Assembly: GCA_015059495.1 (NCBI GenBank)
Contig: SVAI01000001.1
Location: 565,525-629,524 of the forward strand
Source of the DNA: Bacillota bacterium
Lineage (GTDB): Bacteria; Bacillota_I; Bacilli_A; RF39; UBA660
Length of the DNA: 64,000 nucleotides
Direction of reading: 5' to 3'
Shown here: one piece after another, positions 1 through 64,000 of the stretch
Numbering within the stretch: position 1 is the first letter of the stretch
Layout: each line of letters opens with the position of its first letter
The notes under the pieces: generated by a model
Told to the model about the DNA's origin: nothing
The model's database searches: none
The model's input: only the letters and a program-made list of their open reading frames with translations
Translations under genes and position numbers: made by a program

Positions 1-335
1 TTATTGGTATTAATATCTTTAAATATTAAATCACTCTTAGATATTATTAATGTTTTATTATTCTTAATTCTTTTAAATGTATTAATAGTATTATCACTAA
101 TATTTAAAAAGTCTACTAAAAAGAATACATAAGAATTACTACTATTAACTTTATTAATAATATCATCTATTGATAAAGATACTTCATCATTAATAACTTG
201 ATTATAGTTTTTTAATTTAAAACATCTTTGGCAATATCTAGCTCCTTCATCATATTTTCTTTTTAATATATATCCTTCTTTATTTTCATCAGTATATTGA
301 AGTACTACTCCACATCCCAAACACTTAGTTTCCAT
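1..335 (-). CDS. yqeH: Ribosome-biogenesis GTPase YqeH, N-terminal part only (gene continues past the window start)
   Basis: Reverse translation from 335 gives METKCLGCGVVLQYTDENKEGY..., a CxxC zinc-finger N-terminus typical of YqeH. It lies immediately downstream of yqeG, as in the conserved yqeG-yqeH operon. Confidence 0.55.
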   Translation of the reverse strand, partial: METKCLGCGVVLQYTDENKEGYILKRKYDEGARYCQRCFKLKNYNQVINDEVSLSIDDIINKVNSSNSYVFFLVDFLNISDNTINTFKRIKNNKTLIISKSDLIFKDINTN

Positions 336-849
336 AGTACTTACCCTCTTCATATACACCCTTTTTCTTTAAATTATTTAATATCATCTTTTCAAACTTT
401 CTATTAATCTTAGTTAAGAATCTATCTTCAGGTGTTAAACTATCTACAAATATAGATGTAATACCACTTCTATTAGCACCAAATACATCCGTTAATATTT
501 GATCACCAACTGCAGCTACTTCACTAAAATCATAATGAAATAACTTCAATATCTTTTTATATTTAATTCTTAATGGTTTAAAAGAACTACAACAAGAATC
601 AACATTTAATTCTTCTTTAAATGGTGCTACTCTAGATCTTCTACTATTAGATATAATAATTACTTTAATATTTAAATCATCTAAATATGCAAATAACTCT
701 TTAATATCTTTATTAGGTTTTAATTCTTTTAAAGGTGCAATAGTATTATCTAAATCAAATAATATACATTTAATACCATCTTTTTTTAATTTCTTATAAT
801 TAATTTCAAATATATTTTTAACATATATATCAGGTATAAAATTATTCAT
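325..849 (-). CDS. yqeG: HAD-family phosphatase YqeG
   Basis: The 174-aa ORF carries the FDLDNT HAD motif I. IPDIYVKNIFEINYKKLKKDGIKCILFDLDNTIAPL aligns with the B. subtilis YqeG N-terminus, and the GDQILTDV motif is present. Confidence 0.75.
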   Translation of the reverse strand: MNNFIPDIYVKNIFEINYKKLKKDGIKCILFDLDNTIAPLKELKPNKDIKELFAYLDDLNIKVIIISNSRRSRVAPFKEELNVDSCCSSFKPLRIKYKKILKLFHYDFSEVAAVGDQILTDVFGANRSGITSIFVDSLTPEDRFLTKINRKFEKMILNNLKKKGVYEEGKYYGN

Positions 850-861
850 ATATTACCTCCT

Positions 862-1425
862 TTAATTAATACATTCAGCTCCTTTAGCTTTAGTTAATAA
901 TTCATCACAATTCTTATCATAACATAAGAACTTATTCTTATAATATAATTCAGTATTATTATCTAATTTTAATGTATTATTTTCTATTGTATAATTACCC
1001 TTAATTTCAGTAGCATTTAATTCATTTAAATCTTTATCTAAAATAAATGAATCTCTTTTAATAACTAATTTATCTAATACAGTATTTAAACTAGTAAACT
1101 TAATATCTCTAACACCCTTATATGTTTTTAAAGTATTTTGATATTCTTCAATATTATCTTCATTTTTATAATATATAGTAACCATCTTAGATGCTTCCTC
1201 TATTTTATCAATAACATCAAATGATTTTAAATTCTCTATAGTCTTAACATAATCAGTTATTTTATATAGATTATCTTCACTAATATCATAATCTAAGATA
1301 ACTAAACTAGTTGCAACATCACTATATCTACACCATGTACCTTGAAACTTTGAAGCACATCCTGATACTAAACCAACCATCATTATAAGTAATAATATTT
1401 TTATTCTTTTCACACCTATCACCAT
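862..1425 (-). CDS. Putative lipoprotein
   Basis: Signal peptide with a lipobox (LVSGC) followed by a hydrophilic N/K-rich body. Confidence 0.45.
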   Translation of the reverse strand: MVIGVKRIKILLLIMMVGLVSGCASKFQGTWCRYSDVATSLVILDYDISEDNLYKITDYVKTIENLKSFDVIDKIEEASKMVTIYYKNEDNIEEYQNTLKTYKGVRDIKFTSLNTVLDKLVIKRDSFILDKDLNELNATEIKGNYTIENNTLKLDNNTELYYKNKFLCYDKNCDELLTKAKGAECIN

Positions 1426-1479
1426 ATATATTTTATCATGAAATACTAATATTTTAAATAAAATTTATTAGGTGATTAT

Positions 1480-2172
1480 ATGTTACATTTACTATCTATT
1501 ATTATTCAAAATATATTCTTTTTAACTGGTAGTTATTCCAATAGTGTATTTAAAGATGTATTAAGTAAAGAAGAAGAATCTAATCTTATAGATCAAATGT
1601 TAAATAATAATAAAGATGCTAGGAATAAATTAATAGAACATAACTTAAGATTAGTAGCACATATAGTTAAAAAATATGAAAGTATAAATTATGATTCAGA
1701 TGATTTAATTGGTATTGGTACCATTGGGTTAATTAAAGGAATAGATTCATATACTAAAGAAAAAGAAACAAGAATAACTACCTATGTGGCAAGATGTATT
1801 GAAAATGAAATACTAATGCACTTTAGGCAAAATAAAAAACATCAAAATAATGTATCTTTAGATGACTCAATAGGATTTGATAAAGATGGTAATTCAATTA
1901 ACTTAATAGATGTTTTAGAAGATAATAATAAATCTTTAGAAGAAACAGTTAATCTAATTCAGAATATTGAATTATTAAATAAATATATAAATAAACTAAA
2001 TAAAAGAGAAAAAGAAATAATATCTAAAAGATATGGATTAAATAATACTAAAGAAATGACTCAAAAAGATATTGCAGATGAATTAAATATATCCAGAAGT
2101 TATGTATCTAGAATAGAAAAAAGAGCAATAACTAAATTATTAAAATATTTTATTAAAGACAAAAAGATTTAA
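1480..2172 (+). CDS. sigK: Sporulation sigma factor K (pro-sigma-K), uninterrupted
   Basis: LIEHNLRLVAHIVKKY, IGTIGLIKGIDSY, CIENEILMH, VSLDDSIGFDKDGNSINLIDVL and ISRSYVSRIEKRA match B. subtilis SigK nearly residue for residue, and SigK better than SigE. An N-terminal pro-sequence is present. A RBS (aggtga) lies upstream. Confidence 0.8.
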   Translation: MLHLLSIIIQNIFFLTGSYSNSVFKDVLSKEEESNLIDQMLNNNKDARNKLIEHNLRLVAHIVKKYESINYDSDDLIGIGTIGLIKGIDSYTKEKETRITTYVARCIENEILMHFRQNKKHQNNVSLDDSIGFDKDGNSINLIDVLEDNNKSLEETVNLIQNIELLNKYINKLNKREKEIISKRYGLNNTKEMTQKDIADELNISRSYVSRIEKRAITKLLKYFIKDKKI

Positions 2173-2204
2173 TGATATAATATCTATGGAAAGAAGTACA
2201 TGAA

Positions 2205-2390
2205 ATGACAGACATACGTAGAGTAACTAAAATTGAAGAAGTTAATATTAATTTTGGTTATCTAAATTTAAATAATAAAAAAGAAAATAATCCTAATAAT
2301 AAGAATTATTATGGAGATTTTAAAAAAGAATTAGAACTAGCTAAAAAAGATATATTAATTAGAAAAAGAAAAAAAGAAAATAGCAATTAA
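2205..2390 (+). CDS. Small hypothetical K/N-rich protein (61 aa)
   Basis: ORF only. It sits between the sigK stop and the bidirectional terminator. The RBS is weak. Confidence 0.25.
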   Translation: MTDIRRVTKIEEVNINFGYLNLNNKKENNPNNKNYYGDFKKELELAKKDILIRKRKKENSN

Positions 2391-2406
2391 ATTGCTATTT
2401 TTTTAA
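2378..2406. terminator. Bidirectional rho-independent terminator between the sigK-side transcript (+) and divIVA (-)
   Basis: Hairpin aatagcaatt/aattgctatt flanked by an A-run on one side and a T-run on the other. Confidence 0.5.
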
Positions 2407-2840
2407 TAATCTATATCCATAGTTTCAATTAATTCTTTTTGTTCATCTATAGCTTGAGTAACTTTTCTCTTATATATTTCTACTCTACGTCTTAGTGTTT
2501 GGGCATCACTTTCAGCTTTCTCAGCTTTAATTAAAGCATCATTAATTATTCTAGATGCACTTCTTCTTGCATCATTAATAATTGATTGTGCTTCTTCAGT
2601 TGTAGTCTTTCTAATTTGATGTGCAGTATCATTAGCAATTACTATTGCTTTATTTAATGTACTTTCCATATTCTTATACTTAACTAAATCATCTTGTAAT
2701 CTTTGTATTTCCTGATCAGCTACTTTTAATTTATTTAGAATATCTTCATAATTCTTTGTGACATCAGAAACAAATTTATTAACTTCATTTTTATCGTAAC
2801 CTGCAAATGCTGTATTAAATTTTTTCATATGCCCTATCAC
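2403..2840 (-). CDS. divIVA: DivIVA-domain cell-division protein
   Basis: N-terminal FxGYDxxEVxxFV DivIVA motif (FAGYDKNEVNKFV) followed by a coiled-coil. The start may be the second Met (MKKF...). Confidence 0.7.
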   Translation of the reverse strand: MIGHMKKFNTAFAGYDKNEVNKFVSDVTKNYEDILNKLKVADQEIQRLQDDLVKYKNMESTLNKAIVIANDTAHQIRKTTTEEAQSIINDARRSASRIINDALIKAEKAESDAQTLRRRVEIYKRKVTQAIDEQKELIETMDIDY

Positions 2841-2869
2841 CCACTAACTATAAACTTAACTTTAATTAA

Positions 2870-3271
2870 TTACCATTCTACTTCGTCTTCAACATTATCT
2901 TTTGACTTATCATTTTCTTCTGTTATCTTACCTTGAACAGATACGTTATTTGGTGCACATAAGTAAATACCAACACCAACCTTTTGCATTGTACCACCAA
3001 TGGCATAAATACAACCAGATAAGAAATCAATAATTCTCTTTGCTTGATCAGAAGTAACTCTCTTTAAGTTAACTACTACACTATTTCTATTTTTTAAATG
3101 ATCAGCAATTTGTTGTGATTCAGAGTAAGCTCTTGGTTCTAATAGAATCATTTCACTTCCCTTTTCTACATCTTCTTTTGGAACTTTATAGAATTCATCT
3201 TCTTTAGTTTGGTCTCTATCATCTCCACCAAGTCCAAAAAAATCTCCAATTTTCTTTTTAGTATTAGCCAT
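2870..3271 (-). CDS. sepF: Cell division protein SepF
   Basis: The C-terminal region (VVVNLKRV..AKRIIDFLSGCIYAIGGTMQKVG..IYLCAPNNV) is SepF-like. The start was moved to MANTKK, which has an AGGAGA RBS. The track ORF extends about 21 codons further upstream. Confidence 0.75.
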   Translation of the reverse strand: MANTKKKIGDFFGLGGDDRDQTKEDEFYKVPKEDVEKGSEMILLEPRAYSESQQIADHLKNRNSVVVNLKRVTSDQAKRIIDFLSGCIYAIGGTMQKVGVGIYLCAPNNVSVQGKITEENDKSKDNVEDEVEW

Positions 3272-3334
3272 AATAAAAACTCTCCTATTCTTAACAATAA
3301 TTATATCTAATATTAAATAATTTTTCAATAACAA

Positions 3335-5218
3335 TTAACTAGTTTTTAAAGTGAAGTATCCTGGCTTACCACTTGCAGGATCATCAACACGCGCGTATTC
3401 TATATCAGTATGATTAGAATCATATGTTGTACCAGCACCTCCGACTAATTCTGGACAATTATTTAAAATATTGTCACTTCTTGTTACTTTTGATGTATCC
3501 CATTTATTACCAACATATATTGTCTTAAAACTTGTAGAATCTTTAAACATTTCAAGCATACTTGTTACGTTTGATGTGTCAAAACTACTCAAATCTAAAC
3601 TTGTTAGGTTAAGCATCCCATTAAACATACAATACATATCAGTTACTTTTGATGTATCAAAATTGGTTATATCCAAACGCTTTAAATTTTCCATTCCAGA
3701 AAACATACCTTGCATATTTGTTACATTTGATGTATCAAAATTGCTTAAATCTAAATTACCTAAACTAGTCGCACCTGCAAACATATGATTCATATTAGTA
3801 ACTCTTGATGTATCAAAATTACTAACATCTATTTCTCTTAAATTATGCATAGCATAAAATAAATAACCTAAGTTTTCAACTTTAGAAGTATCAAAATTGC
3901 TAACATCCAAATACGCTAACTTGCTCAATCCGTTAAACATCGAATCAATTATTTCTACATTTGATGTGTCAAAATGACTTACATCTAAGGTTTCTAAACT
4001 CCAATCCCAATAAAACATACTTGACATGTCAGTTACATTAGATGTATCAAAAGTATTAATATATAGGTTTACTAGATTATTCATTTCAGAAAACATGCCC
4101 TTCATATTAACTACTTTTGAAGTATTAAATCCAGTTAAATCTAAATCAATTATACCTTTCATATCATAAAACATCCATGACATATCTGTTACATTTGATG
4201 TATCAAAAGTACTTACATCAATTTCATTCAATTCTATCATTAAAGAAAACATGTATGACATATTTGTTACGTTTGATGTATTAAAGGAGCTAATATTTAA
4301 ATCTGTTATACTTCGTACATAATAAAACATATATGACATATCTGTTACTTTTGAAGTATCAAAATGACTTAAATCTATAGATAGTACTTTATCAAAATGT
4401 TCAAACATATACGATGAATCTATATTCATGTATATTTTATTTAATTCACTATTTATATAAATAGTTCCATCTTTAAACCACGCATATATTGGAGTATTAG
4501 TACCTTCCACTGCCAAATTAACTGCGTTATCATTTTCTTGGGGTGCATTTTCACTCCATTCAATTGATGTTATTGTTGTATTTCTAGTCCAATAGTTTGG
4601 ATTACCACCATCAGCTAGCGTTTTAAGCGCGACATTAAAATTTTGACCAGATATTAATGTACCTTCAGCATATTGTTTTCTAACAGTTGCTTTAACACTA
4701 ATCTTAGATGTATAAGATTTATTTTCTACATCTTCTTGAGTTGCATTTTCATTTACCCATAGTCTTAAGATATATGTTTTTTCTCCGTTAACTGCTAATG
4801 TATCTTCATATAGCATTACTGCACTTCTTGCATCATCTATAGTTGGTTCAACACTTTCAGCTGTATTATATTCTGTTATATGTCCATTTAAATCTGCTTT
4901 AATAAATGATTCATCTATTGTAGATGTATTTAATGTTTCTAAATTTATTTGAAAATCTGCTGGATGATTACATATATTTTTAATCGTAAATGTATATGGT
5001 GTGGTTTGCACTCCATCACCATCTCTCATTGGAAATGATGCAGCAAGTCCAATTGGATTGCTATCAGTTAATGTTAACTCAAAACAATCAGCTTGAACTA
5101 CATTAGTACTCTCTTGAGACACATTAAAAACCCAAAGGGCATAAGAAGAACTTAACATTAAAGATAATGCTAATAAAATACCAATAACTAATAATGTTAT
5201 TTTATGGTTCTTTTTCAT
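3335..5218 (-). CDS. Secreted DUF285/BspA-like repeat protein with a SipW-type signal and TasA-like N-terminal domain
   Basis: Starts MKKNHKITLLVIGILLALSLMLSSSYALWVF, followed by a domain of about 150 aa with TFTIKNICN...LRLWVNENA. This is followed by more than 12 tandem repeats of about 22 aa (L-D-L/V-S-x-F-D-T-S-x-V-T-x-M-x-x-M-F) and a C-terminus GGAGTTYD...YARVDD...PGYFTLKT. The track ORF uses a TTG start 13 codons upstream. The MKK start has an AGGAGA RBS. Confidence 0.7.
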   Translation of the reverse strand: MKKNHKITLLVIGILLALSLMLSSSYALWVFNVSQESTNVVQADCFELTLTDSNPIGLAASFPMRDGDGVQTTPYTFTIKNICNHPADFQINLETLNTSTIDESFIKADLNGHITEYNTAESVEPTIDDARSAVMLYEDTLAVNGEKTYILRLWVNENATQEDVENKSYTSKISVKATVRKQYAEGTLISGQNFNVALKTLADGGNPNYWTRNTTITSIEWSENAPQENDNAVNLAVEGTNTPIYAWFKDGTIYINSELNKIYMNIDSSYMFEHFDKVLSIDLSHFDTSKVTDMSYMFYYVRSITDLNISSFNTSNVTNMSYMFSLMIELNEIDVSTFDTSNVTDMSWMFYDMKGIIDLDLTGFNTSKVVNMKGMFSEMNNLVNLYINTFDTSNVTDMSSMFYWDWSLETLDVSHFDTSNVEIIDSMFNGLSKLAYLDVSNFDTSKVENLGYLFYAMHNLREIDVSNFDTSRVTNMNHMFAGATSLGNLDLSNFDTSNVTNMQGMFSGMENLKRLDITNFDTSKVTDMYCMFNGMLNLTSLDLSSFDTSNVTSMLEMFKDSTSFKTIYVGNKWDTSKVTRSDNILNNCPELVGGAGTTYDSNHTDIEYARVDDPASGKPGYFTLKTS

Positions 5219-5280
5219 TTTAAGTCTCCTACTATTACTAAATAAATGATACCACAAATTTAAAAATAAAAAAAGATGAA

Positions 5281-6558
5281 TTATTTAACTAATTCACCTA
5301 TTACATATTCTTTTTCTATACTAGTTATTTTTACTTTATAAAATTCATTTCTATTTAAAGTACCATCTATTTCCACTTTAATATAATTAGATGTATGTCC
5401 TATAGATTTACCATCTATATTTTCTTCTACTAATACTTCTAATTCTTTACCTAAGAATTTAGAATAATATTCTTTTTCTAATTCATCAGATACTTCAATT
5501 AATTTCTTAGCTCTAGCTTTCTTAACACTTTCTTGTACTTGTCCATCCATTATACTAGCTTTAGTACCATCTCTTTTAGAAAATGGAAATACATGTACTT
5601 TAGAGAATTTAACTTTATTTACATAATCTAATACTTCATTAAAATCTTCGTCACTCTCTTGAGGAAATCCTACTATTACATCAGTAGTAATACTAATATC
5701 AGGTCTAACGTTTCTTATTTTATTAATAGTATTTAAATATTCTTCACAAGTATATTTTCTATTCATTAATTTTAATATTTTATTAGATCCACTTTGTAAT
5801 GATATATGTAGATGATCACATATCTTATCATTATTCTTTAAACATTCAATAAACTTATCATCTAAATCAAATGTATCTATTGAAGATAATCTAATTCTTT
5901 TTAATCCTTCAATTTTAACTAATTCATTTAAAAGGTCAGTTAAATCATAATTCTTATCTTTACCATATGAACCAGTATCTATACCAGTTAATACTATTTC
6001 TTTATGTCCATTATTAACTAAGATATTAGCTTCTTCAATAACTTTAGACATATCTTTACTTCTAATATTACCTCTCATAAAAGGAATAATACAATAAGCA
6101 CAGAAGTTATTACATCCATCTTGGATTTTAATATATGCTCTAGTTTGATTAGTAAACTTCTCTACTTCCATATCTTCAAATTCTAGTTTTCTTGAATTAA
6201 TAAAATTAATATACTTTTCATTAGTATTCTTATAATCTTCTATTAAATCAACTATATTAGATTTACCATTATTACCTATTAATATATCTATATCTAAATT
6301 ACTTAATTCTTCTTTTTTATTTTGAGCAGAACATCCACATACTACCATAATAGCATTAGGATTTTCTCTTTTATTATAATTAATTAATTTTCTAGATTTA
6401 GCATCAGCCATATTTGTAACTGAACAAGTATTAATAATAACAACATCTGCGTTATTATCTAAAGTTTCTTCATAATTACTTGCAATTAACTTTTCTCTCA
6501 TCATTTCAGATTCATAAGTATTAACTTTACAACCTAATGTTACAATTTTAAATTTCAT
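5281..6558 (-). CDS. mtaB: Radical-SAM methylthiotransferase of the MiaB family (MtaB/RimO-like)
   Basis: N-terminal MTTase domain (KIVTLGCKVNTYESE), radical-SAM CxxxCxxC (CNNFCAYCIIP) and a C-terminal TRAM-like region. Size 425 aa. Confidence 0.75.
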   Translation of the reverse strand: MKFKIVTLGCKVNTYESEMMREKLIASNYEETLDNNADVVIINTCSVTNMADAKSRKLINYNKRENPNAIMVVCGCSAQNKKEELSNLDIDILIGNNGKSNIVDLIEDYKNTNEKYINFINSRKLEFEDMEVEKFTNQTRAYIKIQDGCNNFCAYCIIPFMRGNIRSKDMSKVIEEANILVNNGHKEIVLTGIDTGSYGKDKNYDLTDLLNELVKIEGLKRIRLSSIDTFDLDDKFIECLKNNDKICDHLHISLQSGSNKILKLMNRKYTCEEYLNTINKIRNVRPDISITTDVIVGFPQESDEDFNEVLDYVNKVKFSKVHVFPFSKRDGTKASIMDGQVQESVKKARAKKLIEVSDELEKEYYSKFLGKELEVLVEENIDGKSIGHTSNYIKVEIDGTLNRNEFYKVKITSIEKEYVIGELVK

Positions 6559-6654
6559 AATAATCACTTCTTTAAACCATAGGTATTATATCTTATTTTC
6601 TAATAAATTAAAAGATATATTGACTTTTATATTTGTATTATGTTATAAATTAAT

Positions 6655-6760
6655 TGAGGACGACATCCAAACAATAATACTGTTCAGGTGTTGTGCCAAG
6701 TTGTGTTTAGCACTCACTGACCAAAACCCCCAAAGGTTAAATCAGTGAGTGCTTTTTTTA
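6655..6760 (+). ncRNA. Putative small non-coding RNA ending in a rho-independent terminator (candidate antitoxin/antisense RNA)
   Basis: Plus-strand promoter-like TTGACT-17/18-TGtTATAAA at 6620-6649. The element has no ATG-initiated ORF. The stretch is unusually GC-rich for this genome. It ends in the hairpin gcactcactga...tcagtgagtgc plus T7 at 6706-6759. Confidence 0.3.
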
Positions 6761-6838
6761 TTTATAAATTATAATTCCTAATAAGGTAAAAATAACAACA
6801 AATAATAAGATTATTACAAAGTAAACTTTATTACTCAT
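6758..6838 (-). CDS. 26-aa hydrophobic peptide MSNKVYFVIILLFVVIFTLLGIIIYK (candidate type I toxin or leader peptide)
   Basis: A near-perfect SD (AAGGAGGG) lies 7 nt upstream of the ATG. A minus-strand promoter TTGTCT-17-TGaTATAAG sits at 6911-6939. The single predicted TM helix ends in YK. The ORF is too short to appear in the ORF track. Confidence 0.4.
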   Translation of the reverse strand: MSNKVYFVIILLFVVIFTLLGIIIYK

Positions 6839-7061
6839 GATTATCCCTCCTTCCTTTTAAAGAAAGGCACAAGCACACCTGATTTGTATTACATCGGATG
6901 CGTCTTTTTCCTTATATCACAAGTAATAACAAAAGACAAATTTCAAATATTAATCAAAAAACATACAAAAATTTAATTATTAATAAACAAAAAATGATTT
7001 ATTGATATTAATAAATCTTAATAAATATTTTATTGAGTATATTTTCATTCAAAAAATATAA

Positions 7062-7094
7062 TAAAAAAAAGTGTATTTTTTACACTTTTTTACG
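7062..7094 (-). terminator. Rho-independent terminator downstream of mraY
   Basis: On the minus strand, hairpin aaaagtgtaaaaaatacactttt followed by a U-run. It lies directly after the mraY stop. Confidence 0.55.
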
Positions 7095-8084
7095 TTATAA
7101 CCAAACTCCGTATGTAATCATAAGCATTGCTAGTATTAAACCAACAACCCAGAATGTTTTAACAATATCAGTTTCTTGCCATCCAAGTTCTTCAAAATGA
7201 TGATGTAATGGAGCTTTTTTAAATACTCTCTTATGGAACTTTCTAATAGCAATAATTTGAATTAATGTAGATAATGTTTCAATAACAAATACTCCACCAA
7301 TAACTGCTAAAGAAATTTCATGTCTTGTTAGTATTGCAATAGCAGCTAATGTTGCACCAAGTGCCATTGAGCCAGTATCACCCATAAATACTTTAGCTGG
7401 ATGAGAATTAAATAATAAGAAACCTAATAATGATCCAACTAATATAAATGAGAATATAGCAATTTCAGTATAACCGGCAAGCCAAGATGTTGACCAAGCA
7501 ATAATACCATATGCTGCAAATGCTATCGCAGATAAACCACCTGCTAAACCATCTAAACCATCAGTTATATTAACAGCATTTGATGATCCAACAAGTAAGA
7601 ATAAAATAAATAAACCATAAGTCCATCCTAAATTTAAATGTAAATTTAAGAATGTAATATCAATAGTAGGTTTACCACCATCTTTAACATATATGTAGAA
7701 GAATACTAATGCTATTAAAGTTTGAATTAATAACTTTAACATTCTAGATAAACCTTTATTATTTTTATATCTAACCTTTAAATAATCATCTGCAAATCCT
7801 AAAGCACCATATGATAAGAATACTACAAGTACTATTAAGATATTTGATGTTATTTCTAAACTACCATATAACCATAAACATATAATAGCAAGTATAGTTC
7901 CAATAATAAATATGAAACCACCCATTGTTGGTGTACCTTCTTTTTTCAAATGTTTTTCTAATGAATGACTAACTTGTTGTCCTACACCTATTCTTTTCAT
8001 ACAAGGAATAAATATTATTCCAACAACCATTGATATAATAAAACCTAACATTAATGATAATGCTGACTTAGCTAATATTAACAT
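7095..8084 (-). CDS. mraY: Phospho-N-acetylmuramoyl-pentapeptide transferase MraY
   Basis: Multi-TM protein with the conserved MraY blocks (GTPTMGG, DDYLKV, NAVNITDGLDGLA, MGDTGSMALG, HHHFE). Confidence 0.9.
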   Translation of the reverse strand: MLILAKSALSLMLGFIISMVVGIIFIPCMKRIGVGQQVSHSLEKHLKKEGTPTMGGFIFIIGTILAIICLWLYGSLEITSNILIVLVVFLSYGALGFADDYLKVRYKNNKGLSRMLKLLIQTLIALVFFYIYVKDGGKPTIDITFLNLHLNLGWTYGLFILFLLVGSSNAVNITDGLDGLAGGLSAIAFAAYGIIAWSTSWLAGYTEIAIFSFILVGSLLGFLLFNSHPAKVFMGDTGSMALGATLAAIAILTRHEISLAVIGGVFVIETLSTLIQIIAIRKFHKRVFKKAPLHHHFEELGWQETDIVKTFWVVGLILAMLMITYGVWL

Positions 8085-8146
8085 TTAAGTTCCTCCTAAC
8101 TGTAAATTAATTATACTACAGAATTACTTCTTAAGCATTAATTTTA

Positions 8147-10063
8147 TCAATTAGTTAGCATTAACTTTACAGTAGAATTATCTTCAACGTATAAATTAGC
8201 CTCAGGACTTTGATATAAAACTATATTACCATTACCACTATATTCTATCTTATAACCTTTAAGTAATTTAGTTGCTTCTTCTCTAGTCTTACCCACTACA
8301 TTAACTAATTTTTTATATTTTACATCCATCCAATTATAAACTTTAGGCATAACTTCACTTGATGACTTTAAATTATTAATACTTATATAACTTTCTAATA
8401 TAGATTTAGCTATAGGCGCAGCAACTGTTCCACCATATTGCACTACACCCTTAGGGTTATCTACTGCAACATATAAAACAATTGAAGGATTATCTACTGG
8501 CATAAACCCAATAAAAGAAACAATATAATTACCACTCATATAATGTCCATTATTAACTTTTTGAGCAGTACCTGTTTTACCACCAACCCTATAGTTTTCT
8601 ATATAAGCATTTCTACCAGTTCCATTAGCAACAACACTTTCTAATGCAAATCTAACCATATCAGATGTTTCCTTACTTATTACTCTTCTAACTTCTTCAC
8701 TTTTATTTTCTATAATAATATTTTTAGTATTTGAATCATATATATTTTTTAATATATATGGTTTATATAATATTCCACCATTTACAGCAGCACTAACACC
8801 TCTAACTTGCTGTATTGGTGTAACAGATATACCTTGACCAAAAGCGGTTGTAGCAAGTTCAACATTACCAATTCTATCCATATTAAATAATATTCCATTT
8901 TCTTCACCAATTAAATCAATACCAGTCTTTTCTCCATAGCCAAAGTCTTTAATATATTTAAATAGTTTTTCTTTGCCTAACCTTAAACCTAAATTAACAA
9001 AACCAGGATTACAAGAATTCTCAACTACTTGTAAGTATGTTTCTTCACCATGTCCTCCTGCCTTCCAACAATGAAGTCTTGCACCATCAACTTCTATTGA
9101 ACCCTTATCGTAAAAACGATCAGTAAATAAATTAACTATACCTTCATTTAAAGATGCTGCTAGTGTTGTTATCTTCATAGTTGAACCAGGTTCATATGTC
9201 ATCCATATTGGTAGATTCCTATTTAGTATTTCAGTAGATGTACCCTTATAATTATTTAAATTAAAAGTAGGACGTGAAGCCATAGCAAGTACTTCACCAC
9301 TCCTAGGATCCATAGCAACAGCAAGCGCATTATCAGCTCTATATTTATTCATAACATTATCTAATTCTCGTTCTACCGCTTGTTGTAAATCTAAATCTAT
9401 AGTTAATACAACATCATATCCATTAACACTATCTATATACTCTTCTGATCTATTTAATCTATTACCCTTAGCATCACTATAATATTTAATATAACCATCT
9501 ATTCCAGTTAAATAATCATTATACTTCTTTTCTATACCTGCTAAACCTTGATTATCGATACCAACAAAACCAATAGCTTGAGCTAACATATTATCATATG
9601 GATAATATCTTTTAGCTTCTTTTAATAGATATACTCCTTCTAAATGTAGATTATTAATCTTATCTGCTATATCAAAAGATAATCCTCTACCTTCTGGATG
9701 TACTTTCTCAATAGATGTTTTCTTACTAACATGCTTATACATATCCTCATAACTTACATTTAATATTTCACTTAATTTCTTACTAACTAATTCCTTATCT
9801 TTTATTTGATTAGGTATTAAATATAAAGTTGTAGTTGTAATGTTATCTGCTATAACTTTATTATTTCTATCTAATATTCTACCCCTATTAGCTTTAATAG
9901 GTAATTCTCTAGACCATAGATTATCTGCTAACTTATTTAACTTATTATATTCAAATACCTGTATATAAAATACTTTAAATACTATTATAAATAATATAAT
10001 TAATACAAATATAAACATAATTCTTATTCTTATATGTTTAATTCTATAAAACAAGACAATCAC
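8147..10063 (-). CDS. spoVD: Class B penicillin-binding protein with a C-terminal PASTA domain (SpoVD/PBP2B-like)
   Basis: N-terminal TM and dimerisation domain (RGRILDRNNKVIADN). The transpeptidase motifs are STMK (SxxK), SCN (SxN) and KTGTAQ (KTG). One C-terminal PASTA domain is present. It sits second after ftsL in the dcw order. Confidence 0.75.
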   Translation of the reverse strand: MIVLFYRIKHIRIRIMFIFVLIILFIIVFKVFYIQVFEYNKLNKLADNLWSRELPIKANRGRILDRNNKVIADNITTTTLYLIPNQIKDKELVSKKLSEILNVSYEDMYKHVSKKTSIEKVHPEGRGLSFDIADKINNLHLEGVYLLKEAKRYYPYDNMLAQAIGFVGIDNQGLAGIEKKYNDYLTGIDGYIKYYSDAKGNRLNRSEEYIDSVNGYDVVLTIDLDLQQAVERELDNVMNKYRADNALAVAMDPRSGEVLAMASRPTFNLNNYKGTSTEILNRNLPIWMTYEPGSTMKITTLAASLNEGIVNLFTDRFYDKGSIEVDGARLHCWKAGGHGEETYLQVVENSCNPGFVNLGLRLGKEKLFKYIKDFGYGEKTGIDLIGEENGILFNMDRIGNVELATTAFGQGISVTPIQQVRGVSAAVNGGILYKPYILKNIYDSNTKNIIIENKSEEVRRVISKETSDMVRFALESVVANGTGRNAYIENYRVGGKTGTAQKVNNGHYMSGNYIVSFIGFMPVDNPSIVLYVAVDNPKGVVQYGGTVAAPIAKSILESYISINNLKSSSEVMPKVYNWMDVKYKKLVNVVGKTREEATKLLKGYKIEYSGNGNIVLYQSPEANLYVEDNSTVKLMLTN

Positions 10064-10105
10064 CCAATTAATTATATTAAATAAAAAAAGAACTATTACT
10101 AGTTC

Positions 10106-10759
10106 TTAATCTCTTCTTTTGCCAAATAGACTTAATAATCTAATAAAGATATTAATAAAGTCTAAGTATAATTGAAATGCACCATATACTGCAGCATTCT
10201 CTTCATCAATACCAGCATCTATCATAGCACTTACTTTTTTAATATCATAACCAATATATAAAGTAAATATAATAATAAATGCAACACCTAATAATAATTC
10301 TAAAGATGTACTATGTAAGAATATATTTACTATTGATGTTATTAATGCACAAAGTAATGCAATAAATAAATATAATCCAAACTTAGATAAATCAATATTA
10401 AGTGAATTACCAATAAATGAAAATATAATAAATACTACAGCTGTAGCTAAGAATACATATATTATTGATGATAATTCAAATAATAAGAATATTGATGAAA
10501 AAGTTAAACCATTAACAATACAATATAATATATATAAAGTTTTAGCAGTACTACTCTTCATTGTAGCTATCTTAGCACTTAATGCTATAACTAAAACCAA
10601 TTCTACAGCAAATATTATCCAATAAGTTCCTCTAGAAAAGAATTTAGCAGCTAATACTAAATTATTTAATAAGTATTGTTCAAAACCAAAGCCTACAAAA
10701 AATGTAACTAATAGTCCAATTCCAAGCCATAAAAATACTTTACTTAAAACATTATTCAT
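10106..10759 (-). CDS. Bax-inhibitor-1/YccA (TMBIM) family membrane protein
   Basis: Seven predicted TM helices and the C-terminal signature ...AFQLYLDFINIFIRLLSLFGKRRD typical of the BI-1/YccA family. The start was set to MNNVL, which has a good AGGAG spacing. Confidence 0.65.
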   Translation of the reverse strand: MNNVLSKVFLWLGIGLLVTFFVGFGFEQYLLNNLVLAAKFFSRGTYWIIFAVELVLVIALSAKIATMKSSTAKTLYILYCIVNGLTFSSIFLLFELSSIIYVFLATAVVFIIFSFIGNSLNIDLSKFGLYLFIALLCALITSIVNIFLHSTSLELLLGVAFIIIFTLYIGYDIKKVSAMIDAGIDEENAAVYGAFQLYLDFINIFIRLLSLFGKRRD

Positions 10760-10880
10760 AATCATTTCTCCTTCTTCTATAATTCTATCATAAACCAAAA
10801 ATTATATAAATTATTAAATTTAGACTTTACAAAAAGTAACATTTTTGATACAATATATTCACTCAAAGGGGATGTTTTAA

Positions 10881-11144
10881 ATGGATTACGATAAAAATTA
10901 TATTGTATCTGAATATACAACAGAGGAACTTAATGAAATGTTTGTTAAGGAATTTGCTAGATTCAGAAGAGAAAATAATTTAACTCAAACTTTATTATCA
11001 AAGTATAGTGGCGTAAACAGAGAAAAAATAGCAAGAATTGAACTTGGTATGCATTCACCTAGTATTAAATCTATTTTAAAAATACTTGGTCCAGTAGGCT
11101 ATACTTTAAAAATAGAAAAAATAAAGAAAAAAGATTCTAAATAG
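10881..11144 (+). CDS. XRE-family helix-turn-helix transcriptional regulator
   Basis: HTH_3-like segment NNLTQTLLSKYSGVNREKIARIELG in an 87-aa protein. It lies on the opposite strand inside the division cluster. Confidence 0.6.
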   Translation: MDYDKNYIVSEYTTEELNEMFVKEFARFRRENNLTQTLLSKYSGVNREKIARIELGMHSPSIKSILKILGPVGYTLKIEKIKKKDSK

Positions 11145-11153
11145 AATCTTTTT

Positions 11154-13268
11154 TTAATTTAATTCAACATTTAATACACTAGTACTATCTATGATAGTAT
11201 TTTTTTCTATACTTTGAGATACTACTTTACCATATCCATTTATATTACATTCTATACCTACTAAACTAGCAAATGTTTTAACTTCACTTTCACTCCAATT
11301 AGTAATATCTGGCATAGCAATATTATTATTAGATGTAATCATAAATATCTTAGTACCTTTAATTACTTTAGTACCCTTCTTAGGATAAATATTAATAATA
11401 TATTTGCCATCACCTAATATAATAGGATTTAATCCCATTTGTTTTAATTTTTCTTCACTCTCTACTACACTAGTATTTATATAATTATCAAATACTATTA
11501 TTTGTTCATTAGTATTAGTAGTTTCTAAATTAGCGATATTTTTATAATTAGCAATATCTTCTACAACAGTAGTAACAACTTTAGCTAATTCTTTAATAGG
11601 TCCAACAAATTGTTTAACAGATATATAAACTATATATTGAGGATCTTCAGCAGGAAATAATCCAGCAAAAGATCTAATATAATCATATTTACCTGACATA
11701 TATACACCATTTTGAGTAAAGTTAGCAGTACCTGTTTTACCAATCATTCTAATATTACTTGGTTGATAATATTTAGCATCAGTAATAGTATCATATAATG
11801 CTTTATCCATTAAACTTCTTACTTTATTAATACTTTCTTCACTTGCTACTTTTCTAACTTCAGTACGTTTAGCTTGATATTCAACTTTTCCACTCTTACT
11901 ATCAACTATTTTATCTACTACATAAGGTTGTAGGATTGTTCCATTATTAGCAAGCATAGTTAATGCTTGGATATTTTGAATTGGTGTAGTTGTAATACCT
12001 TGACCAAATGATGCAGTAACAACTTCAGATCCATAGTAGAAATCTAAGTTACCAGCTTGTTCACCAGGTAAAGTTATTCCAGTTTGTTCACCAAAGCCTG
12101 CTGCTTCATAAAAGTCTCTTAACTTCTCTCCACCTATTCTTTGAGCAAGTCTACCTGCTGCAGTATTAGATGAACGAGCAAAACCGGTATCATAATCGAT
12201 TACACCCCAACCAACATCGTTAAAGTCATGGATTACATAACCGTCAACTTCTAAAGAACCTGATTGATATGTTTCAGTTCCATCATATTGTCCATTTTCT
12301 ATAGCAGCCATAAATGAATATATCTTCATAGTAGAACCTGGTTCATATGCATAAGATACCATTGGATTTAAATAATTAGTAATATTTTGTTTATTTAAAT
12401 CAAATGTAGGTTCAGAAGCACTACCTAAAATAGCACCAGTCTTTGCATCAGCAACAGTAAATGTTAACCAATCCATTTTATAATTATCAACTAAATTTTG
12501 TACTGCTTGTAATAAAAATAATTGAATATGACTATCTATAGTTAAATATATATCTTTACCGGATTGAGCTTCAACTCTAGTCTCAGGTGAATTAGGAAGT
12601 CTATATCCATAAGCGTCAGTTTCATAAGTAACGAAACCATCTTCACCTTCTAATTCATCATTAAAGTATTTTTCAATACCCATTTCACCAGTAATCTTAC
12701 CTTCATCATTAGCTCTAGCATAACCAATAATATATGGTGCTAATGTAGAATTCTTATAATATCTTTTAGTACTTTGAGTAAAACCAATACCAGGTAATTC
12801 TAATGCTTCAATCTCACTTTTTAAGAATTCTGTTATACCTCTACCACCTGGTCCAAGTTCAACTTGATAAGCACTTCTATTTAATAATTCTAATATATGC
12901 TCATAAGTCATAGACTTAATATTATTCTTTTGAAATGTTTCAGCTAATTTTTTAGCTGTTTCTTCTTTATCTACTACATGATTAGGTTTATTTTCGTCTT
13001 TAGTTCTAGATGGTGATAAATAAGCTATAACTGTATATGAATTAACAGTTTGAGCAAGTGTTTCACCATATTGATCATAAATAGTTCCACGAGAAGCATA
13101 TAAAGTTTTAGTTGTTTCATTTCTATTCTTAGCAAATGCAGCAATATCAACACCATCTACTTCAGGCATTAAAGCAATTCTAAAAAGTTGAAAAATAACA
13201 ACAAAAAAAGAAGCAATAAGTACTAGTATAACAAAAATACTAATTTTAACTGTACGCTTCTTATTCAT
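11154..13268 (-). CDS. pbpB: Class B penicillin-binding protein 2B / FtsI with a C-terminal PASTA domain
   Basis: TM segment, dimerisation domain, transpeptidase motifs STMK, SSN and KTGTA, and a PASTA domain. It lies immediately downstream of ftsL. Confidence 0.8.
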   Translation of the reverse strand: MNKKRTVKISIFVILVLIASFFVVIFQLFRIALMPEVDGVDIAAFAKNRNETTKTLYASRGTIYDQYGETLAQTVNSYTVIAYLSPSRTKDENKPNHVVDKEETAKKLAETFQKNNIKSMTYEHILELLNRSAYQVELGPGGRGITEFLKSEIEALELPGIGFTQSTKRYYKNSTLAPYIIGYARANDEGKITGEMGIEKYFNDELEGEDGFVTYETDAYGYRLPNSPETRVEAQSGKDIYLTIDSHIQLFLLQAVQNLVDNYKMDWLTFTVADAKTGAILGSASEPTFDLNKQNITNYLNPMVSYAYEPGSTMKIYSFMAAIENGQYDGTETYQSGSLEVDGYVIHDFNDVGWGVIDYDTGFARSSNTAAGRLAQRIGGEKLRDFYEAAGFGEQTGITLPGEQAGNLDFYYGSEVVTASFGQGITTTPIQNIQALTMLANNGTILQPYVVDKIVDSKSGKVEYQAKRTEVRKVASEESINKVRSLMDKALYDTITDAKYYQPSNIRMIGKTGTANFTQNGVYMSGKYDYIRSFAGLFPAEDPQYIVYISVKQFVGPIKELAKVVTTVVEDIANYKNIANLETTNTNEQIIVFDNYINTSVVESEEKLKQMGLNPIILGDGKYIINIYPKKGTKVIKGTKIFMITSNNNIAMPDITNWSESEVKTFASLVGIECNINGYGKVVSQSIEKNTIIDSTSVLNVELN

Positions 13269-13284
13269 TACTTAACCTCTTCTC

Positions 13285-13587
13285 TTAGTTATCTATAACC
13301 TTAATGTTATTATTATTATAAGATAAACCTTGATTAGTTGCAACCTCTCTTATTTTATCTAGAGATGCTAACTCATTAATTTTCATATTTAAGGATTCGT
13401 TAATACCAGATTGATATTCAATATCTTGTTTTAACTTTTCTAAAGCTATATTAGATTCAGAAAGTTTAGCTTGAGTAAACACACTAAAAAGAGGTGTAGC
13501 AATTGCAAGCATAACAATAGCAAAGATTACAAACTTTTCGCCCTTTAATCTTTTTGTTTTAACTTTCTTAGTAATCATATACTTCAA
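13285..13587 (-). CDS. ftsL: Cell division protein FtsL
   Basis: 100-aa bitopic protein with a TM helix and a coiled-coil. It sits between rsmH and pbpB, with a 4-nt overlap with rsmH. Confidence 0.6.
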   Translation of the reverse strand: MKYMITKKVKTKRLKGEKFVIFAIVMLAIATPLFSVFTQAKLSESNIALEKLKQDIEYQSGINESLNMKINELASLDKIREVATNQGLSYNNNNIKVIDN

Positions 13588-14498
13588 ATCCTTTCAATTA
13601 TTCTTAATTTTGCACTCTTACTTCTAGAGTTCTCTTCTAATTCCTTTTCACTAGGTAATATAATTTTTTTATTCACTAATTTAATCTCTGGTTTATATTC
13701 ATCTGGTATTTCAGGTAAACCTTTAACTAAATCATTTACTTCACTCTTTTGTTTAAATATTGTCTTTACAATTTTATCCTCTAGAGAATGGAATGTAATA
13801 ACACTAATTCTACCTCCAACATTTAATAAACTAATTGCATCAGGTAATACTTTCTTTAATACATCAAGTTCACTATTTACTTCAATTCTAATTGCTTGAA
13901 ATATTTTTCTTTCAGGATGATGTAAATTAAAATACTTAAGTCCAACAGCACTCTTTATAACTTCAACAAGTTCTAATGTAGTATTAATAGGTCTACTATC
14001 AATTATCTTTTTAGCTATTGGTTTACTTAAACTTTCTTCACCATAAGCATAAAAGATATCACATAATTCATACATTGAATAATTATTAACTACATCCGCT
14101 GCTGTTTTACTATCTTCTTGATTCATTCTCATGTCTAAAGGTGCATCTTGCATAAAACTAAATCCTCTTGCTCCATCATCTATTTGTGGGGATGATACAC
14201 CAAGATCAAATACAATTGCATCGACTTTTTCAACACCAAGTTCATTTAATTTTTCTTTCATATTAACAAAGTTACTATGAATTAACGTATAGTTATCACT
14301 AACTTTATATAATAATTCATCACTATAATTAATTGCATTAATATCTTGATCAAAAGAATATAAATGACCATTTGGTATTCTTTTTAGAATCTCAGATGAA
14401 TGACCACCATAACCTAATGTTGCATCAACAACAATTGAGTCATCTTTTAAATTAAGTCCTTCAATTGATTCTTCTTTTAATACGCTGTAATGTTTCAT
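13584..14498 (-). CDS. rsmH: 16S rRNA (cytosine1402-N4)-methyltransferase RsmH (MraW)
   Basis: HxPVL-type N-terminus (HYSVLKEE), SAM-binding DATLGYGGHS, and VFDLGVSSPQID. It overlaps mraZ by 4 nt. Confidence 0.9.
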   Translation of the reverse strand: MKHYSVLKEESIEGLNLKDDSIVVDATLGYGGHSSEILKRIPNGHLYSFDQDINAINYSDELLYKVSDNYTLIHSNFVNMKEKLNELGVEKVDAIVFDLGVSSPQIDDGARGFSFMQDAPLDMRMNQEDSKTAADVVNNYSMYELCDIFYAYGEESLSKPIAKKIIDSRPINTTLELVEVIKSAVGLKYFNLHHPERKIFQAIRIEVNSELDVLKKVLPDAISLLNVGGRISVITFHSLEDKIVKTIFKQKSEVNDLVKGLPEIPDEYKPEIKLVNKKIILPSEKELEENSRSKSAKLRIIERI

Positions 14499-14929
14499 AA
14501 ACTCACATCCATAAATAAATTCTCTGCTATATCACTTATTTTATCTGAGTAAGAGTTCATGAAGTTTTCCCACTCATTGCCAGCCCATATTTCAATTCTA
14601 TCGTTAGCACCAATTATTACACATTCTTTTTCTATATTTGCATACTCTTTTAAGTTGGAAGAAATAACAATACGACCACTACGGTCAATTTCAAGAGTAT
14701 TAGCCCCAGAAAAGAACGCTCTCATAAATGTTCTAACGTCTTTCTTTGTGAAAGGTAGTGTTTCTAATTTTTGTACAATTTTATTCCAATCATCCATTGT
14801 ATAAATGTACAAACATTTCTCTAAACCACGAGTGATAATAAACTTATCCTTTAATTCTGGTCTAAAAGCAGCAGGAACAACAATTCTAGACTTATCATCT
14901 AAGTTATGGCGATATTCTCCCATGAACAT
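14495..14929 (-). CDS. mraZ: Transcriptional regulator MraZ
   Basis: MFMGEYRHNLDDKSRIVVPAAFR matches the MraZ N-terminus. It has two DxxxR-containing halves. The start was set at MFMGEY; the track ORF starts 14 codons upstream. Confidence 0.85.
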   Translation of the reverse strand: MFMGEYRHNLDDKSRIVVPAAFRPELKDKFIITRGLEKCLYIYTMDDWNKIVQKLETLPFTKKDVRTFMRAFFSGANTLEIDRSGRIVISSNLKEYANIEKECVIIGANDRIEIWAGNEWENFMNSYSDKISDIAENLFMDVSL

Positions 14930-15066
14930 AGTCATTCCCCACTTTCTTCCACTTCGTACCACTTGGTACAATATTATTGTAACTTATAACCCACTTAAAG
15001 TAAATTATAAACAACAAAAAAACTTAACATTTCTGTTAAGTTTACACACTTGTTTACAACTTTAAT

Positions 15067-16374
15067 TTATTGCTTGACTGGAATGTTATCTACTTGTTGA
15101 TCATAAGTACCATCTGTTTTAATAGTAAGATATTCATTATTATGATCATCAATTTTTCTAGTAGTTGTAATATTACCACTATTATACTCTATGGTAAATT
15201 TATCTTCGTAATTACAAACTATTCCTGAGACAATATTTGCAGGCAAAGTACAATTAAATGTACCAAAAGTGCTTATTTCATCAATAAACTGTTGATATTC
15301 ACTTGCATACCTATTATTAGTTCTTGAATATTCATCAGCTGCACTACCATCAAAGTATTCATGTGGATCAAAACATAATTCAGTACCATTATTAATACAT
15401 AATTTAGAAGATAAAGTTTTAAAATCAAACAAATCATTTCTAATCTTCTTTATTTCATCACTATGCTCTTCCACACATTCATAATAACCATCAGGATCAC
15501 TTATCGAATTCAAAGCAAATTGACAAGTTCGTTCAGATGTAAAATACATATTCATTATAAAATAATATATTTTACCATCCTTTTCAATACAGCTTATGCC
15601 ATATTGTGAACACATATCAACACTAGAAAAATAATTTGTGACATCACTAAGCAATAAAAGTTTATAATAATCATTAGTGTATAAATAACTTGAATACACC
15701 TCATGTTTTAAATACGCATCAACCTTTTTATCATTATAGAATTCATCTATAGTATTCCAATCATCATCTTTAATCAAAGGTGTTGACATTGAAAAAGTAC
15801 CATCCTCTTTAGGAATCATAGTTTGTAAAGCTGTAGTAATTTCCCTTTGCATATCTTGTTCTTTAAGTAAAGAAATAACAGTATAAAATACAGTACCCTT
15901 ATCCATATCCTGATTATAATCTGTATTTAAAAAAGATATTTTCAATGTATAATTATGAGTTTGCCCAACATCTATTCCTATATTTAATCCAATAGAATCA
16001 GTACCAGTTGGACATGGAGTTTGTGCAACATTTAATCCATTATCACTTATTAATTCATATACTAAAGTATCTGTATGATAAAAATAATTAATTGTTTCAT
16101 CAAAATAAAGATCATAGTAGGCATATACATCACCAGTGTTTTTAACACTAAATGTTTTAGTAACTTGACTACCAGGAATAAAGTCTTTTGCCCATATTTT
16201 ACCACTACCATCTTCAAAAGTTATTTCCATATTACCAGTTTCAATAACATTAGCACTAGCACTTTCATTACCATTAACATAAGCAACAAAGTAAGCATAT
16301 GATGCACTTGTAACTAATGATAAAACTAATAATGCTCCAATAACAACTAATAATTTAATATATTTATTTTTCAT
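15067..16374 (-). CDS. Secreted protein with a SipW-type signal and TasA/camelysin-like N-domain, plus a Cys-rich C-terminal domain
   Basis: N-terminus ...LVTSASYAYFVAYVNGNESASANVIETGNMEITFEDGSG...PGSQVTKTFSVKNTGDV parallels the TasA/CalY signal-peptidase junction and first beta-strands. The C-terminal half has about 12 Cys. It is a paralog of the gene at 50193-51695. Confidence 0.6.
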   Translation of the reverse strand: MKNKYIKLLVVIGALLVLSLVTSASYAYFVAYVNGNESASANVIETGNMEITFEDGSGKIWAKDFIPGSQVTKTFSVKNTGDVYAYYDLYFDETINYFYHTDTLVYELISDNGLNVAQTPCPTGTDSIGLNIGIDVGQTHNYTLKISFLNTDYNQDMDKGTVFYTVISLLKEQDMQREITTALQTMIPKEDGTFSMSTPLIKDDDWNTIDEFYNDKKVDAYLKHEVYSSYLYTNDYYKLLLLSDVTNYFSSVDMCSQYGISCIEKDGKIYYFIMNMYFTSERTCQFALNSISDPDGYYECVEEHSDEIKKIRNDLFDFKTLSSKLCINNGTELCFDPHEYFDGSAADEYSRTNNRYASEYQQFIDEISTFGTFNCTLPANIVSGIVCNYEDKFTIEYNSGNITTTRKIDDHNNEYLTIKTDGTYDQQVDNIPVKQ

Positions 16375-16461
16375 GTATATCACTAACCTTGCCTTAATAA
16401 GGTTATCACAAATTATACATTTAATAAATAATCAAAATTATATTTTACACAATTATTTACA

Positions 16462-16490
16462 AACAAAAAAAAGAGCTATTAAGCTCTTGA
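16462..16490 (-). terminator. Rho-independent terminator of efp
   Basis: Hairpin aagagct-atta-agctctt overlapping the efp stop, followed by a U-run on the minus strand. Confidence 0.55.
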
Positions 16491-17039
16491 TGAATATTTT
16501 CCATCTACTGTAGAAATAATAATATGTTCACCTTGTTGAATAAATAATGGAACCTTAACTGTATAACCAGTTTCAACAGTAGCATCTTTCATTGCATTAT
16601 TTGTTGTATTACCCTTAACTGCATCAGTTGTATCAACAACTTCAAATTCAATCTTTTCAGGTAAATCTAAACCAATAATTTCACCTTCATAGAAGTTAAT
16701 TTTAATTTCAAGATTTTCTTTTAAGAATTTCTTTTCTTCTTCTAATTGTACTTCAGGTACTGAAACTTGTTCATAAGTTTCACTATCCATAAATACATAA
16801 TTATCTCCATCTTTATATAGATAAGTCATTGGTTTCTTATCGATATGTGCTTTTTCAACTTTAATAGTTGAGTTATATGATTCAACAGTAATAGCACCAG
16901 TCTTTAAGTTTCTTAATTTAACTTTAACGATTGCTGCACCTTTACCAGGTTTAACATGTTGAAATTCTTGAACTTGGCATAACTTACCATCCATAATAAC
17001 AGTCATACCATTTTTAATATCATTAATATTAACAAACAT
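16479..17039 (-). CDS. efp: Elongation factor P
   Basis: Full-length alignment to EF-P, including the KPGKGAA loop and the C-terminal GxYxSRA. Confidence 0.9.
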   Translation of the reverse strand: MFVNINDIKNGMTVIMDGKLCQVQEFQHVKPGKGAAIVKVKLRNLKTGAITVESYNSTIKVEKAHIDKKPMTYLYKDGDNYVFMDSETYEQVSVPEVQLEEEKKFLKENLEIKINFYEGEIIGLDLPEKIEFEVVDTTDAVKGNTTNNAMKDATVETGYTVKVPLFIQQGEHIIISTVDGKYSSRA

Positions 17040-17061
17040 TTATAAAACTCCCTTTCTAATA

Positions 17062-17226
17062 TTACTTAGCTTCTTTAAATATAGTATGTTTTCCACATAC
17101 TGGGCATGCTTTTTTAATTTCTAACTTTTCAGTTGTATTTTTCTTATTCTTTGGAGTAGTATAAGTAAATTTTTTACATTCACTACATTTAATTGTTACA
17201 TAAGATCTATCATCTTTTTTTGCCAT
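17062..17226 (-). CDS. rpmG: 50S ribosomal protein L33 (zinc-ribbon type)
   Basis: [54 protein letters not shown] contains four Cys in a C4 ribbon. The AGGAGG RBS is 8 nt upstream. A consensus promoter TTGTCT-17-TGgTAAAAT lies upstream at 17259-17287. Confidence 0.75.
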
Positions 17227-17304
17227 AGTTATATGCCTCCTTTTTTTACTACATAGGTATTTTACCATATAATACCCATAAAGACAAACATTTTTCTTTA
17301 ATTT

Positions 17305-17344
17305 TAATAAAAAAACAACAAAAGAAGTAGATTACTCTACTTCT
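17305..17344 (-). terminator. Terminator of the GH5 fusion gene
   Basis: Hairpin agaagtag..ctacttct overlapping the stop codon, then a U-run on the minus strand. Confidence 0.5.
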
Positions 17345-20300
17345 ATATATATATCACTCTTAATATTATTAATAGTATATGTATTACCATCTTTTATAAC
17401 ATCTAATTGATTTGATCTCACAGTTTTACCACTATTATTAGTATAAGTATAGTATACTTTAACATTTCCATTTGTATTAAATGTAAATGATCCATTATAT
17501 CCTACACTACCACTAATATTAATATTAGATGTAATACTTGAACTATATTCATTAATATCTTTATATATTAAATTTGTCTGTCCAGATAAAGCAATTACAT
17601 TATTAACCCACTCCTGTGTAGAAGAATCACCATAAATAGTAACTGGATTAATTTTATTTTTTGAAAATGTATTAGCACCAGCCATATTTGGTTGTTCTAT
17701 ATGTGGAATAACTATAGTAGTTAAATTTTCATTATTAGCCATTGTCCACTCTGGAATTCCCATTAAAGAACTACCAAATACTAACTTTTCTAAATAATGA
17801 CTAGCATTAACTACATTACCTTCATTTATATTATTAATTGTATCAGGAAGAACAATAATATAAGATTTAGAATATCCAAATGCCATAGATTTAACAGATG
17901 TTACATTACTTGGAACATACAAATAATCAACACTAAGATTTGCCAAACCATACTTACCAATTGATATATTACTATTACCCTCAAAAACAAGTTTAGTTAT
18001 TTTAAGAGGAGGACTATAACTAGCTGGTTGCATAAACATTCTTGGAACATAAGTTACTTTAGGGCCAAAAGTTAAAGTTGCACCACTTGCTGTTCCAACA
18101 TTATACATAACATAATTAGCACCAGTATTAATTGTATCCTCTCTTAAATCTTTTAGTGTTATAGAATCGATTCTAATATTTTTAACTCTATACAAATTAT
18201 AGAAAGCATATTCACCTAGTTTAGTAACATTCTCTCCAACATTTACATTAACAATACTATCTTTATATTGATACCACGGTGGTAAAGAACTTTCACTATA
18301 ATCAGCCATATCACCACTACCTGTTATATCTAATGTTGAAGTTGACGCATTATAACTCCATGAAACATCACCAGTAGTACCACCATCAATTGAAGAATAA
18401 GCAGTAATAAAATTAACATTAACGCCTGATGGTATCAAAGGTTGTAATATATTCTTAACATAATCATTCTTAACTTTAATAGTTGCATTTTTAGATACAG
18501 AAGCAAAATTTAAGAAAGTATCAGTAAATGAAACTGTAGAATTAACATTTAACGATGACATATCAATGTATTCAATATTCTTTAAGTTTCTAAACATATA
18601 ATTCATATTTTTTACATTTGTTGGATTCCAAGTAGATATATTAATATTTTTTAGTTTAGAAGATTCACCAAACACATAAGCAAGTTTATCTCCAGTCACA
18701 TCAAAATTAGTTAAATCAACAATTTCTAAAGAACTACATCCATATAACATACCATCTACACCATATACCTTAGTTACAGTATCATTAAATTTAATACTCT
18801 TTAAACTTGAGCAATTCTGGCACATACTAGAATAATGCCTATTATCTTGTAAATCAAACGAAGTTAAATCTAATTCTAATAAACTAGTATCGTTAAAAAA
18901 CATCGCATTCATATTACGAATATTTTTAGTAGCAAAATTAGTAAAATCAATTGTTCTCAAATTAGATAATTCAGCAAATAAATAATGACTATCTATTGGA
19001 GCATTTATATTACCATTAGCAGCAATTATCATATGATATCTATCGTCTTCTTCACTTGAAATTAAATATCCAATAACCGAATTATCACCTATCATAGATA
19101 AATCCCAAGTTACAACAGCATTATCAGGTACTTCTAAAACATTCTTAAATTCAATAGATATAATCTTATCTTTCCATTCACTACTACGATAATTTAATTT
19201 CTTATTAGTAGAATCACCAATCATAACACGAACGTTATAATCAAAATCATTTCTCGCAATTTTCTTATAGAATTTACCATTTTCTCTTAATACACTATTT
19301 GGTAATTTTTCATTCCAATTACCTTCTTTAGTAAATCCCAAAGACCACAGTGATGGCTCAGAGGAATAATAAGTATAACTAATATCATTGTTAAATAAGA
19401 ACCTAGCAAATTCTAAACTATGAGCATAAAATACTCTATCTTCGCTATATGGAGCATCTGAATCAGCAGCCACAGCACCCCACTCACTTATAAATAAAGG
19501 TATATTATTATCATTAGCTTTTTTTAAATTACTAATCAATGTATCAGGCATTGAATTAGCATATGCATGCATTGTATACATAATATTATCAAATGCCAAC
19601 ATTGATGATGATATAGTATCATATATATCAACAGAATATGGAACTGAAGCTAAAACAATAGCATCAGGAGATATATTTTTTATTACTGGTATTACACTAT
19701 TATTATAATTTCTAATAGTATTCCATGTCATAGATGAATCATTAGGCTCATTCCATGTTTCATATATAATTCTCTCACTATTAGGATAATGATTAGCAAC
19801 TCTTTCAAACAACTCAGATGCTTTAGTTAAATTAGGATCACTACTACCAGGATTCCAGTTTAATATTACATACATATCATTATCTATAGCGTTATCAATA
19901 GCATTATATAAATAATTAATATATTCTTCTTCATTTCCTAAATAACAATGTTCAACATAATACGGACAAGAACTACCAGAAATAAATATTCTTAGTACAT
20001 TAGATCCCCAGTTTTTTAATGTATTTAAAGATTCTTTAGAATATACATTTTCTAAATTAACAAGATTACCTTCAAGAGATGTACCAGTTAATCTAAATAC
20101 CTCATTATTTTCGTTATATAAATTAGAACCATTAACATGTAATCTACCATTATTAGATGCATAATTATCTATACTTGTTTGACATATACTTTCATCATAT
20201 ATTTGAATCTCATCATTAATAGCATTTTTTCTATAACATCTATTACTCTTTTTAATAGCAGCTTCTACTTTACCATCTTTAGTTACAACTATTTTATCAT

Positions 20301-20949
20301 CTTCATCTTTATTAGATATATCTAATTCATCAATAACATTACTACCAAGTAAACTTGATGTTTTATTGTTTTCATAATAATCATTAGCTAAAGCAATATA
20401 ACTTCTTACTAATTTTAAATCCTCTTCTTCTTTATATTCATTAATTGATACCCTAGAACTAAATTCACAACCTTTATTATCATCTTGATTAGTATTATCA
20501 TCAACAAAAGTTATAGTTAAAGTATATTCATGTTCTTGATTAACATCAATTGGACAAGCCGCAACCATCTTTGCTTCATCACCAATGTTTGATGGAACAA
20601 CACTACCATCTAAATTACTACATCCATTAATTGATGATACTATATAAACTAAATCATTTGTATCAACAAAAGTATTAACTATCTCAGAAAAATAAATATC
20701 ATATGTTGTACTTAAATTACCAACATTTTTAACTTTAAATGTTTTAGTTACACTTTGTGATGGAATAAAATTTGAAGCACTTATTCTAGGTCCATCATTA
20801 AATTCTAATCTCATAGAACCTGATGTAACAATATTTTCTTTACTATTTCCAAATACTCTTGCAGTAAAATAAGCATATGATACAAGTGTACAAACACTAA
20901 CAATAATAATTGATAATATTAGTAGTAATGCTTTTCTTTTATTGTCCAT
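17332..20949 (-). CDS. Large secreted multidomain protein: SipW-type signal + TasA-like domain + GH5 glycoside hydrolase + DUF285/BspA-type LRR repeats + beta-rich C-terminus
   Basis: N-terminus ...CTLVSYAYFTARVFGNSKENIVTSGSMRLEF...SQSVTKTFKVKNVGNL. The GH5 signatures are IIYETWNEPN (acid/base) and FISEWGA (nucleophile). Downstream are DUF285-like units (IDFTNFATKNIRNMNAMF) and BspA-like LRRs. Total length about 1205 aa. Confidence 0.7.
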   Translation of the reverse strand: MDNKRKALLLILSIIIVSVCTLVSYAYFTARVFGNSKENIVTSGSMRLEFNDGPRISASNFIPSQSVTKTFKVKNVGNLSTTYDIYFSEIVNTFVDTNDLVYIVSSINGCSNLDGSVVPSNIGDEAKMVAACPIDVNQEHEYTLTITFVDDNTNQDDNKGCEFSSRVSINEYKEEEDLKLVRSYIALANDYYENNKTSSLLGSNVIDELDISNKDEDDKIVVTKDGKVEAAIKKSNRCYRKNAINDEIQIYDESICQTSIDNYASNNGRLHVNGSNLYNENNEVFRLTGTSLEGNLVNLENVYSKESLNTLKNWGSNVLRIFISGSSCPYYVEHCYLGNEEEYINYLYNAIDNAIDNDMYVILNWNPGSSDPNLTKASELFERVANHYPNSERIIYETWNEPNDSSMTWNTIRNYNNSVIPVIKNISPDAIVLASVPYSVDIYDTISSSMLAFDNIMYTMHAYANSMPDTLISNLKKANDNNIPLFISEWGAVAADSDAPYSEDRVFYAHSLEFARFLFNNDISYTYYSSEPSLWSLGFTKEGNWNEKLPNSVLRENGKFYKKIARNDFDYNVRVMIGDSTNKKLNYRSSEWKDKIISIEFKNVLEVPDNAVVTWDLSMIGDNSVIGYLISSEEDDRYHMIIAANGNINAPIDSHYLFAELSNLRTIDFTNFATKNIRNMNAMFFNDTSLLELDLTSFDLQDNRHYSSMCQNCSSLKSIKFNDTVTKVYGVDGMLYGCSSLEIVDLTNFDVTGDKLAYVFGESSKLKNINISTWNPTNVKNMNYMFRNLKNIEYIDMSSLNVNSTVSFTDTFLNFASVSKNATIKVKNDYVKNILQPLIPSGVNVNFITAYSSIDGGTTGDVSWSYNASTSTLDITGSGDMADYSESSLPPWYQYKDSIVNVNVGENVTKLGEYAFYNLYRVKNIRIDSITLKDLREDTINTGANYVMYNVGTASGATLTFGPKVTYVPRMFMQPASYSPPLKITKLVFEGNSNISIGKYGLANLSVDYLYVPSNVTSVKSMAFGYSKSYIIVLPDTINNINEGNVVNASHYLEKLVFGSSLMGIPEWTMANNENLTTIVIPHIEQPNMAGANTFSKNKINPVTIYGDSSTQEWVNNVIALSGQTNLIYKDINEYSSSITSNINISGSVGYNGSFTFNTNGNVKVYYTYTNNSGKTVRSNQLDVIKDGNTYTINNIKSDIYIEVE

Positions 20950-21034
20950 ACAAATCACTCTTCATTCTATGACATTATATCATACAGAATAACTTTTATA
21001 CAATTTAATTTAAAAAAAATATTAGGATATTATC

Positions 21035-22408
21035 CTAATATTTAATCATATTATTAATATAATTAACTAGTTCATCAACACTTAATGTTATTTGTTCCAT
21101 TGTATCTCTATCTCTAATAGTAACAGTATTATTATTTAATGTTTCATCATCAATAGTTATACATATTGGAGTACCAATAGCATCAGCTCTTCTATATCTC
21201 TTACCAATAGAACCAGCTTCATCATAAGATACCATAAAATTCTTAGCTAATAATTGATATATTTCATTAGCTTTCTCACCATGTAACTTTTTATTTAATG
21301 GTAATATATTAGCTTTATATGGTGCTAAGAAAGGTTTTAATTTTAAAACTAATCTTTCTTCATTTTCTAATTGTTCTTTAACATAAGCATCAGATAATAC
21401 TGCTAAGAATAATCTATCTACACCAACAGATGGTTCAACAACATAAGGTAAATATCTTTCATTAGTTTCAGGATCTAAATAAGTTAAATCTTGTTTAGAA
21501 TGTTCTTGGTGAACACTTAAGTCATAGTCAGTTCTATCTGCTATACCCCATAACTCTCCCCATCCCATTGGGAATAGATATTCAATATCAGTTGTAGCTT
21601 TTGAGTAGAATGATAATTCTTCTTTTTTATGATCTCTATATCTTAAATTATCTTTATTTAAACCTAATGTACTTAAGAAGTTTAAACATCTTTCTTTATA
21701 ATATTTAAACCATTCTAAATCAGTATCTGGTTTACAAAAGAATTCTAATTCCATTTGTTCAAATTCTCTAGTTCTAAATATAAAGTTACCTGGAGTAATT
21801 TCATTTCTAAAACTCTTACCAATTTGACCAATACCAAATGGTACTTTAGCTCTCATAGTTCTTTGTACATTATTAAAGTTAACAAATATACCTTGAGCAG
21901 TTTCACCTCTTAAATATACTTTAGATTTACTGTCTTCAGTAACACCTTGATGAGTTTCAAATAATAAATTAAACTTTCTAATTGGAGTAAAATCACAATT
22001 TCCACACTTAGGACAAGTAATATTATTATCTTTGATGTATTGTTCTAATTTTTCATTTTCCCAACCATCACCTGTTTCTTTACCATTAGTAAAGTCTTCG
22101 ATTAACTTATCTGCTCTATGTCTTGCCTTACACTTTTTACAATCGATTAGTGGATCAGCAAATGAAGCAACGTGACCAGATGCTACCCAAACCTCAGGGT
22201 TCATTAATATAGCACTATCTAAACCAAAGTTATTCTTTTCTTCTTGAATAAATTTTTTCCACCATGCTTCTTTAATATTATTTTTTAATTCTCTACCAAG
22301 TGAACCATAATCCCAAGTATTAGATAAACCACCATAGATTTCACTACCTTGAAATATAAATCCGTATTGTTTTGAATAATTAACTAATTCTTCCATTGTC
22401 TTTTCCAT
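21035..22408 (-). CDS. glyQS: Glycyl-tRNA synthetase (alpha2, GlyQS type)
   Basis: Class II motifs and strong N-terminal similarity (ELVNYSKQYGFIFQGSEIYGG...). Size 457 aa. AGGAGA RBS. Confidence 0.9.
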   Translation of the reverse strand: MEKTMEELVNYSKQYGFIFQGSEIYGGLSNTWDYGSLGRELKNNIKEAWWKKFIQEEKNNFGLDSAILMNPEVWVASGHVASFADPLIDCKKCKARHRADKLIEDFTNGKETGDGWENEKLEQYIKDNNITCPKCGNCDFTPIRKFNLLFETHQGVTEDSKSKVYLRGETAQGIFVNFNNVQRTMRAKVPFGIGQIGKSFRNEITPGNFIFRTREFEQMELEFFCKPDTDLEWFKYYKERCLNFLSTLGLNKDNLRYRDHKKEELSFYSKATTDIEYLFPMGWGELWGIADRTDYDLSVHQEHSKQDLTYLDPETNERYLPYVVEPSVGVDRLFLAVLSDAYVKEQLENEERLVLKLKPFLAPYKANILPLNKKLHGEKANEIYQLLAKNFMVSYDEAGSIGKRYRRADAIGTPICITIDDETLNNNTVTIRDRDTMEQITLSVDELVNYINNMIKY

Positions 22409-22590
22409 AAATATTCTCCTTTACAAAATAAAAAGTGATTCTTATTTTGTAGGGACGGAAAATATTCCGCGGTTCCACCCTACTTATTCTTTTGTAAGAA
22501 TCACCTTAATTACTATATAACTGATAGGTTTCCAAGCCCGTCTTCGTTTGTATGTCTAAATTATAAATTAAAAATTACTAATTTTCAAGA
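22409..22590 (-). promoter_or_regulatory. T-box riboswitch leader of glyQS, with its promoter
   Basis: The minus strand carries the T-box sequence AGGGTGGAACCGCGG (plus-strand ccgcggttccaccct at 22467-22481), about 60 nt upstream of the ATG. A GGC-containing stem-I region is present. The leader is short, about 150 nt, as expected for glyQS T-boxes that lack stem II. The promoter is TTGAAA-17-TATAAT at 22560-22588. Confidence 0.6.
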
Positions 22591-22592
22591 GA

Positions 22593-23009
22593 TTAACTAT
22601 ATTTTCTTGTTCTTTCTCTCTTAGCTTGTTGAAAATCAATAACTTGACCATAAATATGATGACTTACTCTTTCATCATGTTTTCTATCAAATAAATCATA
22701 AACTTTCTTTACATTATAATATCTATCTTTAAGACTTTGTAATATATCATAGCTATTATAATCTCTTTTATAAATATAATCTAATCTAACATTTGCATAA
22801 ATCTTAACTATATAATTACATATACATTCTAAAATATACAAATGACTATAATCTTTATATTCCTCGCTTAATTTACATAAAAAAACATTTGCATTATATA
22901 GATCAGTTCTTAGAACATAATCAATACATTCTTTAACCTTTTCATCAACAATATCATTTCTATATTTACTATATTTACCTAGATAACTAAGCTTTTCAAT
23001 ATACTCCAT
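22593..23009 (-). CDS. Hypothetical protein (138 aa, Y/K-rich)
   Basis: ORF only; no recognisable motif. Confidence 0.35.
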   Translation of the reverse strand: MEYIEKLSYLGKYSKYRNDIVDEKVKECIDYVLRTDLYNANVFLCKLSEEYKDYSHLYILECICNYIVKIYANVRLDYIYKRDYNSYDILQSLKDRYYNVKKVYDLFDRKHDERVSHHIYGQVIDFQQAKRERTRKYS

Positions 23010-23101
23010 GTTTATAACCCCCTGTATATATAAGAAATTATAGCATATTTTTATATTTATGTCAAATTTGATACAAATATAAAAAGATACCTTAGTATCT
23101 T

Positions 23102-23926
23102 TTATATTTTTTTAGAATGTGATCTTTCATTTAGTTTACTAATTTCAACAGCTATATTTAATATTTCATCTAATTGTTGTTGTTCAGTCTCTGTATTAGT
23201 AACATTCATATATTTTACTTTTTTACATTTATTATATAATTCTAAAAACAATTGTTGATCTTCATATGATAACTCATTATATCTACTATAAATATCTGAT
23301 AACATTTCATTAGCATTATCAATTTGTTCTAATATAGTATTTCTATTCTTACCTACATATACTTCACTAACTCTATTATTAAAAGGAACACTAATTGTAT
23401 TAATAGCATGTTCTCTACTTACATTATATACTTTACAATATAATTGAATATATTTTTCTTTTTCAATATCATTCCACATATTATAATTAGATTTGCCATA
23501 TTTTTGAGTTAAAGCATTAGTAAATGAAATCAATTCATTTATATTATCTACTTCAAGAGTACCACTTACTTCCTGCTTCTTATCCATATCTTCAGAACTA
23601 ACTACTTTATAACTACTATCAATAAAATTACTATCAATAATAACATTTTCTAAATTAACATTATTCTTATATATTTCATTAAATTTATTTTTATAATAAG
23701 ATAAATCTTTTTCATCTTCAAATTCAATTTTAGGTACATCTACACTGTCCATTATTATATTAACATCTGTTTCTTCATCAAAACTAGTAACAGGTACATC
23801 AACACTATTCATAACACCATTAACATTAACTTTATTATCATCATATGTTATTTCATTAAATTCTTTAGTTTCATTATCTTCAATCCATTGTCCATCAATA
23901 GACGTAGTATCTAGTGCCATAAACAT
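23102..23926 (-). CDS. Hypothetical protein (274 aa, acidic N-terminal half)
   Basis: ORF only. Confidence 0.35.
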   Translation of the reverse strand: MFMALDTTSIDGQWIEDNETKEFNEITYDDNKVNVNGVMNSVDVPVTSFDEETDVNIIMDSVDVPKIEFEDEKDLSYYKNKFNEIYKNNVNLENVIIDSNFIDSSYKVVSSEDMDKKQEVSGTLEVDNINELISFTNALTQKYGKSNYNMWNDIEKEKYIQLYCKVYNVSREHAINTISVPFNNRVSEVYVGKNRNTILEQIDNANEMLSDIYSRYNELSYEDQQLFLELYNKCKKVKYMNVTNTETEQQQLDEILNIAVEISKLNERSHSKKI

Positions 23927-24035
23927 ACCTACTTTCCTAACATAAGTATAACAGTAGCAATGTAAATTTACAATATTTTACAAATATATTTACATTATAT
24001 AAGTAAAACAAAAAGATGTATAAAACATCTTTTAT

Positions 24036-24163
24036 TTAAGCATTTTATCTGCTTCATTAAACATATTATCTATAGCTTTCTTAGCACTATTTCTCATATC
24101 TTTATTTAATACTATATAAGTTAAAGTACTACCACCAGCCATACCTATTAAAAACATAGCTTT
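24036..24163 (-). CDS. Small membrane peptide (42 aa) MNKAMFLIGMAGGSTLTYIVLNKDMRNSAKKAIDNMFNEADKMLK
   Basis: GGGTGA RBS 5 nt upstream. It is followed by the hairpin aaaagatgt..acatctttt plus a U-run. It is not in the ORF track. Confidence 0.25.
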
Positions 24164-24201
24164 ATTCATAATTATCACCCATTAATATTATGGATAATTA
24201 T

Positions 24202-26403
24202 TTATATTTTATTCACTATTTTATCTAATAGATTAGTATTACGATTATCTGAATAATCATTTAATACACCCATCTTAAATGCTGCTTCTTCTCCCACTAT
24301 AACTAAAGACTTCTTAGCTCTAGATATGCCAGTATACAATAACTTATTATATAACATCTTATAATAACTTTTTGATACAACCATTACTACATGAGAAAAC
24401 TCAGATCCTTGAGACTTATGTATAGACATAGCATAAGCATGGGTAATATCACTCATCTCTTCTTTTTTATATTCATGTATTTCACCATCAAAATCAATTA
24501 AGAAAATATCATTCTTTCTAGGATGAGTAATACTAACTATTTCTTTAATATATCCTATATCACCATTAAATACACCTTTATCTATATCATTAGATAATTG
24601 TAATACTTTATCATGTTCTCTAAATACTCTATCTCCTATTTTAATTTCCTTTTTACTCTTATCTTTAGGATTAAATAATTCTTGTAATATTTTATTTAAA
24701 TTATCTATACCATTTTCACCCTTATACATTGGTGCTAGTATTTGAATATCTCTTTCATCTAATCCTTTACTAATAGACATTTCACATATCTTTTTTATTG
24801 ATGATTTAATCTTACTAGAATCAATAGATAAGAAATTATAATCATCTTTCTTAGACATAAAATCTTCACTTAATTCTTTATTTTTAATTTCATTAGCAAG
24901 TATTGGTATATAAGAATTAATTGATTGTCTATATATTTCCTTTAAAGGGGTATAAGAAAATGCAAACGAAGATATTAAATCATGAAGTACTAATCCTGGA
25001 CCAACTGAAGGTAACTGATTAGAATCCCCAACTAATACCAATTGAATATTCTTAGTTAATCCTTTTAACAACGAATAAAATAAGTTAGTATCAATCATAG
25101 ATGTTTCATCTACAATTATTAGTTTATGAGTATTAGGATTAAACTCATTAACTTGAAATTCATTATTATCTTTATTCCATTTTAAAAATCTATGAATAGT
25201 TGATGCACCAAGCCCAGTTGCCTCTGCTAACTTCTTTGATGCTCTACCAGTTGGAGCTAGCAATGCTATTTCACTTAATATATCTCTTGGTGATAAATGA
25301 TGCAAAGTTATATATAAATCTACTATTGCTTTAACTATTGTTGTTTTACCTGTACCAGGTCCACCAGTAATAATAGATATTCTATTTTCTAGCGATGTTT
25401 TAATAGCACGTTTTTGCTCTTCATTATAAGTTACCCCTAACTGTTCTTGCAACTTAATAATTTCAGTATCAAATATAGTATTAGTTTTAATATTCTTTTC
25501 ATTTATTTCTAATAATCTAGTAGCTATATATTCTTCTTCATCATTAGTTTCTCTTAATGATATCATGGAATCACTATTATATATAATACCATCATCACTT
25601 AATCTACTTAAATAATTAATAAATACATCATAATCTAATATAATATTAAAATTTCTCTTTAATCCATCAATTATTTCATCTTCATTAAAATAAGTATTAC
25701 CTAAATCATATTCTAAATCTTTAATAGTTTGTTCTAAACAAGCTAATTCTCTAATTTCTTTATTATATCCATCTAACTTTAAATAAGCATTATCAATCTT
25801 TTTAAAATCAATTAACTCTTTAAATACATAAGGATTATCTTTCATAATTTCTAAAGAACTATTACCATAAGAATTAATAATAGATAAAGCTTCATTAATA
25901 GTAAAACCTAACTTTTTAAACTCCACTATCATATCATCAGTATTTTGATATTTACTAATAGATTCATATATCTTCATAGCTTTCTTTTCACTCATCTTAG
26001 GTACCAAATATAAATTAGAAAAATCTTCTTTAATTAACTTAATAGCATCTTCACCTAAATACTTAACTATTTCTTTAGCAGTCTTTTCTCCACACCCCTT
26101 AATAAGTGGTGAAGATAAAAACTCAATAACTGCTTCTTTACCAACTATTTCTTCTTTTTCATAATTTAATACTTTATATTGAAATCCATATCTTTCATTA
26201 TAAATTAAAGATCCCTCTAACTTATAACTATCATCAATTAATAAAGGACCAAAATACCCAACAAAAGTAATAGTCTTATTTAAATAATCACTTAATTCTT
26301 CATCATCACTCTCTTTAACCTTAATTAAGCCAACCTTATATCCTGTTTCACTCTCAAAGATTAATTGTCTAATCTTACCCTTAATATATGACATTACTTT
26401 CAC
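24202..26403 (-). CDS. recD2: ATP-dependent RecD2-like DNA helicase (YrrC family)
   Basis: N-terminal OB/HhH region, Walker A ITGGPGTGKTT, Walker B LIIVDETSMID, and SF1B helicase motifs. Size 733 aa. Confidence 0.85.
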   Translation of the reverse strand: MKVMSYIKGKIRQLIFESETGYKVGLIKVKESDDEELSDYLNKTITFVGYFGPLLIDDSYKLEGSLIYNERYGFQYKVLNYEKEEIVGKEAVIEFLSSPLIKGCGEKTAKEIVKYLGEDAIKLIKEDFSNLYLVPKMSEKKAMKIYESISKYQNTDDMIVEFKKLGFTINEALSIINSYGNSSLEIMKDNPYVFKELIDFKKIDNAYLKLDGYNKEIRELACLEQTIKDLEYDLGNTYFNEDEIIDGLKRNFNIILDYDVFINYLSRLSDDGIIYNSDSMISLRETNDEEEYIATRLLEINEKNIKTNTIFDTEIIKLQEQLGVTYNEEQKRAIKTSLENRISIITGGPGTGKTTIVKAIVDLYITLHHLSPRDILSEIALLAPTGRASKKLAEATGLGASTIHRFLKWNKDNNEFQVNEFNPNTHKLIIVDETSMIDTNLFYSLLKGLTKNIQLVLVGDSNQLPSVGPGLVLHDLISSFAFSYTPLKEIYRQSINSYIPILANEIKNKELSEDFMSKKDDYNFLSIDSSKIKSSIKKICEMSISKGLDERDIQILAPMYKGENGIDNLNKILQELFNPKDKSKKEIKIGDRVFREHDKVLQLSNDIDKGVFNGDIGYIKEIVSITHPRKNDIFLIDFDGEIHEYKKEEMSDITHAYAMSIHKSQGSEFSHVVMVVSKSYYKMLYNKLLYTGISRAKKSLVIVGEEAAFKMGVLNDYSDNRNTNLLDKIVNKI

Positions 26404-26469
26404 CTACCTTTATTAATAAAACCTTCGATAACTATTATACTAAAAAAACAAGACTTTTAATAGTCTTGT

Positions 26470-27327
26470 TTAGTTAACTTTTTCAGTAGATAACCATACA
26501 TAGTTATCATTTTCTTTAACAAATGTAGATTTATATTTACTGATATCATCTTTATAATGATCTACTAATTTTTTAGCATTATCACCAGCTATTTGTTTAT
26601 TTAAAGTATTAGTATAATAATCTAAATTATCTATTAACTTAGTAGCTTTACTATCTGAAAATATACCATCTTCCTTTAATTTACTATTAGTATCCCTAAT
26701 AGTTAGTAAATAAGAATATACTTCTAATTTATTATCATTATATTCATAACTATCAAATACATTAACCACTTTATAATCATTAATTGTTACATCATTTCTA
26801 TTTAAATAACAATTATATATATTATCTTTAAAATAACATGTTTGATTAGCACTTATATTAAATTCATTATAAGATACATTAATATTACTACTAAAATAAT
26901 TTCTTATTTGTTCATCTAATAAATTCTTATCTATTACTTCTAAATAACATTTTTCTGGATAATTATCTTTATCTAATCCAAAACATTCATCTAATACTTC
27001 ACCTGATTTTAAAGTATCTTCTTTAGATATTAAAGTATATGCGATATATAAAACATTTTCTTTAGATATAGTATTAATATCAATATTATTTTCTTTAAAG
27101 AATATTAAATCATTAGTAGCTAAATCTCTTTTATTACTAATTGAAGTAAATTTTTCTTGTGCTAATTTATTTAAATCACTCTTATTTAATGATTTATTAA
27201 TATTTATATTTTTCATTTGAAAACTATAACTTAAAAAGAAAACACATACTAAAACTACTACTATAGCAATAGCAAAACTCAATAAATTATTATGTTGTTC
27301 TTCTTTGTTATTCATATCAATAGTCAA
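26470..27327 (-). CDS. Hypothetical membrane-anchored protein
   Basis: N-terminal TM helix followed by a Y/N-rich extracytoplasmic region. Confidence 0.35.
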   Translation of the reverse strand: MTIDMNNKEEQHNNLLSFAIAIVVVLVCVFFLSYSFQMKNININKSLNKSDLNKLAQEKFTSISNKRDLATNDLIFFKENNIDINTISKENVLYIAYTLISKEDTLKSGEVLDECFGLDKDNYPEKCYLEVIDKNLLDEQIRNYFSSNINVSYNEFNISANQTCYFKDNIYNCYLNRNDVTINDYKVVNVFDSYEYNDNKLEVYSYLLTIRDTNSKLKEDGIFSDSKATKLIDNLDYYTNTLNKQIAGDNAKKLVDHYKDDISKYKSTFVKENDNYVWLSTEKVN

Positions 27328-27359
27328 CCACCTATTCTATAAATAATTTTAACATATAT

Positions 27360-29228
27360 TTAATTATTTTCAAATACATAGTTAGTCATTTTCTTAGAAA
27401 TAATCCTATTAATAGGAGCTATATATTCTATATCATTGTAATAAGAAATATTAGGTGTTAATACTACTACACTATATTTAGGATTATCTCTTGGAGCATA
27501 CATAACATATGTTGAATTAATGGTCATTAAATCTTTACTAATATAATTTTGAGCAGTACCTGTTTTACCAACTGCTTTTATTTTTTTATCACTATAACCT
27601 AAACCAGTACCATCGTTACTATTAACAACTTGATATAATCCTTCTTGTATTCTATTCCAATACATATCATCCATATCTATATTATCTATTACTTCATTTT
27701 GTTTCTTAATTAAACTTAAAGATAATCTTTTACCCCTACTAGCAATAGTATTAATATATGATGTTAATTCTATAGGAGTATAAGTATCATATTGTCCTAT
27801 AACTAAATTAAGTAATAAATCACTAGCTATCTTTTTACCAGTTATACCTGTACTCTCATTATTTAAATCTATATTAGTTTTACTACCTAAACCAAACTTT
27901 TTAAATATATCTCTATATTTATTAAAATTATCTTCGTTAACCTCTATTTTAATATTAGGATAATAACTATTATTAGTAGACTTAATAGCATTAATAAATT
28001 GATAATAATTAGATGATAACTTTAATGCTGATATATCATCTATATACCCTAATCTTTTAAAAGAACATTTCATAGGTACTTGATATAACTTAACACATGA
28101 ATCATTTATCTTTTTATTTATATCTATTAAATTATTTAAATAACTAACTGTATGTGATGCACCTTTAACTATAGATCCTACTATATATGAAGATAATACA
28201 CTATTAATAGATATATCTTTATTATCTTTATTTAATCCCATCATAGTTATTATTTCACCAGTATTTACATCACTAACTATAATATAACCTTCTTTATAAT
28301 ATTTAGTATTATTTAACTTACTAGCATCAATAAAACTTTGTTTTAATAAATTATAAGCATATTCTTGCATATCTATATCTATAGCAAGCACTATATCTTT
28401 ACCAGGTATATCTTCTTCTAATAAAGTAAGAGTATTATTACTATTAATTTTATATTTACTTTTTTTACCCCTTAATATATCTTCATAATATTCTTCTAAT
28501 CCACTAATACCTACTCTATCATCTATTAAATAACCTTTATTTAAATACTTATCTTTATCTTCTAATCTAATACTTCCAACACTACCTACTATAGATTCTA
28601 TAAAAGAATAATTAATAACTCTTTTATAATCTATATTACATTCTAAACCATCTATTTTTAAATCATTAATATATTTACATACACTATAATCTACATCACT
28701 CTTAATTAATTTAGTATCATATTTATATCCACTAATCATCTTAAAGAATGTATGTATATTAATACTATCCATATCACTATATATATTATCTATATTTAAT
28801 CTATCATAAGTAATATTATATATATCATTCTTATCTATCTTATGATATTTATAATCTTTAATTTCTTCTTCATTTAATAAATCATTAGTATCATTAAATA
28901 ATATATAAAAATCTTTTAATTCTTTAATTGAGGCACTATCATTTAATTCTAATATATCTTTTAACATACACCCAATCTTAAATATATCTATATATTTAGT
29001 ATTATTAATAATTCTATAATTAATATTATATATAGTTTTATTATCTACTAATACCTTATTATTTCTATCTAATATTCTACCTCTTTTATAAGTACCATAT
29101 ACTATATCTTTATATTTATTATTATATAAATTAACATAATAACTATTATTTAATAATCTAATATCTATAACCCTATATACAATAACCAAATATAATAATA
29201 TAACTAATATATATAAATATTTTTTCAT
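27360..29228 (-). CDS. Divergent class B penicillin-binding-protein-like transpeptidase, extremely N/Y/K/I-rich
   Basis: N-terminal TM segment, then KRGRILDRNNKVLVDN (PBP dimerisation-domain motif). SxxK is SIVKG, SxN is SSN, and KTG is GKTGTAQ. There is no PASTA domain. Confidence 0.5.
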   Translation of the reverse strand: MKKYLYILVILLYLVIVYRVIDIRLLNNSYYVNLYNNKYKDIVYGTYKRGRILDRNNKVLVDNKTIYNINYRIINNTKYIDIFKIGCMLKDILELNDSASIKELKDFYILFNDTNDLLNEEEIKDYKYHKIDKNDIYNITYDRLNIDNIYSDMDSINIHTFFKMISGYKYDTKLIKSDVDYSVCKYINDLKIDGLECNIDYKRVINYSFIESIVGSVGSIRLEDKDKYLNKGYLIDDRVGISGLEEYYEDILRGKKSKYKINSNNTLTLLEEDIPGKDIVLAIDIDMQEYAYNLLKQSFIDASKLNNTKYYKEGYIIVSDVNTGEIITMMGLNKDNKDISINSVLSSYIVGSIVKGASHTVSYLNNLIDINKKINDSCVKLYQVPMKCSFKRLGYIDDISALKLSSNYYQFINAIKSTNNSYYPNIKIEVNEDNFNKYRDIFKKFGLGSKTNIDLNNESTGITGKKIASDLLLNLVIGQYDTYTPIELTSYINTIASRGKRLSLSLIKKQNEVIDNIDMDDMYWNRIQEGLYQVVNSNDGTGLGYSDKKIKAVGKTGTAQNYISKDLMTINSTYVMYAPRDNPKYSVVVLTPNISYYNDIEYIAPINRIISKKMTNYVFENN

Positions 29229-29282
29229 ATAATTCACCATTATTAGTATTAAATTATTTACTTATTTAATACAATTAATTAG

Positions 29283-29543
29283 GTGATTATTATAAAAAAT
29301 TTAATTATAAATTATATTAAAAATATGTCCATTAATGATTTAAATAACTTAGCTATCAAACATGATATCTATTTAAATAATAATGAATTAAATAATGCTT
29401 ATAAATTAATAAAGGATAATTATCTAAATATTATAGATAATCCAGATAATTATGATATAAATAATTATAAAGATTATTTTACTAATGATAATTATATAAA
29501 AATAAATAACTTAATAAATGAGTACAAAAAAAGAACATATTAA
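29283..29543 (+). CDS. Hypothetical small N/Y-rich protein (86 aa)
   Basis: ORF with an AGGTGA RBS. It lies convergent to the AlaRS gene. Confidence 0.3.
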   Translation: MIIIKNLIINYIKNMSINDLNNLAIKHDIYLNNNELNNAYKLIKDNYLNIIDNPDNYDINNYKDYFTNDNYIKINNLINEYKKRTY

Positions 29544-29550
29544 TGTTCTT

Positions 29551-31296
29551 TTATTCTATTACAGCTTTAATTCTTCTAACACCTGCAGAAGATGCTTCTT
29601 CTTTAACTATTCTAAAGTGACCAATTTCTTTAGTATTCTTAACATGTGGTCCACCACATAATTCTTTAGAAATGTTATCACCAATAGTATAAACAGTAAC
29701 TATATCTGGATATTTTTCAATAAACATACATTCAGCACCTGAAGCAATAGCTTCTTCTTTAGACATTTCTTCACATCTTACTTCAAGTCCTTCATTTATC
29801 CATTGATTTACTAATTCTTCAGTCTTAGCCTTTTCTTCATCACTTAACTTATGATCACAGTTAAAGTCAAATCTCATTCTTTCATCAGTTATATTAGAAC
29901 CTCTTTGATGTACATCTTTATTAACTACAATCTTTAAAGCAGCATTAAGTAAGTGTGTTGCTGTATGGTATCTAGTTTCAATTTCACTATTACCAGATAA
30001 ACCACCTTTAAACTTACCAGCACTAGCAGTTCTTGATAATTCTTGATGTTCCTTAAACTTTTGATTATATCCTTCAACATCAACTTTTAATCCTTTTTCT
30101 CTTGCTAACTCTTCAGTTAACTCTAATGGGAAACCATAAGTATCAAATAAGTGGAATGCAGTTACTCCATCTATATCATTACCATCTTTAGTTACTTTAT
30201 CAAATTCTCTTAAACCTTTTTCTAAAGTTCTATTAAATTTAATCTTTTCATTTTTTAATCCATCAATAACTACTTGTCTATTATCTTTTAATTCAACATA
30301 GTACTTATCATACATATCCATAATTAATGAAGCTATTCTTTCATCCCAATCACTATTAATATCAATATTTAATTTCTTAGCATGTCTAATAGCTCTTCTT
30401 ATTAATCTTCTTAAAATATATCCTTGATCAGTATTAGATGGTTTAATACCAGCTCTATCAGCAAGAATAAATACAGCAGTTCTCATATGATCAGCAATAA
30501 TTCTCATAGATTTTTCATTACCATAATATGATAAACCACTAATTTGTTCAATTAAATTAATAACAGGCATCCAAATAGAAGATTCATAATTATCTCTTTT
30601 ACCTTCTAATATTGCTGTAGTTCTTTCTACACCCATACCTGTATCAACATTCTTTTTAGGTAATTCACTAATAGTACCATCTGCATGTTTTTCATATTGC
30701 ATAAATACATCATTCCAAATTTCAACCCATCTATCATCTTCAGGATCAAATTTTTCAGGAATTTCATCATCACTTCTAAAATAGAACATTTCTGAATCTG
30801 CACCACATGGACCAGTTTCACCAGCAATCCAGAAGTTATCTTCTTCAGTCATTGCAATTCTCTCTTTTGGTATACCTAAATTAATCCACTTATTATATGA
30901 TACTTCATCAAAAGGTATTAAATCATTACCCTTAAATACAGTAACAGCTAATCTTTCTTTTGGTATATTTAAATATTTAGTTAAGAATTCAAAACTCCAA
31001 GAAATAGCTTCTTCTTTAAAATAATCTCCTAAAGACCAGTTACCTAACATTTCAAAGAATGTATGATGATAACTATCTCCTATATTATCTAAATCATTAG
31101 TTCTAATACACTTTTGATAATCACATAATCTAGTTCCATATGGATGTGCTTGTCCCATTAAATAAGGTATTAATGGTTGCATACCTGCAGTATTAAATAA
31201 TACTGATGGGTCATTTTCAGGCACTACTGGTGCACTAGGTATTTGCTTATGTCCTTTACTTACAAAAAAATTAATATATAAATCCTTTAAATTCAT
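29551..31296 (-). CDS. alaS: Alanyl-tRNA synthetase, short form (581 aa: catalytic + tRNA-recognition + editing domains, no C-Ala/coiled-coil tail)
   Basis: The N-terminus FFVSKGHKQIPSAPVVPENDPSVLFNTAGM, GNWSLGDYFK and RIIADHMRTAVF..LRRLIRRAIRH match AlaRS catalytic and mid domains. The editing-site motifs HTATHLL and CGGPHV are present. The protein ends right after ...GVRRIKAVIE. Confidence 0.8.
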   Translation of the reverse strand: MNLKDLYINFFVSKGHKQIPSAPVVPENDPSVLFNTAGMQPLIPYLMGQAHPYGTRLCDYQKCIRTNDLDNIGDSYHHTFFEMLGNWSLGDYFKEEAISWSFEFLTKYLNIPKERLAVTVFKGNDLIPFDEVSYNKWINLGIPKERIAMTEEDNFWIAGETGPCGADSEMFYFRSDDEIPEKFDPEDDRWVEIWNDVFMQYEKHADGTISELPKKNVDTGMGVERTTAILEGKRDNYESSIWMPVINLIEQISGLSYYGNEKSMRIIADHMRTAVFILADRAGIKPSNTDQGYILRRLIRRAIRHAKKLNIDINSDWDERIASLIMDMYDKYYVELKDNRQVVIDGLKNEKIKFNRTLEKGLREFDKVTKDGNDIDGVTAFHLFDTYGFPLELTEELAREKGLKVDVEGYNQKFKEHQELSRTASAGKFKGGLSGNSEIETRYHTATHLLNAALKIVVNKDVHQRGSNITDERMRFDFNCDHKLSDEEKAKTEELVNQWINEGLEVRCEEMSKEEAIASGAECMFIEKYPDIVTVYTIGDNISKELCGGPHVKNTKEIGHFRIVKEEASSAGVRRIKAVIE

Positions 31297-32081
31297 TTTA
31301 CTTCCCTCTTTCTAGTTTTATCATGTTGTTTAAATATATTTGGTAATAATTCCCTACTAATTTTAATACTACTTAATATATGAATAATACTATCATCATC
31401 TAATGTAAACTCTTGTGAACCTAGCGAACACTTACTAACTTTTACATCTCCATAATTATCATTAAGTCCAAATACAAATTCCATAAAATTATGTTCTCTA
31501 CCATCAAATATACTTAACCCTAAAGTTAAACTATTTAATTCATTAATGTATTTTGGTAAAATTTTAATACTATTACCACTAACTTCATTATCATATAAAG
31601 TTGTAAATAATCTAGCCTCACCACTCACTATTGGACAACCTCTTCTAAGTTCATGATAAGCATCAATAAAATCTACATGTTTTCTTCCTAATTCTAAATA
31701 TGATTCACATATACTATCATCTAAATTAATAAACTCTCTAAATCTTTCTTCAGGATAATTAATACCACCAATATTTCTAAGTACAATTCCACTTTCTTTA
31801 GTATTCTTATAGATTAATCCTAAAGCACTATCTTGGTTATAAATAGTATTTTTTAAATTATGTAATTCTAATTCCATATTTTCTGTTTGATATTCATCAT
31901 TTTTGCTATATCTTTGAATATTAAATTCTTCACATAATCCAAGATCTTTTAAATTACTATAATCTAATAAGAAGTCTTTATATCTATTATTAAATAATTC
32001 TACTAATTCAAATATATTAATATTATCAGTACCTTGTAATTTACTATTATATAATTCAATAAACTCTTCTATATCAATCAT
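31293..32081 (-). CDS. Hypothetical protein (262 aa), translationally coupled to the short AlaRS
   Basis: ORF only. It overlaps the downstream gene by 4 nt and the upstream gene by 8 nt. Confidence 0.4.
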   Translation of the reverse strand: MIDIEEFIELYNSKLQGTDNINIFELVELFNNRYKDFLLDYSNLKDLGLCEEFNIQRYSKNDEYQTENMELELHNLKNTIYNQDSALGLIYKNTKESGIVLRNIGGINYPEERFREFINLDDSICESYLELGRKHVDFIDAYHELRRGCPIVSGEARLFTTLYDNEVSGNSIKILPKYINELNSLTLGLSIFDGREHNFMEFVFGLNDNYGDVKVSKCSLGSQEFTLDDDSIIHILSSIKISRELLPNIFKQHDKTRKREVK

Positions 32082-32595
32082 CCAAAACCTCCAAAATTCT
32101 ATAGATTTGTCTTTTTAAATCTTGTTTACTTGTATTAACTAATTTATAATCAAAATTATCATAATGTTCTAATTCAGTTTCTGTAATATGATGCTGTTCT
32201 TCTACAGTTAAATTATTCTTTCTATCACTAGTTAAGTGTATTGTATAACATTTAGGATATTTAGTTTTCATTAATGTTAATTCAGGTATTAATCTAGCAT
32301 CACAAATAATAACATTTTGATAATACTTTTGATAGATTAATATATCTTCCTTCATTCTATCAATAAATACTGATGGTGATACTAACTTTCTATATTCTTC
32401 ACCTAAGTGTTGTAAAAAAGCTCTAGGTTTCTTCTTATCATGTAAATCTAACATTTCATTAGCCATTAATTTAACATATTTAGAGTATTCAGTAATAATA
32501 CTTCTTTCATTCTTTTCATCATAATATTGTTTAATTAACTTTGCTAATGTATTCTTTCCAACATTTGCTTTACCACCAATAATAAATAATCTCAT
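32074..32595 (-). CDS. Small P-loop-like NTPase/kinase-fold protein with a non-canonical Walker A (GGKANVGKNT)
   Basis: N-terminal glycine-rich loop and a later hhhhD (VIICDARL) Walker-B-like segment. Size 173 aa. Confidence 0.4.
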   Translation of the reverse strand: MRLFIIGGKANVGKNTLAKLIKQYYDEKNERSIITEYSKYVKLMANEMLDLHDKKKPRAFLQHLGEEYRKLVSPSVFIDRMKEDILIYQKYYQNVIICDARLIPELTLMKTKYPKCYTIHLTSDRKNNLTVEEQHHITETELEHYDNFDYKLVNTSKQDLKRQIYRILEVLDD

Positions 32596-32755
32596 ATAAA
32601 TATCCCTTTCTAAACAAAAAAGGAGGTAACGTCAATAATTCCATTAAGGAGTCAATTTATGACGGTACCATCCTTATACACTTAATTAAAATATCGATAA
32701 TAACAATTACCGTTTTAACTCTCCCTAAGCAGCACCAAAGATCATAAAGTTAAAA

Positions 32756-33865
32756 TTACATAAACCATTTATACTTTTTAGCAAAGAACCTATATATAAC
32801 TTTACATAAAGCAATACATGGTGTTGCTAAAACCATACCTACTATACCAAAGAAATGCCCAAAAATCAAGAGTCCAATAATAATTGTTACTGGATGTAAC
32901 TTCATAGTTTTAGACATAACTACAGGTTGTAATATATAGTTTTCCACTAATTGTACTATTACTACTATAACAATAGTCATAATACCAATAAATGTACTTT
33001 GTGAAAAACCAACAATAACTGCTGCTATACCACCAATATATGGACCAATAAATGGAATTAAATCAGTAATACCACATAGTAATCCAAATAATAATGGTGC
33101 TTTTAATCCTAATATAGCAAAACCAACTGCATCACAAACAAATACCATTGAAGCAACAAGTAATATACCATTAACATACTTTCTAACTTCAGTACCTATT
33201 TGATTCAATAAGTCTTTAACATCATTTTCATATTTATCAGGTAATAATCTAATTAAATATGATTCAATACTATTAAAATCAAATAACATATATAAACCAA
33301 TAACTAAACTAATCATAAGTGTTCCAATACCAGAAAAAATAGATGAAACACTATTTAAAATAAACTCTGGTAAATTAGTAGTAATATTATTAATCATATT
33401 TGTTATAGAATTAATTAAATTATTTTGAATAGCACTTAAATCTAAACCTTCAACACTAACAAATACATTACCAATAAAGTTCTTAAAATGATCTAATATA
33501 CTTGGAAATGATGCAATTAAATCATTTAACTGAGTATATATTGTAGGAACTAACATATAGAAAAATAATATTAATAAACTAATAAATATTAAATATACTA
33601 ATATTGATCCTAAACCTCTTTTAATACCATTTTTCTCTAACTTAGTAACTGCAGGATTAAATAACCATGCAATAACAAAACCTATAAAAAATGGTGTTGC
33701 TACTTTTAGTATAGTTAAAACAAATGTAAGTATACCCCATTCTTTAACAAGTAATGTAACTAAAAATACTATACCTACTATCATTACAATATATATTAAC
33801 TTCAATAATTTCTTAGATAAAGTTAATACTTCATTAACACTTTGCTTATCAATATCTTTTTTCAT
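32756..33865 (-). CDS. AI-2E family transporter (UPF0118; YtvI/PerM-like)
   Basis: Eight predicted TM helices and the conserved C-terminal ...GLLCGITDLIPFIGPYIGGIAAVIVGF... Confidence 0.8.
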   Translation of the reverse strand: MKKDIDKQSVNEVLTLSKKLLKLIYIVMIVGIVFLVTLLVKEWGILTFVLTILKVATPFFIGFVIAWLFNPAVTKLEKNGIKRGLGSILVYLIFISLLILFFYMLVPTIYTQLNDLIASFPSILDHFKNFIGNVFVSVEGLDLSAIQNNLINSITNMINNITTNLPEFILNSVSSIFSGIGTLMISLVIGLYMLFDFNSIESYLIRLLPDKYENDVKDLLNQIGTEVRKYVNGILLVASMVFVCDAVGFAILGLKAPLLFGLLCGITDLIPFIGPYIGGIAAVIVGFSQSTFIGIMTIVIVVIVQLVENYILQPVVMSKTMKLHPVTIIIGLLIFGHFFGIVGMVLATPCIALCKVIYRFFAKKYKWFM

Positions 33866-33873
33866 ATTTCACC

Positions 33874-35163
33874 TCAATACTTTTCTAGTGTTGGATTTCC
33901 TATAACTCCAACCATTATATTCTTTTTACTAGTATTTTTACTACTACTAGTAGAATACTCTATTTTTAAAACTTCTTTATTACTAACATCTAAACTTAAA
34001 TCTTTTTTCTTAAAACTTTTAGTTAAATTAGAAGAATCATATACTTTCTTATTATCTAAATATATTCTAATAATACCATAATTCTTATTCTTTTCATTAA
34101 CTTCACCAGTAGCATTAACACTTAACTTTAAATTCTTATATTCTTTATTTAAATTATATGTAATACTACTTTTAGAATTATTATAAAAACTAATTACTCT
34201 AGAATAAGTATTATTATCTTTATCACTAATAGCTAATTCTTCATTAATAGAATCTCCTTCTATATTACCCTCTAATTCAGTTAAACTAACAGGTAACATA
34301 GTAGCTAAATCATCTTTTTTCTTTATTAAACTAGCAGCATTAGCTTTAATTTCACTTAATAACTTAATACCTTCATTTAACTTATCTACTGCTTTATCAT
34401 ACATATTAGAATTCTTTAATTCTTCTGCTAAAGTTTCATAAGCTAAAGTTAAATTCTTATTTATATCATTTAATATATCATTATATGCTTTAGAATTAGT
34501 TAAATCTAACTTTAAAGTATTCTTCTTTTCTATTACATAATTTAATATATCTTTATAAATATTTAACTTATCTTCAGTCTTTAAATCATCACTAATATTT
34601 TTACTACTAATATAATTTTTAATATCATCTATTTCTTTCTTAAAACATTCATCTATTTTACTAATTGAATCATTATAATAACTATCACTATTAATTACTT
34701 TAGATAAATATTCATACGCATCACTTACATTACCTTCATTAAAATAATTAATACCTTTTAAATAATTAACTTTAGATTCATATAAATTATTAATAATAGT
34801 TAAATAATTATCTTTATTAATCTCTATTTGATCTAATATTAAACTTACCTTATTAACTAATAAATCTTTATTATTTAATAACTCTTCCTCACTATCATAA
34901 GACTTATTAAATACTTCGATTCTCTTATTAACATCATCTTCTATTAACTTCTTTATATTATTAGTTTTATTCTCATTCTTACTATATTTATCTAATACTT
35001 TATTAACATCATCTAAATTAGCATTAGTATCACTATAATATGTATTTAAATAACTATTTAACTTACCTTTATAATTATAAAGTATTGTATTAAATAATAT
35101 TAATAATATACATACTAATGATACTATACCTAAAGCTATATATATTATTATTTTTTTATTCAT
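33874..35163 (-). CDS. Hypothetical membrane-anchored K/N-rich coiled-coil protein (429 aa)
   Basis: N-terminal TM helix; the rest is low complexity. Confidence 0.4.
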   Translation of the reverse strand: MNKKIIIYIALGIVSLVCILLILFNTILYNYKGKLNSYLNTYYSDTNANLDDVNKVLDKYSKNENKTNNIKKLIEDDVNKRIEVFNKSYDSEEELLNNKDLLVNKVSLILDQIEINKDNYLTIINNLYESKVNYLKGINYFNEGNVSDAYEYLSKVINSDSYYNDSISKIDECFKKEIDDIKNYISSKNISDDLKTEDKLNIYKDILNYVIEKKNTLKLDLTNSKAYNDILNDINKNLTLAYETLAEELKNSNMYDKAVDKLNEGIKLLSEIKANAASLIKKKDDLATMLPVSLTELEGNIEGDSINEELAISDKDNNTYSRVISFYNNSKSSITYNLNKEYKNLKLSVNATGEVNEKNKNYGIIRIYLDNKKVYDSSNLTKSFKKKDLSLDVSNKEVLKIEYSTSSSKNTSKKNIMVGVIGNPTLEKY

Positions 35164-35172
35164 AATTTATAC

Positions 35173-35748
35173 CTAATTATTTCTATAATAGAAGTAATCT
35201 ATAAATGATAATAAAGTATCTTCATCAACACTACCTTCTAATATATGATTTACTTTAGAATTAGCAATTACATATGTAGCAGGTGTAACTTCATAATCAA
35301 TATATTTAAATAATTCTTTAGTTTCATCATCACTTAACTTAGATAAATTTATTTCATAAGCACTCATTCCAAGTTTTTCTAATACTTTAGTTAACATAGG
35401 TTTATATTCCATACATGCAGAACAATCTTCTCTACTAACGATAACTAAAGATTTCTTTTCAGTTTGAAATAATCTTTTTAATGTATCAACATTAATTTCT
35501 TCTAAAGTAGATTTAGTTTCAGGTAATATATAATACTTAACATCTACTTTAACTTCAGGTTGTGAAGTACCATCTAATTGACCAGCAGATAAAGTATATT
35601 TAACATTATTGTTATTATAAGTTTTAATATCATCTCTATTATGATTTTTAATTGCATAAATAACACCAAATACTAACAATCCTACTATTAATACTAATAA
35701 TATAATAATTCCTATTTTTTTCTTGTCTATATTTTTTAAATTCTTCAT
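35173..35748 (-). CDS. Membrane-anchored thioredoxin-fold thiol-disulfide oxidoreductase-like protein
   Basis: TM anchor followed by a CxxC motif (DCSACMEY) in a thioredoxin-like context. Confidence 0.5.
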   Translation of the reverse strand: MKNLKNIDKKKIGIIILLVLIVGLLVFGVIYAIKNHNRDDIKTYNNNNVKYTLSAGQLDGTSQPEVKVDVKYYILPETKSTLEEINVDTLKRLFQTEKKSLVIVSREDCSACMEYKPMLTKVLEKLGMSAYEINLSKLSDDETKELFKYIDYEVTPATYVIANSKVNHILEGSVDEDTLLSFIDYFYYRNN

Positions 35749-35819
35749 AATTATCACCAATAATATTGTATCTTATTTTTAAATAATTGTAAAATAAAAA
35801 GACACAATTATCTTGTATC

Positions 35820-36041
35820 TTATTTATTAAATCTATTCATTTGGTTCATAATTTGTTTAACTTGTTTTTGGCTTGGTTTTCTACCCATACCACTCATCAT
35901 AGCTTCAATCATCTTTTCGTTGATTGGAGGATTTTCAGTTAATTGTTTCTTCATTAAATGTCTTGCTAAAAAGAAACCTGCAACAAGACCAATTACTACA
36001 CCTAATAAAACGTATAAAATATCTCCTAACATTTCTTTCAT
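35820..36041 (-). CDS. yneF: UPF0154 family small membrane protein (YneF-like)
   Basis: LGVVIGLVAGFFLARHLMKKQLTENPPINEKMIEAMMSGMGRKPSQKQVKQIMNQMN matches B. subtilis YneF (…[33 protein letters not shown]…). Confidence 0.65.
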   Translation of the reverse strand: MKEMLGDILYVLLGVVIGLVAGFFLARHLMKKQLTENPPINEKMIEAMMSGMGRKPSQKQVKQIMNQMNRFNK

Positions 36042-36069
36042 CTCCTTATGCTTAATTTTACTATTAAAT

Positions 36070-36486
36070 CTAACTTAAGGCAACACTTTCTAAGAAGAAA
36101 TAGTCATTATTATCAAAATCACATACAAATAAATTACTGTATTTACTTAAATATTTAATGAATGCTGGTTTAATATTATTACTATCAATTCTAATAAATG
36201 AATTATTAATAGTAATTCTAGTTTCTTCTCTATCCAAATAATTATTATAATAATGATTATTCATAAACTTAGTATAAAATAAATTAGTTTTATAAGTATT
36301 AAATATACTATTATTTAATACCTTCTTATTAATAGGTTTAATAACACTATAATAAATCTTATCATATATTTTATAATTACTCCTATCACTATAATAAATA
36401 TCACTAAAAAATTTATATAAATTATAATCGTTATTAGATATATTAATTAATTTATTATTAATATCAAATAAATAAAAATGTCTCAT
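36070..36486 (-). CDS. Hypothetical N/Y-rich protein (138 aa)
   Basis: ORF only. Confidence 0.3.
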   Translation of the reverse strand: MRHFYLFDINNKLINISNNDYNLYKFFSDIYYSDRSNYKIYDKIYYSVIKPINKKVLNNSIFNTYKTNLFYTKFMNNHYYNNYLDREETRITINNSFIRIDSNNIKPAFIKYLSKYSNLFVCDFDNNDYFFLESVALS

Positions 36487-36543
36487 ATTTTCACCTATTT
36501 AATAATAACAAAATAATCATAAAAATATTGTCAAAAAAAAGTA

Positions 36544-37302
36544 TTATTTAATCATAAATAATACTTTAATAATATAATCAAACTGTTCCATAAATATAAA
36601 TATTATAAATACACTTATGATTAAAAATGGACCAAAAGGAATTTCCTTTTCTTGTTTTTTTAATACATAATAAGTAGCATAAGGCAAAGCCATAAAAGAA
36701 CCTAGAACTATAGATGTAAGACCAAGTCTAATACCAAGTACTACACCCATAAATGATGCTAACTTAACATCACCCCATCCAAGTGATTCTCTTTTAAAAA
36801 CTTTATCTCCTGCTAACTTTATTAATAGTAAGAATAATACTAATAATACTCCACTAATTAAAGCATTAATAAATCCATTTAATCCAAAGTATATAAACTT
36901 TAATACCAATATTAATATTACACATATATATAATGGATAATCTAATATAACTAAATATTTAAAATCACTTACAAATATAATTAGTACTAAAGAAGCAATT
37001 ATTAAATATGCATATAATTCATAACTAAATCCATATAAATAATATCCTAAGGCAAATATAATACCAAGTGATATTTCACTTAATAAATTAACTATAGATA
37101 TCTTATTCTTACAATATCTACATTTACCACCTAAAAATATATATGAAAATATAGGTATTAAATCCAATGCTTTTAAAGTTGTATGACAATTATCACAATA
37201 TGATCTACCTTTAACAATAGATATATCATTAGATAATCTAAGTGCTAAGCATGTATAAAACGATGCTAAAACTGCACCAAGTACAAAAAATAATACTAAC
37301 AT
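36544..37302 (-). CDS. Type IV prepilin peptidase (A24 family; PilD/ComC-like)
   Basis: N-terminal tetra-Cys zinc finger (CDNCHTTLKALDLIP...CRYCKNKI) followed by a polytopic peptidase domain with the conserved acidic residues. Confidence 0.75.
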   Translation of the reverse strand: MLVLFFVLGAVLASFYTCLALRLSNDISIVKGRSYCDNCHTTLKALDLIPIFSYIFLGGKCRYCKNKISIVNLLSEISLGIIFALGYYLYGFSYELYAYLIIASLVLIIFVSDFKYLVILDYPLYICVILILVLKFIYFGLNGFINALISGVLLVLFLLLIKLAGDKVFKRESLGWGDVKLASFMGVVLGIRLGLTSIVLGSFMALPYATYYVLKKQEKEIPFGPFLIISVFIIFIFMEQFDYIIKVLFMIK

Positions 37303-37309
37303 ACTAACC

Positions 37310-38929
37310 TCACATTGAAATTGATTCATACATATTAAACATTGGAACTAATATTGAAATTACGATGATACCAACTATTCCAGCTAGCATAACAATCATA
37401 ATTGGCTCAATTAAACTCTTTAATGTACCAATGATTGTTCTATGTTGTTCTTGGAAGTGATGTGCAACTGTACCCATCATTTCAGCTAACTGACCAGTAG
37501 ATTCACCTGTAACAATCATGTAATAAGCAACATCTGGAACAGCCCATTGATCTTTAAATGCTTCAGATATCTTATCACCAGCAGCAATGTTATTAACTGT
37601 ATTAACCATTATTTCTTTATATATTTCATTGTTAGTAATCTTACTTAAGATATCAATACTTTCAGTTATTTGTACATTATTTCTAAGTAATGATGAGAAT
37701 GTTTTAGAAAATATTGTCATTTCATTATAAATAATAATATTACCAATAACAGGCATATGCATTAAAGCAATTTGCATATATCGTCTAAATGATTTAACTT
37801 TCTTAAACATAAATACTATTAATATTATTATAAGCACTGCTGTTATAAATATTTTAATACCATTAGCTTTAATATAATCAGATAAATTTAATAATGTTAA
37901 TGTTAAACCAGATAACTCAACATCCATTGATTTATAAATATCACTAAATTGTGGAATAACATACAATAAGATAAATCCAACAACTGTTAATGCAAATAAT
38001 GTAACAATAACTGGATAAGTCATAGCACTAACCATATCTTTTCTTGTTGTTTCAATATCAGTGTAATAATCTATCATATCTTCTAATGTTTCTTCTAACT
38101 CACCTGTTGCTTCAGCAGCTTTTAACATGTTAATTAAAAGTGGTGGGAAAATATTACCTTGCTTTTCCATAGCCTCTGAGAACGCAGCACCCATAGTAAG
38201 TTCATATACAATTGATTGATAAATACCTAACTTAGACTTATTCTTTGTTGACTGATTCATAATAATCTTCATTGCTTCAGTTAATGTAATACCTGCTTTA
38301 ATATATGTAGATAACTGAGTTAAAAAGAATATTACATCTTTATTTTTAAATTTTGATTTAAATAAAGATTTTTGTCCATACAACAAATCTATTAATTGAT
38401 TATTTTCTATATAAAAAGGTTCATTACCTTCATTTAACAAATATGAGTTAACATCTAATTTAGAAAAACCATATAATCTACCAGTTACAACTTTTTTATT
38501 AGGAGTAAGTGCTTTATATACATACATCTTACCCTTAACAGTATCAGTTATTTCTTCACCTTTTTTAAGTTCTTCTTGTAATAATTTCTTTTTCTCTTCT
38601 ATTTCTTCTAATTTTTTACCAGAAACTTCTTTTGGAGCACCCATATCAGAATTAAGCATCTTCCAAATCTTAGCTAAAATACTAGGTTTTTCAGCATTAG
38701 GATCAACTGCTTGTTTTGTTGATTGATATACTTTATCAACTTTACTACTAGTCTTAGCAAATATACCTGCTAAAGGTTTAAAGATAAAACCAAATACAGT
38801 TTTTAAAGTTAAAATAGCATATTTAAAAATTAAACCAAATGACTCAAAAATATCATCAAAAATAGTATTTTCTTCAGTTTTAACAACTTTTTTAACGTTA
38901 TTAATTTTTGCACCCTTTTTATCAGCCAT
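37310..38929 (-). CDS. Type II secretion system F-family platform protein (PilC/ComGB-like) with a long N-terminal extension
   Basis: T2SSF domain (…LTQLSTYIKAGITLTEAMKIIMNQ…AAEATGELEETLEDM…) and three TM segments. Size 539 aa. Confidence 0.7.
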   Translation of the reverse strand: MADKKGAKINNVKKVVKTEENTIFDDIFESFGLIFKYAILTLKTVFGFIFKPLAGIFAKTSSKVDKVYQSTKQAVDPNAEKPSILAKIWKMLNSDMGAPKEVSGKKLEEIEEKKKLLQEELKKGEEITDTVKGKMYVYKALTPNKKVVTGRLYGFSKLDVNSYLLNEGNEPFYIENNQLIDLLYGQKSLFKSKFKNKDVIFFLTQLSTYIKAGITLTEAMKIIMNQSTKNKSKLGIYQSIVYELTMGAAFSEAMEKQGNIFPPLLINMLKAAEATGELEETLEDMIDYYTDIETTRKDMVSAMTYPVIVTLFALTVVGFILLYVIPQFSDIYKSMDVELSGLTLTLLNLSDYIKANGIKIFITAVLIIILIVFMFKKVKSFRRYMQIALMHMPVIGNIIIYNEMTIFSKTFSSLLRNNVQITESIDILSKITNNEIYKEIMVNTVNNIAAGDKISEAFKDQWAVPDVAYYMIVTGESTGQLAEMMGTVAHHFQEQHRTIIGTLKSLIEPIMIVMLAGIVGIIVISILVPMFNMYESISM

Positions 38930-38974
38930 AACTAAGACTCCTATTCTTAAAATAGTATACCATAAATAATATTA

Positions 38975-39014
38975 AAATAAAATAAAAAAGTGTTTACTTT
39001 ACTTCGTAAACACT
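38975..39014 (-). terminator. Terminator of the rplU-prp-rpmA operon
   Basis: Hairpin agtgtttac..gtaaacact overlapping the rpmA stop, then a U-run on the minus strand. Confidence 0.5.
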
Positions 39015-39281
39015 AACTTGTTTTTTATTTTTTCCTATTCTTTCATATTTAACTACACCAGCAATTTTAGCAAATAGTGTATCATCAGAACCTCTACCAA
39101 CATTAACACCTGGATTAATTTTAGTTCCTCTTTGACGATATAAAATTGAACCAGCAGTAACAGTTTGTCCGTCAGCAGCTTTAGCACCTAATCTACGACC
39201 AGCACTATCTCTACCGTTTTGAGTAGAAGATTGACCTTTTTTATGAGCGAATAATTGAATATTTAACTTTAAAAAATTCAT
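38994..39281 (-). CDS. rpmA: 50S ribosomal protein L27 with the Firmicute-type cleavable N-terminal extension
   Basis: [11 protein letters not shown]|[21 protein letters not shown]... The propeptide is followed by the conserved AHKKG start of mature L27. Confidence 0.9.
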
Positions 39282-39285
39282 AATC

Positions 39286-39585
39286 TTATCCTCCTATTTT
39301 AATATTTTTTGGATAGTCTTTAGCAAGATCTTCTAACATCATAATCATGTTATCTAATAACTTACTTGCCATTTCACTATCATTATTAGTAATTAAAATA
39401 TCTCCTTCATTAGCACTATAAGTAATCGCTTTATTATCTAAAGCAATTATATTATTTATAGTTGTAGTAGCAATAGACGATACTGCACTACATACTATAT
39501 CCTTGCCATAATCAGCAAAATCAGCATGACCAGATATTTTAACTTCCTTAATTAAATTGTCTTTAATTATACTTACTTTAATCAT
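39286..39585 (-). CDS. prp: Ribosomal-processing cysteine protease Prp (YsxB family)
   Basis: A 99-aa gene between rplU and rpmA with a catalytic-dyad context (…[19 protein letters not shown]…). Confidence 0.8.
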
Positions 39586-39587
39586 AA

Positions 39588-39890
39588 TTACTTAACGATC
39601 TTCTTAACAACTAACTTAGTATAAGGTTGTCTATGACCTTTAGTTCTTCTAGAAGTAGTTGTTTTATTTTTATAAGTAAATACTTTAATCTTCTTTGCTT
39701 TTCCGTTTTTTACAACTTCACAAACTACTTTAGCACCAGCAACAGTTGGAGTTCCAACTTCACCGTCAACCATTAATACTTCATCAAATGTTACTTCATC
39801 TTTTTCTTTAACATCTAATTTTTCAACGAATACTTCGTCATTTTCAGATACTAAATATTGTTTACCACCAGTAACAAATATAGCTTTCAT
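39588..39890 (-). CDS. rplU: 50S ribosomal protein L21
   Basis: [25 protein letters not shown]... matches L21 over its full length. Confidence 0.9.
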
Positions 39891-40024
39891 TAAATTCCCT
39901 CCTTTATAATTTTATAAGACTCGCCTTTAAGGTGGTATTAACTACTCTTTAACCTTTTCAGTGCGGTTTTAAAGAAAGCCTTTAAAACATATAAAATTCT
40001 ATCAAATATCTAACAAAAAGTCAA
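39891..40024 (-). promoter_or_regulatory. rplU promoter (TTGACT-17-TAGAAT at 39996-40024) plus a structured leader of about 100 nt (possible L21-leader autoregulatory element)
   Basis: Near-consensus sigma-A promoter. The leader ggctttctttaaaaccgcactgaaaaggttaaagagtagttaataccaccttaaaggcgagtc is GC-enriched and stem-forming, ahead of an AGGAGGG RBS. Firmicute rplU operons are known to carry an L21 leader. Confidence 0.4.
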
Positions 40025-40058
40025 TAAATAAAAGAAAAGAATAGCATATTTGCTATTC
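40025..40058 (-). terminator. Terminator of the DUF285 gene at 40058-42673
   Basis: Hairpin gaatagca-tatt-tgctattc overlapping the TAG stop, then a U-run on the minus strand. Confidence 0.5.
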
Positions 40059-42673
40059 TATGTAGTCTTTAAAGTAAAATATCCCGGACTTGATGTTCCA
40101 CCATCCACTTTAGCATATTTTGCAGTATCCGCAGTAGATGAATAAGAAGTTCCAGCACTACCCCTAAGATAATTATGTTTACTAAACACAATCTTAGTTA
40201 ATAAACTTTCCGGAACACTCCATGAACTTCCAACATATATAGTTCTCATATTATTAATATTATAGAACATTCCATCTATTTTAGTAACTTTATTAATATT
40301 AAAAGAAGATAGATCAAGTGTTGTTAATGCTGAGCAGCCATTAAACATATTATTCATACTAGTTACAATTTCAGTGTTAAAACTACTAATATTTAAATTA
40401 CTTAAACTACTCATATCTTTAAACATAGCTTCCATATATTTTGTCTTAGCAGTATTAAAATGACTTAAATCAAGGGCAGTTATTAGAGTTACACCACTGA
40501 ACATTTCAACCATATTTGTTACATTAGATGTATTAAAACTACTAATATTTAAACTTGTTAAACCACTCATACCACTTAACATATTTCTCATATTAGTTAC
40601 TTTCGCAGTATTAAAATGGCTTAAATTTAAACTACTAATCTTATTATCATTTCTAAACATATATGACATGTCAGTTACCCTTGAGGTGTCAAAACTACTA
40701 ATATTCAAATTAGTTAAATTAGTCATACCACTAAACATGTAATGCATATCACGCACTTTAGACGTATTAAAATTTCTTAAATCCAAACTTGTAATTTTAG
40801 ATAATCCTTCAAACACTCCTTGCATATATATAACATTAGAAGTATTAAAATTAGATACATCAAGTGAATTTAAATTTTTACAATAACTAAACATTTCCGT
40901 CATATTGGTTACATTCGAAGTATCTAAAAAACTTAAATCAATATGAGTTATGCCACTATGTGAAAACATTCTATTCATGCTAGTTACATTTGATGTATTA
41001 AAATTAGATAAATCAACAGTTTCAATATTTTCACAAAATTCAAACATAGCAGTCATGTTAATTACATTTGAAGTATTTATACGGCTTAAGTTAATACTTT
41101 GTAATTTACTCATTCTAGAAAACATATAAGACATATCTATAACGTTAAAAGTGTCAAAATTAGAAATATCAAGATCAGTTAAACCAGAAGAGTCATAAAA
41201 CATATAAGACATATCAGTAACATTTGAGGTATTAAAACTACTTACATTTAAATCAATTAACTTATAAGTATATTCAAACATACTCGACATACTCTTAACA
41301 TTTGAGGTATCAAAATTTAATAAATTTAATTCTTTAATTTCACTACAATAATAAAACATATATTTCATATCTTCCACACTAGATGTAACAAAACTACTCA
41401 CATCTAATGTACTGAGATTGGTTAGCCCCATAAACATACCAGCCATATTAGTTACATTTGAAGTATCAAAATTATGCAAATTCAATTGAGTTAATTGAGG
41501 AGACAAGTCATAACATCCAGAATTACAACCAATTTCAGCGCCATTAAAATGATGAAAAAGATAACCTGAATTACTATTACTATCTTCTAAAGTTGTACCT
41601 GTGTAAACAGCAAACATAAGATTCATATCTACAGTTTCAGAAGTATTAATATGACTTAAATCTATGTTATATAGATTTGTTAAATTTCTAAACATACTTG
41701 ATGCATCTCTATTTAGCATTACTTCATTAGCTTTAGAATATAAATATATAGTTCCTTCATCATACCAAGCAATCACTTCTACATCTGAATGTTCATCAGA
41801 AACAACTCTATTATTTTCAGGAATAACAACTTCACCCTGAACAAATTCAATATTAATAATATTAGTATCTATAATAAATTCATACATATTTGCTGCCATA
41901 AAATCATTGTAAGATCTTAAAAATAGCTCATAATATTCGCTATAGTCATAAAATGGATTTTGAGCTTCTTCAGAATTAAAATACTCATATTCTTCTTCAT
42001 AATCACTCTTTACCTCATTATATTCATCTAAAAATTCTTGAGAAGGAACATCTCCAGCTAATTCTTTAATAATTTGATTAAATTCAGATCCCTTAACCAA
42101 AGTAGCAATGTCACTTGTTTTTTTATTAACAGTATTTACTGTAACCTTTGAATAAAAAGTTTTTTCTTCGACTTGATTAGCTTTTGCATCATAATCTATC
42201 CACATAATAAGATTAAAAGATTTACTTCGACTTGGTTGTAATATACCGGTACTAATAGTCTTAGATGATATTGCATTATCATTAACATAAATACTTGAAC
42301 TATTTTCAGATAAAGTTCCTAATATTTTAGAAGCGCCACCATCTAGTTTATATCTAACAGCATTAAGATCCATTGTTGAACCGGTTAATGTTTCAATATT
42401 AATATAATAGTCCATAGTTTGATTACAAATATTAGTTATTGAAAAAGTATATGGTTCAAGCTTTTCTGCCTTACTTTCTTTCATAGGTAAAGCGGATAGT
42501 AATCTAATATCATTTGCATCTTCAAAAGCAACTTTAAAACAATTAGTTCCAAAAGCATTAGAACCATCTTGTGATACATTAAAAATATAGTACGCATAAG
42601 ATAAACCAATAGAAATACTTAAAATCAAAAGTATTCCAATAACAAGAATTAAAACTCTCTTTTTTTTATTCAT
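40058..42673 (-). CDS. Secreted DUF285/BspA-like repeat protein (871 aa) with a SipW-type signal and TasA-like N-terminal domain
   Basis: N-terminus MNKKKRVLILVIGILLILSISIGLSYAYYIFNVSQDGSNAFGTNCFKVAF...PYTFSITNICN...NLIMWIDYDA. More than 20 tandem repeats of about 22 aa (LDxSxFNTSNVTxMxxMF). C-terminus ...RGSAGTSYSS...YAKVDGG..SPGYFTLKTT. Confidence 0.7.
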   Translation of the reverse strand: MNKKKRVLILVIGILLILSISIGLSYAYYIFNVSQDGSNAFGTNCFKVAFEDANDIRLLSALPMKESKAEKLEPYTFSITNICNQTMDYYINIETLTGSTMDLNAVRYKLDGGASKILGTLSENSSSIYVNDNAISSKTISTGILQPSRSKSFNLIMWIDYDAKANQVEEKTFYSKVTVNTVNKKTSDIATLVKGSEFNQIIKELAGDVPSQEFLDEYNEVKSDYEEEYEYFNSEEAQNPFYDYSEYYELFLRSYNDFMAANMYEFIIDTNIINIEFVQGEVVIPENNRVVSDEHSDVEVIAWYDEGTIYLYSKANEVMLNRDASSMFRNLTNLYNIDLSHINTSETVDMNLMFAVYTGTTLEDSNSNSGYLFHHFNGAEIGCNSGCYDLSPQLTQLNLHNFDTSNVTNMAGMFMGLTNLSTLDVSSFVTSSVEDMKYMFYYCSEIKELNLLNFDTSNVKSMSSMFEYTYKLIDLNVSSFNTSNVTDMSYMFYDSSGLTDLDISNFDTFNVIDMSYMFSRMSKLQSINLSRINTSNVINMTAMFEFCENIETVDLSNFNTSNVTSMNRMFSHSGITHIDLSFLDTSNVTNMTEMFSYCKNLNSLDVSNFNTSNVIYMQGVFEGLSKITSLDLRNFNTSKVRDMHYMFSGMTNLTNLNISSFDTSRVTDMSYMFRNDNKISSLNLSHFNTAKVTNMRNMLSGMSGLTSLNISSFNTSNVTNMVEMFSGVTLITALDLSHFNTAKTKYMEAMFKDMSSLSNLNISSFNTEIVTSMNNMFNGCSALTTLDLSSFNINKVTKIDGMFYNINNMRTIYVGSSWSVPESLLTKIVFSKHNYLRGSAGTSYSSTADTAKYAKVDGGTSSPGYFTLKTT

Positions 42674-42686
42674 CTGCCACTCCTCC

Positions 42687-44987
42687 TCATACAGTCTTTA
42701 AGGTTAAGTACCCAGGTTTATTATTAGCTGGATCATCTACACGAGCATAAGTTCCGGAAGTTTTACTAGAATTATATACAGTACCAGCTCCACCAACAAT
42801 ATTAGTTAAATTTTTAAAAACATTTGAAAACTTAGATAAAGTAGAACTTTTCCAATTAGCACCAACATAAATAGTTTTCAAACTACTACCTGAACTAGAG
42901 CCCTCAAACATACTACTTCCCTGCGTAACACTACTTGTATCAAAACTACTTAAATCTAAAGTCACAATACTATCCATTTTTGCAAACATAGAAGACATAC
43001 TTGTAACTTTTGAAGTATCGAAACTACTTACATTCAAATTAACCAATCCACTAGCGCCATTGAACATGCTTTCCATAATTCTAACATTAGATGTATTAAA
43101 AAAACTTAAATCAAGAGACTCTAACCTTGTTAAATCACTAAACATTTCATTCATATATATAACATTAGATGTATCAAAATGATCTCCAAAATTAATTGAA
43201 GTTAACAAAGACATTTTAGAAAACATTTTCATCATACTTTGTACACTCGAAGTATTAAAATATGATAAATCTAATGTTGTTAACTTACCACATTCGCTAA
43301 ACATACCCGACATATCAATTACACTAGAAGTATTAAATGAGGAAAAATCAATTGATTCTAGATTACAACCTTTAAACATATAATCCATATAAAGTACATT
43401 AGACGTATCAAAATTAGAAATATCTAGCATTGACATATTTAAACCAGAAAACATATTACCCATATCAACAACTTTTGATGTATTAAAACTGCTAACATCT
43501 AACGAGGTTATTGATGAATTTGCAAACATATAGCGCATACCTTTAACATTCGATGTATCAAAATTGCTTATATCAACTGAAGGTACATGTAATTTATAAA
43601 ACATACACGACATATTTGTTACATTCGAAGTATCAAATTTACTTAAATCCAATTGAAATTGCCATGATGAACTATCAAACATATGCGCCATATTTACTAC
43701 CTGTGATGTATCAAAATTTGACAAATCTGGTGCATAAAGGCCATTAATATTTGAAAACATAAATGACATATCTGTTACACTTGATGTATCAAAATGGCTT
43801 ACATCTATTTTTGAAAACGAAGAATTATAAAACATTCCCATCATATTTTTAACATTTGAAGTATCAAAATCTGACAATTCTAAATCAGTTAAATAATAAT
43901 TCTTATAAAACATAAATGACATATTTTCTGAATAAGAAGTATCAAATTTACTAAAATCAATATCTTCTAATACTTGTAACGCTGCAAACATATAAGAAGA
44001 ATCAATAGTTGCAAATTTTTCATCAACAGTATATATATAAATAGTGTCATCATCTAACCACATTATTATATCGTTTTTAGAATCATCACTAGATATTTTT
44101 TCACTCTGCATTTCAGTAATATTTTCTGGTAAAACATCAGCCATAACAATATGTTTAACTACTCTATCGCTATGAGTCCAATAAATACTTTCAACATTAG
44201 TATTATAAGTTAACGCAAGTTCATCACAACTATTGTTTGCTGATGCAATAATGGAAATATACTCATTCCAATCTATGCTGCCATTACTTATTGATGAGTA
44301 ATCTCCATTACAAATGGCGATTGACAGTTCCCTTTTAGTATTATAATCATTTATTTCATCTTGAGTTGGATTAAAGCCAGCCAACTTTTTTATAGCCTTA
44401 TTAATTTGAAATCCTGATGCTAATTTTGAATTCAATTCAGCTCTTGCACTAACCACAACCTTAGATACAAACATTTTATTTCCAGATTGTTCATATGTTG
44501 CATCTTCATCAATCCATGCTTTAATTTGAAACGATTTTTCTTCACCCGCTGATATATAGCCTGTTCCAACTTTTTTTGATGAGATTGCATTACTATTAGC
44601 ATAATAATCTAGTCCATTATCTTCTAAGCTACCCAGAATCGCTGACTCATCATTATCTAATTTAACTCTTATTGCATCCAAATCCATAGTATTATTCTCT
44701 AAAGTTTCAATATTTATATTATAGGCCATATCATAACTACATACATTTTTTATAGAAAAGGAAAATGGCACAATCTCTTGTGCTTCTTCTTCACTAATAG
44801 GAATAGCATCACCAATATTTAATGCATCCCCTTCGTTAAAAGATAATCTAAAACATTCACCAACAATAGCATTATAACCACTTTGAGATATACCAAACAT
44901 ATAATAAGCATAAGAAGCACTAACAATAAAACATAGCACAAGCATTATACTTAAACACAACAAAAAGATCTTATACTTACCCTTCAT
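42687..44987 (-). CDS. Secreted DUF285/BspA-like repeat protein (766 aa) with a SipW-type signal and TasA-like N-terminal domain
   Basis: N-terminus MKGKYKIFLLCLSIMLVLCFIVSASYAYYMFGISQSGY...PFSFSIKNVC...QIKAWIDEDA. DUF285 repeats follow. C-terminus GGAGTVYNSS..YARVDDPANNKPGYLTLKTV. It is separated from the previous gene by only 13 nt. Confidence 0.7.
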   Translation of the reverse strand: MKGKYKIFLLCLSIMLVLCFIVSASYAYYMFGISQSGYNAIVGECFRLSFNEGDALNIGDAIPISEEEAQEIVPFSFSIKNVCSYDMAYNINIETLENNTMDLDAIRVKLDNDESAILGSLEDNGLDYYANSNAISSKKVGTGYISAGEEKSFQIKAWIDEDATYEQSGNKMFVSKVVVSARAELNSKLASGFQINKAIKKLAGFNPTQDEINDYNTKRELSIAICNGDYSSISNGSIDWNEYISIIASANNSCDELALTYNTNVESIYWTHSDRVVKHIVMADVLPENITEMQSEKISSDDSKNDIIMWLDDDTIYIYTVDEKFATIDSSYMFAALQVLEDIDFSKFDTSYSENMSFMFYKNYYLTDLELSDFDTSNVKNMMGMFYNSSFSKIDVSHFDTSSVTDMSFMFSNINGLYAPDLSNFDTSQVVNMAHMFDSSSWQFQLDLSKFDTSNVTNMSCMFYKLHVPSVDISNFDTSNVKGMRYMFANSSITSLDVSSFNTSKVVDMGNMFSGLNMSMLDISNFDTSNVLYMDYMFKGCNLESIDFSSFNTSSVIDMSGMFSECGKLTTLDLSYFNTSSVQSMMKMFSKMSLLTSINFGDHFDTSNVIYMNEMFSDLTRLESLDLSFFNTSNVRIMESMFNGASGLVNLNVSSFDTSKVTSMSSMFAKMDSIVTLDLSSFDTSSVTQGSSMFEGSSSGSSLKTIYVGANWKSSTLSKFSNVFKNLTNIVGGAGTVYNSSKTSGTYARVDDPANNKPGYLTLKTV

Positions 44988-45163
44988 ATAAACTCCTACT
45001 TGTTTTCATCGTGTTATTTTTATCATGTCTTACTTATTCTAACAAAAGTATATCATAACTACTCCATATATAAAAGAAAAAACGATAAGATTATAGAAAT
45101 TTTATTCGCTGTTTATAGAAATAAAAAAAGTAGCAATTATTAAATTGCTACTTTTTTGCTATT

Positions 45164-47005
45164 CTATTCATCTGGTATATCAGAAAAATATCCAGGTTGT
45201 CCTTCTTTATCTATAACAGCATATGTTACATCAACATTTCTAAAATTGTAAGTAGTTCCATTTTGACCTACTAAATTATTACATGAAGAGAACATACTAT
45301 CACTTGTAGTTATATTAGTATTATCCCATTTATCACTTACATATATAGTAGTTAAAGCACTCATATTAGAGAACATATGAGAAGTAGTAGTAACATTACT
45401 TGTATTAAACATTGTTAAATTTAACGTTTTAAGCTTATATGCTCCATCAAACATATAACCCATATCAGTTACATTTGATGTATTAAATTTTATACCTAAA
45501 TATATATCAGAAGCAGAACAATATCTAAACATATATGCCATATTAGTAACTTTTGATGTATCAAATTTATCCCCTAAGTCTAAATTACTAATAGAATTTA
45601 ATCCATAGAACATATTAGACATATCAGTTACATTTGATGTATTAAATTTATCCCCTAAATCTAAAGAAGTTAATTTATTTAATGAATTAAACATATGATT
45701 CATATCAGTTACATTTGAAGTATCAAACTTATCTCCAAAATTTAAAGTAGTTAACTTAACAGCATTACCAAACATAGTAGCCATATTAGTAACTTTTGAT
45801 GTATCAAACTTATCTCCTAAATCTAATGAAGTTATAGCTTTTAATCCACTAAACATATTAGACATATCAGTTACATTTGAGGTATCAAAATAATTACCTA
45901 AATCTAAACTAGTAATAACGTTTAACCCTGAAAACATAGATTTCATAGTGTTTACATTTGATGTATCAAACTTATCTCCTAAATCTAACTCTTGTAAACT
46001 ACTTGATCCAAAGAACATATAAGCCGTATTATTCATATTTGATGTATCGAAATTATCACCTAGATTTAAATGCTCTAATGCAGCATTAAGTGCAAACATA
46101 GTTTGTGCATTTACTACCTTAGAACTATCAAATTCACTAACATCAATATTTTTTATAGCAGACATTCTATAAAATATTTGATTTGAAGAACGATTATAGA
46201 ATATTTTACTTGCTTCAGAATAATAATAAACTATATTAGTATCACTATCTAACCATGCATAAACAGGATAACGTGAAGTACTTAAAGCAATATCAGTTGT
46301 ATTAACTCCTTCTGGAGGTGGAGTTAAACTCTTTTCAAACCCAACTATTGTTTCATCATAAGTAGTGGATTCATTAACGTCAGGATTTACCAATTTTTTT
46401 ATTCTAACATTAACAACAGAACCACCAGCTAATTCAGCTTCTTTATATGCAGGATTTAAAGTTGAAGCAACAACAACTTTAGATTCAAATGTTTTATCAG
46501 CACTTTGTTCAACAGTAGAATCTTCATCAACCCATAATTTTAAATTAAATGTTTTACTACTATTACCCATCAAAGAACCATTAGAAATAGTCTTAGATAA
46601 TAATACATTTTGATTAACAAAAGTAGCAGGATCATTATCTTCAATAGAACCTAAAATTTGTGAAAAATGATTATCTAATTTAAATCTAATTGCATTAATA
46701 TCTATATCACTAGTATTTAATTCCTCTATATTAATTTTATAATCAATAGATGAATTACATACATTACTAACAGTAAATGTATATGGCACTAAATCACCAA
46801 TATCTCTTTCACTCATAGGATAAGAATTTTCTAAACTAATAGCATTACTATCAGTATATTCTATTCTAAAACAATCACTGCTAAAAGTATTGTTTCCTTC
46901 TTGAGAAACACTAAAAATATAAAATGCATAAGTTAATCCAATTATTAAAGATAAAACTAGTAAAATACCAACTGATAATAATATAATCTTATTTTTCTTC
47001 TTCAT
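45164..47005 (-). CDS. Secreted DUF285/BspA-like repeat protein (about 613 aa) with a SipW-type signal and TasA-like N-terminal domain
   Basis: N-terminus MKKKNKIILLSVGILLVLSLIIGLTYAFYIFSVSQEGNN...PYTFTVSNVCN...NLKLWVDEDS. The repeats here are a variant form (LDLGDKFDTSNVTDMSNMF). C-terminus ...GQNGTTYNF..YAVIDKEGQPGYFSDIPDE. Confidence 0.7.
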   Translation of the reverse strand: MKKKNKIILLSVGILLVLSLIIGLTYAFYIFSVSQEGNNTFSSDCFRIEYTDSNAISLENSYPMSERDIGDLVPYTFTVSNVCNSSIDYKINIEELNTSDIDINAIRFKLDNHFSQILGSIEDNDPATFVNQNVLLSKTISNGSLMGNSSKTFNLKLWVDEDSTVEQSADKTFESKVVVASTLNPAYKEAELAGGSVVNVRIKKLVNPDVNESTTYDETIVGFEKSLTPPPEGVNTTDIALSTSRYPVYAWLDSDTNIVYYYSEASKIFYNRSSNQIFYRMSAIKNIDVSEFDSSKVVNAQTMFALNAALEHLNLGDNFDTSNMNNTAYMFFGSSSLQELDLGDKFDTSNVNTMKSMFSGLNVITSLDLGNYFDTSNVTDMSNMFSGLKAITSLDLGDKFDTSKVTNMATMFGNAVKLTTLNFGDKFDTSNVTDMNHMFNSLNKLTSLDLGDKFNTSNVTDMSNMFYGLNSISNLDLGDKFDTSKVTNMAYMFRYCSASDIYLGIKFNTSNVTDMGYMFDGAYKLKTLNLTMFNTSNVTTTSHMFSNMSALTTIYVSDKWDNTNITTSDSMFSSCNNLVGQNGTTYNFRNVDVTYAVIDKEGQPGYFSDIPDE

Positions 47006-47116
47006 AATTATCACCAATACTTTATTCTTTAATTATATTTTAACACAACAAATATAAATTATAAACAATAAATACATACTTTACACTCATAAATATAAAT
47101 AATTACAAATTAGATA

Positions 47117-47145
47117 TTGCATTTTTAAAAATAATGGTTTATAAT
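47117..47145 (+). promoter_or_regulatory. Sigma-A-type promoter for tRNA-Arg
   Basis: TTGCAT-17-TATAAT, about 20 nt upstream of tRNA position +1. Confidence 0.5.
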
Positions 47146-47165
47146 TATTCATGTCAGTTGATTAT

Positions 47166-47242
47166 GTTTCCGTAGCTCAGCTGGATAGAGCAATCGCCTT
47201 CTAAGCGATCGGTCAGGTGTTCGAATCACCTCGGAAACACCA
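47166..47242 (+). tRNA. tRNA-Arg (anticodon UCU), with genomically encoded CCA
   Basis: Cloverleaf read by hand. Acceptor stem gtttccg/cggaaac, D-arm gctc-agctggata-gagc, anticodon stem atcgc/gcgat with loop cUUCUaa, variable loop cggtc, T-arm aggtg-ttcgaat-cacct, discriminator A, CCA. Confidence 0.85.
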
Positions 47243-47253
47243 CTGTTAAAATT

Positions 47254-47283
47254 AAAGAACCATTTGGTTCTTTTTTCTTTTAT
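47254..47283 (+). terminator. Rho-independent terminator after tRNA-Arg
   Basis: Hairpin aaagaacc-attt-ggttcttt followed by TTTTCTTTT. Confidence 0.6.
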
Positions 47284-47289
47284 AAATAA

Positions 47290-47330
47290 AAAAAGAAGTA
47301 GAATTAAATTTCCATTAATTCTGCTTCTTT
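47290..47330 (-). terminator. Terminator of frr (convergent with the tRNA terminator)
   Basis: Minus-strand hairpin aagaagcagaattaa..ttaattctacttctt overlapping the frr stop, then a U-run. Confidence 0.5.
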
Positions 47331-47840
47331 TTGTTTTTGTTTTTCATCTACTAATTTATTATATTTATTGATTAGTTCTTGAACATCTTCTAACATACCC
47401 TTTTCTTCATCTTCAGGTAGTTCAGCCTTTTTAATTTCATTATTAGCATCTTGTCTAATATTTCTTAAAGCTACTTTAGCATCTTCAGCATATGCTCTAG
47501 ATTGTTTAACATAATCTCTTCTAGTTTCTTCAGTTAAATTAGGTACAGTTAATATTACCATTTCCCCATTATTAGTTGGAGCAATACCAATATTAGCTTC
47601 ATTAATAGCTCTTTCTATTTCTTTAATAGCAGTTCTATCATAAGGCTTAATAAATAATTGTTTTGCTTCTGGAACAGTAATATTAGCTAAACTTTGGATT
47701 GGAGTTGGAACTCCAAAATAATCTACCATAATACCACTAACCATTGATGGGTTAGCTCTACCTGCTCTAATATTTAAAAATCTTTTATCTAAATTTTCTA
47801 AAGCAGCTTCCATTTTAAATTCTACTTCATTAATATCCAT
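47304..47840 (-). CDS. frr: Ribosome recycling factor
   Basis: Full-length RRF similarity (…NLDKRFLNIRAGRANPSMVSGIMVDYFGVPTPI…). The start was set at MDINEVEF. Confidence 0.9.
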   Translation of the reverse strand: MDINEVEFKMEAALENLDKRFLNIRAGRANPSMVSGIMVDYFGVPTPIQSLANITVPEAKQLFIKPYDRTAIKEIERAINEANIGIAPTNNGEMVILTVPNLTEETRRDYVKQSRAYAEDAKVALRNIRQDANNEIKKAELPEDEEKGMLEDVQELINKYNKLVDEKQKQKEAELMEI

Positions 47841-47848
47841 AATTATAA

Positions 47849-48532
47849 TCAATCCATTTCTATACTTACATTATAGTCCATATTGGCATTTTTTACAACT
47901 GTATTAATAACTACCTTCTCATCTTTAATTATAGATAAACTATATTCTGAATTTAATGTAGCATCAATATCTACTTCAGTGTCATCTTTAATATATTCTC
48001 TAATTTTAACTCTAATTTCTTGATCAGTTAAATTCTCTTTCTTTAAAATATCTCTTGTATTTAATATCTTACCTGTTTCTATATCAAATACATAATGATT
48101 AACAATTGACTTAGTTAATTGTTCTTCATTTTGTAAATAAGAGAATGTAGTAACATTTAAAGATATATATTTACTAGTAACATTATAATCATAACTAATC
48201 ATATCACAGCTTACTACATTACCTTCAGCATCTCTAATTAAACTATCTCTAATAGCAGACATATTATTATTTAATGTTTCTTGTAATTCCTTAGCATCTA
48301 CACTATCTATATTAATATTAATAGTTTTATATTCTAATGAATTATGTTCATCGATAGTTTCTAAATTAGAATAATAAATATAATCACTATCTTCTAAAAT
48401 CTTAATAGATTTCTTTTCTTCTACTTTAACTTCTTCTTTATCTTTTAAATAAATATCTTTATGAGTAATTAAATAAAATCCACCACCAAGTAATATAGCA
48501 ATAATAGTAACAAATACTATAATACTAGGCAT
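47849..48532 (-). CDS. Hypothetical membrane-anchored protein
   Basis: N-terminal TM helix (IIVFVTIIAILLGGGFYLI), then an extracytoplasmic domain of about 200 aa. It overlaps frr. Confidence 0.4.
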   Translation of the reverse strand: MPSIIVFVTIIAILLGGGFYLITHKDIYLKDKEEVKVEEKKSIKILEDSDYIYYSNLETIDEHNSLEYKTININIDSVDAKELQETLNNNMSAIRDSLIRDAEGNVVSCDMISYDYNVTSKYISLNVTTFSYLQNEEQLTKSIVNHYVFDIETGKILNTRDILKKENLTDQEIRVKIREYIKDDTEVDIDATLNSEYSLSIIKDEKVVINTVVKNANMDYNVSIEMD

Positions 48533-48545
48533 ATTTGTATCTTCT

Positions 48546-49130
48546 CTATTCATTATAATTAACCTCTTTTAAATAAGTATCTATCTTTAATTTAAATGCA
48601 TTAATTTTTTCTACAGTCCAATAATCTTCAGCTTTAATATTATTTCTATTAATAGATGTTTCATCATCAAAATGAATTATTTTACCATCTTTAACAAATA
48701 TTAATGCAGGAGTATATATTCTAGTTTCCCCAGTATCTTGCTTATATAAATAATTAGATAATAATCTTTCTAACTCTCTATAATACTTAGTAGATGTACC
48801 TCTATCTCTTTGTAAATCATAATAATATACTATTTTAGTATTATTAGCTTTTAATACATCATATAAATACTTAATATAATATTTAGACCAATCATTATTA
48901 GCAAATCCTAAAAATACTATACCAGTTTTATTCTTAATAACATCTACTACTTCAGATCCATATGAATATTTAAACATATTATTTTGATCAATATTATATT
49001 CATATGCAAATCTTTGTGCATCAGTTAAATCTTTTTCTTCTTTAAAATCTTTTTCTCCTAAATAAATAAATGCTCCAATTAATACAGCAAATAATACAAA
49101 ATATATAGCCATTCTTAAATATTTTTTCAT
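48546..49130 (-). CDS. Hypothetical membrane-anchored protein, possibly thioredoxin-fold but without CxxC
   Basis: TM anchor, then a GIVFLGFANNDWSKYY segment resembling a thioredoxin active-site region that has lost both Cys. Confidence 0.35.
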   Translation of the reverse strand: MKKYLRMAIYFVLFAVLIGAFIYLGEKDFKEEKDLTDAQRFAYEYNIDQNNMFKYSYGSEVVDVIKNKTGIVFLGFANNDWSKYYIKYLYDVLKANNTKIVYYYDLQRDRGTSTKYYRELERLLSNYLYKQDTGETRIYTPALIFVKDGKIIHFDDETSINRNNIKAEDYWTVEKINAFKLKIDTYLKEVNYNE

Positions 49131-49204
49131 AACTTCTACTTCCATTCTTTATATATATTTAATTTTACACGAATTTAACTTTTTAGTCAATTTTAAGACT
49201 ATAT

Positions 49205-49236
49205 TAACAAAATAAGAAGTGTATATTTTACACTTC
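49205..49236 (-). terminator. Terminator of nfo
   Basis: Minus-strand hairpin agaagtgtaaaatatacacttct plus a U-run, directly after the nfo stop. Confidence 0.5.
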
Positions 49237-50139
49237 TTATTCATAATACTTCTTAATATCACTATGTAAATTATTATTTAGCGTTTTATTTCTAATCATA
49301 TCTATTTCAAATTTATATGGTGGATATATTCTTGTTTCATCATTAACATCCTCACCAGTATAAGGTGTTTCAAGTATCTTAGGAATATTTTCTAACTTAG
49401 TATTATATATAACATTTAATAATGTATCAAATCCAATAGTGCCATATCCTATATTTTCATGTCTATCTTTATGAGATGCTATTACATTCTTACTATCATT
49501 AACATGAACACATTTAATTCTATCAATACCAATTAATTTATCAAAATTAGATAAATATTCATCAAACTTTTTCAAATCATATCCAGCATCATTTAAATGA
49601 CATGTATCAATACATACACCTAATCTTTCATGATTAACACTATCTATTACTTCCTTTAATTCTTCAGTAGTAATACCCATTTCATTACCTTTACCAGCCA
49701 TAGTTTCAAGTAATATATTACATGTATTATCACTTTTAAATACTTTATTTAATGTATCAATAATATTAGATATTGCTTCTTCTCTAGTTTCATTAACTGC
49801 AGAACCTGGATGAAGTACCATATTTTTAACACCCAATCTATCACATCTATCTAATTCATTTTTAATAAAATTAATAGCAAATTCATGTTTATCACTATCA
49901 TTACTAGCAGGATTAACAATATATGGAGCATGACATATAACATTATTAATATCAATATCATTATCTTTCATTAATTTTAAAGCTTGCATAGTTAATCTAT
50001 CATCTAATTCACTACGTCTAGTATTTTGTGGTGCACCAGTATAAAACATAAATGTATTAGCACCATATGAAATAGCTTCTTTAACCGAACCCAGTAATTG
50101 ATCAGATTTAAAACCTACATGAGAACCTATTATTAACAT
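49237..50139 (-). CDS. nfo: Endonuclease IV (AP endonuclease, xylose-isomerase-like TIM barrel)
   Basis: MLIIGSHVGF... with the conserved metal ligands (HAPY, HPGS, CIDTCH, HVNDSK, ILETP). The start was moved to MLIIGSH; the track ORF overlaps the upstream gene. Confidence 0.85.
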   Translation of the reverse strand: MLIIGSHVGFKSDQLLGSVKEAISYGANTFMFYTGAPQNTRRSELDDRLTMQALKLMKDNDIDINNVICHAPYIVNPASNDSDKHEFAINFIKNELDRCDRLGVKNMVLHPGSAVNETREEAISNIIDTLNKVFKSDNTCNILLETMAGKGNEMGITTEELKEVIDSVNHERLGVCIDTCHLNDAGYDLKKFDEYLSNFDKLIGIDRIKCVHVNDSKNVIASHKDRHENIGYGTIGFDTLLNVIYNTKLENIPKILETPYTGEDVNDETRIYPPYKFEIDMIRNKTLNNNLHSDIKKYYE

Positions 50140-50192
50140 ATTAATCACCAAATTAATTATAACATAAAAAAAGATACCTAAGTATCTTTTTG

Positions 50193-51695
50193 TTACCAAC
50201 TCATTCCACCATTTTCACATAGACCACTACCATCACTATAAACAGAGCACGATTCAAAATTAAATTTTTCATGATAATAGTCATTTGTCTGACAATAAGT
50301 AGTACTAGCACCACCTACATTTAAAAGTTGTCTTTGTTCTTCACAAATTTCCATAGAATCATATGGAATAAAAGATTTAACATGAGCTTTCCAAACTCCA
50401 TTCTCTAAATAACACTGTGGAGTAACAAGAGACCCCATAAATCCTTTTCTTTCCATACACCTATTATAATTATCAAAATCTTGATCAAATATTACATATG
50501 GATAATAAGATAATGTATATTCACTAACAGATACTTTTTCATATCCATAAGTAATATATTCATAATCCGCACTAAGGCAACCAAATCTTTGCAAACCATA
50601 TATTTCGTATGAACAAGTAAATGGCTTATAAGAATTAACTTCATCATTAAACGCTTGAGTTATAGGTCCAAAAGTATGATAAGTATCATAATAATCTTCA
50701 TCTTCACTACGATTATAATAAGGTCGTTTACCAAAACAGAATTCATCACCATTATTATAAATGCAAACCTCTGACTCAAGACCTTGATAACCAACAATCA
50801 TGTCTTCTCCTTCGTCACTTACATGAACAGCAGCACAATCTCCACCATATTCTTCAAATAAATCTTCATTTTTACTCATACACTCGGACAAGGAATAAAA
50901 CTTTTCATCATTATCATAATACTCATAATAATATTGACCATTTTCTTCTTTACAATCTTCATAATACATTTGAGTACACTCATCTAAAGTTGGAAGATTT
51001 TCACTCCTAAAATGCCTTACATATACATCCTTTAAATTAGTATAATACGCTATAGCATCTTGCTTTAAATATACTTTACGATTAGTTTTACTAATAAAGT
51101 CACTTAAACTATTACCAGATTTATTCATATCATATTTATCTTGTGATGTAACTAAGAATTTAGATAAAACCCTAGTAGTATCATATGTTTTAATTAAATT
51201 AACACTAAATTCAAACTTAGCACCTTGGTTATAATCTTGATTATGATTTTTAGCTAAGAATGTTACTTTTAATGTATAATTATGAGTTTGTCCAACGTCA
51301 ATACCAACATTAATAACAAACTGACCATTCACAGTTGGACATTCTCTTTGTGCAACATTAGCACCATTATCACTGATTAATTCACATACCAATTCATCAG
51401 TGTGGTCAAAAGTATTAACAATATCATTTAGATAAATATCATATAAAGCATATACATTACCTGTATTAGTAACACTAAACTTCTTTTCAATAAAATCCCC
51501 AGGAAGCATATTCCCAGCTATACCTTCTACACTACCATCTTCATAAGTAACTTCCATATTACCTGTTGTAATAACATTAGCATTAGCCTCACTATTAACA
51601 CTAGCAGTAAAATAAGCATAAGAAGAAACAGAAATAGTTATAACAATAGCGATAGCTACTATTACTACAAGAGGCTTAAAATATTTATTATTCAT
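50193..51695 (-). CDS. Secreted protein with a SipW-type signal and TasA/camelysin-like N-domain, plus a Cys/Tyr/acidic-rich C-terminal domain (paralog of 15067-16374)
   Basis: N-terminus ...ISVSSYAYFTASVNSEANANVITTGNMEVTYEDGSV...PGDFIEKKFSVTNTGNV...HNYTLKVTFL is co-linear with 15067-16374 (…HNYTLKISFL…). The C-terminal 300 aa have about 16 Cys. Confidence 0.6.
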   Translation of the reverse strand: MNNKYFKPLVVIVAIAIVITISVSSYAYFTASVNSEANANVITTGNMEVTYEDGSVEGIAGNMLPGDFIEKKFSVTNTGNVYALYDIYLNDIVNTFDHTDELVCELISDNGANVAQRECPTVNGQFVINVGIDVGQTHNYTLKVTFLAKNHNQDYNQGAKFEFSVNLIKTYDTTRVLSKFLVTSQDKYDMNKSGNSLSDFISKTNRKVYLKQDAIAYYTNLKDVYVRHFRSENLPTLDECTQMYYEDCKEENGQYYYEYYDNDEKFYSLSECMSKNEDLFEEYGGDCAAVHVSDEGEDMIVGYQGLESEVCIYNNGDEFCFGKRPYYNRSEDEDYYDTYHTFGPITQAFNDEVNSYKPFTCSYEIYGLQRFGCLSADYEYITYGYEKVSVSEYTLSYYPYVIFDQDFDNYNRCMERKGFMGSLVTPQCYLENGVWKAHVKSFIPYDSMEICEEQRQLLNVGGASTTYCQTNDYYHEKFNFESCSVYSDGSGLCENGGMSW

Positions 51696-51802
51696 AAATA
51701 ACCTCCATATATTTTTATCAAGTACTCTTTTATCTTAATAAAATAATAACATATATTTTTTTATAAATAAATAATAAAAAAAGATACTTTACAGTATCTT
51801 TT

Positions 51803-53578
51803 TTATCTCTTAATCTTATATGGGAATTGACTAGATCCATCTCCACCTATAACTCTAACATCATTTTTTAAATACAATGTTGGATATACTGAATCATCTT
51901 CAATAATAGAAGTAGGAAGAATTCTTTTATTAATAGTTAACCCTAAAGAATTATCAGTATTACTACCATAAGGTGTAAGAACCCATTTTAGTACATCCCT
52001 TTCATTTAACCATGACTTAGGACAACTAGTCTTAACATATGCTGATAAAGTAGGACCTAAACAATTAATATCTCCCTGAGCATAAGCAAAATCACTTAAA
52101 TACGGTAACGCTATCTTACCTATCCATGAAGCATTTCTATTTAAATCTTTTATTCTACTTCCAGTACCATTATATTCATAACCTAGATTTATACTACGTT
52201 CATGATTATACATTGTTCCAAAACTTATTTTAGTATAATTTTCACTTGAAGGTGTAGCACCAACACTCCAGTTTACAGGTTGAATCATCTTTTCATATGT
52301 TTCATTAATAATTTTAGTCGGCATTCTTGCGTCTTTTTGATTATAAGATCCATTAAACCATTTACCATCTGTTCCAATTGTTATATTGCCTAGATAATCA
52401 GTATTTAATTCTCTCATAAGATCTGCACCAGTATATTGATTACCATCAGTATCAGTAGCTTCACCCCACTGATTATACCCTTTACCACCATTCTCTGTAA
52501 TCAAAGAAGTATCCCATGCATAATCTCCTAATGGTTCGGCTCTAATTATTTTAACTCTGGAATCCTTGTTATATTTATCATCTTCTACATTATTAAATAC
52601 ACCAACTATTCTCCACTTTTCACAAGTCGAATCGTTCATTTGATCTGCTACTGTAGTAGTACAATTAAAATAAATATAATTCTTAGGATCTGTACCTATA
52701 TATCTTAAATTATTATCACTAGTACGGAAATCACCATATGTATCAGAACCATCATATTTTAAATCAGGAGTTCCTAAACCTAAAATCTTAGTAATTAATG
52801 CAGATGAAGAATCTTTCTTAACTAATGCAACATTAGAATAATATCTTTTAGTAACTTTCTTTTGACATATTCCTCCAACATCTTGATAAGCACTTGGACA
52901 TTTAAGGACTCCATTTTTCTTAACTTTAGTAATGGTCTTATCAGCATCAATTACTTCTTCTTCATATTCTATTATTAATCTATAAGTATTATCTTCAGTT
53001 CCACTTAATGTTCTTAAATAATAAATCATAGATGGTGTCATTTGATTTAAAGCATCAAACTTAATTCTATTAGCTTCTAATGACATATTACAAGAATTAT
53101 CTGAACTTAACTTACCAGCTCTAGTAGTACACTTTTTAATATCATTAACATTATAATTAGTAATATAAATATTCTTAACTTTAAATGTACTTCTTAATTG
53201 TTCACAAAAGGATAACTTAACACCTTCATTAGTTTTAGAAAATTCAGGTACATCTTTAACAGATATATTAGCATCTATATTATATAGTATTGGATTATTA
53301 CAACTAAATACTTGAACCTTTTTACCACCATGAACATACTTATCTCCATCTCTAACTTCAGGTCCTAAATAATAATCTATATAATCTTCTAAATTTAAAT
53401 TAGTTAAAAAATCTTCAATATAATAAGTTCTATAAATATATGATATATCATTATAAGAAGCTCTTCTTTTATTATTAGATAAAACATTAACAAAAGATTG
53501 ATATACCATAACAAGTCCAAGTGATAATATGACAATAACTACAATGGTTTCAACAAAAACAAATCCCTTATTCTTCAT
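51803..53578 (-). CDS. Large (591 aa) prepilin-type N-terminal-cleavage/methylation-domain protein (minor pilin or tip-adhesin candidate)
   Basis: MKNKGFVFVETIVVIVILSLGLVMVYQSF matches the class III (type IV pilin) signal G|F-x-x-x-E with a hydrophobic helix. The long C-terminal domain is Cys-containing. Confidence 0.55.
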   Translation of the reverse strand: MKNKGFVFVETIVVIVILSLGLVMVYQSFVNVLSNNKRRASYNDISYIYRTYYIEDFLTNLNLEDYIDYYLGPEVRDGDKYVHGGKKVQVFSCNNPILYNIDANISVKDVPEFSKTNEGVKLSFCEQLRSTFKVKNIYITNYNVNDIKKCTTRAGKLSSDNSCNMSLEANRIKFDALNQMTPSMIYYLRTLSGTEDNTYRLIIEYEEEVIDADKTITKVKKNGVLKCPSAYQDVGGICQKKVTKRYYSNVALVKKDSSSALITKILGLGTPDLKYDGSDTYGDFRTSDNNLRYIGTDPKNYIYFNCTTTVADQMNDSTCEKWRIVGVFNNVEDDKYNKDSRVKIIRAEPLGDYAWDTSLITENGGKGYNQWGEATDTDGNQYTGADLMRELNTDYLGNITIGTDGKWFNGSYNQKDARMPTKIINETYEKMIQPVNWSVGATPSSENYTKISFGTMYNHERSINLGYEYNGTGSRIKDLNRNASWIGKIALPYLSDFAYAQGDINCLGPTLSAYVKTSCPKSWLNERDVLKWVLTPYGSNTDNSLGLTINKRILPTSIIEDDSVYPTLYLKNDVRVIGGDGSSQFPYKIKR

Positions 53579-53643
53579 AGTATCACCCTTCTATTATTTA
53601 TAATTATAACACAAAAAAAGATGATTTAAAATCATCTTTTATT

Positions 53644-55113
53644 TTAATTTTCAGGTTTCATTATTGGGAATAATACTACATCTCTAATAGATGGAGCATC
53701 AAATAAGATCATCATTAATCTATCAATACCAAATCCTAAACCAGAAATTGGAGGCATACCTTGTTCCATAGCTCTTAAGTAAGTTTCATCTAAATCCATA
53801 GTCTCGTCATCACCTTGAGCTTTAGCCTTTAATTGATCTTCAAATGATTGTCTTTGTTGTTTAGGGTTAACTAACTCTGAATATGCTTTACATAATTCAG
53901 TACCTAAACATACTACTTGGAATACATCTATAATCTTTTCATTAGCATCATTTCTTCTAGCTAAAGGAATTAATACTGCAGGATAATTATAAATAATTGT
54001 AGGTTCTACAATAGATTTTCTAATATAATTCTTATAAACAAAATCTATAATTTGAGAAACTGATTTATAATCTTCTAATTCTGCCATAGTAAATAATTTC
54101 TTTTCTACTACTCTTTCTTTTAATACACTAGGATCTTCTATATCTAAGAAATCTTCACCTAATATTTTTTTCATTTCTTCAACATAATTAATTCTTGGCC
54201 ATTCTTCCTTACCAAAATCAATTTCATGTCCTTGATAAGTAATAGTAGTAGTACCCTTTAAATACATTACTAATTCTCTAATAAACTTAGTATAGAATTT
54301 AATATTATCTTCAAAATTCCAATAAGAAGCATACCATTCTACTTGAGTAAATTCTTGTAAGTGTTCAGAATCCATTCCTTCATTTCTAAAACATTTAGCA
54401 ACTTCAAATACTCTATCAAATCCAGCAATAATACATTCTTTTAAGAATATTTCTGGAGCAATTCTTAAATTACAATCAATATCTAATGCATTATGATGAG
54501 TAAAGAATGGTCTAGCACTAGCACCAGATACAGCAGTTTGTACAATTGGTGTTTCAACTTCTAAGAAACCATTTTCACCTAAGAATTTTCTTAAGAATGC
54601 ATAAAACTTACTTCTTCCTAAGAATACATTTCTAGATTCTTCATTCATAATTAAGTCTACATATCTTTCTCTATACTTAACTTCAGTATCTTGTAGACCA
54701 TGGAATTTTTCAGGTAGTGGTCTTAATGCTTTACCTAGGAAAGTTAATTTTTCAACAGCAAGTGATTTTTCACCAGTTTGAGTAGTAATAATTTCACCAT
54801 CTGCACCAATAAAATCACCACTATCAATAAGTCTCTTAAAGAAGTCATATCCTTCTTCACCTAACTTATCTGCTTCAATCTTTAATTGGATAGCACCTTC
54901 TAAATCTCTAATCTTTACAAAAGATAGTTTACCCATCTTTCTCATAAACATAACTCTACCAGCAATTCTTACATCTTTAGTACCATCTTCTAATTCTCTA
55001 GCTTCAGCAATACTATGAGTTCTATCAAATTTATCTGGATAAGGATTACATACCTTAGATATTTCTTCTAACTTTTGTCTTCTTACTAATTCTTGTTCTG
55101 ATAATTTTTCCAT
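53644..55113 (-). CDS. lysS: Lysyl-tRNA synthetase (class II)
   Basis: MEKLSEQELVRRQKLEEI..., an OB anticodon-binding domain and class II motifs 1-3 (…FRNEGMDSEHLQEFT…GLGFGIDRLMM…). The start was set at MEKLS, which has an AGAGGTG RBS. Confidence 0.9.
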   Translation of the reverse strand: MEKLSEQELVRRQKLEEISKVCNPYPDKFDRTHSIAEARELEDGTKDVRIAGRVMFMRKMGKLSFVKIRDLEGAIQLKIEADKLGEEGYDFFKRLIDSGDFIGADGEIITTQTGEKSLAVEKLTFLGKALRPLPEKFHGLQDTEVKYRERYVDLIMNEESRNVFLGRSKFYAFLRKFLGENGFLEVETPIVQTAVSGASARPFFTHHNALDIDCNLRIAPEIFLKECIIAGFDRVFEVAKCFRNEGMDSEHLQEFTQVEWYASYWNFEDNIKFYTKFIRELVMYLKGTTTITYQGHEIDFGKEEWPRINYVEEMKKILGEDFLDIEDPSVLKERVVEKKLFTMAELEDYKSVSQIIDFVYKNYIRKSIVEPTIIYNYPAVLIPLARRNDANEKIIDVFQVVCLGTELCKAYSELVNPKQQRQSFEDQLKAKAQGDDETMDLDETYLRAMEQGMPPISGLGFGIDRLMMILFDAPSIRDVVLFPIMKPEN

Positions 55114-55138
55114 ATCTCGCACCTCTTTTTTCTTTAAA

Positions 55139-55167
55139 ATTATACTATAAACACTACATTTAGTCAA
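55139..55167 (-). promoter_or_regulatory. Consensus sigma-A promoter of lysS
   Basis: Minus-strand TTGACT-17-TATAAT, about 25 nt upstream of the ATG. The leader is short and carries no T-box motif. Confidence 0.55.
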
Positions 55168-55170
55168 AAT

Positions 55171-55194
55171 AAAATGATGCTTTTAGCATCATTT
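55171..55194 (-). terminator. Terminator of the GGDEF gene
   Basis: Hairpin aaaatgatgc-tttt-agcatcatttt plus a U-run on the minus strand. Confidence 0.55.
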
Positions 55195-56264
55195 TAACCA
55201 ACTACTTTATTTCTACCTGTTTCTTTAGCTTTATATAAATTATCATCTGCTACTTTAACATTATCTTCTATAGTCTTTTTAGGATTAAATTTAGCTACTC
55301 CCATCGAAACAGTAATATTAATTTTTGTCTTACCGGCTTTAAATTTAATTTTAGATATTTCTTCTCTCATTTTATCAAGACGACGTTTAAAATCCTTGCT
55401 ACCAACCTTTGGATCACCAACGATTAAAAACTCTTCGCCACCCCATCTACCAACTTTAATTAAATCTCTATTTAATTCTAAGAACTTATTAGCTAAAGCT
55501 TGTAATATTTCGTCTCCAGCATTATGTCCATATGTATCATTAACATTTTTAAAATGATCTAAATCAGCAATTGCTATATAAAAACTTTTCTTAGCATCCA
55601 TCATTTCAGTTAATATTTCATTTAAACCATATCTATTATATAAAGTTGTAAGTTCATCAAAGTCTGCTTTTCTCTTTAATTTTCTCTTATCTTCATTATT
55701 AATCATTGATGATAAAATACAAAACGATGATACCGCAGCCATAGATACCGAACTGTTTAACGCATGTATTGTATATACTGAAAAAGTAGGATTAATTAAA
55801 CCTGATGAATATCTTGTATAGTGACATATATAACTTAAAAAATAATATGTAATTATAAATAATGCGCCAGCTAATATAATATGAAGTGATTTATTTTTAG
55901 AATTATCAGGAATATAAAATGGTAAAAAGAATATACATAATATACCATATAAGTATTGTTGAAATCCATAATCCCAACCCATAACTATCGTAGCAATAAT
56001 CATAAATACATATAATTGAGTTAATAATAAATATAATCCCATAGATCTTTTATTTTGTTCATATAAATGATATATAAATAAATTACATAATAAACAAGCA
56101 GAATTAACTACAAACATTACCTTAGATTCATAATAAAAAATATAGCCAAAAATAAAATCTACTATAATTATTAAAAAAAGGCATACATAAAACATCAATG
56201 ATATTTTATTTTCTTTTTCTTCTCTTCTATGCCATAAATATTTTAATCTTGCAATTGGATTCAT
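55194..56264 (-). CDS. Membrane-bound diguanylate cyclase (GGDEF domain)
   Basis: Six N-terminal TM helices, then a GGDEF domain with an active-site GGEEF (RWGGEEFLIVG) and a conserved …DHFKNVNDTYGH… segment. No EAL or HD-GYP domain. Confidence 0.8.
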   Translation of the reverse strand: MNPIARLKYLWHRREEKENKISLMFYVCLFLIIIVDFIFGYIFYYESKVMFVVNSACLLCNLFIYHLYEQNKRSMGLYLLLTQLYVFMIIATIVMGWDYGFQQYLYGILCIFFLPFYIPDNSKNKSLHIILAGALFIITYYFLSYICHYTRYSSGLINPTFSVYTIHALNSSVSMAAVSSFCILSSMINNEDKRKLKRKADFDELTTLYNRYGLNEILTEMMDAKKSFYIAIADLDHFKNVNDTYGHNAGDEILQALANKFLELNRDLIKVGRWGGEEFLIVGDPKVGSKDFKRRLDKMREEISKIKFKAGKTKINITVSMGVAKFNPKKTIEDNVKVADDNLYKAKETGRNKVVG

Positions 56265-56306
56265 TTTTTCACTTCCTGTACTAATATTATATAATGTAAT
56301 CTAGTT

Positions 56307-57047
56307 TTATTCAAACTTCTTTTTTAATACCGAATATTCACTTTTATTATTAAAAAAATGATAAGTATCCTGATACATATTAGATATATCATTACTATTT
56401 AAATATTTAATATTTCTATAAGATATATTATATAAATATCTTTCTAAATAGAATTTATTTTCAATATACTTAATAGATTTAATATAACTAATTAATCTAT
56501 AAAGTAAAAACACAATTATATATATTATATTAATTTTCAAATTAATGCAATTAATAATGAATAAAAATAAACTAATTATAGATATTACTAACATAATTTT
56601 ATTAACTAATTTATATGGATAAATATATTCTAATAATAAATGTATTATCTTTTCTCCATCTAATCCTATCATGGGTATTAAATTAAATATTATTAAAGAT
56701 ATATTATTACTTATAAATAAATTATAAGTATTATTACTGATTAAATTATATTTATATAATTTATAAAAAATAATAAATAATAATAATTGATTTAATATAC
56801 CACCTAAAGATATTAATAACTCACTAAATATATTATGATTAACTAAACTATTATATTTACTTATACCTCCAAAAGCATATATTTTAATACTTATAATATC
56901 TTTATTAAATAATTTAATAAAAAATATATGTCCTAATTCATGTATTATTATAATTAAATATAATATTAATATACTTTTAAAATAACCACATAAAAAAGAT
57001 AATATAAGTATTAAATAAAACGATATATCAAACTTTATAATCTTCAT
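56307..57047 (-). CDS. spoIVFB: Site-2 (M50) zinc metalloprotease, SpoIVFB-like pro-sigma-K processing enzyme
   Basis: HELGH zinc motif in TM helix 2 and a polytopic membrane topology. It sits directly downstream of a SpoIVFA-like gene, with a 20-nt overlap. Confidence 0.65.
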   Translation of the reverse strand: MKIIKFDISFYLILILSFLCGYFKSILILYLIIIIHELGHIFFIKLFNKDIISIKIYAFGGISKYNSLVNHNIFSELLISLGGILNQLLLFIIFYKLYKYNLISNNTYNLFISNNISLIIFNLIPMIGLDGEKIIHLLLEYIYPYKLVNKIMLVISIISLFLFIINCINLKINIIYIIVFLLYRLISYIKSIKYIENKFYLERYLYNISYRNIKYLNSNDISNMYQDTYHFFNNKSEYSVLKKKFE

Positions 57048-57549
57048 AATTAATATAAGTATTATTCTTAACTAATACTAAATATAACTTATTATCATTA
57101 ACTTTACTAATAATATCACCCTTATTTACATAATCATATAAATTAATAGTATAATCCACTACATTACCATACCATATATCTACTCCATCTATACCTTGTA
57201 TAATTATAGTATTATTATAACCATCTTTATTACCTATAAATACTACTACACCACTATTTATAGCGCTTACTAAATAATCACTATCTACATTAATAATTTT
57301 ACCATTTAAATAATTGTCCATTAAGTTATTACCTAACGTTTCTTTAAATACTGGTTTATCTTTTTGAGTAATAGGTATAACATTACCAAAATACTTATTA
57401 TATATATTACCTACCTTATTAAAAGATAAACTATTATCAAATACAATACTTTTAAAAGTATTAATATTATTACTATCTATTTTTAAATAAATAACACAAA
57501 GTAAAAAAAAGATAATACTTAATAATATCTTACTTATATATTTCTTCAT
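57028..57549 (-). CDS. spoIVFA: SpoIVFA-like protein (TM anchor + degenerate LytM/M23 domain)
   Basis: N-terminal TM helix. The C-terminal region GVVVFIGNKDGYNNTIIIQGIDGVDIWYGNV...NKGDIIS resembles a non-catalytic M23/LytM fold. Operon position is upstream of spoIVFB. Confidence 0.5.
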   Translation of the reverse strand: MKKYISKILLSIIFFLLCVIYLKIDSNNINTFKSIVFDNSLSFNKVGNIYNKYFGNVIPITQKDKPVFKETLGNNLMDNYLNGKIINVDSDYLVSAINSGVVVFIGNKDGYNNTIIIQGIDGVDIWYGNVVDYTINLYDYVNKGDIISKVNDNKLYLVLVKNNTYINYEDYKV

Positions 57550-57551
57550 AC

Positions 57552-58238
57552 TTAATTATATGTATTTATTTTCTTATTATCATAAAAACTATAATAATTA
57601 TTATTACCTATAATTATATGATCTAATACTGGTATACCTATCATATTACCACTATCTTGTAATTTCTTAGTTAATTCTATATCTGCATTAGATGGAGTTG
57701 AATTACCAGACGGATGATTATGCACTACTATAATTGAATATGCACTATGTTTAACAGCTAATTTAAATATTTCTCTAGGATGTATAGTTGAATAAGATAT
57801 AGTACCTTTAAATATAGTTTCTTTAGCTATTAACTTATTTTTAGTATCTAAAAATAGTGCTATAAAGTGCTCTTGATAAGCATTAATAAAATCATATTTT
57901 AATAAATCATAAATAATTCTATTATTATTAATAACTATATTAGAACTATCTTTTTTTAATACCCTTTTACCTAATTCTATAGCAGCTAATATACTAATAG
58001 CTTTAGCTTCTTTAATACCTTTAATAGATGTTAATTCTTCTATAGTAGCATTCTCTAAATTATTAATACCTATCTTATTAATAATATCATTAGATAAATC
58101 TTTAACACTAATACTTTTAGTACCACACCTAAGTATAATAGCAAGTAATTCATCACTACCTAATGATTCTACACCATATTTTAATAACCTTTCTCTAGGT
58201 CTAATACTTAAATCCATATCTTTTATTAATACACTCAT
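57552..58238 (-). CDS. radC: RadC-like JAB-domain protein (UPF0758)
   Basis: HhH N-terminal region and a JAMM motif HNHPSGNSTPSNAD. Confidence 0.85.
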   Translation of the reverse strand: MSVLIKDMDLSIRPRERLLKYGVESLGSDELLAIILRCGTKSISVKDLSNDIINKIGINNLENATIEELTSIKGIKEAKAISILAAIELGKRVLKKDSSNIVINNNRIIYDLLKYDFINAYQEHFIALFLDTKNKLIAKETIFKGTISYSTIHPREIFKLAVKHSAYSIIVVHNHPSGNSTPSNADIELTKKLQDSGNMIGIPVLDHIIIGNNNYYSFYDNKKINTYN

Positions 58239-58645
58239 ATCTCCTCCATATACTTCTTTAAAATATCTTTAATAGTATTTTCTATATCATTATCAATATT
58301 CTTTTCATATTCTTTTAAATAGTTATAAAAATTATTAGATACATTAATACTTCTAACATAATAAGGTATACCTAAATCATCAAAATATTTTTCTATTTTA
58401 TTTAACTTATCACTAACTATAGCAACATATACTCTATATTTATTACTATCACTTATAACAATTGCCCCATACTTACTAGCTAACTTATTAGCATTACTTA
58501 TCTCATCAAATGCCCCTACTTGTATAGCATATACATTATTTACTGATGCAACACTAATATCTTTATTAAATAATTTAAAAGAATATAATCCAAGTAATAT
58601 ACCTATACTAGCAGAAAACAATAAACAAACTATTATCTTTTTCAT
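58235..58645 (-). CDS. Membrane-anchored SPOR-domain-like protein
   Basis: TM helix followed by YAIQVGAF....A..LASKYGA...YRVYVAIVSD, which resembles the SPOR fold. It overlaps radC by 4 nt. Confidence 0.45.
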   Translation of the reverse strand: MKKIIVCLLFSASIGILLGLYSFKLFNKDISVASVNNVYAIQVGAFDEISNANKLASKYGAIVISDSNKYRVYVAIVSDKLNKIEKYFDDLGIPYYVRSINVSNNFYNYLKEYEKNIDNDIENTIKDILKKYMEEI

Positions 58646-58845
58646 ATTTATTCACCATAAGTATACTAACAATAATATTAATAAAATAATGTCACATAAT
58701 GTCCTTATAACATAATAAAAAGATATTGTAAATAATTTACAATATCCATGTAAAATAATATAAAAAGCATTTTTTACTAAGCAATAATTGATTGTTTATA
58801 TATAAATAATTTATTTATTAAATTACATCTATAACAAAAATAAAA

Positions 58846-58879
58846 AAATAAAAAAGTGTAATACTTTACACTTTTTTTA
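58846..58879 (-). terminator. Terminator of the pilin gene
   Basis: Minus-strand hairpin aaagtgtaaagtattacacttt followed by a U-run. Confidence 0.5.
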
Positions 58880-59479
58880 TTATTCACCTTTGTAATTGTT
58901 AATAACAGTATCAGCAGGAATATTAAAGTCAGTTGGACAACCAGTATCTTTATTTGGTTCTGATTCAAATCCACTTGGTGCATTCTTAACAGCATCTTGT
59001 GAAGGAATGTGTTCAGAACTATTAATTTGAGATTCTTTTCCTTGTAGATAGAATGCAGAATTTGTTGTATTAATAAATACAATTGGTTCTCCTGTATTTG
59101 GTACCCACATTTGGATATATCCACCGTATGATTCTCCTAAATCTTTCTTAACATATTGTTCATCAACAAGATCTTTTAAAGTCATACATAAATACTTATA
59201 ACTTCCAGCGCTAGTTCCTGTTGTTTTAACATTATATACTGCAGTTTTAGCAGCATCTTCAGTAGTTAAAGTAGTTTTAGTTTCAATCTTCTTTCCACTC
59301 TTTTCAGTGAATGCTGTGTTAAATTCCTTTACCATGTTTAACATTTCATTCTTAAATGAATTTTGTTGTGATCTTTGCATGATACTTGTTACTGCTGGTG
59401 TAGCAACTAATACTAATACAGCTAAAATAACGATAACTGCTAGTAATTCTACTAATGTAAATCCTTTACTTTTTTTCAT
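58880..59479 (-). CDS. Type IV pilin / pseudopilin (PilA/ComGC-like, 199 aa)
   Basis: MKKSKG|FTLVELLAVIVILAVLVLVATPAV is a textbook prepilin leader with Gly-1, Phe+1, Glu+5 and a hydrophobic alpha1 helix. The C-terminus has a Cys pair (C...C). The gene is noticeably GC-richer than its neighbours. Confidence 0.75.
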   Translation of the reverse strand: MKKSKGFTLVELLAVIVILAVLVLVATPAVTSIMQRSQQNSFKNEMLNMVKEFNTAFTEKSGKKIETKTTLTTEDAAKTAVYNVKTTGTSAGSYKYLCMTLKDLVDEQYVKKDLGESYGGYIQMWVPNTGEPIVFINTTNSAFYLQGKESQINSSEHIPSQDAVKNAPSGFESEPNKDTGCPTDFNIPADTVINNYKGE

Positions 59480-59682
59480 ATTTTCCTCTCCTCTTTCTAT
59501 ACATATATTTTTATAAAGGTTTGCTAATTAATAGCATCTTTGAAAATCGAAGTACTATTAACTATGAAGCGTATCACTTGACGTTTTTTTTAACCTCATA
59601 AATATATGTTATACTTCTATTCTCAATTATGATTATAATATCAAATATGTCAAAAGTCAATTGTGTTCAATTAATTTTACAC

Positions 59683-59904
59683 TTATTTTAACACATTTAA
59701 TAAATTAGTTATATTTTCTACGTTTTCTAAGGCTTTATTAACCCTATCACCTATCTTTAAAGTATACTTATTCTTAACAAATTCATCAAACTTTACAAAA
59801 TTTGTTTCGCCCCTATTTAATTCTTTAATAAACATAGAATCTCTCTTTAAATATTCATAATAATTTTTAGTATTTAATATCTTAATTTGAATAGATACTT
59901 TCAT
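59683..59904 (-). CDS. YlbE-like small protein
   Basis: 73 aa, directly downstream of the ylbD-like gene as in B. subtilis ylbD-ylbE. Similarity is weak (…Y..L…F…N…DRV…). Confidence 0.35.
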   Translation of the reverse strand: MKVSIQIKILNTKNYYEYLKRDSMFIKELNRGETNFVKFDEFVKNKYTLKIGDRVNKALENVENITNLLNVLK

Positions 59905-59906
59905 AC

Positions 59907-60242
59907 TTAATCTCCAAAGAATTTAGTAATAGGTCTAGGTATAGTAGGTCCTTTAATATTTTCTATAGTAGATGCTCCACTCTTAGTAAATTCAGATATA
60001 ACATTTAATGCTTTCTGAGCATTATTAATATGTTCTTGTATTTTATTCATATCCATATTTTTAAATATATCACTAATATTACTATTATTATTTAAATACT
60101 TACTCCATGTTTTATCATCTTCACCATATATATCATATATTTCATATAACTTTTGCCAAGACATATCTTTATGATTATCTAAATAATTAATTAACTCTGG
60201 ATGTTTCTTAGCAAATAACTTAAATTCATCTTTTTTATCCAT
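59907..60242 (-). CDS. ylbD: YlbD-like protein (putative spore-coat-associated)
   Basis: MDKKDEFKLFAKKHPELINYLDNHKDMSWQKLYEIYDIYGEDDKTW aligns with B. subtilis YlbD (…QQFKEFVQKHPKLIQEVRNNNKSWQELYEDWYLLGENDEQW…). Confidence 0.55.
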   Translation of the reverse strand: MDKKDEFKLFAKKHPELINYLDNHKDMSWQKLYEIYDIYGEDDKTWSKYLNNNSNISDIFKNMDMNKIQEHINNAQKALNVISEFTKSGASTIENIKGPTIPRPITKFFGD

Positions 60243-60285
60243 AAAAAATCACCTACTATATACTATGATATAGTAAGTGATTATA

Positions 60286-62844
60286 TTATAATTTGAAGTC
60301 TTGATAGAAATCATCTAAAGAAGTTTGAACAAATTCTTCTTTCTTTTCTTCTTTAACTTCTTCTTTTTTTACTTCTTCCTCTTTTTTTTCTTCTACTGAA
60401 GCATTAACTTTTTTAGTAACCTTCTTATCTTGTAATTCAACTTCAAGTATTGCATCAGTTACATTCTTTTTAGTAATTGCAGATCCAGTAGAATTTAAAT
60501 CCATAATAGATACATCACTATTCTTAATATTACTTATTTCTCCATCAACTATTAAAGATATATTATCTTTAGAATTAGTTAATAAACAAGTTAATATTTG
60601 ATAATCATTAGATTTAACTTTCTTAATTATGTTAGATCCCTTCTTAGCTCTATTATGTAACTCTAGATCACTAATTTTAACACGTTTAGCTGTTTTCTTA
60701 TTAGTTACTACAGTTAAGTATTCTTTAGTATCATCATATGGTAAACCACATATAACTTCATCATCTGTAAGACCAATACCCTTAACACCAGATGCTCTAG
60801 CACCAACAACAGATATTTCATCACTCTTGATATTTAAATACTTACCACCCTTAGTAACAAATAATGTATTAGGTCTAGTTCTCTTAACACTAATAACTTC
60901 ATCTTTATCTTTTAATTTAAATGCTAACATAGCTTTAGAATATCTAGTAACAACAAATTCACTTAATTGTGTACGTTTTACTAAACCATTCTTAGTAAAT
61001 AATGTTAAATCATTAGTTTCATCATCTAATACAATAGCATTAACTACTTTTTCATCACTAGATAAACCAGAAATAATATTATTAACATGTTTACCAATTT
61101 CTTTATATTTACTATCTTGTAAAATATGTACTGGTATAAATAAGTAATTACCTAAATTAGTAAATATTAAAATATTATCTAAAGTACTAACATTAAATAT
61201 TTGAGTAACATAATCTCCTGGTTTTAATGTAGGCATTTCTCCTTCATTAGCAGCATAAGCCTTCTTAGATACACGTTTTAAATATCCATCATTAGTTACA
61301 AATACTACAACATCTTCTTCTTTAATCATAGCCTTCATATCTAATTTAATTTCAGTTACTTCATCTTTAATAATAGTACGTCTTGGATTACCATACTCTT
61401 TCTTAATTTGTTTTAATTCTTGAACCATAACATGTTTTAAAGCATCTTCATTGCTTAATATTTGTTCCCAAATAGCAATCTTTTCTTTTAATTCTTTCAT
61501 CTTATCTTGTAGTTCAACAATATCAGTATTAGTTAATCTATATAATTGTAATTCTACAATAGCTTTAGCTTGTAATTCATTAAACTTAAATTCTTTAACT
61601 AAATTCTCAATAGCATCACTCTTATTCTTAGATGCTCTAATTACTTTAATTACTTCATCTAAAATAGATATAGCTTTAACTAAACCTTCTAAAATATGTA
61701 ATTGATCTTTAGCAGCTCTTAAATCAAATTCAGTTCTTCTTGTAACAACATCTTTTTGATGAGCAATAAATGCATCTAATATATCTAAAACACCAACATA
61801 CTTAGGTCTTCTATTAACAATAGCTACCATATTAAAGTTATAATTAACTTGTAAATCAGTATTCTTATATAAATAGTTTAATATTAAATTAGCATCTGCT
61901 TCTTTCTTTAAATCAATAACAATTCTAGCCATATTTTCATGATCAGATTCATCAATAACATCATTAATGCCATCAACTTTCTTATCAATCTTAATATCTA
62001 TTATCTTCTTAATTAATACTTCTTTAACTAAATCATAAGGAATAGATTTAACAATAATTTGATTCTTTCCTTTTTCATTTATTATTTCACAATCAGCTTT
62101 TAATACTACTTTACCTTTACCAGTAGTATAAGCTTTAATTAACTCTTCTTTACCTTCAATTACACCACCAGTAGGAAAATCTGGACCTGGCATAATATCC
62201 ATAATTGTTTCTAATCTACAGTTAGGACTTTCTATTCTCTTAACTGTAGCATCAATTACTTCACTTAAGTTATGTGTTGGAATATCAGTAGCATAACCTG
62301 CAGAAATACCAGTTGAACCATTAACAAGTAAGTTAGGAAATCTAGCAGGAAGAACAGTTGGTTCTAACTCTGTATCATCAAAGTTATAAGTCATTTCAAC
62401 TGTATTCTTGTTTATTGATTCTAACATTGTTTCAGCAATCTTTGATAGTCTTGCTTCTGTATAACGCATGGCAGCAGCTCCATCACCATCGATTGAACCA
62501 TTATTACCATGAATATCAACAAATACTTCTCTCATCTTCCATGGTTGAGACATTCTAATTAATGCATCATAAATAGATGAATCACCATGTGGATGGAAAT
62601 TACCCATTATTTCTCCAACAGCCTTAGCAGATTTTCTATATGGTTTATCATAAGAATAACCACTCTTCTTCATACCATATAAAATACGTCTTTGAACTGG
62701 TTTTAAACCATCTCTAACATCAGGTAAAGCACGTTCTTGAATAATCTCTTTAGAATATCTACCGAAACCAATTTCCATTATTTCATCAATAGCGTACTCT
62801 TGTATTTTCTCTATAATCTCTTCAGTCTCTTTTTTCTTTGGCAT
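60286..62844 (-). CDS. parC: Type IIA topoisomerase subunit A (topoisomerase IV ParC, by position after parE; GyrA not excluded)
   Basis: The N-terminal winged-helix/tower region carries the catalytic-Tyr context (…ARYTEARLSKIAE…). LPDVRDGLKPVQRRILY is present, followed by a C-terminal beta-pinwheel and an unusual K/E-rich tail. Size 852 aa. Confidence 0.85.
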   Translation of the reverse strand: MPKKKETEEIIEKIQEYAIDEIMEIGFGRYSKEIIQERALPDVRDGLKPVQRRILYGMKKSGYSYDKPYRKSAKAVGEIMGNFHPHGDSSIYDALIRMSQPWKMREVFVDIHGNNGSIDGDGAAAMRYTEARLSKIAETMLESINKNTVEMTYNFDDTELEPTVLPARFPNLLVNGSTGISAGYATDIPTHNLSEVIDATVKRIESPNCRLETIMDIMPGPDFPTGGVIEGKEELIKAYTTGKGKVVLKADCEIINEKGKNQIIVKSIPYDLVKEVLIKKIIDIKIDKKVDGINDVIDESDHENMARIVIDLKKEADANLILNYLYKNTDLQVNYNFNMVAIVNRRPKYVGVLDILDAFIAHQKDVVTRRTEFDLRAAKDQLHILEGLVKAISILDEVIKVIRASKNKSDAIENLVKEFKFNELQAKAIVELQLYRLTNTDIVELQDKMKELKEKIAIWEQILSNEDALKHVMVQELKQIKKEYGNPRRTIIKDEVTEIKLDMKAMIKEEDVVVFVTNDGYLKRVSKKAYAANEGEMPTLKPGDYVTQIFNVSTLDNILIFTNLGNYLFIPVHILQDSKYKEIGKHVNNIISGLSSDEKVVNAIVLDDETNDLTLFTKNGLVKRTQLSEFVVTRYSKAMLAFKLKDKDEVISVKRTRPNTLFVTKGGKYLNIKSDEISVVGARASGVKGIGLTDDEVICGLPYDDTKEYLTVVTNKKTAKRVKISDLELHNRAKKGSNIIKKVKSNDYQILTCLLTNSKDNISLIVDGEISNIKNSDVSIMDLNSTGSAITKKNVTDAILEVELQDKKVTKKVNASVEEKKEEEVKKEEVKEEKKEEFVQTSLDDFYQDFKL

Positions 62845-62859
62845 AATTTCACATCCTTT

Positions 62860-64000
62860 CTATTTTCTAAAATCATCTTCTAATGTAAAGTCTACATTTT
62901 CATTAATCCATGCTTTTCTTGGAGCAACTTCATCACCCATAAGTGTATGAATTCTCTTTTCAGCTAATGCTGCATCAGATAATGTAACACGAATTAATCT
63001 TCTATTCTTAGGTGACATAGTTGTTTCATATAATTCATCAGCATTCATTTCACCTAAACCTTTAAATCTTTGTAATTTATAATTACCTTTTAAAGTTTTC
63101 TTCTTTTCTTCTAATTCTTCATCAGTTGCAATATATTCTTTAATACCTTTAGCACCTGTTTCAACACTATATAGTGGTGGTGTTGCAATATAAAGCATAC
63201 CATTCTCAATTAATGGTCTCATAAACTTATAGAAGAATGTAATTAAAAGTATTTGAATATGACTACCATCGACATCGGCATCGGTCATGATAATAACTTT
63301 ACCATAATTAGATTCTTTAACGTCAAAATCTTGACCTAAACCAGCCCCAATAGCATATTCAATTAATCTTAATTCGGCATTATTTTCAATATCATTACTT
63401 GAAGCTTTTTCAGTATTTAATACCTTACCTCTTAAAGGTAGTATAGCTTGATGTTCTCTATCTCTATATGACTTAGCAGAACCACCAGCCGAATCTCCCT
63501 CGACTAAGAATAATTCATTTTTAGAATATTCTTTACTAGTAGCTTTAGCTAACTTTTCACTAATAATTCTTTCTCTATTATTTTTAGTCTTATCGCCTTT
63601 TCTAACACTTTCTCTAGCTTTTCTAGCAGCTTCTCTAGCTTGTCTAGATTTATCAGCCTTTTCTAAAATAGTCTTAGCAATTTCTTTATTTTCTTCTAAA
63701 TAGAATTTTAAGTTTTCGTAAATAACTTGTTCTACTGCTTGTTTTGCTTCTGGTGTACCAAGTTTACCCTTAGTTTGTCCTTCAAATTGTAAAATATCTT
63801 CAGGAATTCTAACGCTAATAATTGCAGATAAACCTTCTCTTAAATCATCACCAGTTAATGAAGAATTACCTTTAACTATATTATTATTTTTAGCATATTC
63901 ATTAAATGCTTTAGTTAAACCTGATTTAAAACCTACTTCATGAGATCCACCATCACCAGTTTTAACATCATTAACAAATGATAATATTTGTTCATTATAT
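62860..64000 (-). CDS. parE: Type IIA topoisomerase subunit B (ParE/GyrB), C-terminal TOPRIM/tail part; gene continues beyond the window end
   Basis: Hand translation of the minus strand from the window end gives an uninterrupted frame with LVEGDSAGGSAK, PLRGKVLNTEKA and IMTDADVDGSHI (TOPRIM). The track lists only the portion from the first internal Met (62860-63288). Confidence 0.85.
   Translation of the reverse strand, partial: YNEQILSFVNDVKTGDGGSHEVGFKSGLTKAFNEYAKNNNIVKGNSSLTGDDLREGLSAIISVRIPEDILQFEGQTKGKLGTPEAKQAVEQVIYENLKFYLEENKEIAKTILEKADKSRQAREAARKARESVRKGDKTKNNRERIISEKLAKATSKEYSKNELFLVEGDSAGGSAKSYRDREHQAILPLRGKVLNTEKASSNDIENNAELRLIEYAIGAGLGQDFDVKESNYGKVIIMTDADVDGSHIQILLITFFYKFMRPLIENGMLYIATPPLYSVETGAKGIKEYIATDEELEEKKKTLKGNYKLQRFKGLGEMNADELYETTMSPKNRRLIRVTLSDAALAEKRIHTLMGDEVAPRKAWINENVDFTLEDDFRK

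Follow-up and report, generated by a model that had tools for sequence, protein, structure and literature searches.

Seven genes in the window, by which we mean the whole 64,000-nucleotide stretch of DNA under analysis, encode proteins with a common N-terminal architecture: every member carries a signal peptide of tripartite build with S/T-Y-A at its end, followed by a beta-sandwich of about 150-165 aa, which we call the head, and then by a C-terminal cargo. Judging from sequence profiles, the head belongs to the TasA/CalY/BsaA superfamily as a divergent and minimal member; one of the two head types is recognisable as such by sequence, and the relationship of the head to TasA is distant. Our best explanation, which as a whole we consider plausible if not quite probable, is that the seven genes are paralogues encoding exported proteins of the surface or matrix, each composed of an address, a head and a cargo, and that the heads act as TasA-type subunits.

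All seven minus-strand open reading frames were confirmed at the coordinates first noted and with ATG starts (7/7), and most have an AGGAG/GGAGG-like ribosome-binding site 5' of the start. Run over the window, HMMs built from homologues pick these seven ORFs and no others (E-values 7e-58 to 4e-70), which excludes chance. A single hydrophobic segment is present in each protein, at its N-terminus. At least two further members lie just past the upper end of the window. The preliminary description gave the family a span of 15067-51695, which omits one of its own listed members, at 3335-5218.

Four members join a head of what we call type B to an array of DUF285/PARCEL repeats. The first (3335..5218, minus strand, 627 aa) has its signal peptide at 5138-5218 (residues 1-27, ending ...SSYA↓LW, where the arrow marks the predicted cut) and its head at ~4649-5137, and it matches the type B HMM (E 5e-59), DUF285 (E 1.8e-68) and TIGR02167 (E 3e-91). 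The second, whose array is long (40058..42673, minus strand, 871 aa), has its signal peptide at 42593-42673 (...LSYA↓YY) and its head at ~42104-42592. The third (42687..44987, minus strand, 766 aa; signal peptide 44907-44987, ...ASYA↓YY; head ~44418-44906) and the fourth (45164..47005, minus strand, 613 aa; signal peptide 46925-47005, ...LTYA↓FY; head ~46436-46924) match DUF285 with E 9e-84 and 4e-57, and the type B HMM with E 2e-59 and 1e-64, respectively. Over the cargo arrays TIGR02167 reaches E-values down to 6e-125, and NF045896 gives partial matches.

The other three members have type A heads. In two of them the cargo is a Cys-rich C-terminal domain: 15067..16374 (minus strand, 435 aa; signal peptide 16294-16374, ...ASYA↓YF; head ~15859-16293) has 8 Cys there, and 50193..51695 (minus strand, 500 aa; signal peptide 51615-51695, ...SSYA↓YF; head ~51180-51614) has 14. 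The latter matches Peptidase_M73 at 27.0 bits (cut-off 22.5), the type A HMM (E 2e-69), TIGR04090 (E 0.0024) and, below the cut-off of 19, TIGR04088 at 16.5 bits. The third protein (17332..20949, minus strand, 1205 aa) has its signal peptide at 20872-20949 (...VSYA↓YF, cut after residue 26) and its head at ~20437-20871, with M73 at 17.7 bits, under the cut-off. Its cargo runs from a GH5 domain at 19357-20112 (Cellulase, E 1.3e-35; both catalytic motifs found, NEP at residue 400 and SEWG at residue 488) through DUF285 (E 1.5e-13) to BspA-type LRR_5 repeats (E 3e-19). A protein identical to this one occurs in a MAG under the name 'BspA family leucine-rich repeat surface protein'. The payloads are those given in the preliminary description: DUF285/PARCEL arrays in four genes, GH5 with DUF285 and LRR_5 in one, and a Cys-rich C-terminus in two.

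The seven genes had been said to begin with the same module. This holds insofar as all seven share the signal and a homologous sandwich, but the heads fall into two subfamilies, type A (15067, 17332, 50193) and type B (3335, 40058, 42687, 45164), with an identity of about 20-25% between them; hhalign relates the two with a probability of 97.5% (E 5e-12, 142 columns). Likewise, the conserved motifs proposed for the whole set, T-G-x-M and P-G-x-x-V-T-K-x-F-x-V-x-N-x-G, fit type A, whereas type B has D-C-F and P-Y-T-F-x-I-x-N-x-C at the corresponding sites, and its heads contain an invariant Cys pair. The type B head matches none of the curated families of Pfam and NCBIfam. We regard type B as a sister family of type A that bears a disulfide and is absent from both collections.

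For type A the kinship with TasA is direct. The Pfam model PF12389 (Peptidase_M73, TasA/camelysin) is matched by 16/16 type A homologues (best E 5.8e-10), and its curated cut-off is passed by two of the three type A members of the window. TIGR04090 is matched by 8/16 of these homologues (17.6 bits against a cut-off of 60) and the TasA equivalog NF046066 by 5/16, in every case below cut-off. Type B gives no direct TasA signal in the family and profile comparisons; the relationship to TasA and camelysin claimed for all seven proteins therefore reaches it only by way of type A.

One could also suppose that there is no real kinship: the head would be an Ig-like domain specific to this lineage, for instance an aid to folding or export, unrelated to fibres, and its resemblance to TasA would lie only in the kind of signal peptide and in a strand motif of wide occurrence, 'PGD..T.TF.V.N.G'. 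We regard this as distinctly unlikely. It is true that the Pfam and hhalign signal comes partly from the signal peptide and this generic Ig-type motif: the hmmscan alignment to M73 is confined to profile positions 9-77 of 196, which cover the signal peptide and first strands, and the same motif of ~20 residues matches tandem repeats of giant actinobacterial proteins. However, the hhalign comparison of type A with 117 TasA-family sequences retains a probability of 88.8% over 43 columns when the signal peptide is left out; when it is included, 167 columns align co-linearly as far as the last TasA strands (probability 94.8%, E 5e-8). Profile searches of PDB sequences, where the TasA chains lack the signal peptide, did not recover TasA; in the reciprocal direction, a TasA HMM run over 1,811 ORFs places only type A members in its top ranks. 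Three independent curated models (PF12389, TIGR04090 and NF046066) moreover agree on the superfamily. Structure says less. Both head types are predicted in monomer models to form a beta-sandwich/jelly-roll, and the TasA fibre 8aur_A ranks first for type B and fifth for type A among 48,164 chains, but Foldseek returns nothing significant for the head models, and the likeness in fold to TasA is weak and does not discriminate.

The head module is not rare, being carried by 7,803 cluster representatives; its carriers are gut MAGs labelled Tenericutes or Bacilli, with many head-bearing paralogues per genome. It is always N-terminal and single-copy, starting at residues 3-44 in all ~140 non-giant top matches. 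Elsewhere its partners are DUF285, Listeria-Bacteroides repeats, LRRs and GH5. The head also occurs alone: two MAGs retain, in syntenic position, cargo-free proteins of 188-189 aa, and the head therefore has a function of its own. A literature search turned up no description of a TasA-like head fused to such cargo, in agreement with the preliminary description; the head-cargo architecture is common in such bacteria yet undescribed.

The signal peptide comprises about three Lys/Arg, a hydrophobic core of 18 residues (median), G/S at -5 and S/T-Y-A at -3 to -1, with a predicted cut after residue 27, the same position as in TasA and BsaA. A cleavage-site motif is present in 154/155 sequences. Among these 154 the residue at -2 is always Y/F and that at -1 always A/S/G; position -3 is S/T in 152, -5 is G/S in 130 and +2 is aromatic in 151. 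These counts are partly circular, since the motif by which the site was located allowed only certain residues between -3 and +2 (S/T/A/G, Y/F and A/G/S at -3, -2 and -1). The small residue at -3, the aromatic at -2, A/S/G at -1 and the aromatic at +2 make up the same uncommon pattern as in SipW substrates, and to this extent the signal is of SipW type as described; the matches to TIGR04088 and TIGR04090, however, remain below their cut-offs. TasA itself requires SipW because of its P2' Phe (PMC10269814), and its F29 is a key donor-strand residue (PMC9674648). The same signal peptide is found on proteins without the head, and signal and head are therefore separable.

AlphaFold2 predicts residues 3-33 as one continuous, confident helix running across the S-Y-A motif, which would suit an uncleaved anchor as well. 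The hydrophobic segment might then be a type II membrane tether, with S-Y-A-Y-Y as an aromatic belt at the membrane interface and the sandwich as a passive spacer taking the cargo through the wall. The uncharged stretch of around 30 residues (~K6 to ~D36) is consistent with such a tether, as are the absence of other anchors from all seven proteins (no LPxTG, lipobox or C-terminal membrane segment), the lack of a dedicated peptidase gene nearby, and the Tyr near the helix end in other membrane-anchored proteins of the window. Yet only small residues occur at -3 and -1, with G/S at -5, the classic signal-peptidase pattern; the median core has 18 residues; and nothing else in the module is as strongly conserved as S-Y-A (3.9 bits per column). 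The existence of cargo-free heads, and the fact that the head is never internal or tandem as usual spacer domains are, also argue against a mere stalk. On balance we consider a tether rather unlikely.

Under our preferred reading, the precursor would be exported via Sec and cut after S-Y-A by a signal peptidase tolerating an aromatic P2', either a SipW-like enzyme or the general one of the lineage. Strand and sandwich would then act as a TasA-type subunit: the strand, freed at the N-terminus (Y-Y/F-I-F-x-V-S-Q...N), would complement the sandwich in a second head, which may be one that stands alone without cargo. Heads so linked into oligomers or fibres may keep adhesins and enzymes at the surface of the cell. 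In the monomer models of both types the post-cleavage segment is unpacked or of low confidence, as is the BsaA donor strand (residues 28-38). Positions +1 to +12 are conserved no better than the sandwich (2.0 against 2.6 bits per column), which counts against a fibre. So does the genomic context: as had been said of the window, it contains no sipW gene, and no SipW-like gene, tapA-like gene or cargo-less subunit was found in the window, in its ~20-kb flanks or beside family members in 33 related loci. The family genes are dispersed among housekeeping genes and form no operon. We know of no precedent for a fibre with 250-1000 aa of cargo on every subunit. A C-terminal FAST fusion to BsaA did keep its export and surface location, and C-terminal cargo is therefore tolerated on a TasA-family subunit.

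Scattered gene positions would also suit a head that needs no partner genes. After an ordinary signal-peptidase cut, the sandwich might attach non-covalently, and without polymerising, to peptidoglycan or another polymer of the envelope such as a lipoglycan or secondary wall polymer, in the manner of SLH, CWB2 or WxL modules; a constant head with variable cargo and many paralogues per genome is the pattern of such wall-binding modules. Known wall-binding families are unmatched by sequence, however, and are not restricted, as the head is, to the extreme N-terminus, while the head's sequence points to kinship with TasA-type subunits, of which all characterised ones polymerise. We think this binding role improbable. 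As to the host, it is an uncultured gut bacterium with a small 1.25-Mb genome, and it makes lipoproteins (ORF 862-1425, with an LVSGC lipobox).

Compared with known systems, the heads share with TasA and CalY the cut after residue 27 with aromatics at -2 and +2, the strand that follows, the 'tG.l.l' strand, 'PGD..tK.F.v.N.G', terminal strands with 'NQ..kG..F' and, as predicted, the beta-sandwich/jelly-roll. TasA, however, has a single domain (261 aa) and is encoded in a tapA-sipW-tasA operon, whereas the heads are a minimal core of ~150 aa without its ~70-aa insert, are fused to cargo and have no sipW nearby, and type B is not recognised by PF12389. BsaA, BsaB and BsaC of Clostridium perfringens (TIGR04090) are distant TasA homologues whose signals likewise occupy residues 1-27. 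That system includes a larger cargo-type vWA protein, BsaC, but as a separate protein, and has a sipW-bsaA-bsaB-bsaC operon; an N-E-K isopeptide triad could not be made out in the heads. Type IV pilus genes are required for secretion in that system, and the window contains such genes as well. TapA of B. subtilis, predicted to donate a strand to TasA, and AbpB of Pyrobaculum, likened to FimH by Wang et al., are minor subunits that donate their first strand and have extra domains. The likeness to them is one of concept: domains that could be anchor or adhesin are added to an N-terminal strand or domain of TasA type. Each of the two accompanies a major subunit as a lone accessory protein, whereas here there are at least nine cargo-bearing paralogues and no major subunit in the region examined. 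The archaeal AbpX, CanA and thread subunits (TasA superfamily, 100-350 aa) are small sandwiches of ~160 aa when mature, and AbpX has a predicted disulfide like type B, but they stand alone, and a TIGR02228 peptidase is often encoded alongside. The chaperone-usher tip adhesins FimH and PapG are unrelated in lineage, orientation and machinery (periplasmic chaperone, outer-membrane usher), the FimH adhesin domain being N-terminal and the cargo here C-terminal. The PARCEL lipoproteins of Mycoplasma and Listeria (DUF285, TIGR02167; e.g. the Mbov_0838 family) have the same repeat arrays, anchored by an N-terminal lipobox instead of the S-Y-A signal and TasA-like head.

A preprint survey of the TasA superfamily retained only proteins of 100-350 aa, so that fusions like these would fall outside it. 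If our preferred reading is true, the present family would constitute a modular display system in which adhesins and enzymes are held at the surface by TasA-type heads, without LPxTG, lipobox or C-terminal anchor.

The seven open reading frames assigned to the family in the preliminary description are present, exactly as placed there, on the minus strand at 3335-5218, 15067-16374, 17332-20949, 40058-42673, 42687-44987, 45164-47005 and 50193-51695, and HMMs built from homologues pick out these seven and no others in the window (E 7e-58 to 4e-70). All share the same layout: a short Lys-rich start, a single hydrophobic segment, the residues S/T-Y-A and a pair of mostly aromatic ones after them, a domain of ~150-165 aa, which we call the head, and finally a cargo. 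With lengths of 435-1205 aa and a large C-terminal cargo, they are not single-domain subunits of ~100-350 aa. None of the seven contains an LPxTG motif, a second hydrophobic segment or a C-terminal membrane segment, and a reading of the family as sortase substrates was therefore rejected. A lipoprotein reading was ruled out for want of a lipobox, although the organism does have lipoproteins (ORF 862-1425), and a type IV pilin-like N-terminus was ruled out by the absence of a G↓F..E motif (here and below, the arrow marks cleavage), the true pilin-like ORFs being separate genes.

The heads fall into two types, whose identity to each other in an alignment of the seven is only ~20-25%. Type A heads (15067-16374, 17332-20949 and 50193-51695) carry the motifs TGxM...PGxxVTKxFxVxNxG, and type B heads (3335-5218, 40058-42673, 42687-44987 and 45164-47005) carry DCF...PYTFxIxNxC, with a pair of cysteines that is invariant across 85 type B sequences. 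Profile-profile comparison finds the two types homologous across the whole domain (97.5%, E 5e-12, 142 columns). Two further members lie at 5081-6598 and 6695-7993 of the flanking locus L037, just past the upper end of the window; one is of type A (HMM E 2e-62), and the other has a third, divergent head with the junction S-Y-S↓M-Y (hhalign 96% to type A). Thus, there are at least nine paralogues within ~75 kb. The window also encodes a membrane-anchored thioredoxin-like protein with a CSAC motif (35173-35760), which might form disulfides outside the cytoplasm, both in the type B cysteine pair and in the Cys-rich cargo, and an ORF of similar layout without a family match (48546-49145).

The cargo is as it had been described: DUF285/PARCEL arrays in four genes, GH5 with DUF285 and LRR_5 in one, and a Cys-rich C-terminal domain in two. 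The arrays of the four type B genes score 191-335 bits against PF03382 and 158-406 bits against TIGR02167, and the array of the GH5 gene scores 51 and 37 bits, respectively, all above curated cut-offs. The GH5 domain itself (PF00150) scores 123.7 bits over residues 280-531, and both catalytic Glu motifs are intact, the acid/base motif NEP at 400 and the nucleophile motif SEWG at 488. For the Cys-rich domains, which have 8 or 14 cysteines, no family match was found. An identical copy of the GH5 protein occurs in metagenome contigs, and in a 'Firmicutes bacterium' MAG it bears the name 'BspA family leucine-rich repeat surface protein', a name from NCBI that reflects the cargo only. The four type B proteins also share a C-terminal tail of the approximate form G-x-x-G-T-x-Y...Y-A-x-V/I-D...PGYF(T/S), whose core, G.GT...Y...PG, is present in the consensus of the 85 homologues as well.

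The signal peptide was characterized in 154 family sequences, the locating motif being present in 154 of 155. The hydrophobic core has a median length of 18 residues, and position -5 is G or S in 130 of the 154. Position -3 is S/T in 152, -2 is Y/F and -1 is A/S/G in all 154, and +2 is aromatic (Y/F/W) in 151, although the counts from -3 to +2 are partly circular, since the locating motif limited those positions to sets of residues. With 3.9 bits per column, S-Y-A is the most conserved part of the module, and the family shares with TasA (T-W-A↓A-F) the signature [ST]-aromatic-A↓x-aromatic. Judged by its residues, the S-Y-A junction is a signal-peptidase site with the particular pattern of TasA. 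The cut would come after residue 27, the position known from TasA and BsaA, or after residue 26 in the case of the GH5 protein. In TasA, F29 is a core donor-strand residue of the fibre, and the P2' Phe blocks the E. coli enzyme, which accounts for the reliance of TasA on SipW (PMC10269814).

The preliminary description had called this signal SipW-type, but the corresponding model, TIGR04088, is matched only below its threshold: the best window score is 16.5 bits (50193-51695) against a cut-off of 19 bits, and at E <= 0.1 the model matches 2 of 16 type A homologues and no type B. Some proteins outside the family carry the same signal. Lys-rich and hydrophobic, with F-S-Y-A (or S-Y-S), it stands on large LRR_5 and GH5+DUF285 proteins in the flanking locus L036 (14681-17797 and 17853-20339) and on a 285-aa ORF in the window (26470-27327), none of which has the head. 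Signal and head are therefore separable, and the signal serves this organism as a general address. In some homologues (P0003, of 268 aa, P0139 and P0154) a Lys/Thr-rich extension of 40-70 residues precedes the hydrophobic segment; cleaved signal peptides rarely have such an extension, which may reflect a mis-called start codon.

As had been noted, no sipW gene is present in the window: a phmmer and regex search for which the genuine SipW of the B. subtilis operon (L035 2365-2937) served as query returned no SipW-like ORF there, nor any in the ~20-kb flanks (L036 and L037) or in 33 related loci (~455 kb in total), so that the linkage to a sipW- or tapA-like gene that marks the TasA family is missing from this region. 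The only signal peptidase found in the searched loci is one ordinary P-type SPase I, in the related locus L022, and the ~105 kb read of the ~1.25-Mb genome contains no ER/archaeal-type enzyme (TIGR02228). Type IV pilus parts do occur in the window (36544-38929, 51803-53578 and 58880-59479), namely a prepilin peptidase (A24), a PilC/T2SS-F protein and an N_methyl pilin, and an ORF of 591 aa whose start, KGFVFVE, resembles that of a pilin lies directly upstream of the member at 50193-51695. In C. perfringens, secretion of the TasA-like Bsa proteins requires type IV pilus genes (PMC11580942).

The proposed likeness of the head to TasA and camelysin stands for type A and finds no direct signal for type B. 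Two of the three window type A proteins pass the gathering cut-off of PF12389 (Peptidase_M73; 22.5 bits, whole-protein score), at 26.6 and 27.0 bits, and the third falls below it at 17.7; all 16 type A homologues match at E <= 0.1 (best E 5.8e-10), as against none of the 4 window type B proteins and none of the 85 type B homologues. The hmmscan alignment spans only positions 9-77 of the 196 in the profile. When compared by hhalign with 117 true TasA/CalY proteins, type A without its signal peptide gives 88.8% over 43 columns under default local alignment. With the signal peptide included it gives 94.8% (E 5e-8), and 167 co-linear columns reach the last strands of TasA at -mact 0.05, a low alignment-confidence threshold; unlike TasA, the head lacks an insert of ~70 residues. 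In the reverse test, 1,811 six-frame ORFs of the window and of related loci were scored with a TasA-family HMM, and only type A members came out at the top.

Other comparisons temper this result. Type A matches to the BsaA-family, TasA-equivalog and SipW-type signal models lie below cut-off; for BsaA (TIGR04090) the best window score is 17.6 bits against a cut-off of 60, and 8 of 16 type A homologues match below threshold. With respect to the N-E-K isopeptide triad, the Asn after the cleavage site is invariant and so is the Lys of 'TKxF' in type A, but P-Y replaces the Lys in type B, and no Glu proved invariant. PDB sequence-profile searches with the mixed and type A profiles did not retrieve TasA, a Foldseek search of the PDB gave no significant match, and sequence comparisons gave no direct TasA signal for type B. 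A share of the similarity to TasA is a generic Ig-type motif, which also matches the repeats of giant proteins. Overall, there is moderate to good support for type A as a divergent, minimal TasA-superfamily domain, and type B, as the sister of the type A head, has transitive support only.

Homologues were collected by an exhaustive HMMER profile search, a word-indexed search having given only 3 and 8 fragments. It returned 7,803 cluster representatives, 4,077 of them at E <= 1e-10, a total inflated by giant Ig-repeat proteins: P0013, P0041, P0146 and others, of 2,000-6,400 aa, owe their matches to the head profile to 16-36 short stretches of a 'TYTFTVTNTGNV' motif with a period of ~109-113 aa, and these matches are generic Ig-repeat similarity. 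Almost all representatives are 400-1200 aa long, with a single-copy head at residues ~12-190. Both kinds of cargo for which a wider survey had been proposed, DUF285 and GH5, recur on type B heads elsewhere; among the 85 type B proteins, DUF285 and Listeria-Bacteroides repeats are found in 31 each, ahead of LRRs, GH5 and others. The genome matches are all gut MAGs (rumen, rabbit, mouse and human) labelled Tenericutes, Bacilli or Acholeplasmatales, with several paralogues per genome. Stand-alone heads of 188-189 aa without cargo occur at syntenic positions in two MAGs other than that of the window (L030 10001-10570 and L031 9995-10561), between rplS and a pyrimidine-nucleoside phosphorylase gene (pdp). 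The two share 54% identity, whereas their flanking genes are almost the same in sequence, which indicates that the protein is evolving fast.

The window itself is ~25% G+C, with nearly all genes on the minus strand and a GC skew that is uniformly negative (-0.24 to -0.42), which places it inside a single replichore of a genome with strong strand bias. It is core chromosome (mraZ-rsmH-ftsL-PBP-mraY, efp, glyS, recD2, alaS, L21/L27, frr, nfo, lysS, radC and parC/parE-like genes), and the host belongs to the Bacilli and is uncultured and wall-bearing, with a small genome. A membrane-anchored 429-aa protein at 33874-35163, with a plain anchor lacking S-Y-A and a C-terminal NPCBM/NEW2 domain (E 4e-9), is putatively another surface glycan-binding protein.

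All characterized TasA-superfamily proteins polymerize, the post-cleavage strand of one subunit being inserted into the next. By analogy, the strand freed by cleavage of one head would insert into another head and thereby display the cargo. Several features fit such donor-strand display: the head is strictly N-terminal, the post-cleavage strand is hydrophobic, stand-alone heads exist, and no other anchor is present. In monomer models the strand is predicted to be unpacked, residues 24-47 being disordered in the full-length type A model (pLDDT 77.5) and residues 34-47 of low confidence in the type B head model (pLDDT 86.6), between a helix at 3-33 and a sandwich at 48-183. Moreover, BsaA with a C-terminal fusion still reached the surface by export.

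On the other side, in the AlphaFold2 model of the type B head the helix runs unbroken through the cleavage site. The first main rival is that the segment is an uncleaved anchor bearing the rest of the protein on a stalk; the S-Y-A junction, with its cleavage pattern, bears on the other side of this question. The post-cleavage strand, expected to be the most conserved part of the module, is neither that nor unusually conserved, and no operon, linked peptidase or major subunit occurs in the region seen; the second main rival is that the head is a wall-binding module. Weighing the features for and against, we regard donor-strand display as the best single explanation, yet one that falls short of an even chance. 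A fuller reading, which we consider possible but doubtful, is that the heads act as donor-strand 'plug' modules: once cleaved, those of different paralogues would heteropolymerize with one another and with cargo-less heads into a fibre or mesh at the surface, each subunit bearing its own adhesin or enzyme. Such a structure would be the main means of surface-protein attachment in wall-bearing, reduced-genome gut Bacilli (MAGs labelled Tenericutes or Bacilli), replacing sortase/LPxTG or lipid anchoring, and would constitute a natural modular protein-display system on the TasA fold.

The head family is real, large and unannotated. The preliminary description knew of no earlier account of such fusions, in agreement with our literature searches, which gave nothing linking TasA or SipW with DUF285, BspA or PARCEL fusions; one recent TasA-superfamily survey retained only proteins of 100-350 aa. 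Assembly of the heads by strand exchange, if it occurs, would make this the first TasA-type system whose fibre subunit bears functional cargo, whether adhesin repeats or a glycosidase. It would widen surveys of the superfamily, past ones having filtered for short proteins, and a self-assembling head tolerant of large C-terminal fusions might serve as a protein-display scaffold. Strand exchange would also assign a role to a domain family that lacks annotation, of which type B alone comprises thousands of cluster representatives without a Pfam or NCBIfam model, and would offer a new answer to how uncultured, tiny-genome gut Bacilli decorate their surface. Even without polymerization, the S-Y-A signal and head form a lineage-wide sorting module worth annotating.

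Follow-up and report, generated by a model that had tools for sequence, protein, structure and literature searches.

A probable housekeeping alaS operon with a short alanyl-tRNA synthetase in an uncultured AT-rich lineage of gut Bacilli

Introduction

Alanyl-tRNA synthetase (AlaRS) has been described as a four-domain 'prototype' that is conserved throughout life (PMC8887476, PMC8583063), and the domains that are missing from the enzyme studied here are considered necessary for oligomerization and efficient charging in bacteria (PMC8583063, PMC8887476). Exceptions are known: the mitochondrial AlaRS of Caenorhabditis elegans, which has a residual C-Ala, and the mini-AlaRS of Tupanvirus, which has neither an editing domain nor C-Ala, charge via the acceptor stem (PMC8887476, PMC10036535). 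A further short form is represented in databases by the NF002436 family, for which no biochemical study was found in the literature that we searched. With regard to regulation, an alaS T-box with a GCU specifier has been established in Clostridium acetobutylicum (PMC4695836).

In this study, we analyzed a 64,000-nt stretch of DNA (hereafter, the window) from contig SVAI01000001.1 of a Bacillota bacterium. A preliminary description of it had noted a short AlaRS gene at the end of three coupled genes, and had offered two readings: a minimal housekeeping AlaRS, or a paralog recruited together with two partner proteins. We put the probability at about 0.78 that the whole locus is explained as a housekeeping operon for alaS, in an uncultured lineage of gut Bacilli with AT-rich DNA. 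Metagenome-assembled genomes of this lineage bear names such as 'Firmicutes/Bacilli bacterium' and Candidatus Coprovivens, and it corresponds to the GTDB order RF39.

Organization and neighbourhood of the operon

The coding part of the operon consists of three overlapping minus-strand ORFs of 581, 262 and 173 aa, whose coordinates and overlaps were reproduced as first described. The 173-aa P-loop kinase gene (32074..32595, minus strand), of the T4 Dnmk/animal phosphomevalonate kinase (PMVK) family, comes first. It overlaps by 8 nt (ATGATTGA) with a hypervariable, lineage-restricted gene for a 262-aa protein (31293..32081, minus strand), which at its other junction overlaps by 4 nt (ATGA) with alaS, the gene for a short-form alanine--tRNA ligase of 581 aa (29551..31296, minus strand, from the ORF list). 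Upstream lies a T-box-derived leader (32596..32833, minus strand). A promoter-like site (TTGATT, a 17-nt spacer and TG-TATAGT; 32841..32869, minus strand), seen by consensus scan only, falls within the 3' end of an AI-2E transporter gene; it is a weak candidate for the start of the leader transcript, and promoter-like matches in this region showed no excess over shuffled sequence.

The order AI-2E transporter, kinase and alaS is conserved among relatives, and in relative L009 alaS is followed by IreB-RuvX-DUF1292-YceG. This is the neighbourhood that alaS has in Bacillus subtilis, with an AI-2E transporter upstream and, as seen in relatives, IreB-RuvX-DUF1292-YceG downstream. For relatives, the stretches covered were 10-kb flanks on their contigs. 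The kinase gene leads directly to alaS in 72 of the 78 evaluable species loci and via an inserted cytidylate kinase gene (cmk) in two more (L080 and L090), and four genomes carry it with no adjacent alaS. Start and stop codons of kinase and alaS overlap (-4 or -1 nt) in 41 of 70 direct pairs. In addition, cytidylate kinase is fused to AlaRS in P0022/P0024, and such genes, inserted beside the kinase or fused to AlaRS, suggest that the operon collects nucleotide-kinase genes. The three-gene unit is conserved in part: the kinase-alaS pair is kept, whereas the 262-aa gene is limited to one genus-level clade.

The short AlaRS

Judged by its sequence, the short AlaRS is a member of a database-recognized family. 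It is the usual form among its relatives, in at least 70 species, and is less special than first supposed. Residues 2-581 matched positions 5-593 of the 595 positions of NF002436 with 770.3 bits (cutoff 529); the TIGR00344 score was 604.9 bits, and the PGAP annotation of the protein is alanine--tRNA ligase (MBE6158748.1). Aminoacylation and tRNA-recognition domains occupy residues 1 to ~429 (nt 30010-31296, minus strand; Pfam tRNA-synt_2c, PF01411, residues 3-429, E 7e-141). After a 21-aa linker, an AlaX-S-like editing core follows at residues ~440-581 (nt 29554-29979, minus strand; Pfam tRNA_SAD, PF07973, residues 533-576, E 9e-19), and no DHHA1 domain was matched by Pfam in the 581-aa protein. 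The catalytic motifs are CIR (residues 63-65), FFEMLGNWSLGDYFK (80-94) and NVDTGMGVER (216-225), and the acceptor-stem residues are PSN (286-288) and DTYGFP (385-390), which are presumably equivalent to E. coli Asn303 and Asp400. The editing motifs and the stop directly after GVRRIKAVIE, as read in the preliminary description, could be placed at residues 444-448 (HTATH), 547-551 (CGGPH) and 572-581 (the C-terminal GVRRIKAVIE, which includes GVRRI), and QRGS is also present. AlaRS motifs align with those of Aquifex aeolicus AlaRS and of the long homolog described below, and the catalytic fragment of A. aeolicus AlaRS (residues 7-426) aligned to the 581-aa protein with an E value of 1e-102. The AlaXM model (NF040865) matched the editing core only (residues 442-579 to model positions 96-232), and its 81.2 bits are below the cutoff of 300 for this free-standing AlaX family. 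Strong purifying selection was observed on alaS (dN/dS 0-0.23).

An 897-aa AlaRS in the identical slot of relative L012 was used as the long reference; the same slot also holds a long form in L087. Residues 3-422 of the short protein align to 9-430 of the long one, and 444-579 to 559-692. Thus, ~107 internal residues, the beta-barrel of the editing domain (Pfam tRNA-synt_2c positions ~437-552), and 205 C-terminal residues, the coiled coil and the DHHA1/C-Ala tail, are absent from the short AlaRS. The right parts had been named before, but with sizes of ~140 and ~170 residues. L012 residues 431-558 and 693-897 had no counterpart in the short AlaRS and, by tblastn, none in the 64-kb window, and neither a second alaS nor a C-Ala remnant was present within the window. 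An AlaRS of 579-595 aa stands right behind the kinase in 70 of 80 species-level genomes, and in 70 related species the short enzyme finishes with the same motif and 0-5 further residues. Short and long AlaRSs in the same slot share 39-41% identity, as against 54-71% among other short AlaRSs at similar kinase divergence, a difference that fits in-situ truncation and gene replacement alike. A large gut Bacilli clade with a housekeeping AlaRS that lacks C-Ala and the editing beta-barrel would be a ready natural test of the view that AlaRS has four domains throughout life and that bacterial enzymes require C-Ala for efficient charging. Since the family is already in the databases, our data draw attention to a class of enzymes that has been little studied, and are not a discovery.

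The T-box-derived leader

It had been reported that glyQS in the same window has a T-box leader and that none precedes the alaS cluster. The glyQS T-box (22448-22597) is real, with an Rfam match of 50.3 bits (E 1e-8) that is below the Rfam threshold. The alaS cluster, however, also has a leader, upstream of the kinase gene. It comprises a GCU (Ala) specifier at 32731-32733, the 13-nt T-box sequence AAGGAUGGUACCG at 32663-32675 (which occurs exactly once in the window), CUCCU as the 3' side of the antiterminator at 32647-32651, and two terminator arms (32660-32674 and 32620-32634) with a U-run behind them (32616-32621), the hairpin being seen in the fold. In 52 related loci, an exact T-box 11-mer precedes the kinase ATG by 61-79 nt. 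In an alignment of 25 leaders, GCT was present in all 25, the T-box sequence and CTCCT were invariant, and the base after GCT was A or G in 24 (C in L067); the top helix of the antiterminator showed 13 compensatory changes. This leader has a specifier that matches the regulated synthetase and a UGGN-bulge antiterminator opposed to a terminator, and an Ala T-box was found in at least 41 species.

The L009 leader matched the full Rfam model RF00230 with 73.1 bits (E 2.5e-16), and no leader of a relative reached the gathering threshold of 93 bits. The window leader gave no match to RF00230 even at E <= 10, because its Stem I is decayed. The Stem I platform motifs (AG bulge AGAGA(G) and distal loop GGUGNRA) are present in most relatives, whereas in the window and L015 they are replaced by AAAAAG and a short hairpin, and the decayed part shares sequence with the final codons of the gene upstream. 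With these motifs lost, the riboswitch may be impaired or may work differently. It was also observed that a T-box without a tRNA-elbow platform here precedes an AlaRS without an elbow-binding domain.

The 173-aa kinase

One of the two proteins previously called unknown can be assigned: the 173-aa gene probably encodes a Dnmk/PMVK-type small-molecule kinase with a nucleotide substrate. Residues 1-169 matched phrog_139 (dNMP kinase) with an E value of 4e-25, and a PDB profile search returned PMVK (7xnd, 3ch4; 1.6e-7) and T4 gp1 (1dek; 6.7e-7). With PF21448 the window kinase scored 23.7 bits, below the cutoff of 27.1, and 23 of 24 homologs matched this family (best E 4e-18). The AlphaFold2 model has a pLDDT of 92.5, and its top Foldseek matches were PMVK structures 7xnd and 3ch4 (TM 0.71-0.75). 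The Walker A sequence GGKANVGKNT (residues 7-16), in which G8, G13 and K14 are invariant, had been called degenerate, but GxxxxGK[N/D]T is the normal P-loop of the DNMK/PMVK family. No close homolog of the kinase was found in GenBank phages. We infer that the kinase is an operon passenger that travels with alaS across the clade. A kinase governed by an Ala T-box is unusual among T-box regulons, and this label may therefore understate its role. A nucleotide-kinase-like gene under an Ala T-box is an observation in its own right.

The hypervariable 262-aa gene

The 262-aa protein had no match in Pfam, PHROG, PADLOC, PDB or phages, and its AlphaFold2 model is poor (pLDDT 48). When 15 family members were compared with the PADLOC-DB defence models, no match was significant, the lone one having an E value of 0.0077. 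The family is rare: just 5 clusters were found among 5.8 billion proteins, and its profile gave just 16 matches among 1.8 billion representatives. The gene is confined to one genus-level clade and is absent from all 78 other evaluable species-representative loci. Between strains, its alleles are 31-37% identical next to flanking genes with 82-97% identity, and nucleotide identity is lost abruptly, with the ORF borders as the exact limits; similarity returns ~15-65 nt ahead of the stop codon, in the alaS ribosome-binding region. dN/dS is 0.33-0.36 among close alleles and near 1 between allele classes. In L093, the gene has a synonymous divergence of 0.67, over threefold the 0.19-0.21 of its flanks, which suggests that old alleles were imported and speaks against simple drift. 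The ORF is intact in every allele (254-282 aa) against a stop-rich 77% A+T background, and there are positions conserved throughout the family. We suggest that the gene is a recent genus-level insertion that codes for a real, fast-diversifying protein and whose alleles are exchanged by recombination. That an essential operon contains a hypervariable gene is likewise of interest in itself.

Proposed mode of action

The data on gene structure, protein families and synteny, on the conservation and covariation of the leader, and on patterns of divergence are consistent with the following mode of action. Transcription would start inside or just after the AI-2E transporter gene and run through the T-box-derived leader. 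There, uncharged tRNA-Ala would pair at two sites: its anticodon would bind the GCU specifier, and its 3' end (A73-CCA) the antiterminator's UGGU bulge. This pairing would stabilize the antiterminator against the terminator, so that a drop in Ala-tRNA charging leads to read-through into the operon. The three ORFs would then be translated in a coupled manner via the ATGATTGA and ATGA overlaps. The resulting AlaRS keeps the catalytic core of class II enzymes, the domain that recognizes the acceptor stem (G3:U70) and the zinc-binding editing core. As the beta-barrel, the coiled coil and C-Ala are missing, it most likely lacks C-Ala-mediated oligomerization and elbow binding; it would use contacts with the acceptor stem alone to charge tRNA-Ala, and would clear Ser/Gly-tRNA-Ala in cis. 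Bacterial AlaRS is reported to need C-Ala (PMC8583063, PMC8887476), and full activity of a C-Ala-less enzyme is therefore proposed here as a presumption.

Alternative explanations

There is practically no chance that the gene is short because a full-length alaS was truncated, or was frameshifted by an error in sequencing or assembly. A frameshift check, as had been called for, found none: the identical 581-aa protein is present on 11 independently assembled contigs of up to 1.26 Mb (JGI, ENA, NCBI, Logan), and the 310 nt from the alaS stop to the next gene contain stop codons in all three frames. The common length (579-595 aa) and end motif in 70 related species and the empty tblastn search of the window with the beta-barrel and C-Ala segments also argue against it. 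Very improbable, too, is a short AlaRS that is a paralog recruited with its neighbours for trans-editing or tRNA-dependent chemistry, with a canonical alaS elsewhere in the genome. The search for a second alaS covered the 64-kb window. A recruited paralog would fit the tight coupling of the gene pair across many species and the identity of ~40% to the long AlaRS of a relative, but the aminoacylation, G3:U70-recognition and editing motifs are all intact, Ala T-box leaders are typical of housekeeping aaRS genes, and the AlaXM score is 81 against a cutoff of 300. Recruitment with two partners gains no support either, the kinase alone being a conserved neighbour and the genus-restricted 262-aa 'partner' being missing from all 78 other evaluable species-representative loci. 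Synteny, T-box and very strong purifying selection indicate a housekeeping alaS and not a recruited paralog. The proposal of a minimal housekeeping AlaRS stands on five lines of evidence (the full-length match to the NF002436 equivalog, the Ala T-box, the B. subtilis-like canonical neighbourhood, the slot that holds a full-length AlaRS in L012, and the dN/dS of 0-0.23), although with less claim to be special.

It is unlikely that the kinase is a true AlaRS partner acting on tRNA-Ala, (mis)acylated tRNA-Ala or an alanine-linked metabolite. A kinase gene that lies next to alaS, or is separated from it by cmk, in 74 of the 78 evaluable species loci, the overlaps in 41 of 70 direct pairs, a pairing that persists with both short and long AlaRS, and Ala T-box co-regulation in at least 41 species would agree with such a role, as would weak similarities to the tRNA-binding P-loop kinases PSTK (Foldseek E 1.6e-4) and KTI12 (Pfam matches in 2 of 24 members). 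However, in sequence and in fold the protein is most similar to small-molecule kinases (those for dNMP, phosphomevalonate, gluconate and APS), the 173 aa form a bare kinase core without an extra tRNA-binding domain, four genomes have the kinase but no adjacent alaS, and a plain cytidylate kinase, inserted nearby or fused to AlaRS in relatives, fits a grouping of nucleotide kinases. We consider it quite unlikely that the 262-aa ORF is a non-functional drifting spacer whose frame stays open just to pass ribosomes to alaS. The lack of a detectable domain, the poor structure prediction, the extreme amino-acid divergence with dN/dS near 1 between allele classes and the return of similarity at the alaS ribosome-binding region are what a spacer would show. 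On the other hand, dN/dS among close alleles is 0.33-0.36 and not 1, the ORF keeps 254-282 aa in all alleles despite 77% A+T, positions are conserved across the whole family, the synonymous divergence in L093 (0.67 versus 0.19-0.21) suggests imported old alleles, and in most relatives the kinase is coupled directly to alaS without any spacer.

Rather unlikely, but with a real chance, is the view that the operon goes beyond housekeeping, with the kinase as a dedicated partner, the 262-aa gene as a diversifying cassette, or both. If the former were true, its presumed translational coupling to AlaRS and an Ala T-box kept over an order-level clade would mark a dedicated AlaRS/tRNA-Ala partner acting on (mis)acylated tRNA-Ala or an alanine-linked metabolite. 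If the latter were true, a gene under diversifying selection, serving as an immunity, defence or interaction factor, would be lodged in an essential riboswitch-controlled operon, where it would be hard to silence or lose, and ancient allele classes would be swapped between near-identical strains. The platform-less T-box, the kinase under an Ala T-box and the hypervariable gene in the operon appear to be more original than the short AlaRS.

Comparison with known systems

The window AlaRS matches NF002436 (PRK01584, a 595-position equivalog) end to end, with the same catalytic and tRNA-recognition parts, short linker and editing core and no C-Ala. There is no structural difference from that family, to which it adds a new member at the level of a lineage, from a clade of uncultured Bacilli. 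With canonical AlaRS (E. coli/A. aeolicus, TIGR00344, ~875 aa) it has in common the class II core, the G3:U70 residues and the HxxxH/CxxxH editing site, but it lacks the ~107-residue beta-barrel part and the 205 residues of coiled coil and DHHA1/C-Ala tail. The C. elegans mitochondrial and Tupanvirus enzymes are likewise naturally C-Ala-less, and nothing indicates a closer homology than general membership of the AlaRS family; unlike them, the present enzyme serves a free-living bacterium with presumably normal L-shaped tRNAs, and unlike the Tupanvirus mini-AlaRS it retains the editing core.

The leader has in common with the C. acetobutylicum alaS T-box (RF00230) a GCU specifier followed by a purine, a UGGU-ACC antiterminator bulge that fits A73 as the discriminator base, and, ahead of alaS, a switch between terminator and antiterminator (PMC4695836). 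It differs in that Stem II is lacking, that the Stem I AG bulge and distal loop are decayed and overlap the upstream ORF, and that the first gene controlled is the kinase and not alaS. The kinase, finally, has the P-loop GxxxxGK[D/N]T in common with T4 gp1 (PF21448, 1dek) and animal PMVK (PF04275; 3ch4, 7xnd), with profile-level similarity to both and a fold similar to PMVK (TM 0.71-0.75); in contrast to these, its gene is chromosomal and lies in a housekeeping operon of Bacilli.

Organization of the alaS operon and domain structure of its product

As stated in the preliminary description, three overlapping ORFs are present on the minus strand, which holds nearly all genes of the window (~25% G+C): a 173-aa kinase ORF (32074-32595), a 262-aa ORF (31293-32081) and a 581-aa alanyl-tRNA synthetase (AlaRS) ORF (29551-31296). 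Their junctions read TTGGATGATTGATATA and TAAAATGAATTT, and the overlaps are thus ATGATTGA (8 nt) and ATGA (4 nt). The 581-aa protein, which is named alanine--tRNA ligase by the NCBI pipeline (MBE6158748.1), matched the NCBIfam equivalog model NF002436 ("alanine--tRNA ligase", 595 positions) end to end (positions 5-593) with 770 bits, the cutoff being 529 bits; it scored 605 bits against the canonical AlaRS model TIGR00344. Since this family is curated in NCBIfam, the short AlaRS type is known to databases. Pfam tRNA-synt_2c was assigned to residues 3-429, covering only positions 2-436 of the 552 in the model, and tRNA_SAD to residues 533-576. The N-terminal 420 residues could be aligned with the catalytic fragments of Aquifex aeolicus (E 1e-102) and Escherichia coli (E 1e-98) AlaRS, in which alignment the catalytic and tRNA-recognition motifs were kept: CIR (63-65), FFEMLGNWSLGDYFK (80-94), NVDTGMGVER (216-225), PSN (286-288) and DTYGFP (385-390). 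The C-terminal part contained HTATH (444-448), QRGS (464-467), CGGPH (547-551) and GVRRIKAVIE (572-581).

In an alignment with the 897-aa AlaRS of a related locus (L012), residues 3-422 corresponded to 9-430 and residues 444-579 to 559-692; therefore, ~107 internal residues and the last 205 residues are missing from the short enzyme. The internal stretch lies under tRNA-synt_2c positions 437-552 and, on the basis of established structures, is taken here to be the beta-barrel part of the editing domain, and the last 205 residues comprise the coiled coil and the C-terminal DHHA1/C-Ala domain. A frameshift or hidden C-terminus, which the preliminary description had asked to be checked, could be ruled out: the short stretch of 310 nt between the alaS stop codon and the next gene contained stop codons in each of the three frames, the segments of the long AlaRS that are missing here gave no tblastn match anywhere in the 64-kb window, and the identical 581-aa protein was encoded by 11 contigs, the largest of 1.26 Mb (JGI, ENA, NCBI and Logan assemblies).

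Several other features were observed around the operon. The spacer between alaS and the penicillin-binding-protein gene (27360-29240) contains an 86-aa Asn/Tyr/Ile-rich ORF (29283-29543, plus strand) that converges on alaS and for which no family was found; this ORF was called as a 72-aa gene in the related loci L001 and L002 and was 71% conserved in L095. The highest-scoring promoter-like match in this region (29304-29331, minus strand; TGGACA, 16-nt spacer, TATAAT; 11 of 12 matches) lies just upstream of the penicillin-binding-protein gene, and no intrinsic terminator was detected between this gene and alaS. Elsewhere in the window, a ribosomal protein L21 leader (39907-39978, minus strand; 48.4 bits) precedes rplU-Prp-rpmA, and a lone tRNA-Arg(TCT) (47166-47242, plus strand) is encoded on the strand opposite nearly all genes.

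Distribution of the short AlaRS and evidence for a housekeeping role

Almost all of the closest 120 AlaRS homologs (82-100% identity) were 578-585 aa long, apart from a fragment of 535 aa and two fusions to a kinase (801-802 aa). One genome per GTDB species was scanned for homologs of the 173-aa kinase. The 80 loci retained all came from metagenome-assembled genomes (MAGs) labelled Bacilli, Tenericutes, Erysipelotrichaceae, 'Mycoplasma sp.' or Candidatus Ventrenecus. An AlaRS of 579-595 aa was located directly 3' of the kinase in 70 of them, with a gap of -16 to +24 nt (-4 in 22 loci and -1 in 19). Among the remainder, a cytidylate kinase was placed between the kinase and the short AlaRS (two loci), an 897-aa AlaRS followed the kinase at -4 nt (one), the AlaRS was cut off by the contig end (one), the kinase had no adjacent alaS (four) or the downstream arrangement was not evaluable (two). 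Within this clade, the short AlaRS is thus the usual form. Spirochaete AlaRSs are presumably members of the same short family.

The long enzyme was encoded in MAG Lapin-017 bin10 (GCA_947632685.1; L012/L087, 2673-5366), where an 897-aa AlaRS with DHHA1 occupied the same transporter-kinase-alaS slot and the same T-box 11-mer was present upstream. Identity between this long AlaRS and the short ones was only 39-41%, and truncation in place and gene replacement are therefore indistinguishable.

Throughout the relatives compared, an AI-2E family transporter gene preceded the kinase-alaS unit. In the related locus L009, alaS was followed by IreB, RuvX, DUF1292 and YceG/MltG, which we take to be the alaS neighbourhood of Bacillus subtilis. 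In addition, the full-length AlaRS of L012 was in exactly the slot of the window alaS, and dN/dS of alaS against close relatives was 0.0-0.23. Two readings had been offered previously, a housekeeping short AlaRS and a paralog recruited for another function. Synteny, the shared slot, selection and the T-box leader agree that the short AlaRS gene is most likely the housekeeping alaS; for the most part the earlier observation was right, and of its two readings the less exotic one is favoured. Judged from sequence, the gene would be a housekeeping alaS of a database-recognised short type under predicted T-box control.

A predicted alanine-specific T-box leader

The preliminary description reported no T-box leader ahead of the cluster, which does not agree with our results. 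An Ala-specific, T-box-derived leader (32596-32833, minus strand) could be recognized upstream of the kinase gene. Within it, the T-box 13-mer AAGGAUGGUACCG (32663-32675, minus strand), the sole exact copy in the window, is located in the 160-nt spacer before the kinase, the GCU specifier is at 32731-32733 (minus strand), and the 13-mer is followed by a terminator hairpin with arms AGGAUGGUACCGUCA and UGACGUUACCUCCUU and then a U-run. In 52 related loci, the long-AlaRS locus among them, the 11-mer GGATGGTACCG preceded the kinase ATG by 61-79 nt. In an alignment of 25 leaders, the Ala specifier GCT was invariant and followed by a purine in 24; AAGGATGGTACCG and CTCCT were also invariant, and the upper antiterminator helix showed 13 double compensatory changes. 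UGGU matches the A73 discriminator that tRNA-Ala is expected to carry. For Clostridium acetobutylicum, a T-box that precedes alaS and has GCU as its specifier has been documented (PMC4695836).

The leader of L009 matched the Rfam T-box model over its whole length (73.1 bits, E 2.5e-16), below the gathering score of 93 bits. The Stem I motifs AGAGAG and GGUGNRA were intact in most relatives and lost in the window species and L015, where the decayed stretch runs into the final codons of the transporter gene; because of this loss, the Rfam T-box model found no match to the alaS-operon leader of the window even at E <= 10. The two motifs belong to the Stem I platform for the tRNA elbow, which is decayed in this leader, and the AlaRS under it likewise lacks the elbow-binding C-Ala domain. 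The glyQS T-box leader noted previously was recovered (GGGUGGAACCGCGG; 22448-22597, minus strand; E 1e-8), its 50.3 bits also being below 93 bits. T-boxes of this AT-rich lineage were systematically under the Rfam threshold.

The Dnmk/PMVK-like kinase

Both partner proteins had been described as unknown. Profile searches and its predicted fold related the 173-aa protein to the deoxynucleoside monophosphate kinase (Dnmk)/phosphomevalonate kinase (PMVK) family, and the 262-aa protein indeed matched no known family. The 173-aa protein matched PHROG 139 (deoxynucleoside monophosphate kinase) over residues 1-169 (E 4e-25); Pfam DNMK (PF21448) was found in 23 of 24 homologs and animal-type phosphomevalonate kinase in 15 of 24. 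Its family profile retrieved PMVK (7xnd, 3ch4) and T4 gp1 (1dek) from the PDB, and its AlphaFold2 model (pLDDT 92.5) was best superposed on PMVK (TM 0.71-0.75). The P-loop GGKANVGKNT, previously regarded as a degenerate Walker A, is comparable, in the profile alignments, to GVKRSGKDT of T4 gp1 and GKRKSGKD of PMVK (common form GxxxxGK[D/N]T) and is typical of its family rather than degenerate.

In L080 (6191-6841) and L090 (5897-6544), the cytidylate kinase gene stands by itself, inserted after the Dnmk-like kinase and before alaS. In the AlaRS homologs P0022 (802 aa) and P0024 (801 aa; L008, 6001-8406), the short AlaRS carries a cytidylate kinase as an in-frame N-terminal fusion. These fusions came from pig-gut relatives, at another locus, with 21 member sequences on three contigs. 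Such insertions and fusions suggest that nucleotide-kinase genes gather in the alaS operon. That the Dnmk/PMVK-like kinase has a dedicated AlaRS-linked role seems quite improbable to us. A metagenome scan anchored on this kinase returned only two loci.

A hypervariable 262-aa gene

With regard to conservation of the three-gene unit, the kinase-alaS pair was widespread, but the 262-aa gene was absent from every other assessable species-representative locus. Relatives of the 262-aa protein made up no more than five clusters in a set of 5.8 billion proteins, and a profile search gave 16 matches among 1.8 billion representatives, four of which were 254-278 aa long (E 1e-31 to 1e-50). Contigs could be assigned to three of these four, and in each case the gene lay between kinase and alaS with the same overlaps; more distant family members were on short contigs without kinase or alaS neighbours. 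Neither the window nor any of 92 related loci contained a paralog.

Divergence of the 262-aa gene is out of all proportion to that of its neighbours. Amino acid identity to the window was 37% for this gene (1322-2104) in L093, where the transporter and kinase reached 95% and 97%, 33% (5001-5792) in L095 (kinase 88%, AlaRS 86%) and 31% (440-1276) in L094 (kinase 82%, AlaRS 94%). Nucleotide identity dropped from 90-98% to 50-60% at the first codon of the ORF and was regained within its last 15-65 nt. Close alleles (88-92% identical) had dN/dS of 0.33-0.36 versus 0.0-0.15 for the flanks, which marks the ORF as protein-coding and as less constrained than its neighbours. From one allele class to another, dN was 0.62-0.77 (flanks 0.015-0.11), and in L093 dS of the gene was 0.67 (flanks 0.19-0.21; more than threefold). 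These dN and dS values are better explained by recombination that moved old allele classes than by simple drift. The 262-aa gene is a recently inserted, fast-diversifying accessory gene.

The 262-aa protein had no match in Pfam, NCBIfam, PHROGs, PADLOC, PDB sequences or GenBank phages. Its AlphaFold2 model was unreliable (pLDDT 48) and gave no Foldseek match at E < 0.3; a PUR-alpha/Whirly-like fold, indicated by the top Foldseek matches, was too faint to be trusted. A detached AlaRS beta-barrel or C-Ala and a relative of the kinase were likewise rejected (hhalign probability <=0.3% in each case).

Comparison with known AlaRS systems

No paper on bacterial short AlaRS was found in our literature search (PRK01584; AlaRS in RF39; Borrelia AlaRS), and the biochemistry of a bacterial AlaRS lacking C-Ala or the beta-barrel, which would be of interest, appears unstudied. 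Also of interest are the strongly conserved, unexplained coupling of alaS with a Dnmk/PMVK-like kinase behind an Ala T-box and the hypervariable 262-aa cassette in the alaS operon. In bacteria, dimerisation of AlaRS and its binding of tRNA have been said to require C-Ala (PMC8583063). AlaRS in general has been described in recent papers as a four-domain prototype kept throughout biology, the named exceptions being the mitochondrial enzyme of C. elegans and the mini-AlaRS of Tupanvirus (PMC8887476, PMC10036535).

Follow-up and report, generated by a model that had tools for sequence, protein, structure and literature searches.

The 64-kb window analysed here, a stretch of 64,000 nucleotides from a Bacillota bacterium, contains three tandem genes for surface proteins of the PARCEL/DUF285 type (g1, g2 and g3), which probably occupy a recombination slot whose alleles are lost or swapped between strains. 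The slot lies between the promoters of two housekeeping genes, and in relatives it is either empty or filled with highly divergent alleles. Replacement of alleles seems to be the source of the variation, as opposed to slippage of repeats or integration directed by the tRNA, since the array is invariant within its own lineage while other haplotypes differ. The host has a small genome (~1.25 Mb contig) of ~25% GC and probably originates from the rumen. It appears to be a relative of the Mollicutes, because the nearest genome relatives found carry Tenericutes/Acholeplasmatales MAG labels.

The gene array and its repeat proteins

The open reading frames of g1, g2 and g3 are all intact and all lie on the minus strand (Table 1). 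Their lengths of 871, 766 and 613 aa agree with the initial annotation, which gave about 613 aa for the third gene; counted from an upstream TTG (47017) instead of the ATG, g3 encodes 617 aa. The spacers, described as 13 and about 175 nt long, measure 13 nt between g2 and g1 and 176 nt between g3 and g2. The count of three paralogs holds for the array itself but overlooked a fourth, g0, elsewhere in the window, whose architecture is like that of g1–g3; P0076 and P0040 are relatives of g0. An assembly artefact, raised earlier as a concern, is refuted, because the array is present at 99.9–100% identity and with zero indels in five other assemblies, several of which may stem from one sample or from related ones.

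The spacer between g2 and g1 has the ribosome-binding site of g1 directly past the stop codon of g2, and the two genes therefore probably form one operon. g3 is probably a transcription unit of its own, since a terminator-like hairpin follows it. The genes look expressed, and we infer both export and surface retention of their products.

All three proteins match, as had been proposed, DUF285 (PF03382) with 335, 278 and 191 bits for g1, g2 and g3 (E-values 1e-102, 9e-84 and 4e-57; cut-off 25 bits), and TIGR02167 with 406, 263 and 158 bits (cut-off 30). These profiles assign them to the PARCEL/DUF285/TIGR02167 leucine-rich-repeat (LRR) surface proteins, a known kind. There is nothing unusual about the repeat proteins as such, and the NCBI pipeline has given them a name: both g2 (MBE6158762.1) and g3 (MBE6158763.1) appear there as a “BspA family leucine-rich repeat surface protein”. 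g1–g3 contain no lipobox, in agreement with the initial annotation. Their membrane-targeting sequence, of the N-terminal kind found in PARCEL proteins, is a K-rich n-region followed by a hydrophobic segment of ~20 aa, a putative signal/anchor as judged by sequence. Occurrence of DUF285 beyond mycoplasma lipoproteins is less notable than first thought: TIGR02167 was originally named from Listeria, and Roske et al. 2010 (PMC2996958), whose examples of PARCEL proteins include Mycoplasma LppQ, LppC and MCAP_0720/0721, had already recorded topologies other than lipoproteins and a broad distribution across taxa. The contrast drawn with mycoplasmas is also softened by the apparent relationship of the host itself to Mollicutes.

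The AlphaFold2 model of g3 has a pLDDT of 80 overall and mostly 85–97 in the repeats, which form an LRR-type solenoid where every 27 aa contribute a single short strand. Foldseek ranks LRR proteins highest among the matches to this model, namely TLR13, a designed LRR protein, InlJ and PcpA, although global TM-scores are low for the multidomain model. A word-indexed homolog search returned nine fragments only.

The repeat unit had been described as 22 aa long and present in 20 or more near-identical copies per gene. The actual period is 25–27 aa (75–81 nt), and ~17, 13–14 and 10 units are counted in g1, g2 and g3 (16, 13 and 8 by TIGR02167), with a mean pairwise identity of 42–54% in amino acids and 57–65% in nucleotides. 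No two units are identical, the closest pairs reaching 84% in nucleotides (within g3) and 76% in amino acids. The longest exact direct repeat of the array, 32 nt, is in g3, and TRF calls a tandem array in g3 only and none in g1 or g2. The distinct repeat sub-type of the third gene was recognized correctly: its units are mostly of the 27-aa “LDLGDKFDTSNVTDM” form, and its C-terminus reads …GYFSDIPDE, with …GYFTLKTT in g1 and …GYLTLKTV in g2. Near-palindromic 14-mers number 5, 3 and 6 in g1, g2 and g3 versus 5.3±2.3, 3.0±1.7 and 2.7±1.5 in codon-shuffled controls, a simple test that gave no significant excess and differs from the published MEME palindrome method. A scan for inverted repeats found only a single long one.

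Table 1. Features of the array, its flanks and the related gene g0, in window coordinates
Feature	Position	Strand	Remarks
g0, fourth paralog, 627 aa	3335..5218	-	elsewhere in the window
L21 leader (RF00559)	39907..39978	-	conserved right flank
rplU promoter-like site	40024-39996		conserved right flank, with L21 leader
Terminator-like hairpin	40038..40059	-	over g1 stop codon/3' end; right edge of slot
Strain-variable slot	40046..47095	.	between tRNA promoter and rplU promoter; absent or replaced in relatives
g1, PARCEL/DUF285 surface protein, 871 aa	40058..42673	-	signal/anchor, N-terminal beta-sandwich, acidic/aromatic linker, ~17 LRR-type units (25-26 aa), C-terminal cap
g1 solenoid	40229-41671	-	counterpart of g3 solenoid
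g1 N-terminal module, aa 1-185	42119..42673	-	
g2-g1 spacer, 13 nt	42674..42686	-	after g2 TGA; holds GGAGGAG ribosome-binding site of g1
g2, PARCEL/DUF285 surface protein, 766 aa	42687..44987	-	~13-14 units, 25-27 aa
g2 solenoid	42918-43967	-	counterpart of g3 solenoid
g2 N-terminal module	44433-44987	-	counterpart of g1 module
Recombination breakpoint in g2	44450..44500	-	~codon 165-180, N-domain end; versus L013
Terminator-like hairpin, 15-bp stem and T-run	45124..45157	-	just 3' of g3
g3, PARCEL/DUF285 surface protein, 613 aa	45164..47005	-	10 units
g3 LRR-type solenoid, aa 284-560	45326..46156	-	AlphaFold2
g3 N-terminal module	46451-47005	-	counterpart of g1 module
tRNA-Arg(UCU)	47166..47242	+	conserved in all haplotypes, as are ~66-70 nt upstream

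A strain-variable slot between two housekeeping genes

Haplotypes were compared among contigs with an identical L21 or RRF protein. The three genes of the window recur in L001-4 and L006. L005 and L008 carry genes for 1000 and 944 aa together with a 69-aa remnant, which in L005 is an internally deleted g1-like C-terminus; L010 has genes for 647 and 862 aa. In L007, L009 and L023 the slot is empty and a 136-nt spacer takes its place. Flanks are 94–97% identical between haplotypes, homology breaks at 47095–47100 and at 40038–40119, and alleles at matching slot positions have 38–61% identity in the N-domain. Since the flanks are ~95% identical, some of the strains with other haplotypes may be sister species. 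The hairpin over the end of g1 marks the right edge of the slot, because cross-haplotype homology resumes there. The spacer of the empty sites is conserved among them and resembles none of the occupied haplotypes; it is therefore compatible both with an ancestral empty state and with a deletion.

The suggestion of a variable region with a variable surface-protein repertoire is borne out by these states of the slot, and the recombination tracts that the suggestion needed are also present. L013, with genes for 612+, 707 and 947 aa, is a mosaic: its identity to the window is 91–100% across g3 and as far as the end of the N-domain of g2, then drops to 60–70% at a sharp breakpoint in g2. The dN/dS ratio is 0.43 for g3, 0.04 for the g2 N-domain and 0–0.14 for neighbouring housekeeping genes, values that do not demonstrate diversifying selection because they are below 1 and relaxed constraint would yield the same.

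The following mechanism is proposed. Each protein begins with a putative Sec-type signal/anchor ending in the nearly invariant S-Y-A↓Y-(Y/W/F), followed by the beta-sandwich, a variable linker and an LRR-type solenoid of 10–17 units, which is closed by a conserved cap at the C-terminus. Ligand binding, as an adhesin, is the most likely role of the solenoid surface, and the most likely role of the N-terminal module is to retain or assemble the protein on the outside of the cell. Between strains, the content of the slot, which has the conserved promoter region of tRNA-Arg on one side and the rplU promoter and L21 leader on the other, would be lost or replaced by very divergent alleles through homologous recombination in the flanks, and crossovers would also take place inside the genes, at the conserved N-domain. 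The process would act on an evolutionary time scale and lead to a strain-specific surface repertoire, and the selective agent might be phage, a predator or host immunity.

The initial annotation expected variation in repeat number. A high-frequency contingency locus, where repeats and paralogs slip or recombine often and give size- or antigen-variable proteins within a population, would be in keeping with tandem paralogs that have internal tandem repeats, with the 32-nt exact repeat and the 81-nt units of up to 84% identity in g3, with an A8 tract in codons 2–5 of g1 and with the internally deleted remnant of L005; homopolymer tracts are also reported in some mycoplasma PARCEL genes by Roske et al. 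(PMC2996958). Yet the units are too diverged for this, with TRF arrays missing from g1 and g2, and the five assemblies of the window lineage, which represent two sub-lineages, have equal lengths, no indels and a single SNP in the array. In two g3 alleles with 94% identity, none of the 10 units is lost or moved, and each has its orthologue at the same position. The A8 tract and a (TA)5 are the only simple repeats, and the array contains no invertible element. A contingency locus is thus unlikely, and replacement of whole alleles over longer times is the preferred reading.

Less probable still, to the point of being very hard to sustain, is a genomic island inserted at the tRNA gene by site-specific integration of a prophage, ICE or similar element. 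The array had been said to lie head-to-tail upstream of the tRNA gene and to end at it, a classic landmark of acquired regions, and the tRNA gene does adjoin the array; the slot is polymorphic for presence and absence, PARCEL repeats are known from 108 phage records and the literature places PARCEL in the mobilome. However, g3 and the tRNA gene are divergent, with the 5' end of the array facing the 5' end of the tRNA gene at a distance of 160 nt (148 nt from the TTG), and since the genes are on opposite strands with their 5' ends facing, it is not the 3' end of the tRNA gene that borders the array. The slot begins 66–70 nt upstream of the tRNA gene, on its 5' side. The att-like duplication sought as a sign of integration is not present in the window, where the 3'-terminal 27-mer of the tRNA gene is single-copy when up to three mismatches are allowed. 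No direct repeats are found at the slot junctions, the empty site holds its own conserved 136-nt spacer, and no integrase or phage gene was recognized beside the slot when ORF translations were read by eye. GC content is flat, at 0.25–0.30 in the array and 0.19–0.32 elsewhere in the window (0.15 in the bin 56001–57000). A scan of viral contigs for the N-terminal module was negative, which argues against the island and also against reading the “fibre” of the initial annotation as a phage tail.

The locus is a clean natural example of surface diversification in a small-genome gut/rumen bacterium, since the slot between the promoters of two housekeeping genes is found empty or with two or three genes. 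It is a practical marker for strain typing and also accounts for breaks in metagenome assemblies at this place.

The N-terminal module and its possible relation to TasA

The N-terminal module of g1 consists of the K-rich n-region, the hydrophobic segment, an invariant S25-Y26-A27↓Y28-Y29 and a beta-sandwich of ~150 aa with conserved C45 and C83. The hydrophobic N-terminal segment is modelled as a helix (residues 3–34), and residues 24–42 have low pLDDT. The motif G-x-S-Y-A↓Y-(Y/W/F) is conserved at 90–94% among 122 family members. Proteins of 4,400 or more clusters (E<=1e-10) start with the module, and Pfam and NCBIfam contain no model for it; it is a large uncurated family placed ahead of many types of surface passenger. 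The module likely holds or assembles the protein at the surface, because g1–g3 have no C-terminal anchor.

The module appears to be distantly related to TasA/camelysin. g1–g3 do not match Peptidase_M73 (PF12389) at E<=0.01 or the SipW-type signal peptide model TIGR04088, and among 17 DUF285-associated (class-A) modules one matches PF12389, at E 0.14, and one TIGR04088, at E 0.15. The class-B modules, which comprise three non-DUF285 paralogs in the window (15067–16383 and 50193–51695 among them) and one close database homolog, do match PF12389 with 26–31 bits, above the cut-off of 22.5. Comparison of the two classes by hhalign gives a probability of 98% (E 2e-13) when the leader is included and of 74% (E 2.7e-5, 125 columns) when leader and motif are removed. 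Nothing meaningful came up when PDB sequences were searched, be it with the module of class B, with the combined profile or with the g3 repeats; the best match was an endoglucanase at E 0.03.

This relationship brings up the idea that the module is a TasA-type polymerization domain, cut in a SipW-like manner at A27↓Y28, with residues 28–38 acting as donor strand and the resulting fibres displaying the LRR solenoids. The conserved motif resembles the SipW type, and the Peptidase_M73 matches of class B, the profile–profile link and the missing C-terminal anchor are consistent with such a role. In TasA the donor strand is formed by residues 28–38, directly after the SipW site (PMC9674648), which is the region that falls within the low-pLDDT stretch here. 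Type IV pilus (T4P) genes are located near the array, and secretion of BsaA in C. perfringens depends on T4P genes (PMC11580942). Against it stand the failure of g1–g3 to match either model, the marginal E-values of the class-A members, and a passenger of 430–690 aa on each subunit, a feature foreign to the TasA fibres known so far. The window encodes neither a SipW nor an SPase I motif, and the ORFs neighbouring the L011 relative gave no hint of a dedicated peptidase. A TasA-type fibre is therefore doubtful. Just as speculative is its extension, that Mollicutes-related Bacillota might build sortase-independent fibres in which the module would be a donor-strand assembly domain and passengers (PARCEL LRR, Flg_new repeats, GH5 cellulase) would be interchangeable and exchanged among strains through crossovers where the module ends, with the neighbouring T4P machinery possibly aiding export.

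If the module proves to be an anchoring or polymerizing device, wall-bearing relatives of Mollicutes would have a way of displaying surface proteins that is new, and thousands of proteins named “hypothetical” or “BspA-like” could be better annotated.

Comparison with known surface-protein systems

With the PARCEL proteins (PMC2996958), g1–g3 share a motif of ~25 residues in variable-number tandem arrays where every unit is unique in sequence, an N-terminal membrane-targeting sequence, adjacent in-paralogs and strain- or taxon-specific repertoires, for which HGT or intragenomic shuffling was inferred. They differ in not being lipoproteins, which places them in topology category B of that work, and in carrying a leading conserved beta-sandwich module that is undescribed there. 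The published dyad symmetry of PARCEL coding DNA is not evident in g1–g3 by the 14-mer test.

BspA-like LRR proteins are likewise surface proteins of host-associated anaerobes with an LRR-type solenoid, and the structural matches of the g3 model are also LRR proteins. The repeats of g1–g3, however, match DUF285 and not the Pfam model LRR_5. True LRR_5 repeats are present in another protein of the window (17332–20958).

In TasA, camelysin and BsaA, as in the module, the leader ends in a small residue, an aromatic residue and Ala followed by aromatic residues, and the beta-sandwich begins directly after; non-DUF285 paralogs of the module pass the Pfam threshold and are tentatively connected to the DUF285-associated module by profile–profile comparison. 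The latter is nevertheless unrecognized by PF12389 or TIGR04088 and has two conserved cysteines (C45 and C83), and g1–g3 add a large passenger domain, with no sipW or tapA close by.

Capsule and O-antigen loci and S-layer cassettes are variable surface loci located between conserved housekeeping genes. The slot resembles them in its conserved flanks, divergent alleles, presence/absence states, mosaics and probable homologous recombination in the flanks. Unlike these loci, its cargo is not a biosynthetic cluster but one to three paralogous repeat-protein genes, and it possesses a conserved intragenic domain as a probable additional crossover point.

Gene array and repeat units

The three neighbouring surface-protein genes g1, g2 and g3 are real genes of a known and already annotated family. 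In the six-frame ORF listing of the window they are three co-oriented intact ORFs with spacers of 13 and 176 nt, as the initial annotation described, and the differing C-terminal endings, the absence of a lipobox and the distinct repeat sub-type of g3, with 27-aa 'LDLGDKFDTSNVTDM' units, were also borne out. All three match Pfam DUF285 (E 1e-102, 9e-84 and 4e-57 for g1, g2 and g3) and NCBIfam TIGR02167, presently titled 'PARCEL repeat-containing surface protein'. NCBI lists the same proteins for a MAG of a 'Firmicutes/Bacillota bacterium' whose longest contig measures 1,256,952 bp, and there g2 and g3 bear the name 'BspA family leucine-rich repeat surface protein'. A fourth paralog, g0, lies inside the window. 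As the tRNA-Arg gene is on the opposite strand, it is transcribed away from g3, and its 5' end is the one turned towards the array.

Features of the window and of related contigs (window coordinates unless a contig is named)
Feature	Coordinates	Strand	Remarks
g0	3335-5218	minus	fourth DUF285 paralog
g1	40058-42673	minus	871 aa, intact ORF
g2	42687-44987	minus	766 aa, intact ORF
g3	45164-47005	minus	613 aa counted from ATG, intact ORF
tRNA-Arg(TCT)	47166-47242	plus	ARAGORN and Rfam
Class B module protein	15067-16383	minus	leader and sandwich 'SYAYF...'; passes Pfam Peptidase_M73
Class B module protein	17332-20958	minus	1208 aa; module, GH5 cellulase, DUF285 repeats, BspA-type LRR_5
Class B module protein	50193-51695	minus	500 aa; missing from related strains L009, L019-L022
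Type IV pilus/ComG-like genes	36544-38929, 51803-53578, 58880-59479		PilC/GspF-like, prepilin peptidase, 199-aa pilin, 591-aa protein with pilin-like N-terminus
Sigma factor	1480-2172	plus	above NCBIfam SigK subfamily cut-off
M50 (SpoIVFB-like) and M23 gene pair	56307-57549	minus	
Weak SirA-like protein	36070-36486	minus	
69-aa ORF	L005 3675-3884; L008 3659-3868		upstream of the 1000-aa gene
440-aa module gene	L005 13476-14798; L007 7480-8802; L009 10416-11741		between PilD and SirA-like genes; window empty there (~36487-36543)
RelB/YafQ pair	L019 5232-5820; L020 2924-3512		absent from the window
P0076	L024 4001-5800		599-aa DUF285 protein, after pgsA

The repeats had been described as 20 or more near-identical 22-aa units per gene, which does not hold: the spacing of the motif anchors gives a period of 25-27 aa (75-81 nt in DNA), with about 17 units in g1, 13-14 in g2 and 10 in g3, and unit identity within a gene averages 42-54% for amino acids and 57-65% for nucleotides. 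The longest exact direct repeat within the 7-kb array is 32 nt, and TRF sees a tandem array in g3 only. In the full-length model of g3 (pLDDT 80) the solenoid is predicted with confidence, every 27 residues contributing a short strand; among PDB structures the model matches LRR proteins best. Codons 2-5 of g1 (MNKKKR) contain an A8 tract on the coding strand (42660-42667). Homopolymers at this position make some mycoplasma PARCEL genes phase-variable; no length difference was found among the assemblies compared.

Gene calls from JGI (L001, L002, L015 and L016) are a few residues longer than the table-11 ORFs (773 versus 766 aa for g2, 541 versus 539, 446 versus 429, and others). The seven extra residues of g2 are the exact read-through of its TGA stop (42687-42689), so JGI appears to have used genetic code 4. 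TGA does function as a stop codon in this organism, since it terminates 11 of 48 long ORFs and table 11 leaves the long ORFs uninterrupted.

A strain-variable slot

Related contigs were gathered by look-up of the exact L21 protein in JGI, ENA and Logan assemblies. Five of them (L001-L004 and L006) match the window at 99.9-100% identity along up to 13.9 kb, the whole array included, with no indel; the array is not an artefact and is stable within its own lineage. These five contigs split into two sub-lineages, which differ by 1 SNP in 29.6-47.9 kb, a stretch including the array, and by 72 SNPs in 47.9-57.8 kb (window 29588-57840 against L002, L003, L016 and L017). This contrast points to a tract that recently recombined or swept, with a putative edge near frr (~47.9 kb).

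Contigs with an identical L21 or RRF protein reveal other haplotypes, the differing content of which lies between frr/tRNA-Arg and rplU, in flanks 94.5-97% identical to the window. In place of g1-g3, L005 and L008 carry a 69-aa remnant and genes of 1000 and 944 aa, L010 carries genes of 647 and 862 aa, L007, L009 and L023 carry none, and in a fifth haplotype (L013/L014) the genes encode 612+, 707 and 947 aa. Homology stops at 47095-47100, 66-70 nt upstream of the tRNA. On the other side it returns at 40038-40119, where the terminator of g1 directly precedes the rplU promoter-like site and the L21 leader. The N-terminal domains of genes at corresponding positions are only 38-61% identical. The empty sites have in common a conserved 136-nt spacer, for which no similarity to the occupied haplotypes was found, and no direct repeats flanking the slot were found. 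The 69-aa ORF is an internally deleted copy of a g1-type last repeat and C-terminal cap, a footprint of an earlier deletion or rearrangement. Several contigs end at the slot, as expected where co-existing strains differ. This defined, recombining, presence/absence slot is new.

The tRNA had been regarded as the landmark of an acquired region, and the slot does end close to it. A tRNA-directed integrative island is argued against by the position of the slot on the 5' side of the tRNA, which itself is part of the conserved flank, and the flat GC content also counts against it; no integrase-like gene was recognised by eye among the ORF translations adjoining the slot, and no second, att-like copy of the tRNA-Arg 3' end was found in the window.

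Recombination within the slot is indicated by the L013/L014 allele, which shares 91-100% identity with the window from the g3 start across the spacer and as far as codon ~170 of g2. Near 44450-44500 the identity then drops sharply to 60-70% and remains there for all of the remaining g2 and g1. The drop marks a recombination breakpoint where the N-terminal domain ends. Between the same two strains, dN/dS is 0.43 for g3 (0.47 in its repeats), 0.04 for the N-domain of g2 and 0-0.14 for neighbouring housekeeping genes, while the ten g3 units are positionally orthologous, none being gained, lost or shuffled. Given the slot polymorphism, the mosaic allele and these orthologous units, the initial proposal of a surface repertoire that varies and recombines holds at the population level, whereas near-identical repeats changing copy number are unsupported as its engine.

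The RelB/YafQ toxin-antitoxin pair of two related contigs is inserted between a lysyl/asparaginyl-tRNA synthetase-like gene and a pilin-like gene.

The N-terminal module and its relation to TasA

The four DUF285 proteins (g0-g3) have in common an N-terminal module of ~185 residues, a leader and beta-sandwich referred to here as class A; related leader-and-sandwich modules ('SYAYF...', class B) occur in three further proteins of the window. In the AlphaFold2 model (pLDDT 82) a hydrophobic helix (3-34) and a beta-sandwich (40-181) are joined by a low-confidence stretch. Across 122 members the conserved residues are S25 (87%), Y26 (94%), A27 (90%), aromatic residues at 28-29, Q35 (79%), N39 (89%), C45 (95%), P63 (100%), N81 (100%) and C83 (95%). 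Against 1.84 billion cluster representatives the profile gives 8,458 matches with E<=1e-3, 4,398 with E<=1e-10 and 533 with E<=1e-30; among the best 150, a single 2,919-aa repeat protein does not have the module at its N-terminus. The 77 matches scanned against Pfam contain DUF285 (35/77), Flg_new (26/77), LRR_5, GH5 and further domains, while the module itself is covered by no Pfam model. This uncurated, TasA-related module, common to many other surface proteins, is new. The array proteins have no C-terminal anchor, so that only the module is a candidate for retaining or assembling them at the surface.

The 440-aa gene of related strains fuses the same module to Flg_new (Listeria-Bacteroides) repeats; its site is a further presence/absence slot, the second one that holds a surface protein with this module. 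The first 45 residues of P0076 are identical to those of g0, but the proteins diverge beyond the leader and the gene contexts differ, a pattern which hints that leaders or N-domains may be swapped between dispersed paralogs.

Class B modules exceed the Pfam threshold for Peptidase_M73, the TasA/camelysin family, and hhalign relates class A to class B with 98% probability, or 74% (E 2.7e-5) without leader and motif. In TasA, the donor strand comprises residues 28-38, directly after the SipW cleavage site (PMC9674648), and the cleavage site predicted here is A27|Y28. No direct match of class A modules to Peptidase_M73 or TIGR04088, and no sipW-like motif in the window, was found. That the module serves as a TasA-like fibre assembly device is thus considered unlikely and is not taken as a conclusion. 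The literature searched contains no mention of DUF285 together with TasA, SipW or camelysin. A further point in favour of a link to TasA is that efficient secretion of BsaA, a clostridial TasA relative, needs type IV pilus genes in C. perfringens (PMC11580942). PilC, PilD and pilin genes adjoin the DUF285 and TasA-like loci in the window, and by analogy a functional link between them is possible.

Host and comparison with PARCEL proteins

The nearest module-carrying genome relatives are MAGs labelled 'uncultured Tenericutes' and 'Acholeplasmatales'. The latter is named Tb.RUG.207, which we take to stand for 'rumen uncultured genome', and the former originates from sheep-rumen run SRR873603 (Shi et al. 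2014). These labels and sources indicate that the organism is probably a wall-bearing relative of Mollicutes from the rumen, which undercuts the initial surprise at a 'mycoplasma' domain here. The window also encodes a SigK-like sigma factor, an M50/M23 pair and a SirA-like protein; genes of the sporulation type would not be expected where the longest contig of the genome is only 1.26 Mb.

The repeat region of g1 matches 108 phage records, while the N-terminal module was not found in viral contigs. DNA dyad symmetry in the repeat-coding sequence was the one published PARCEL hallmark not reproduced in a simple test. With this exception, the array repeats fit throughout the description of PARCEL proteins (Roske et al. 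2010, PMC2996958), which have 25-residue units, each of unique sequence, membrane targeting that includes non-lipoprotein topologies, adjacent in-paralogs, strain-specific repertoires and links to the mobilome.
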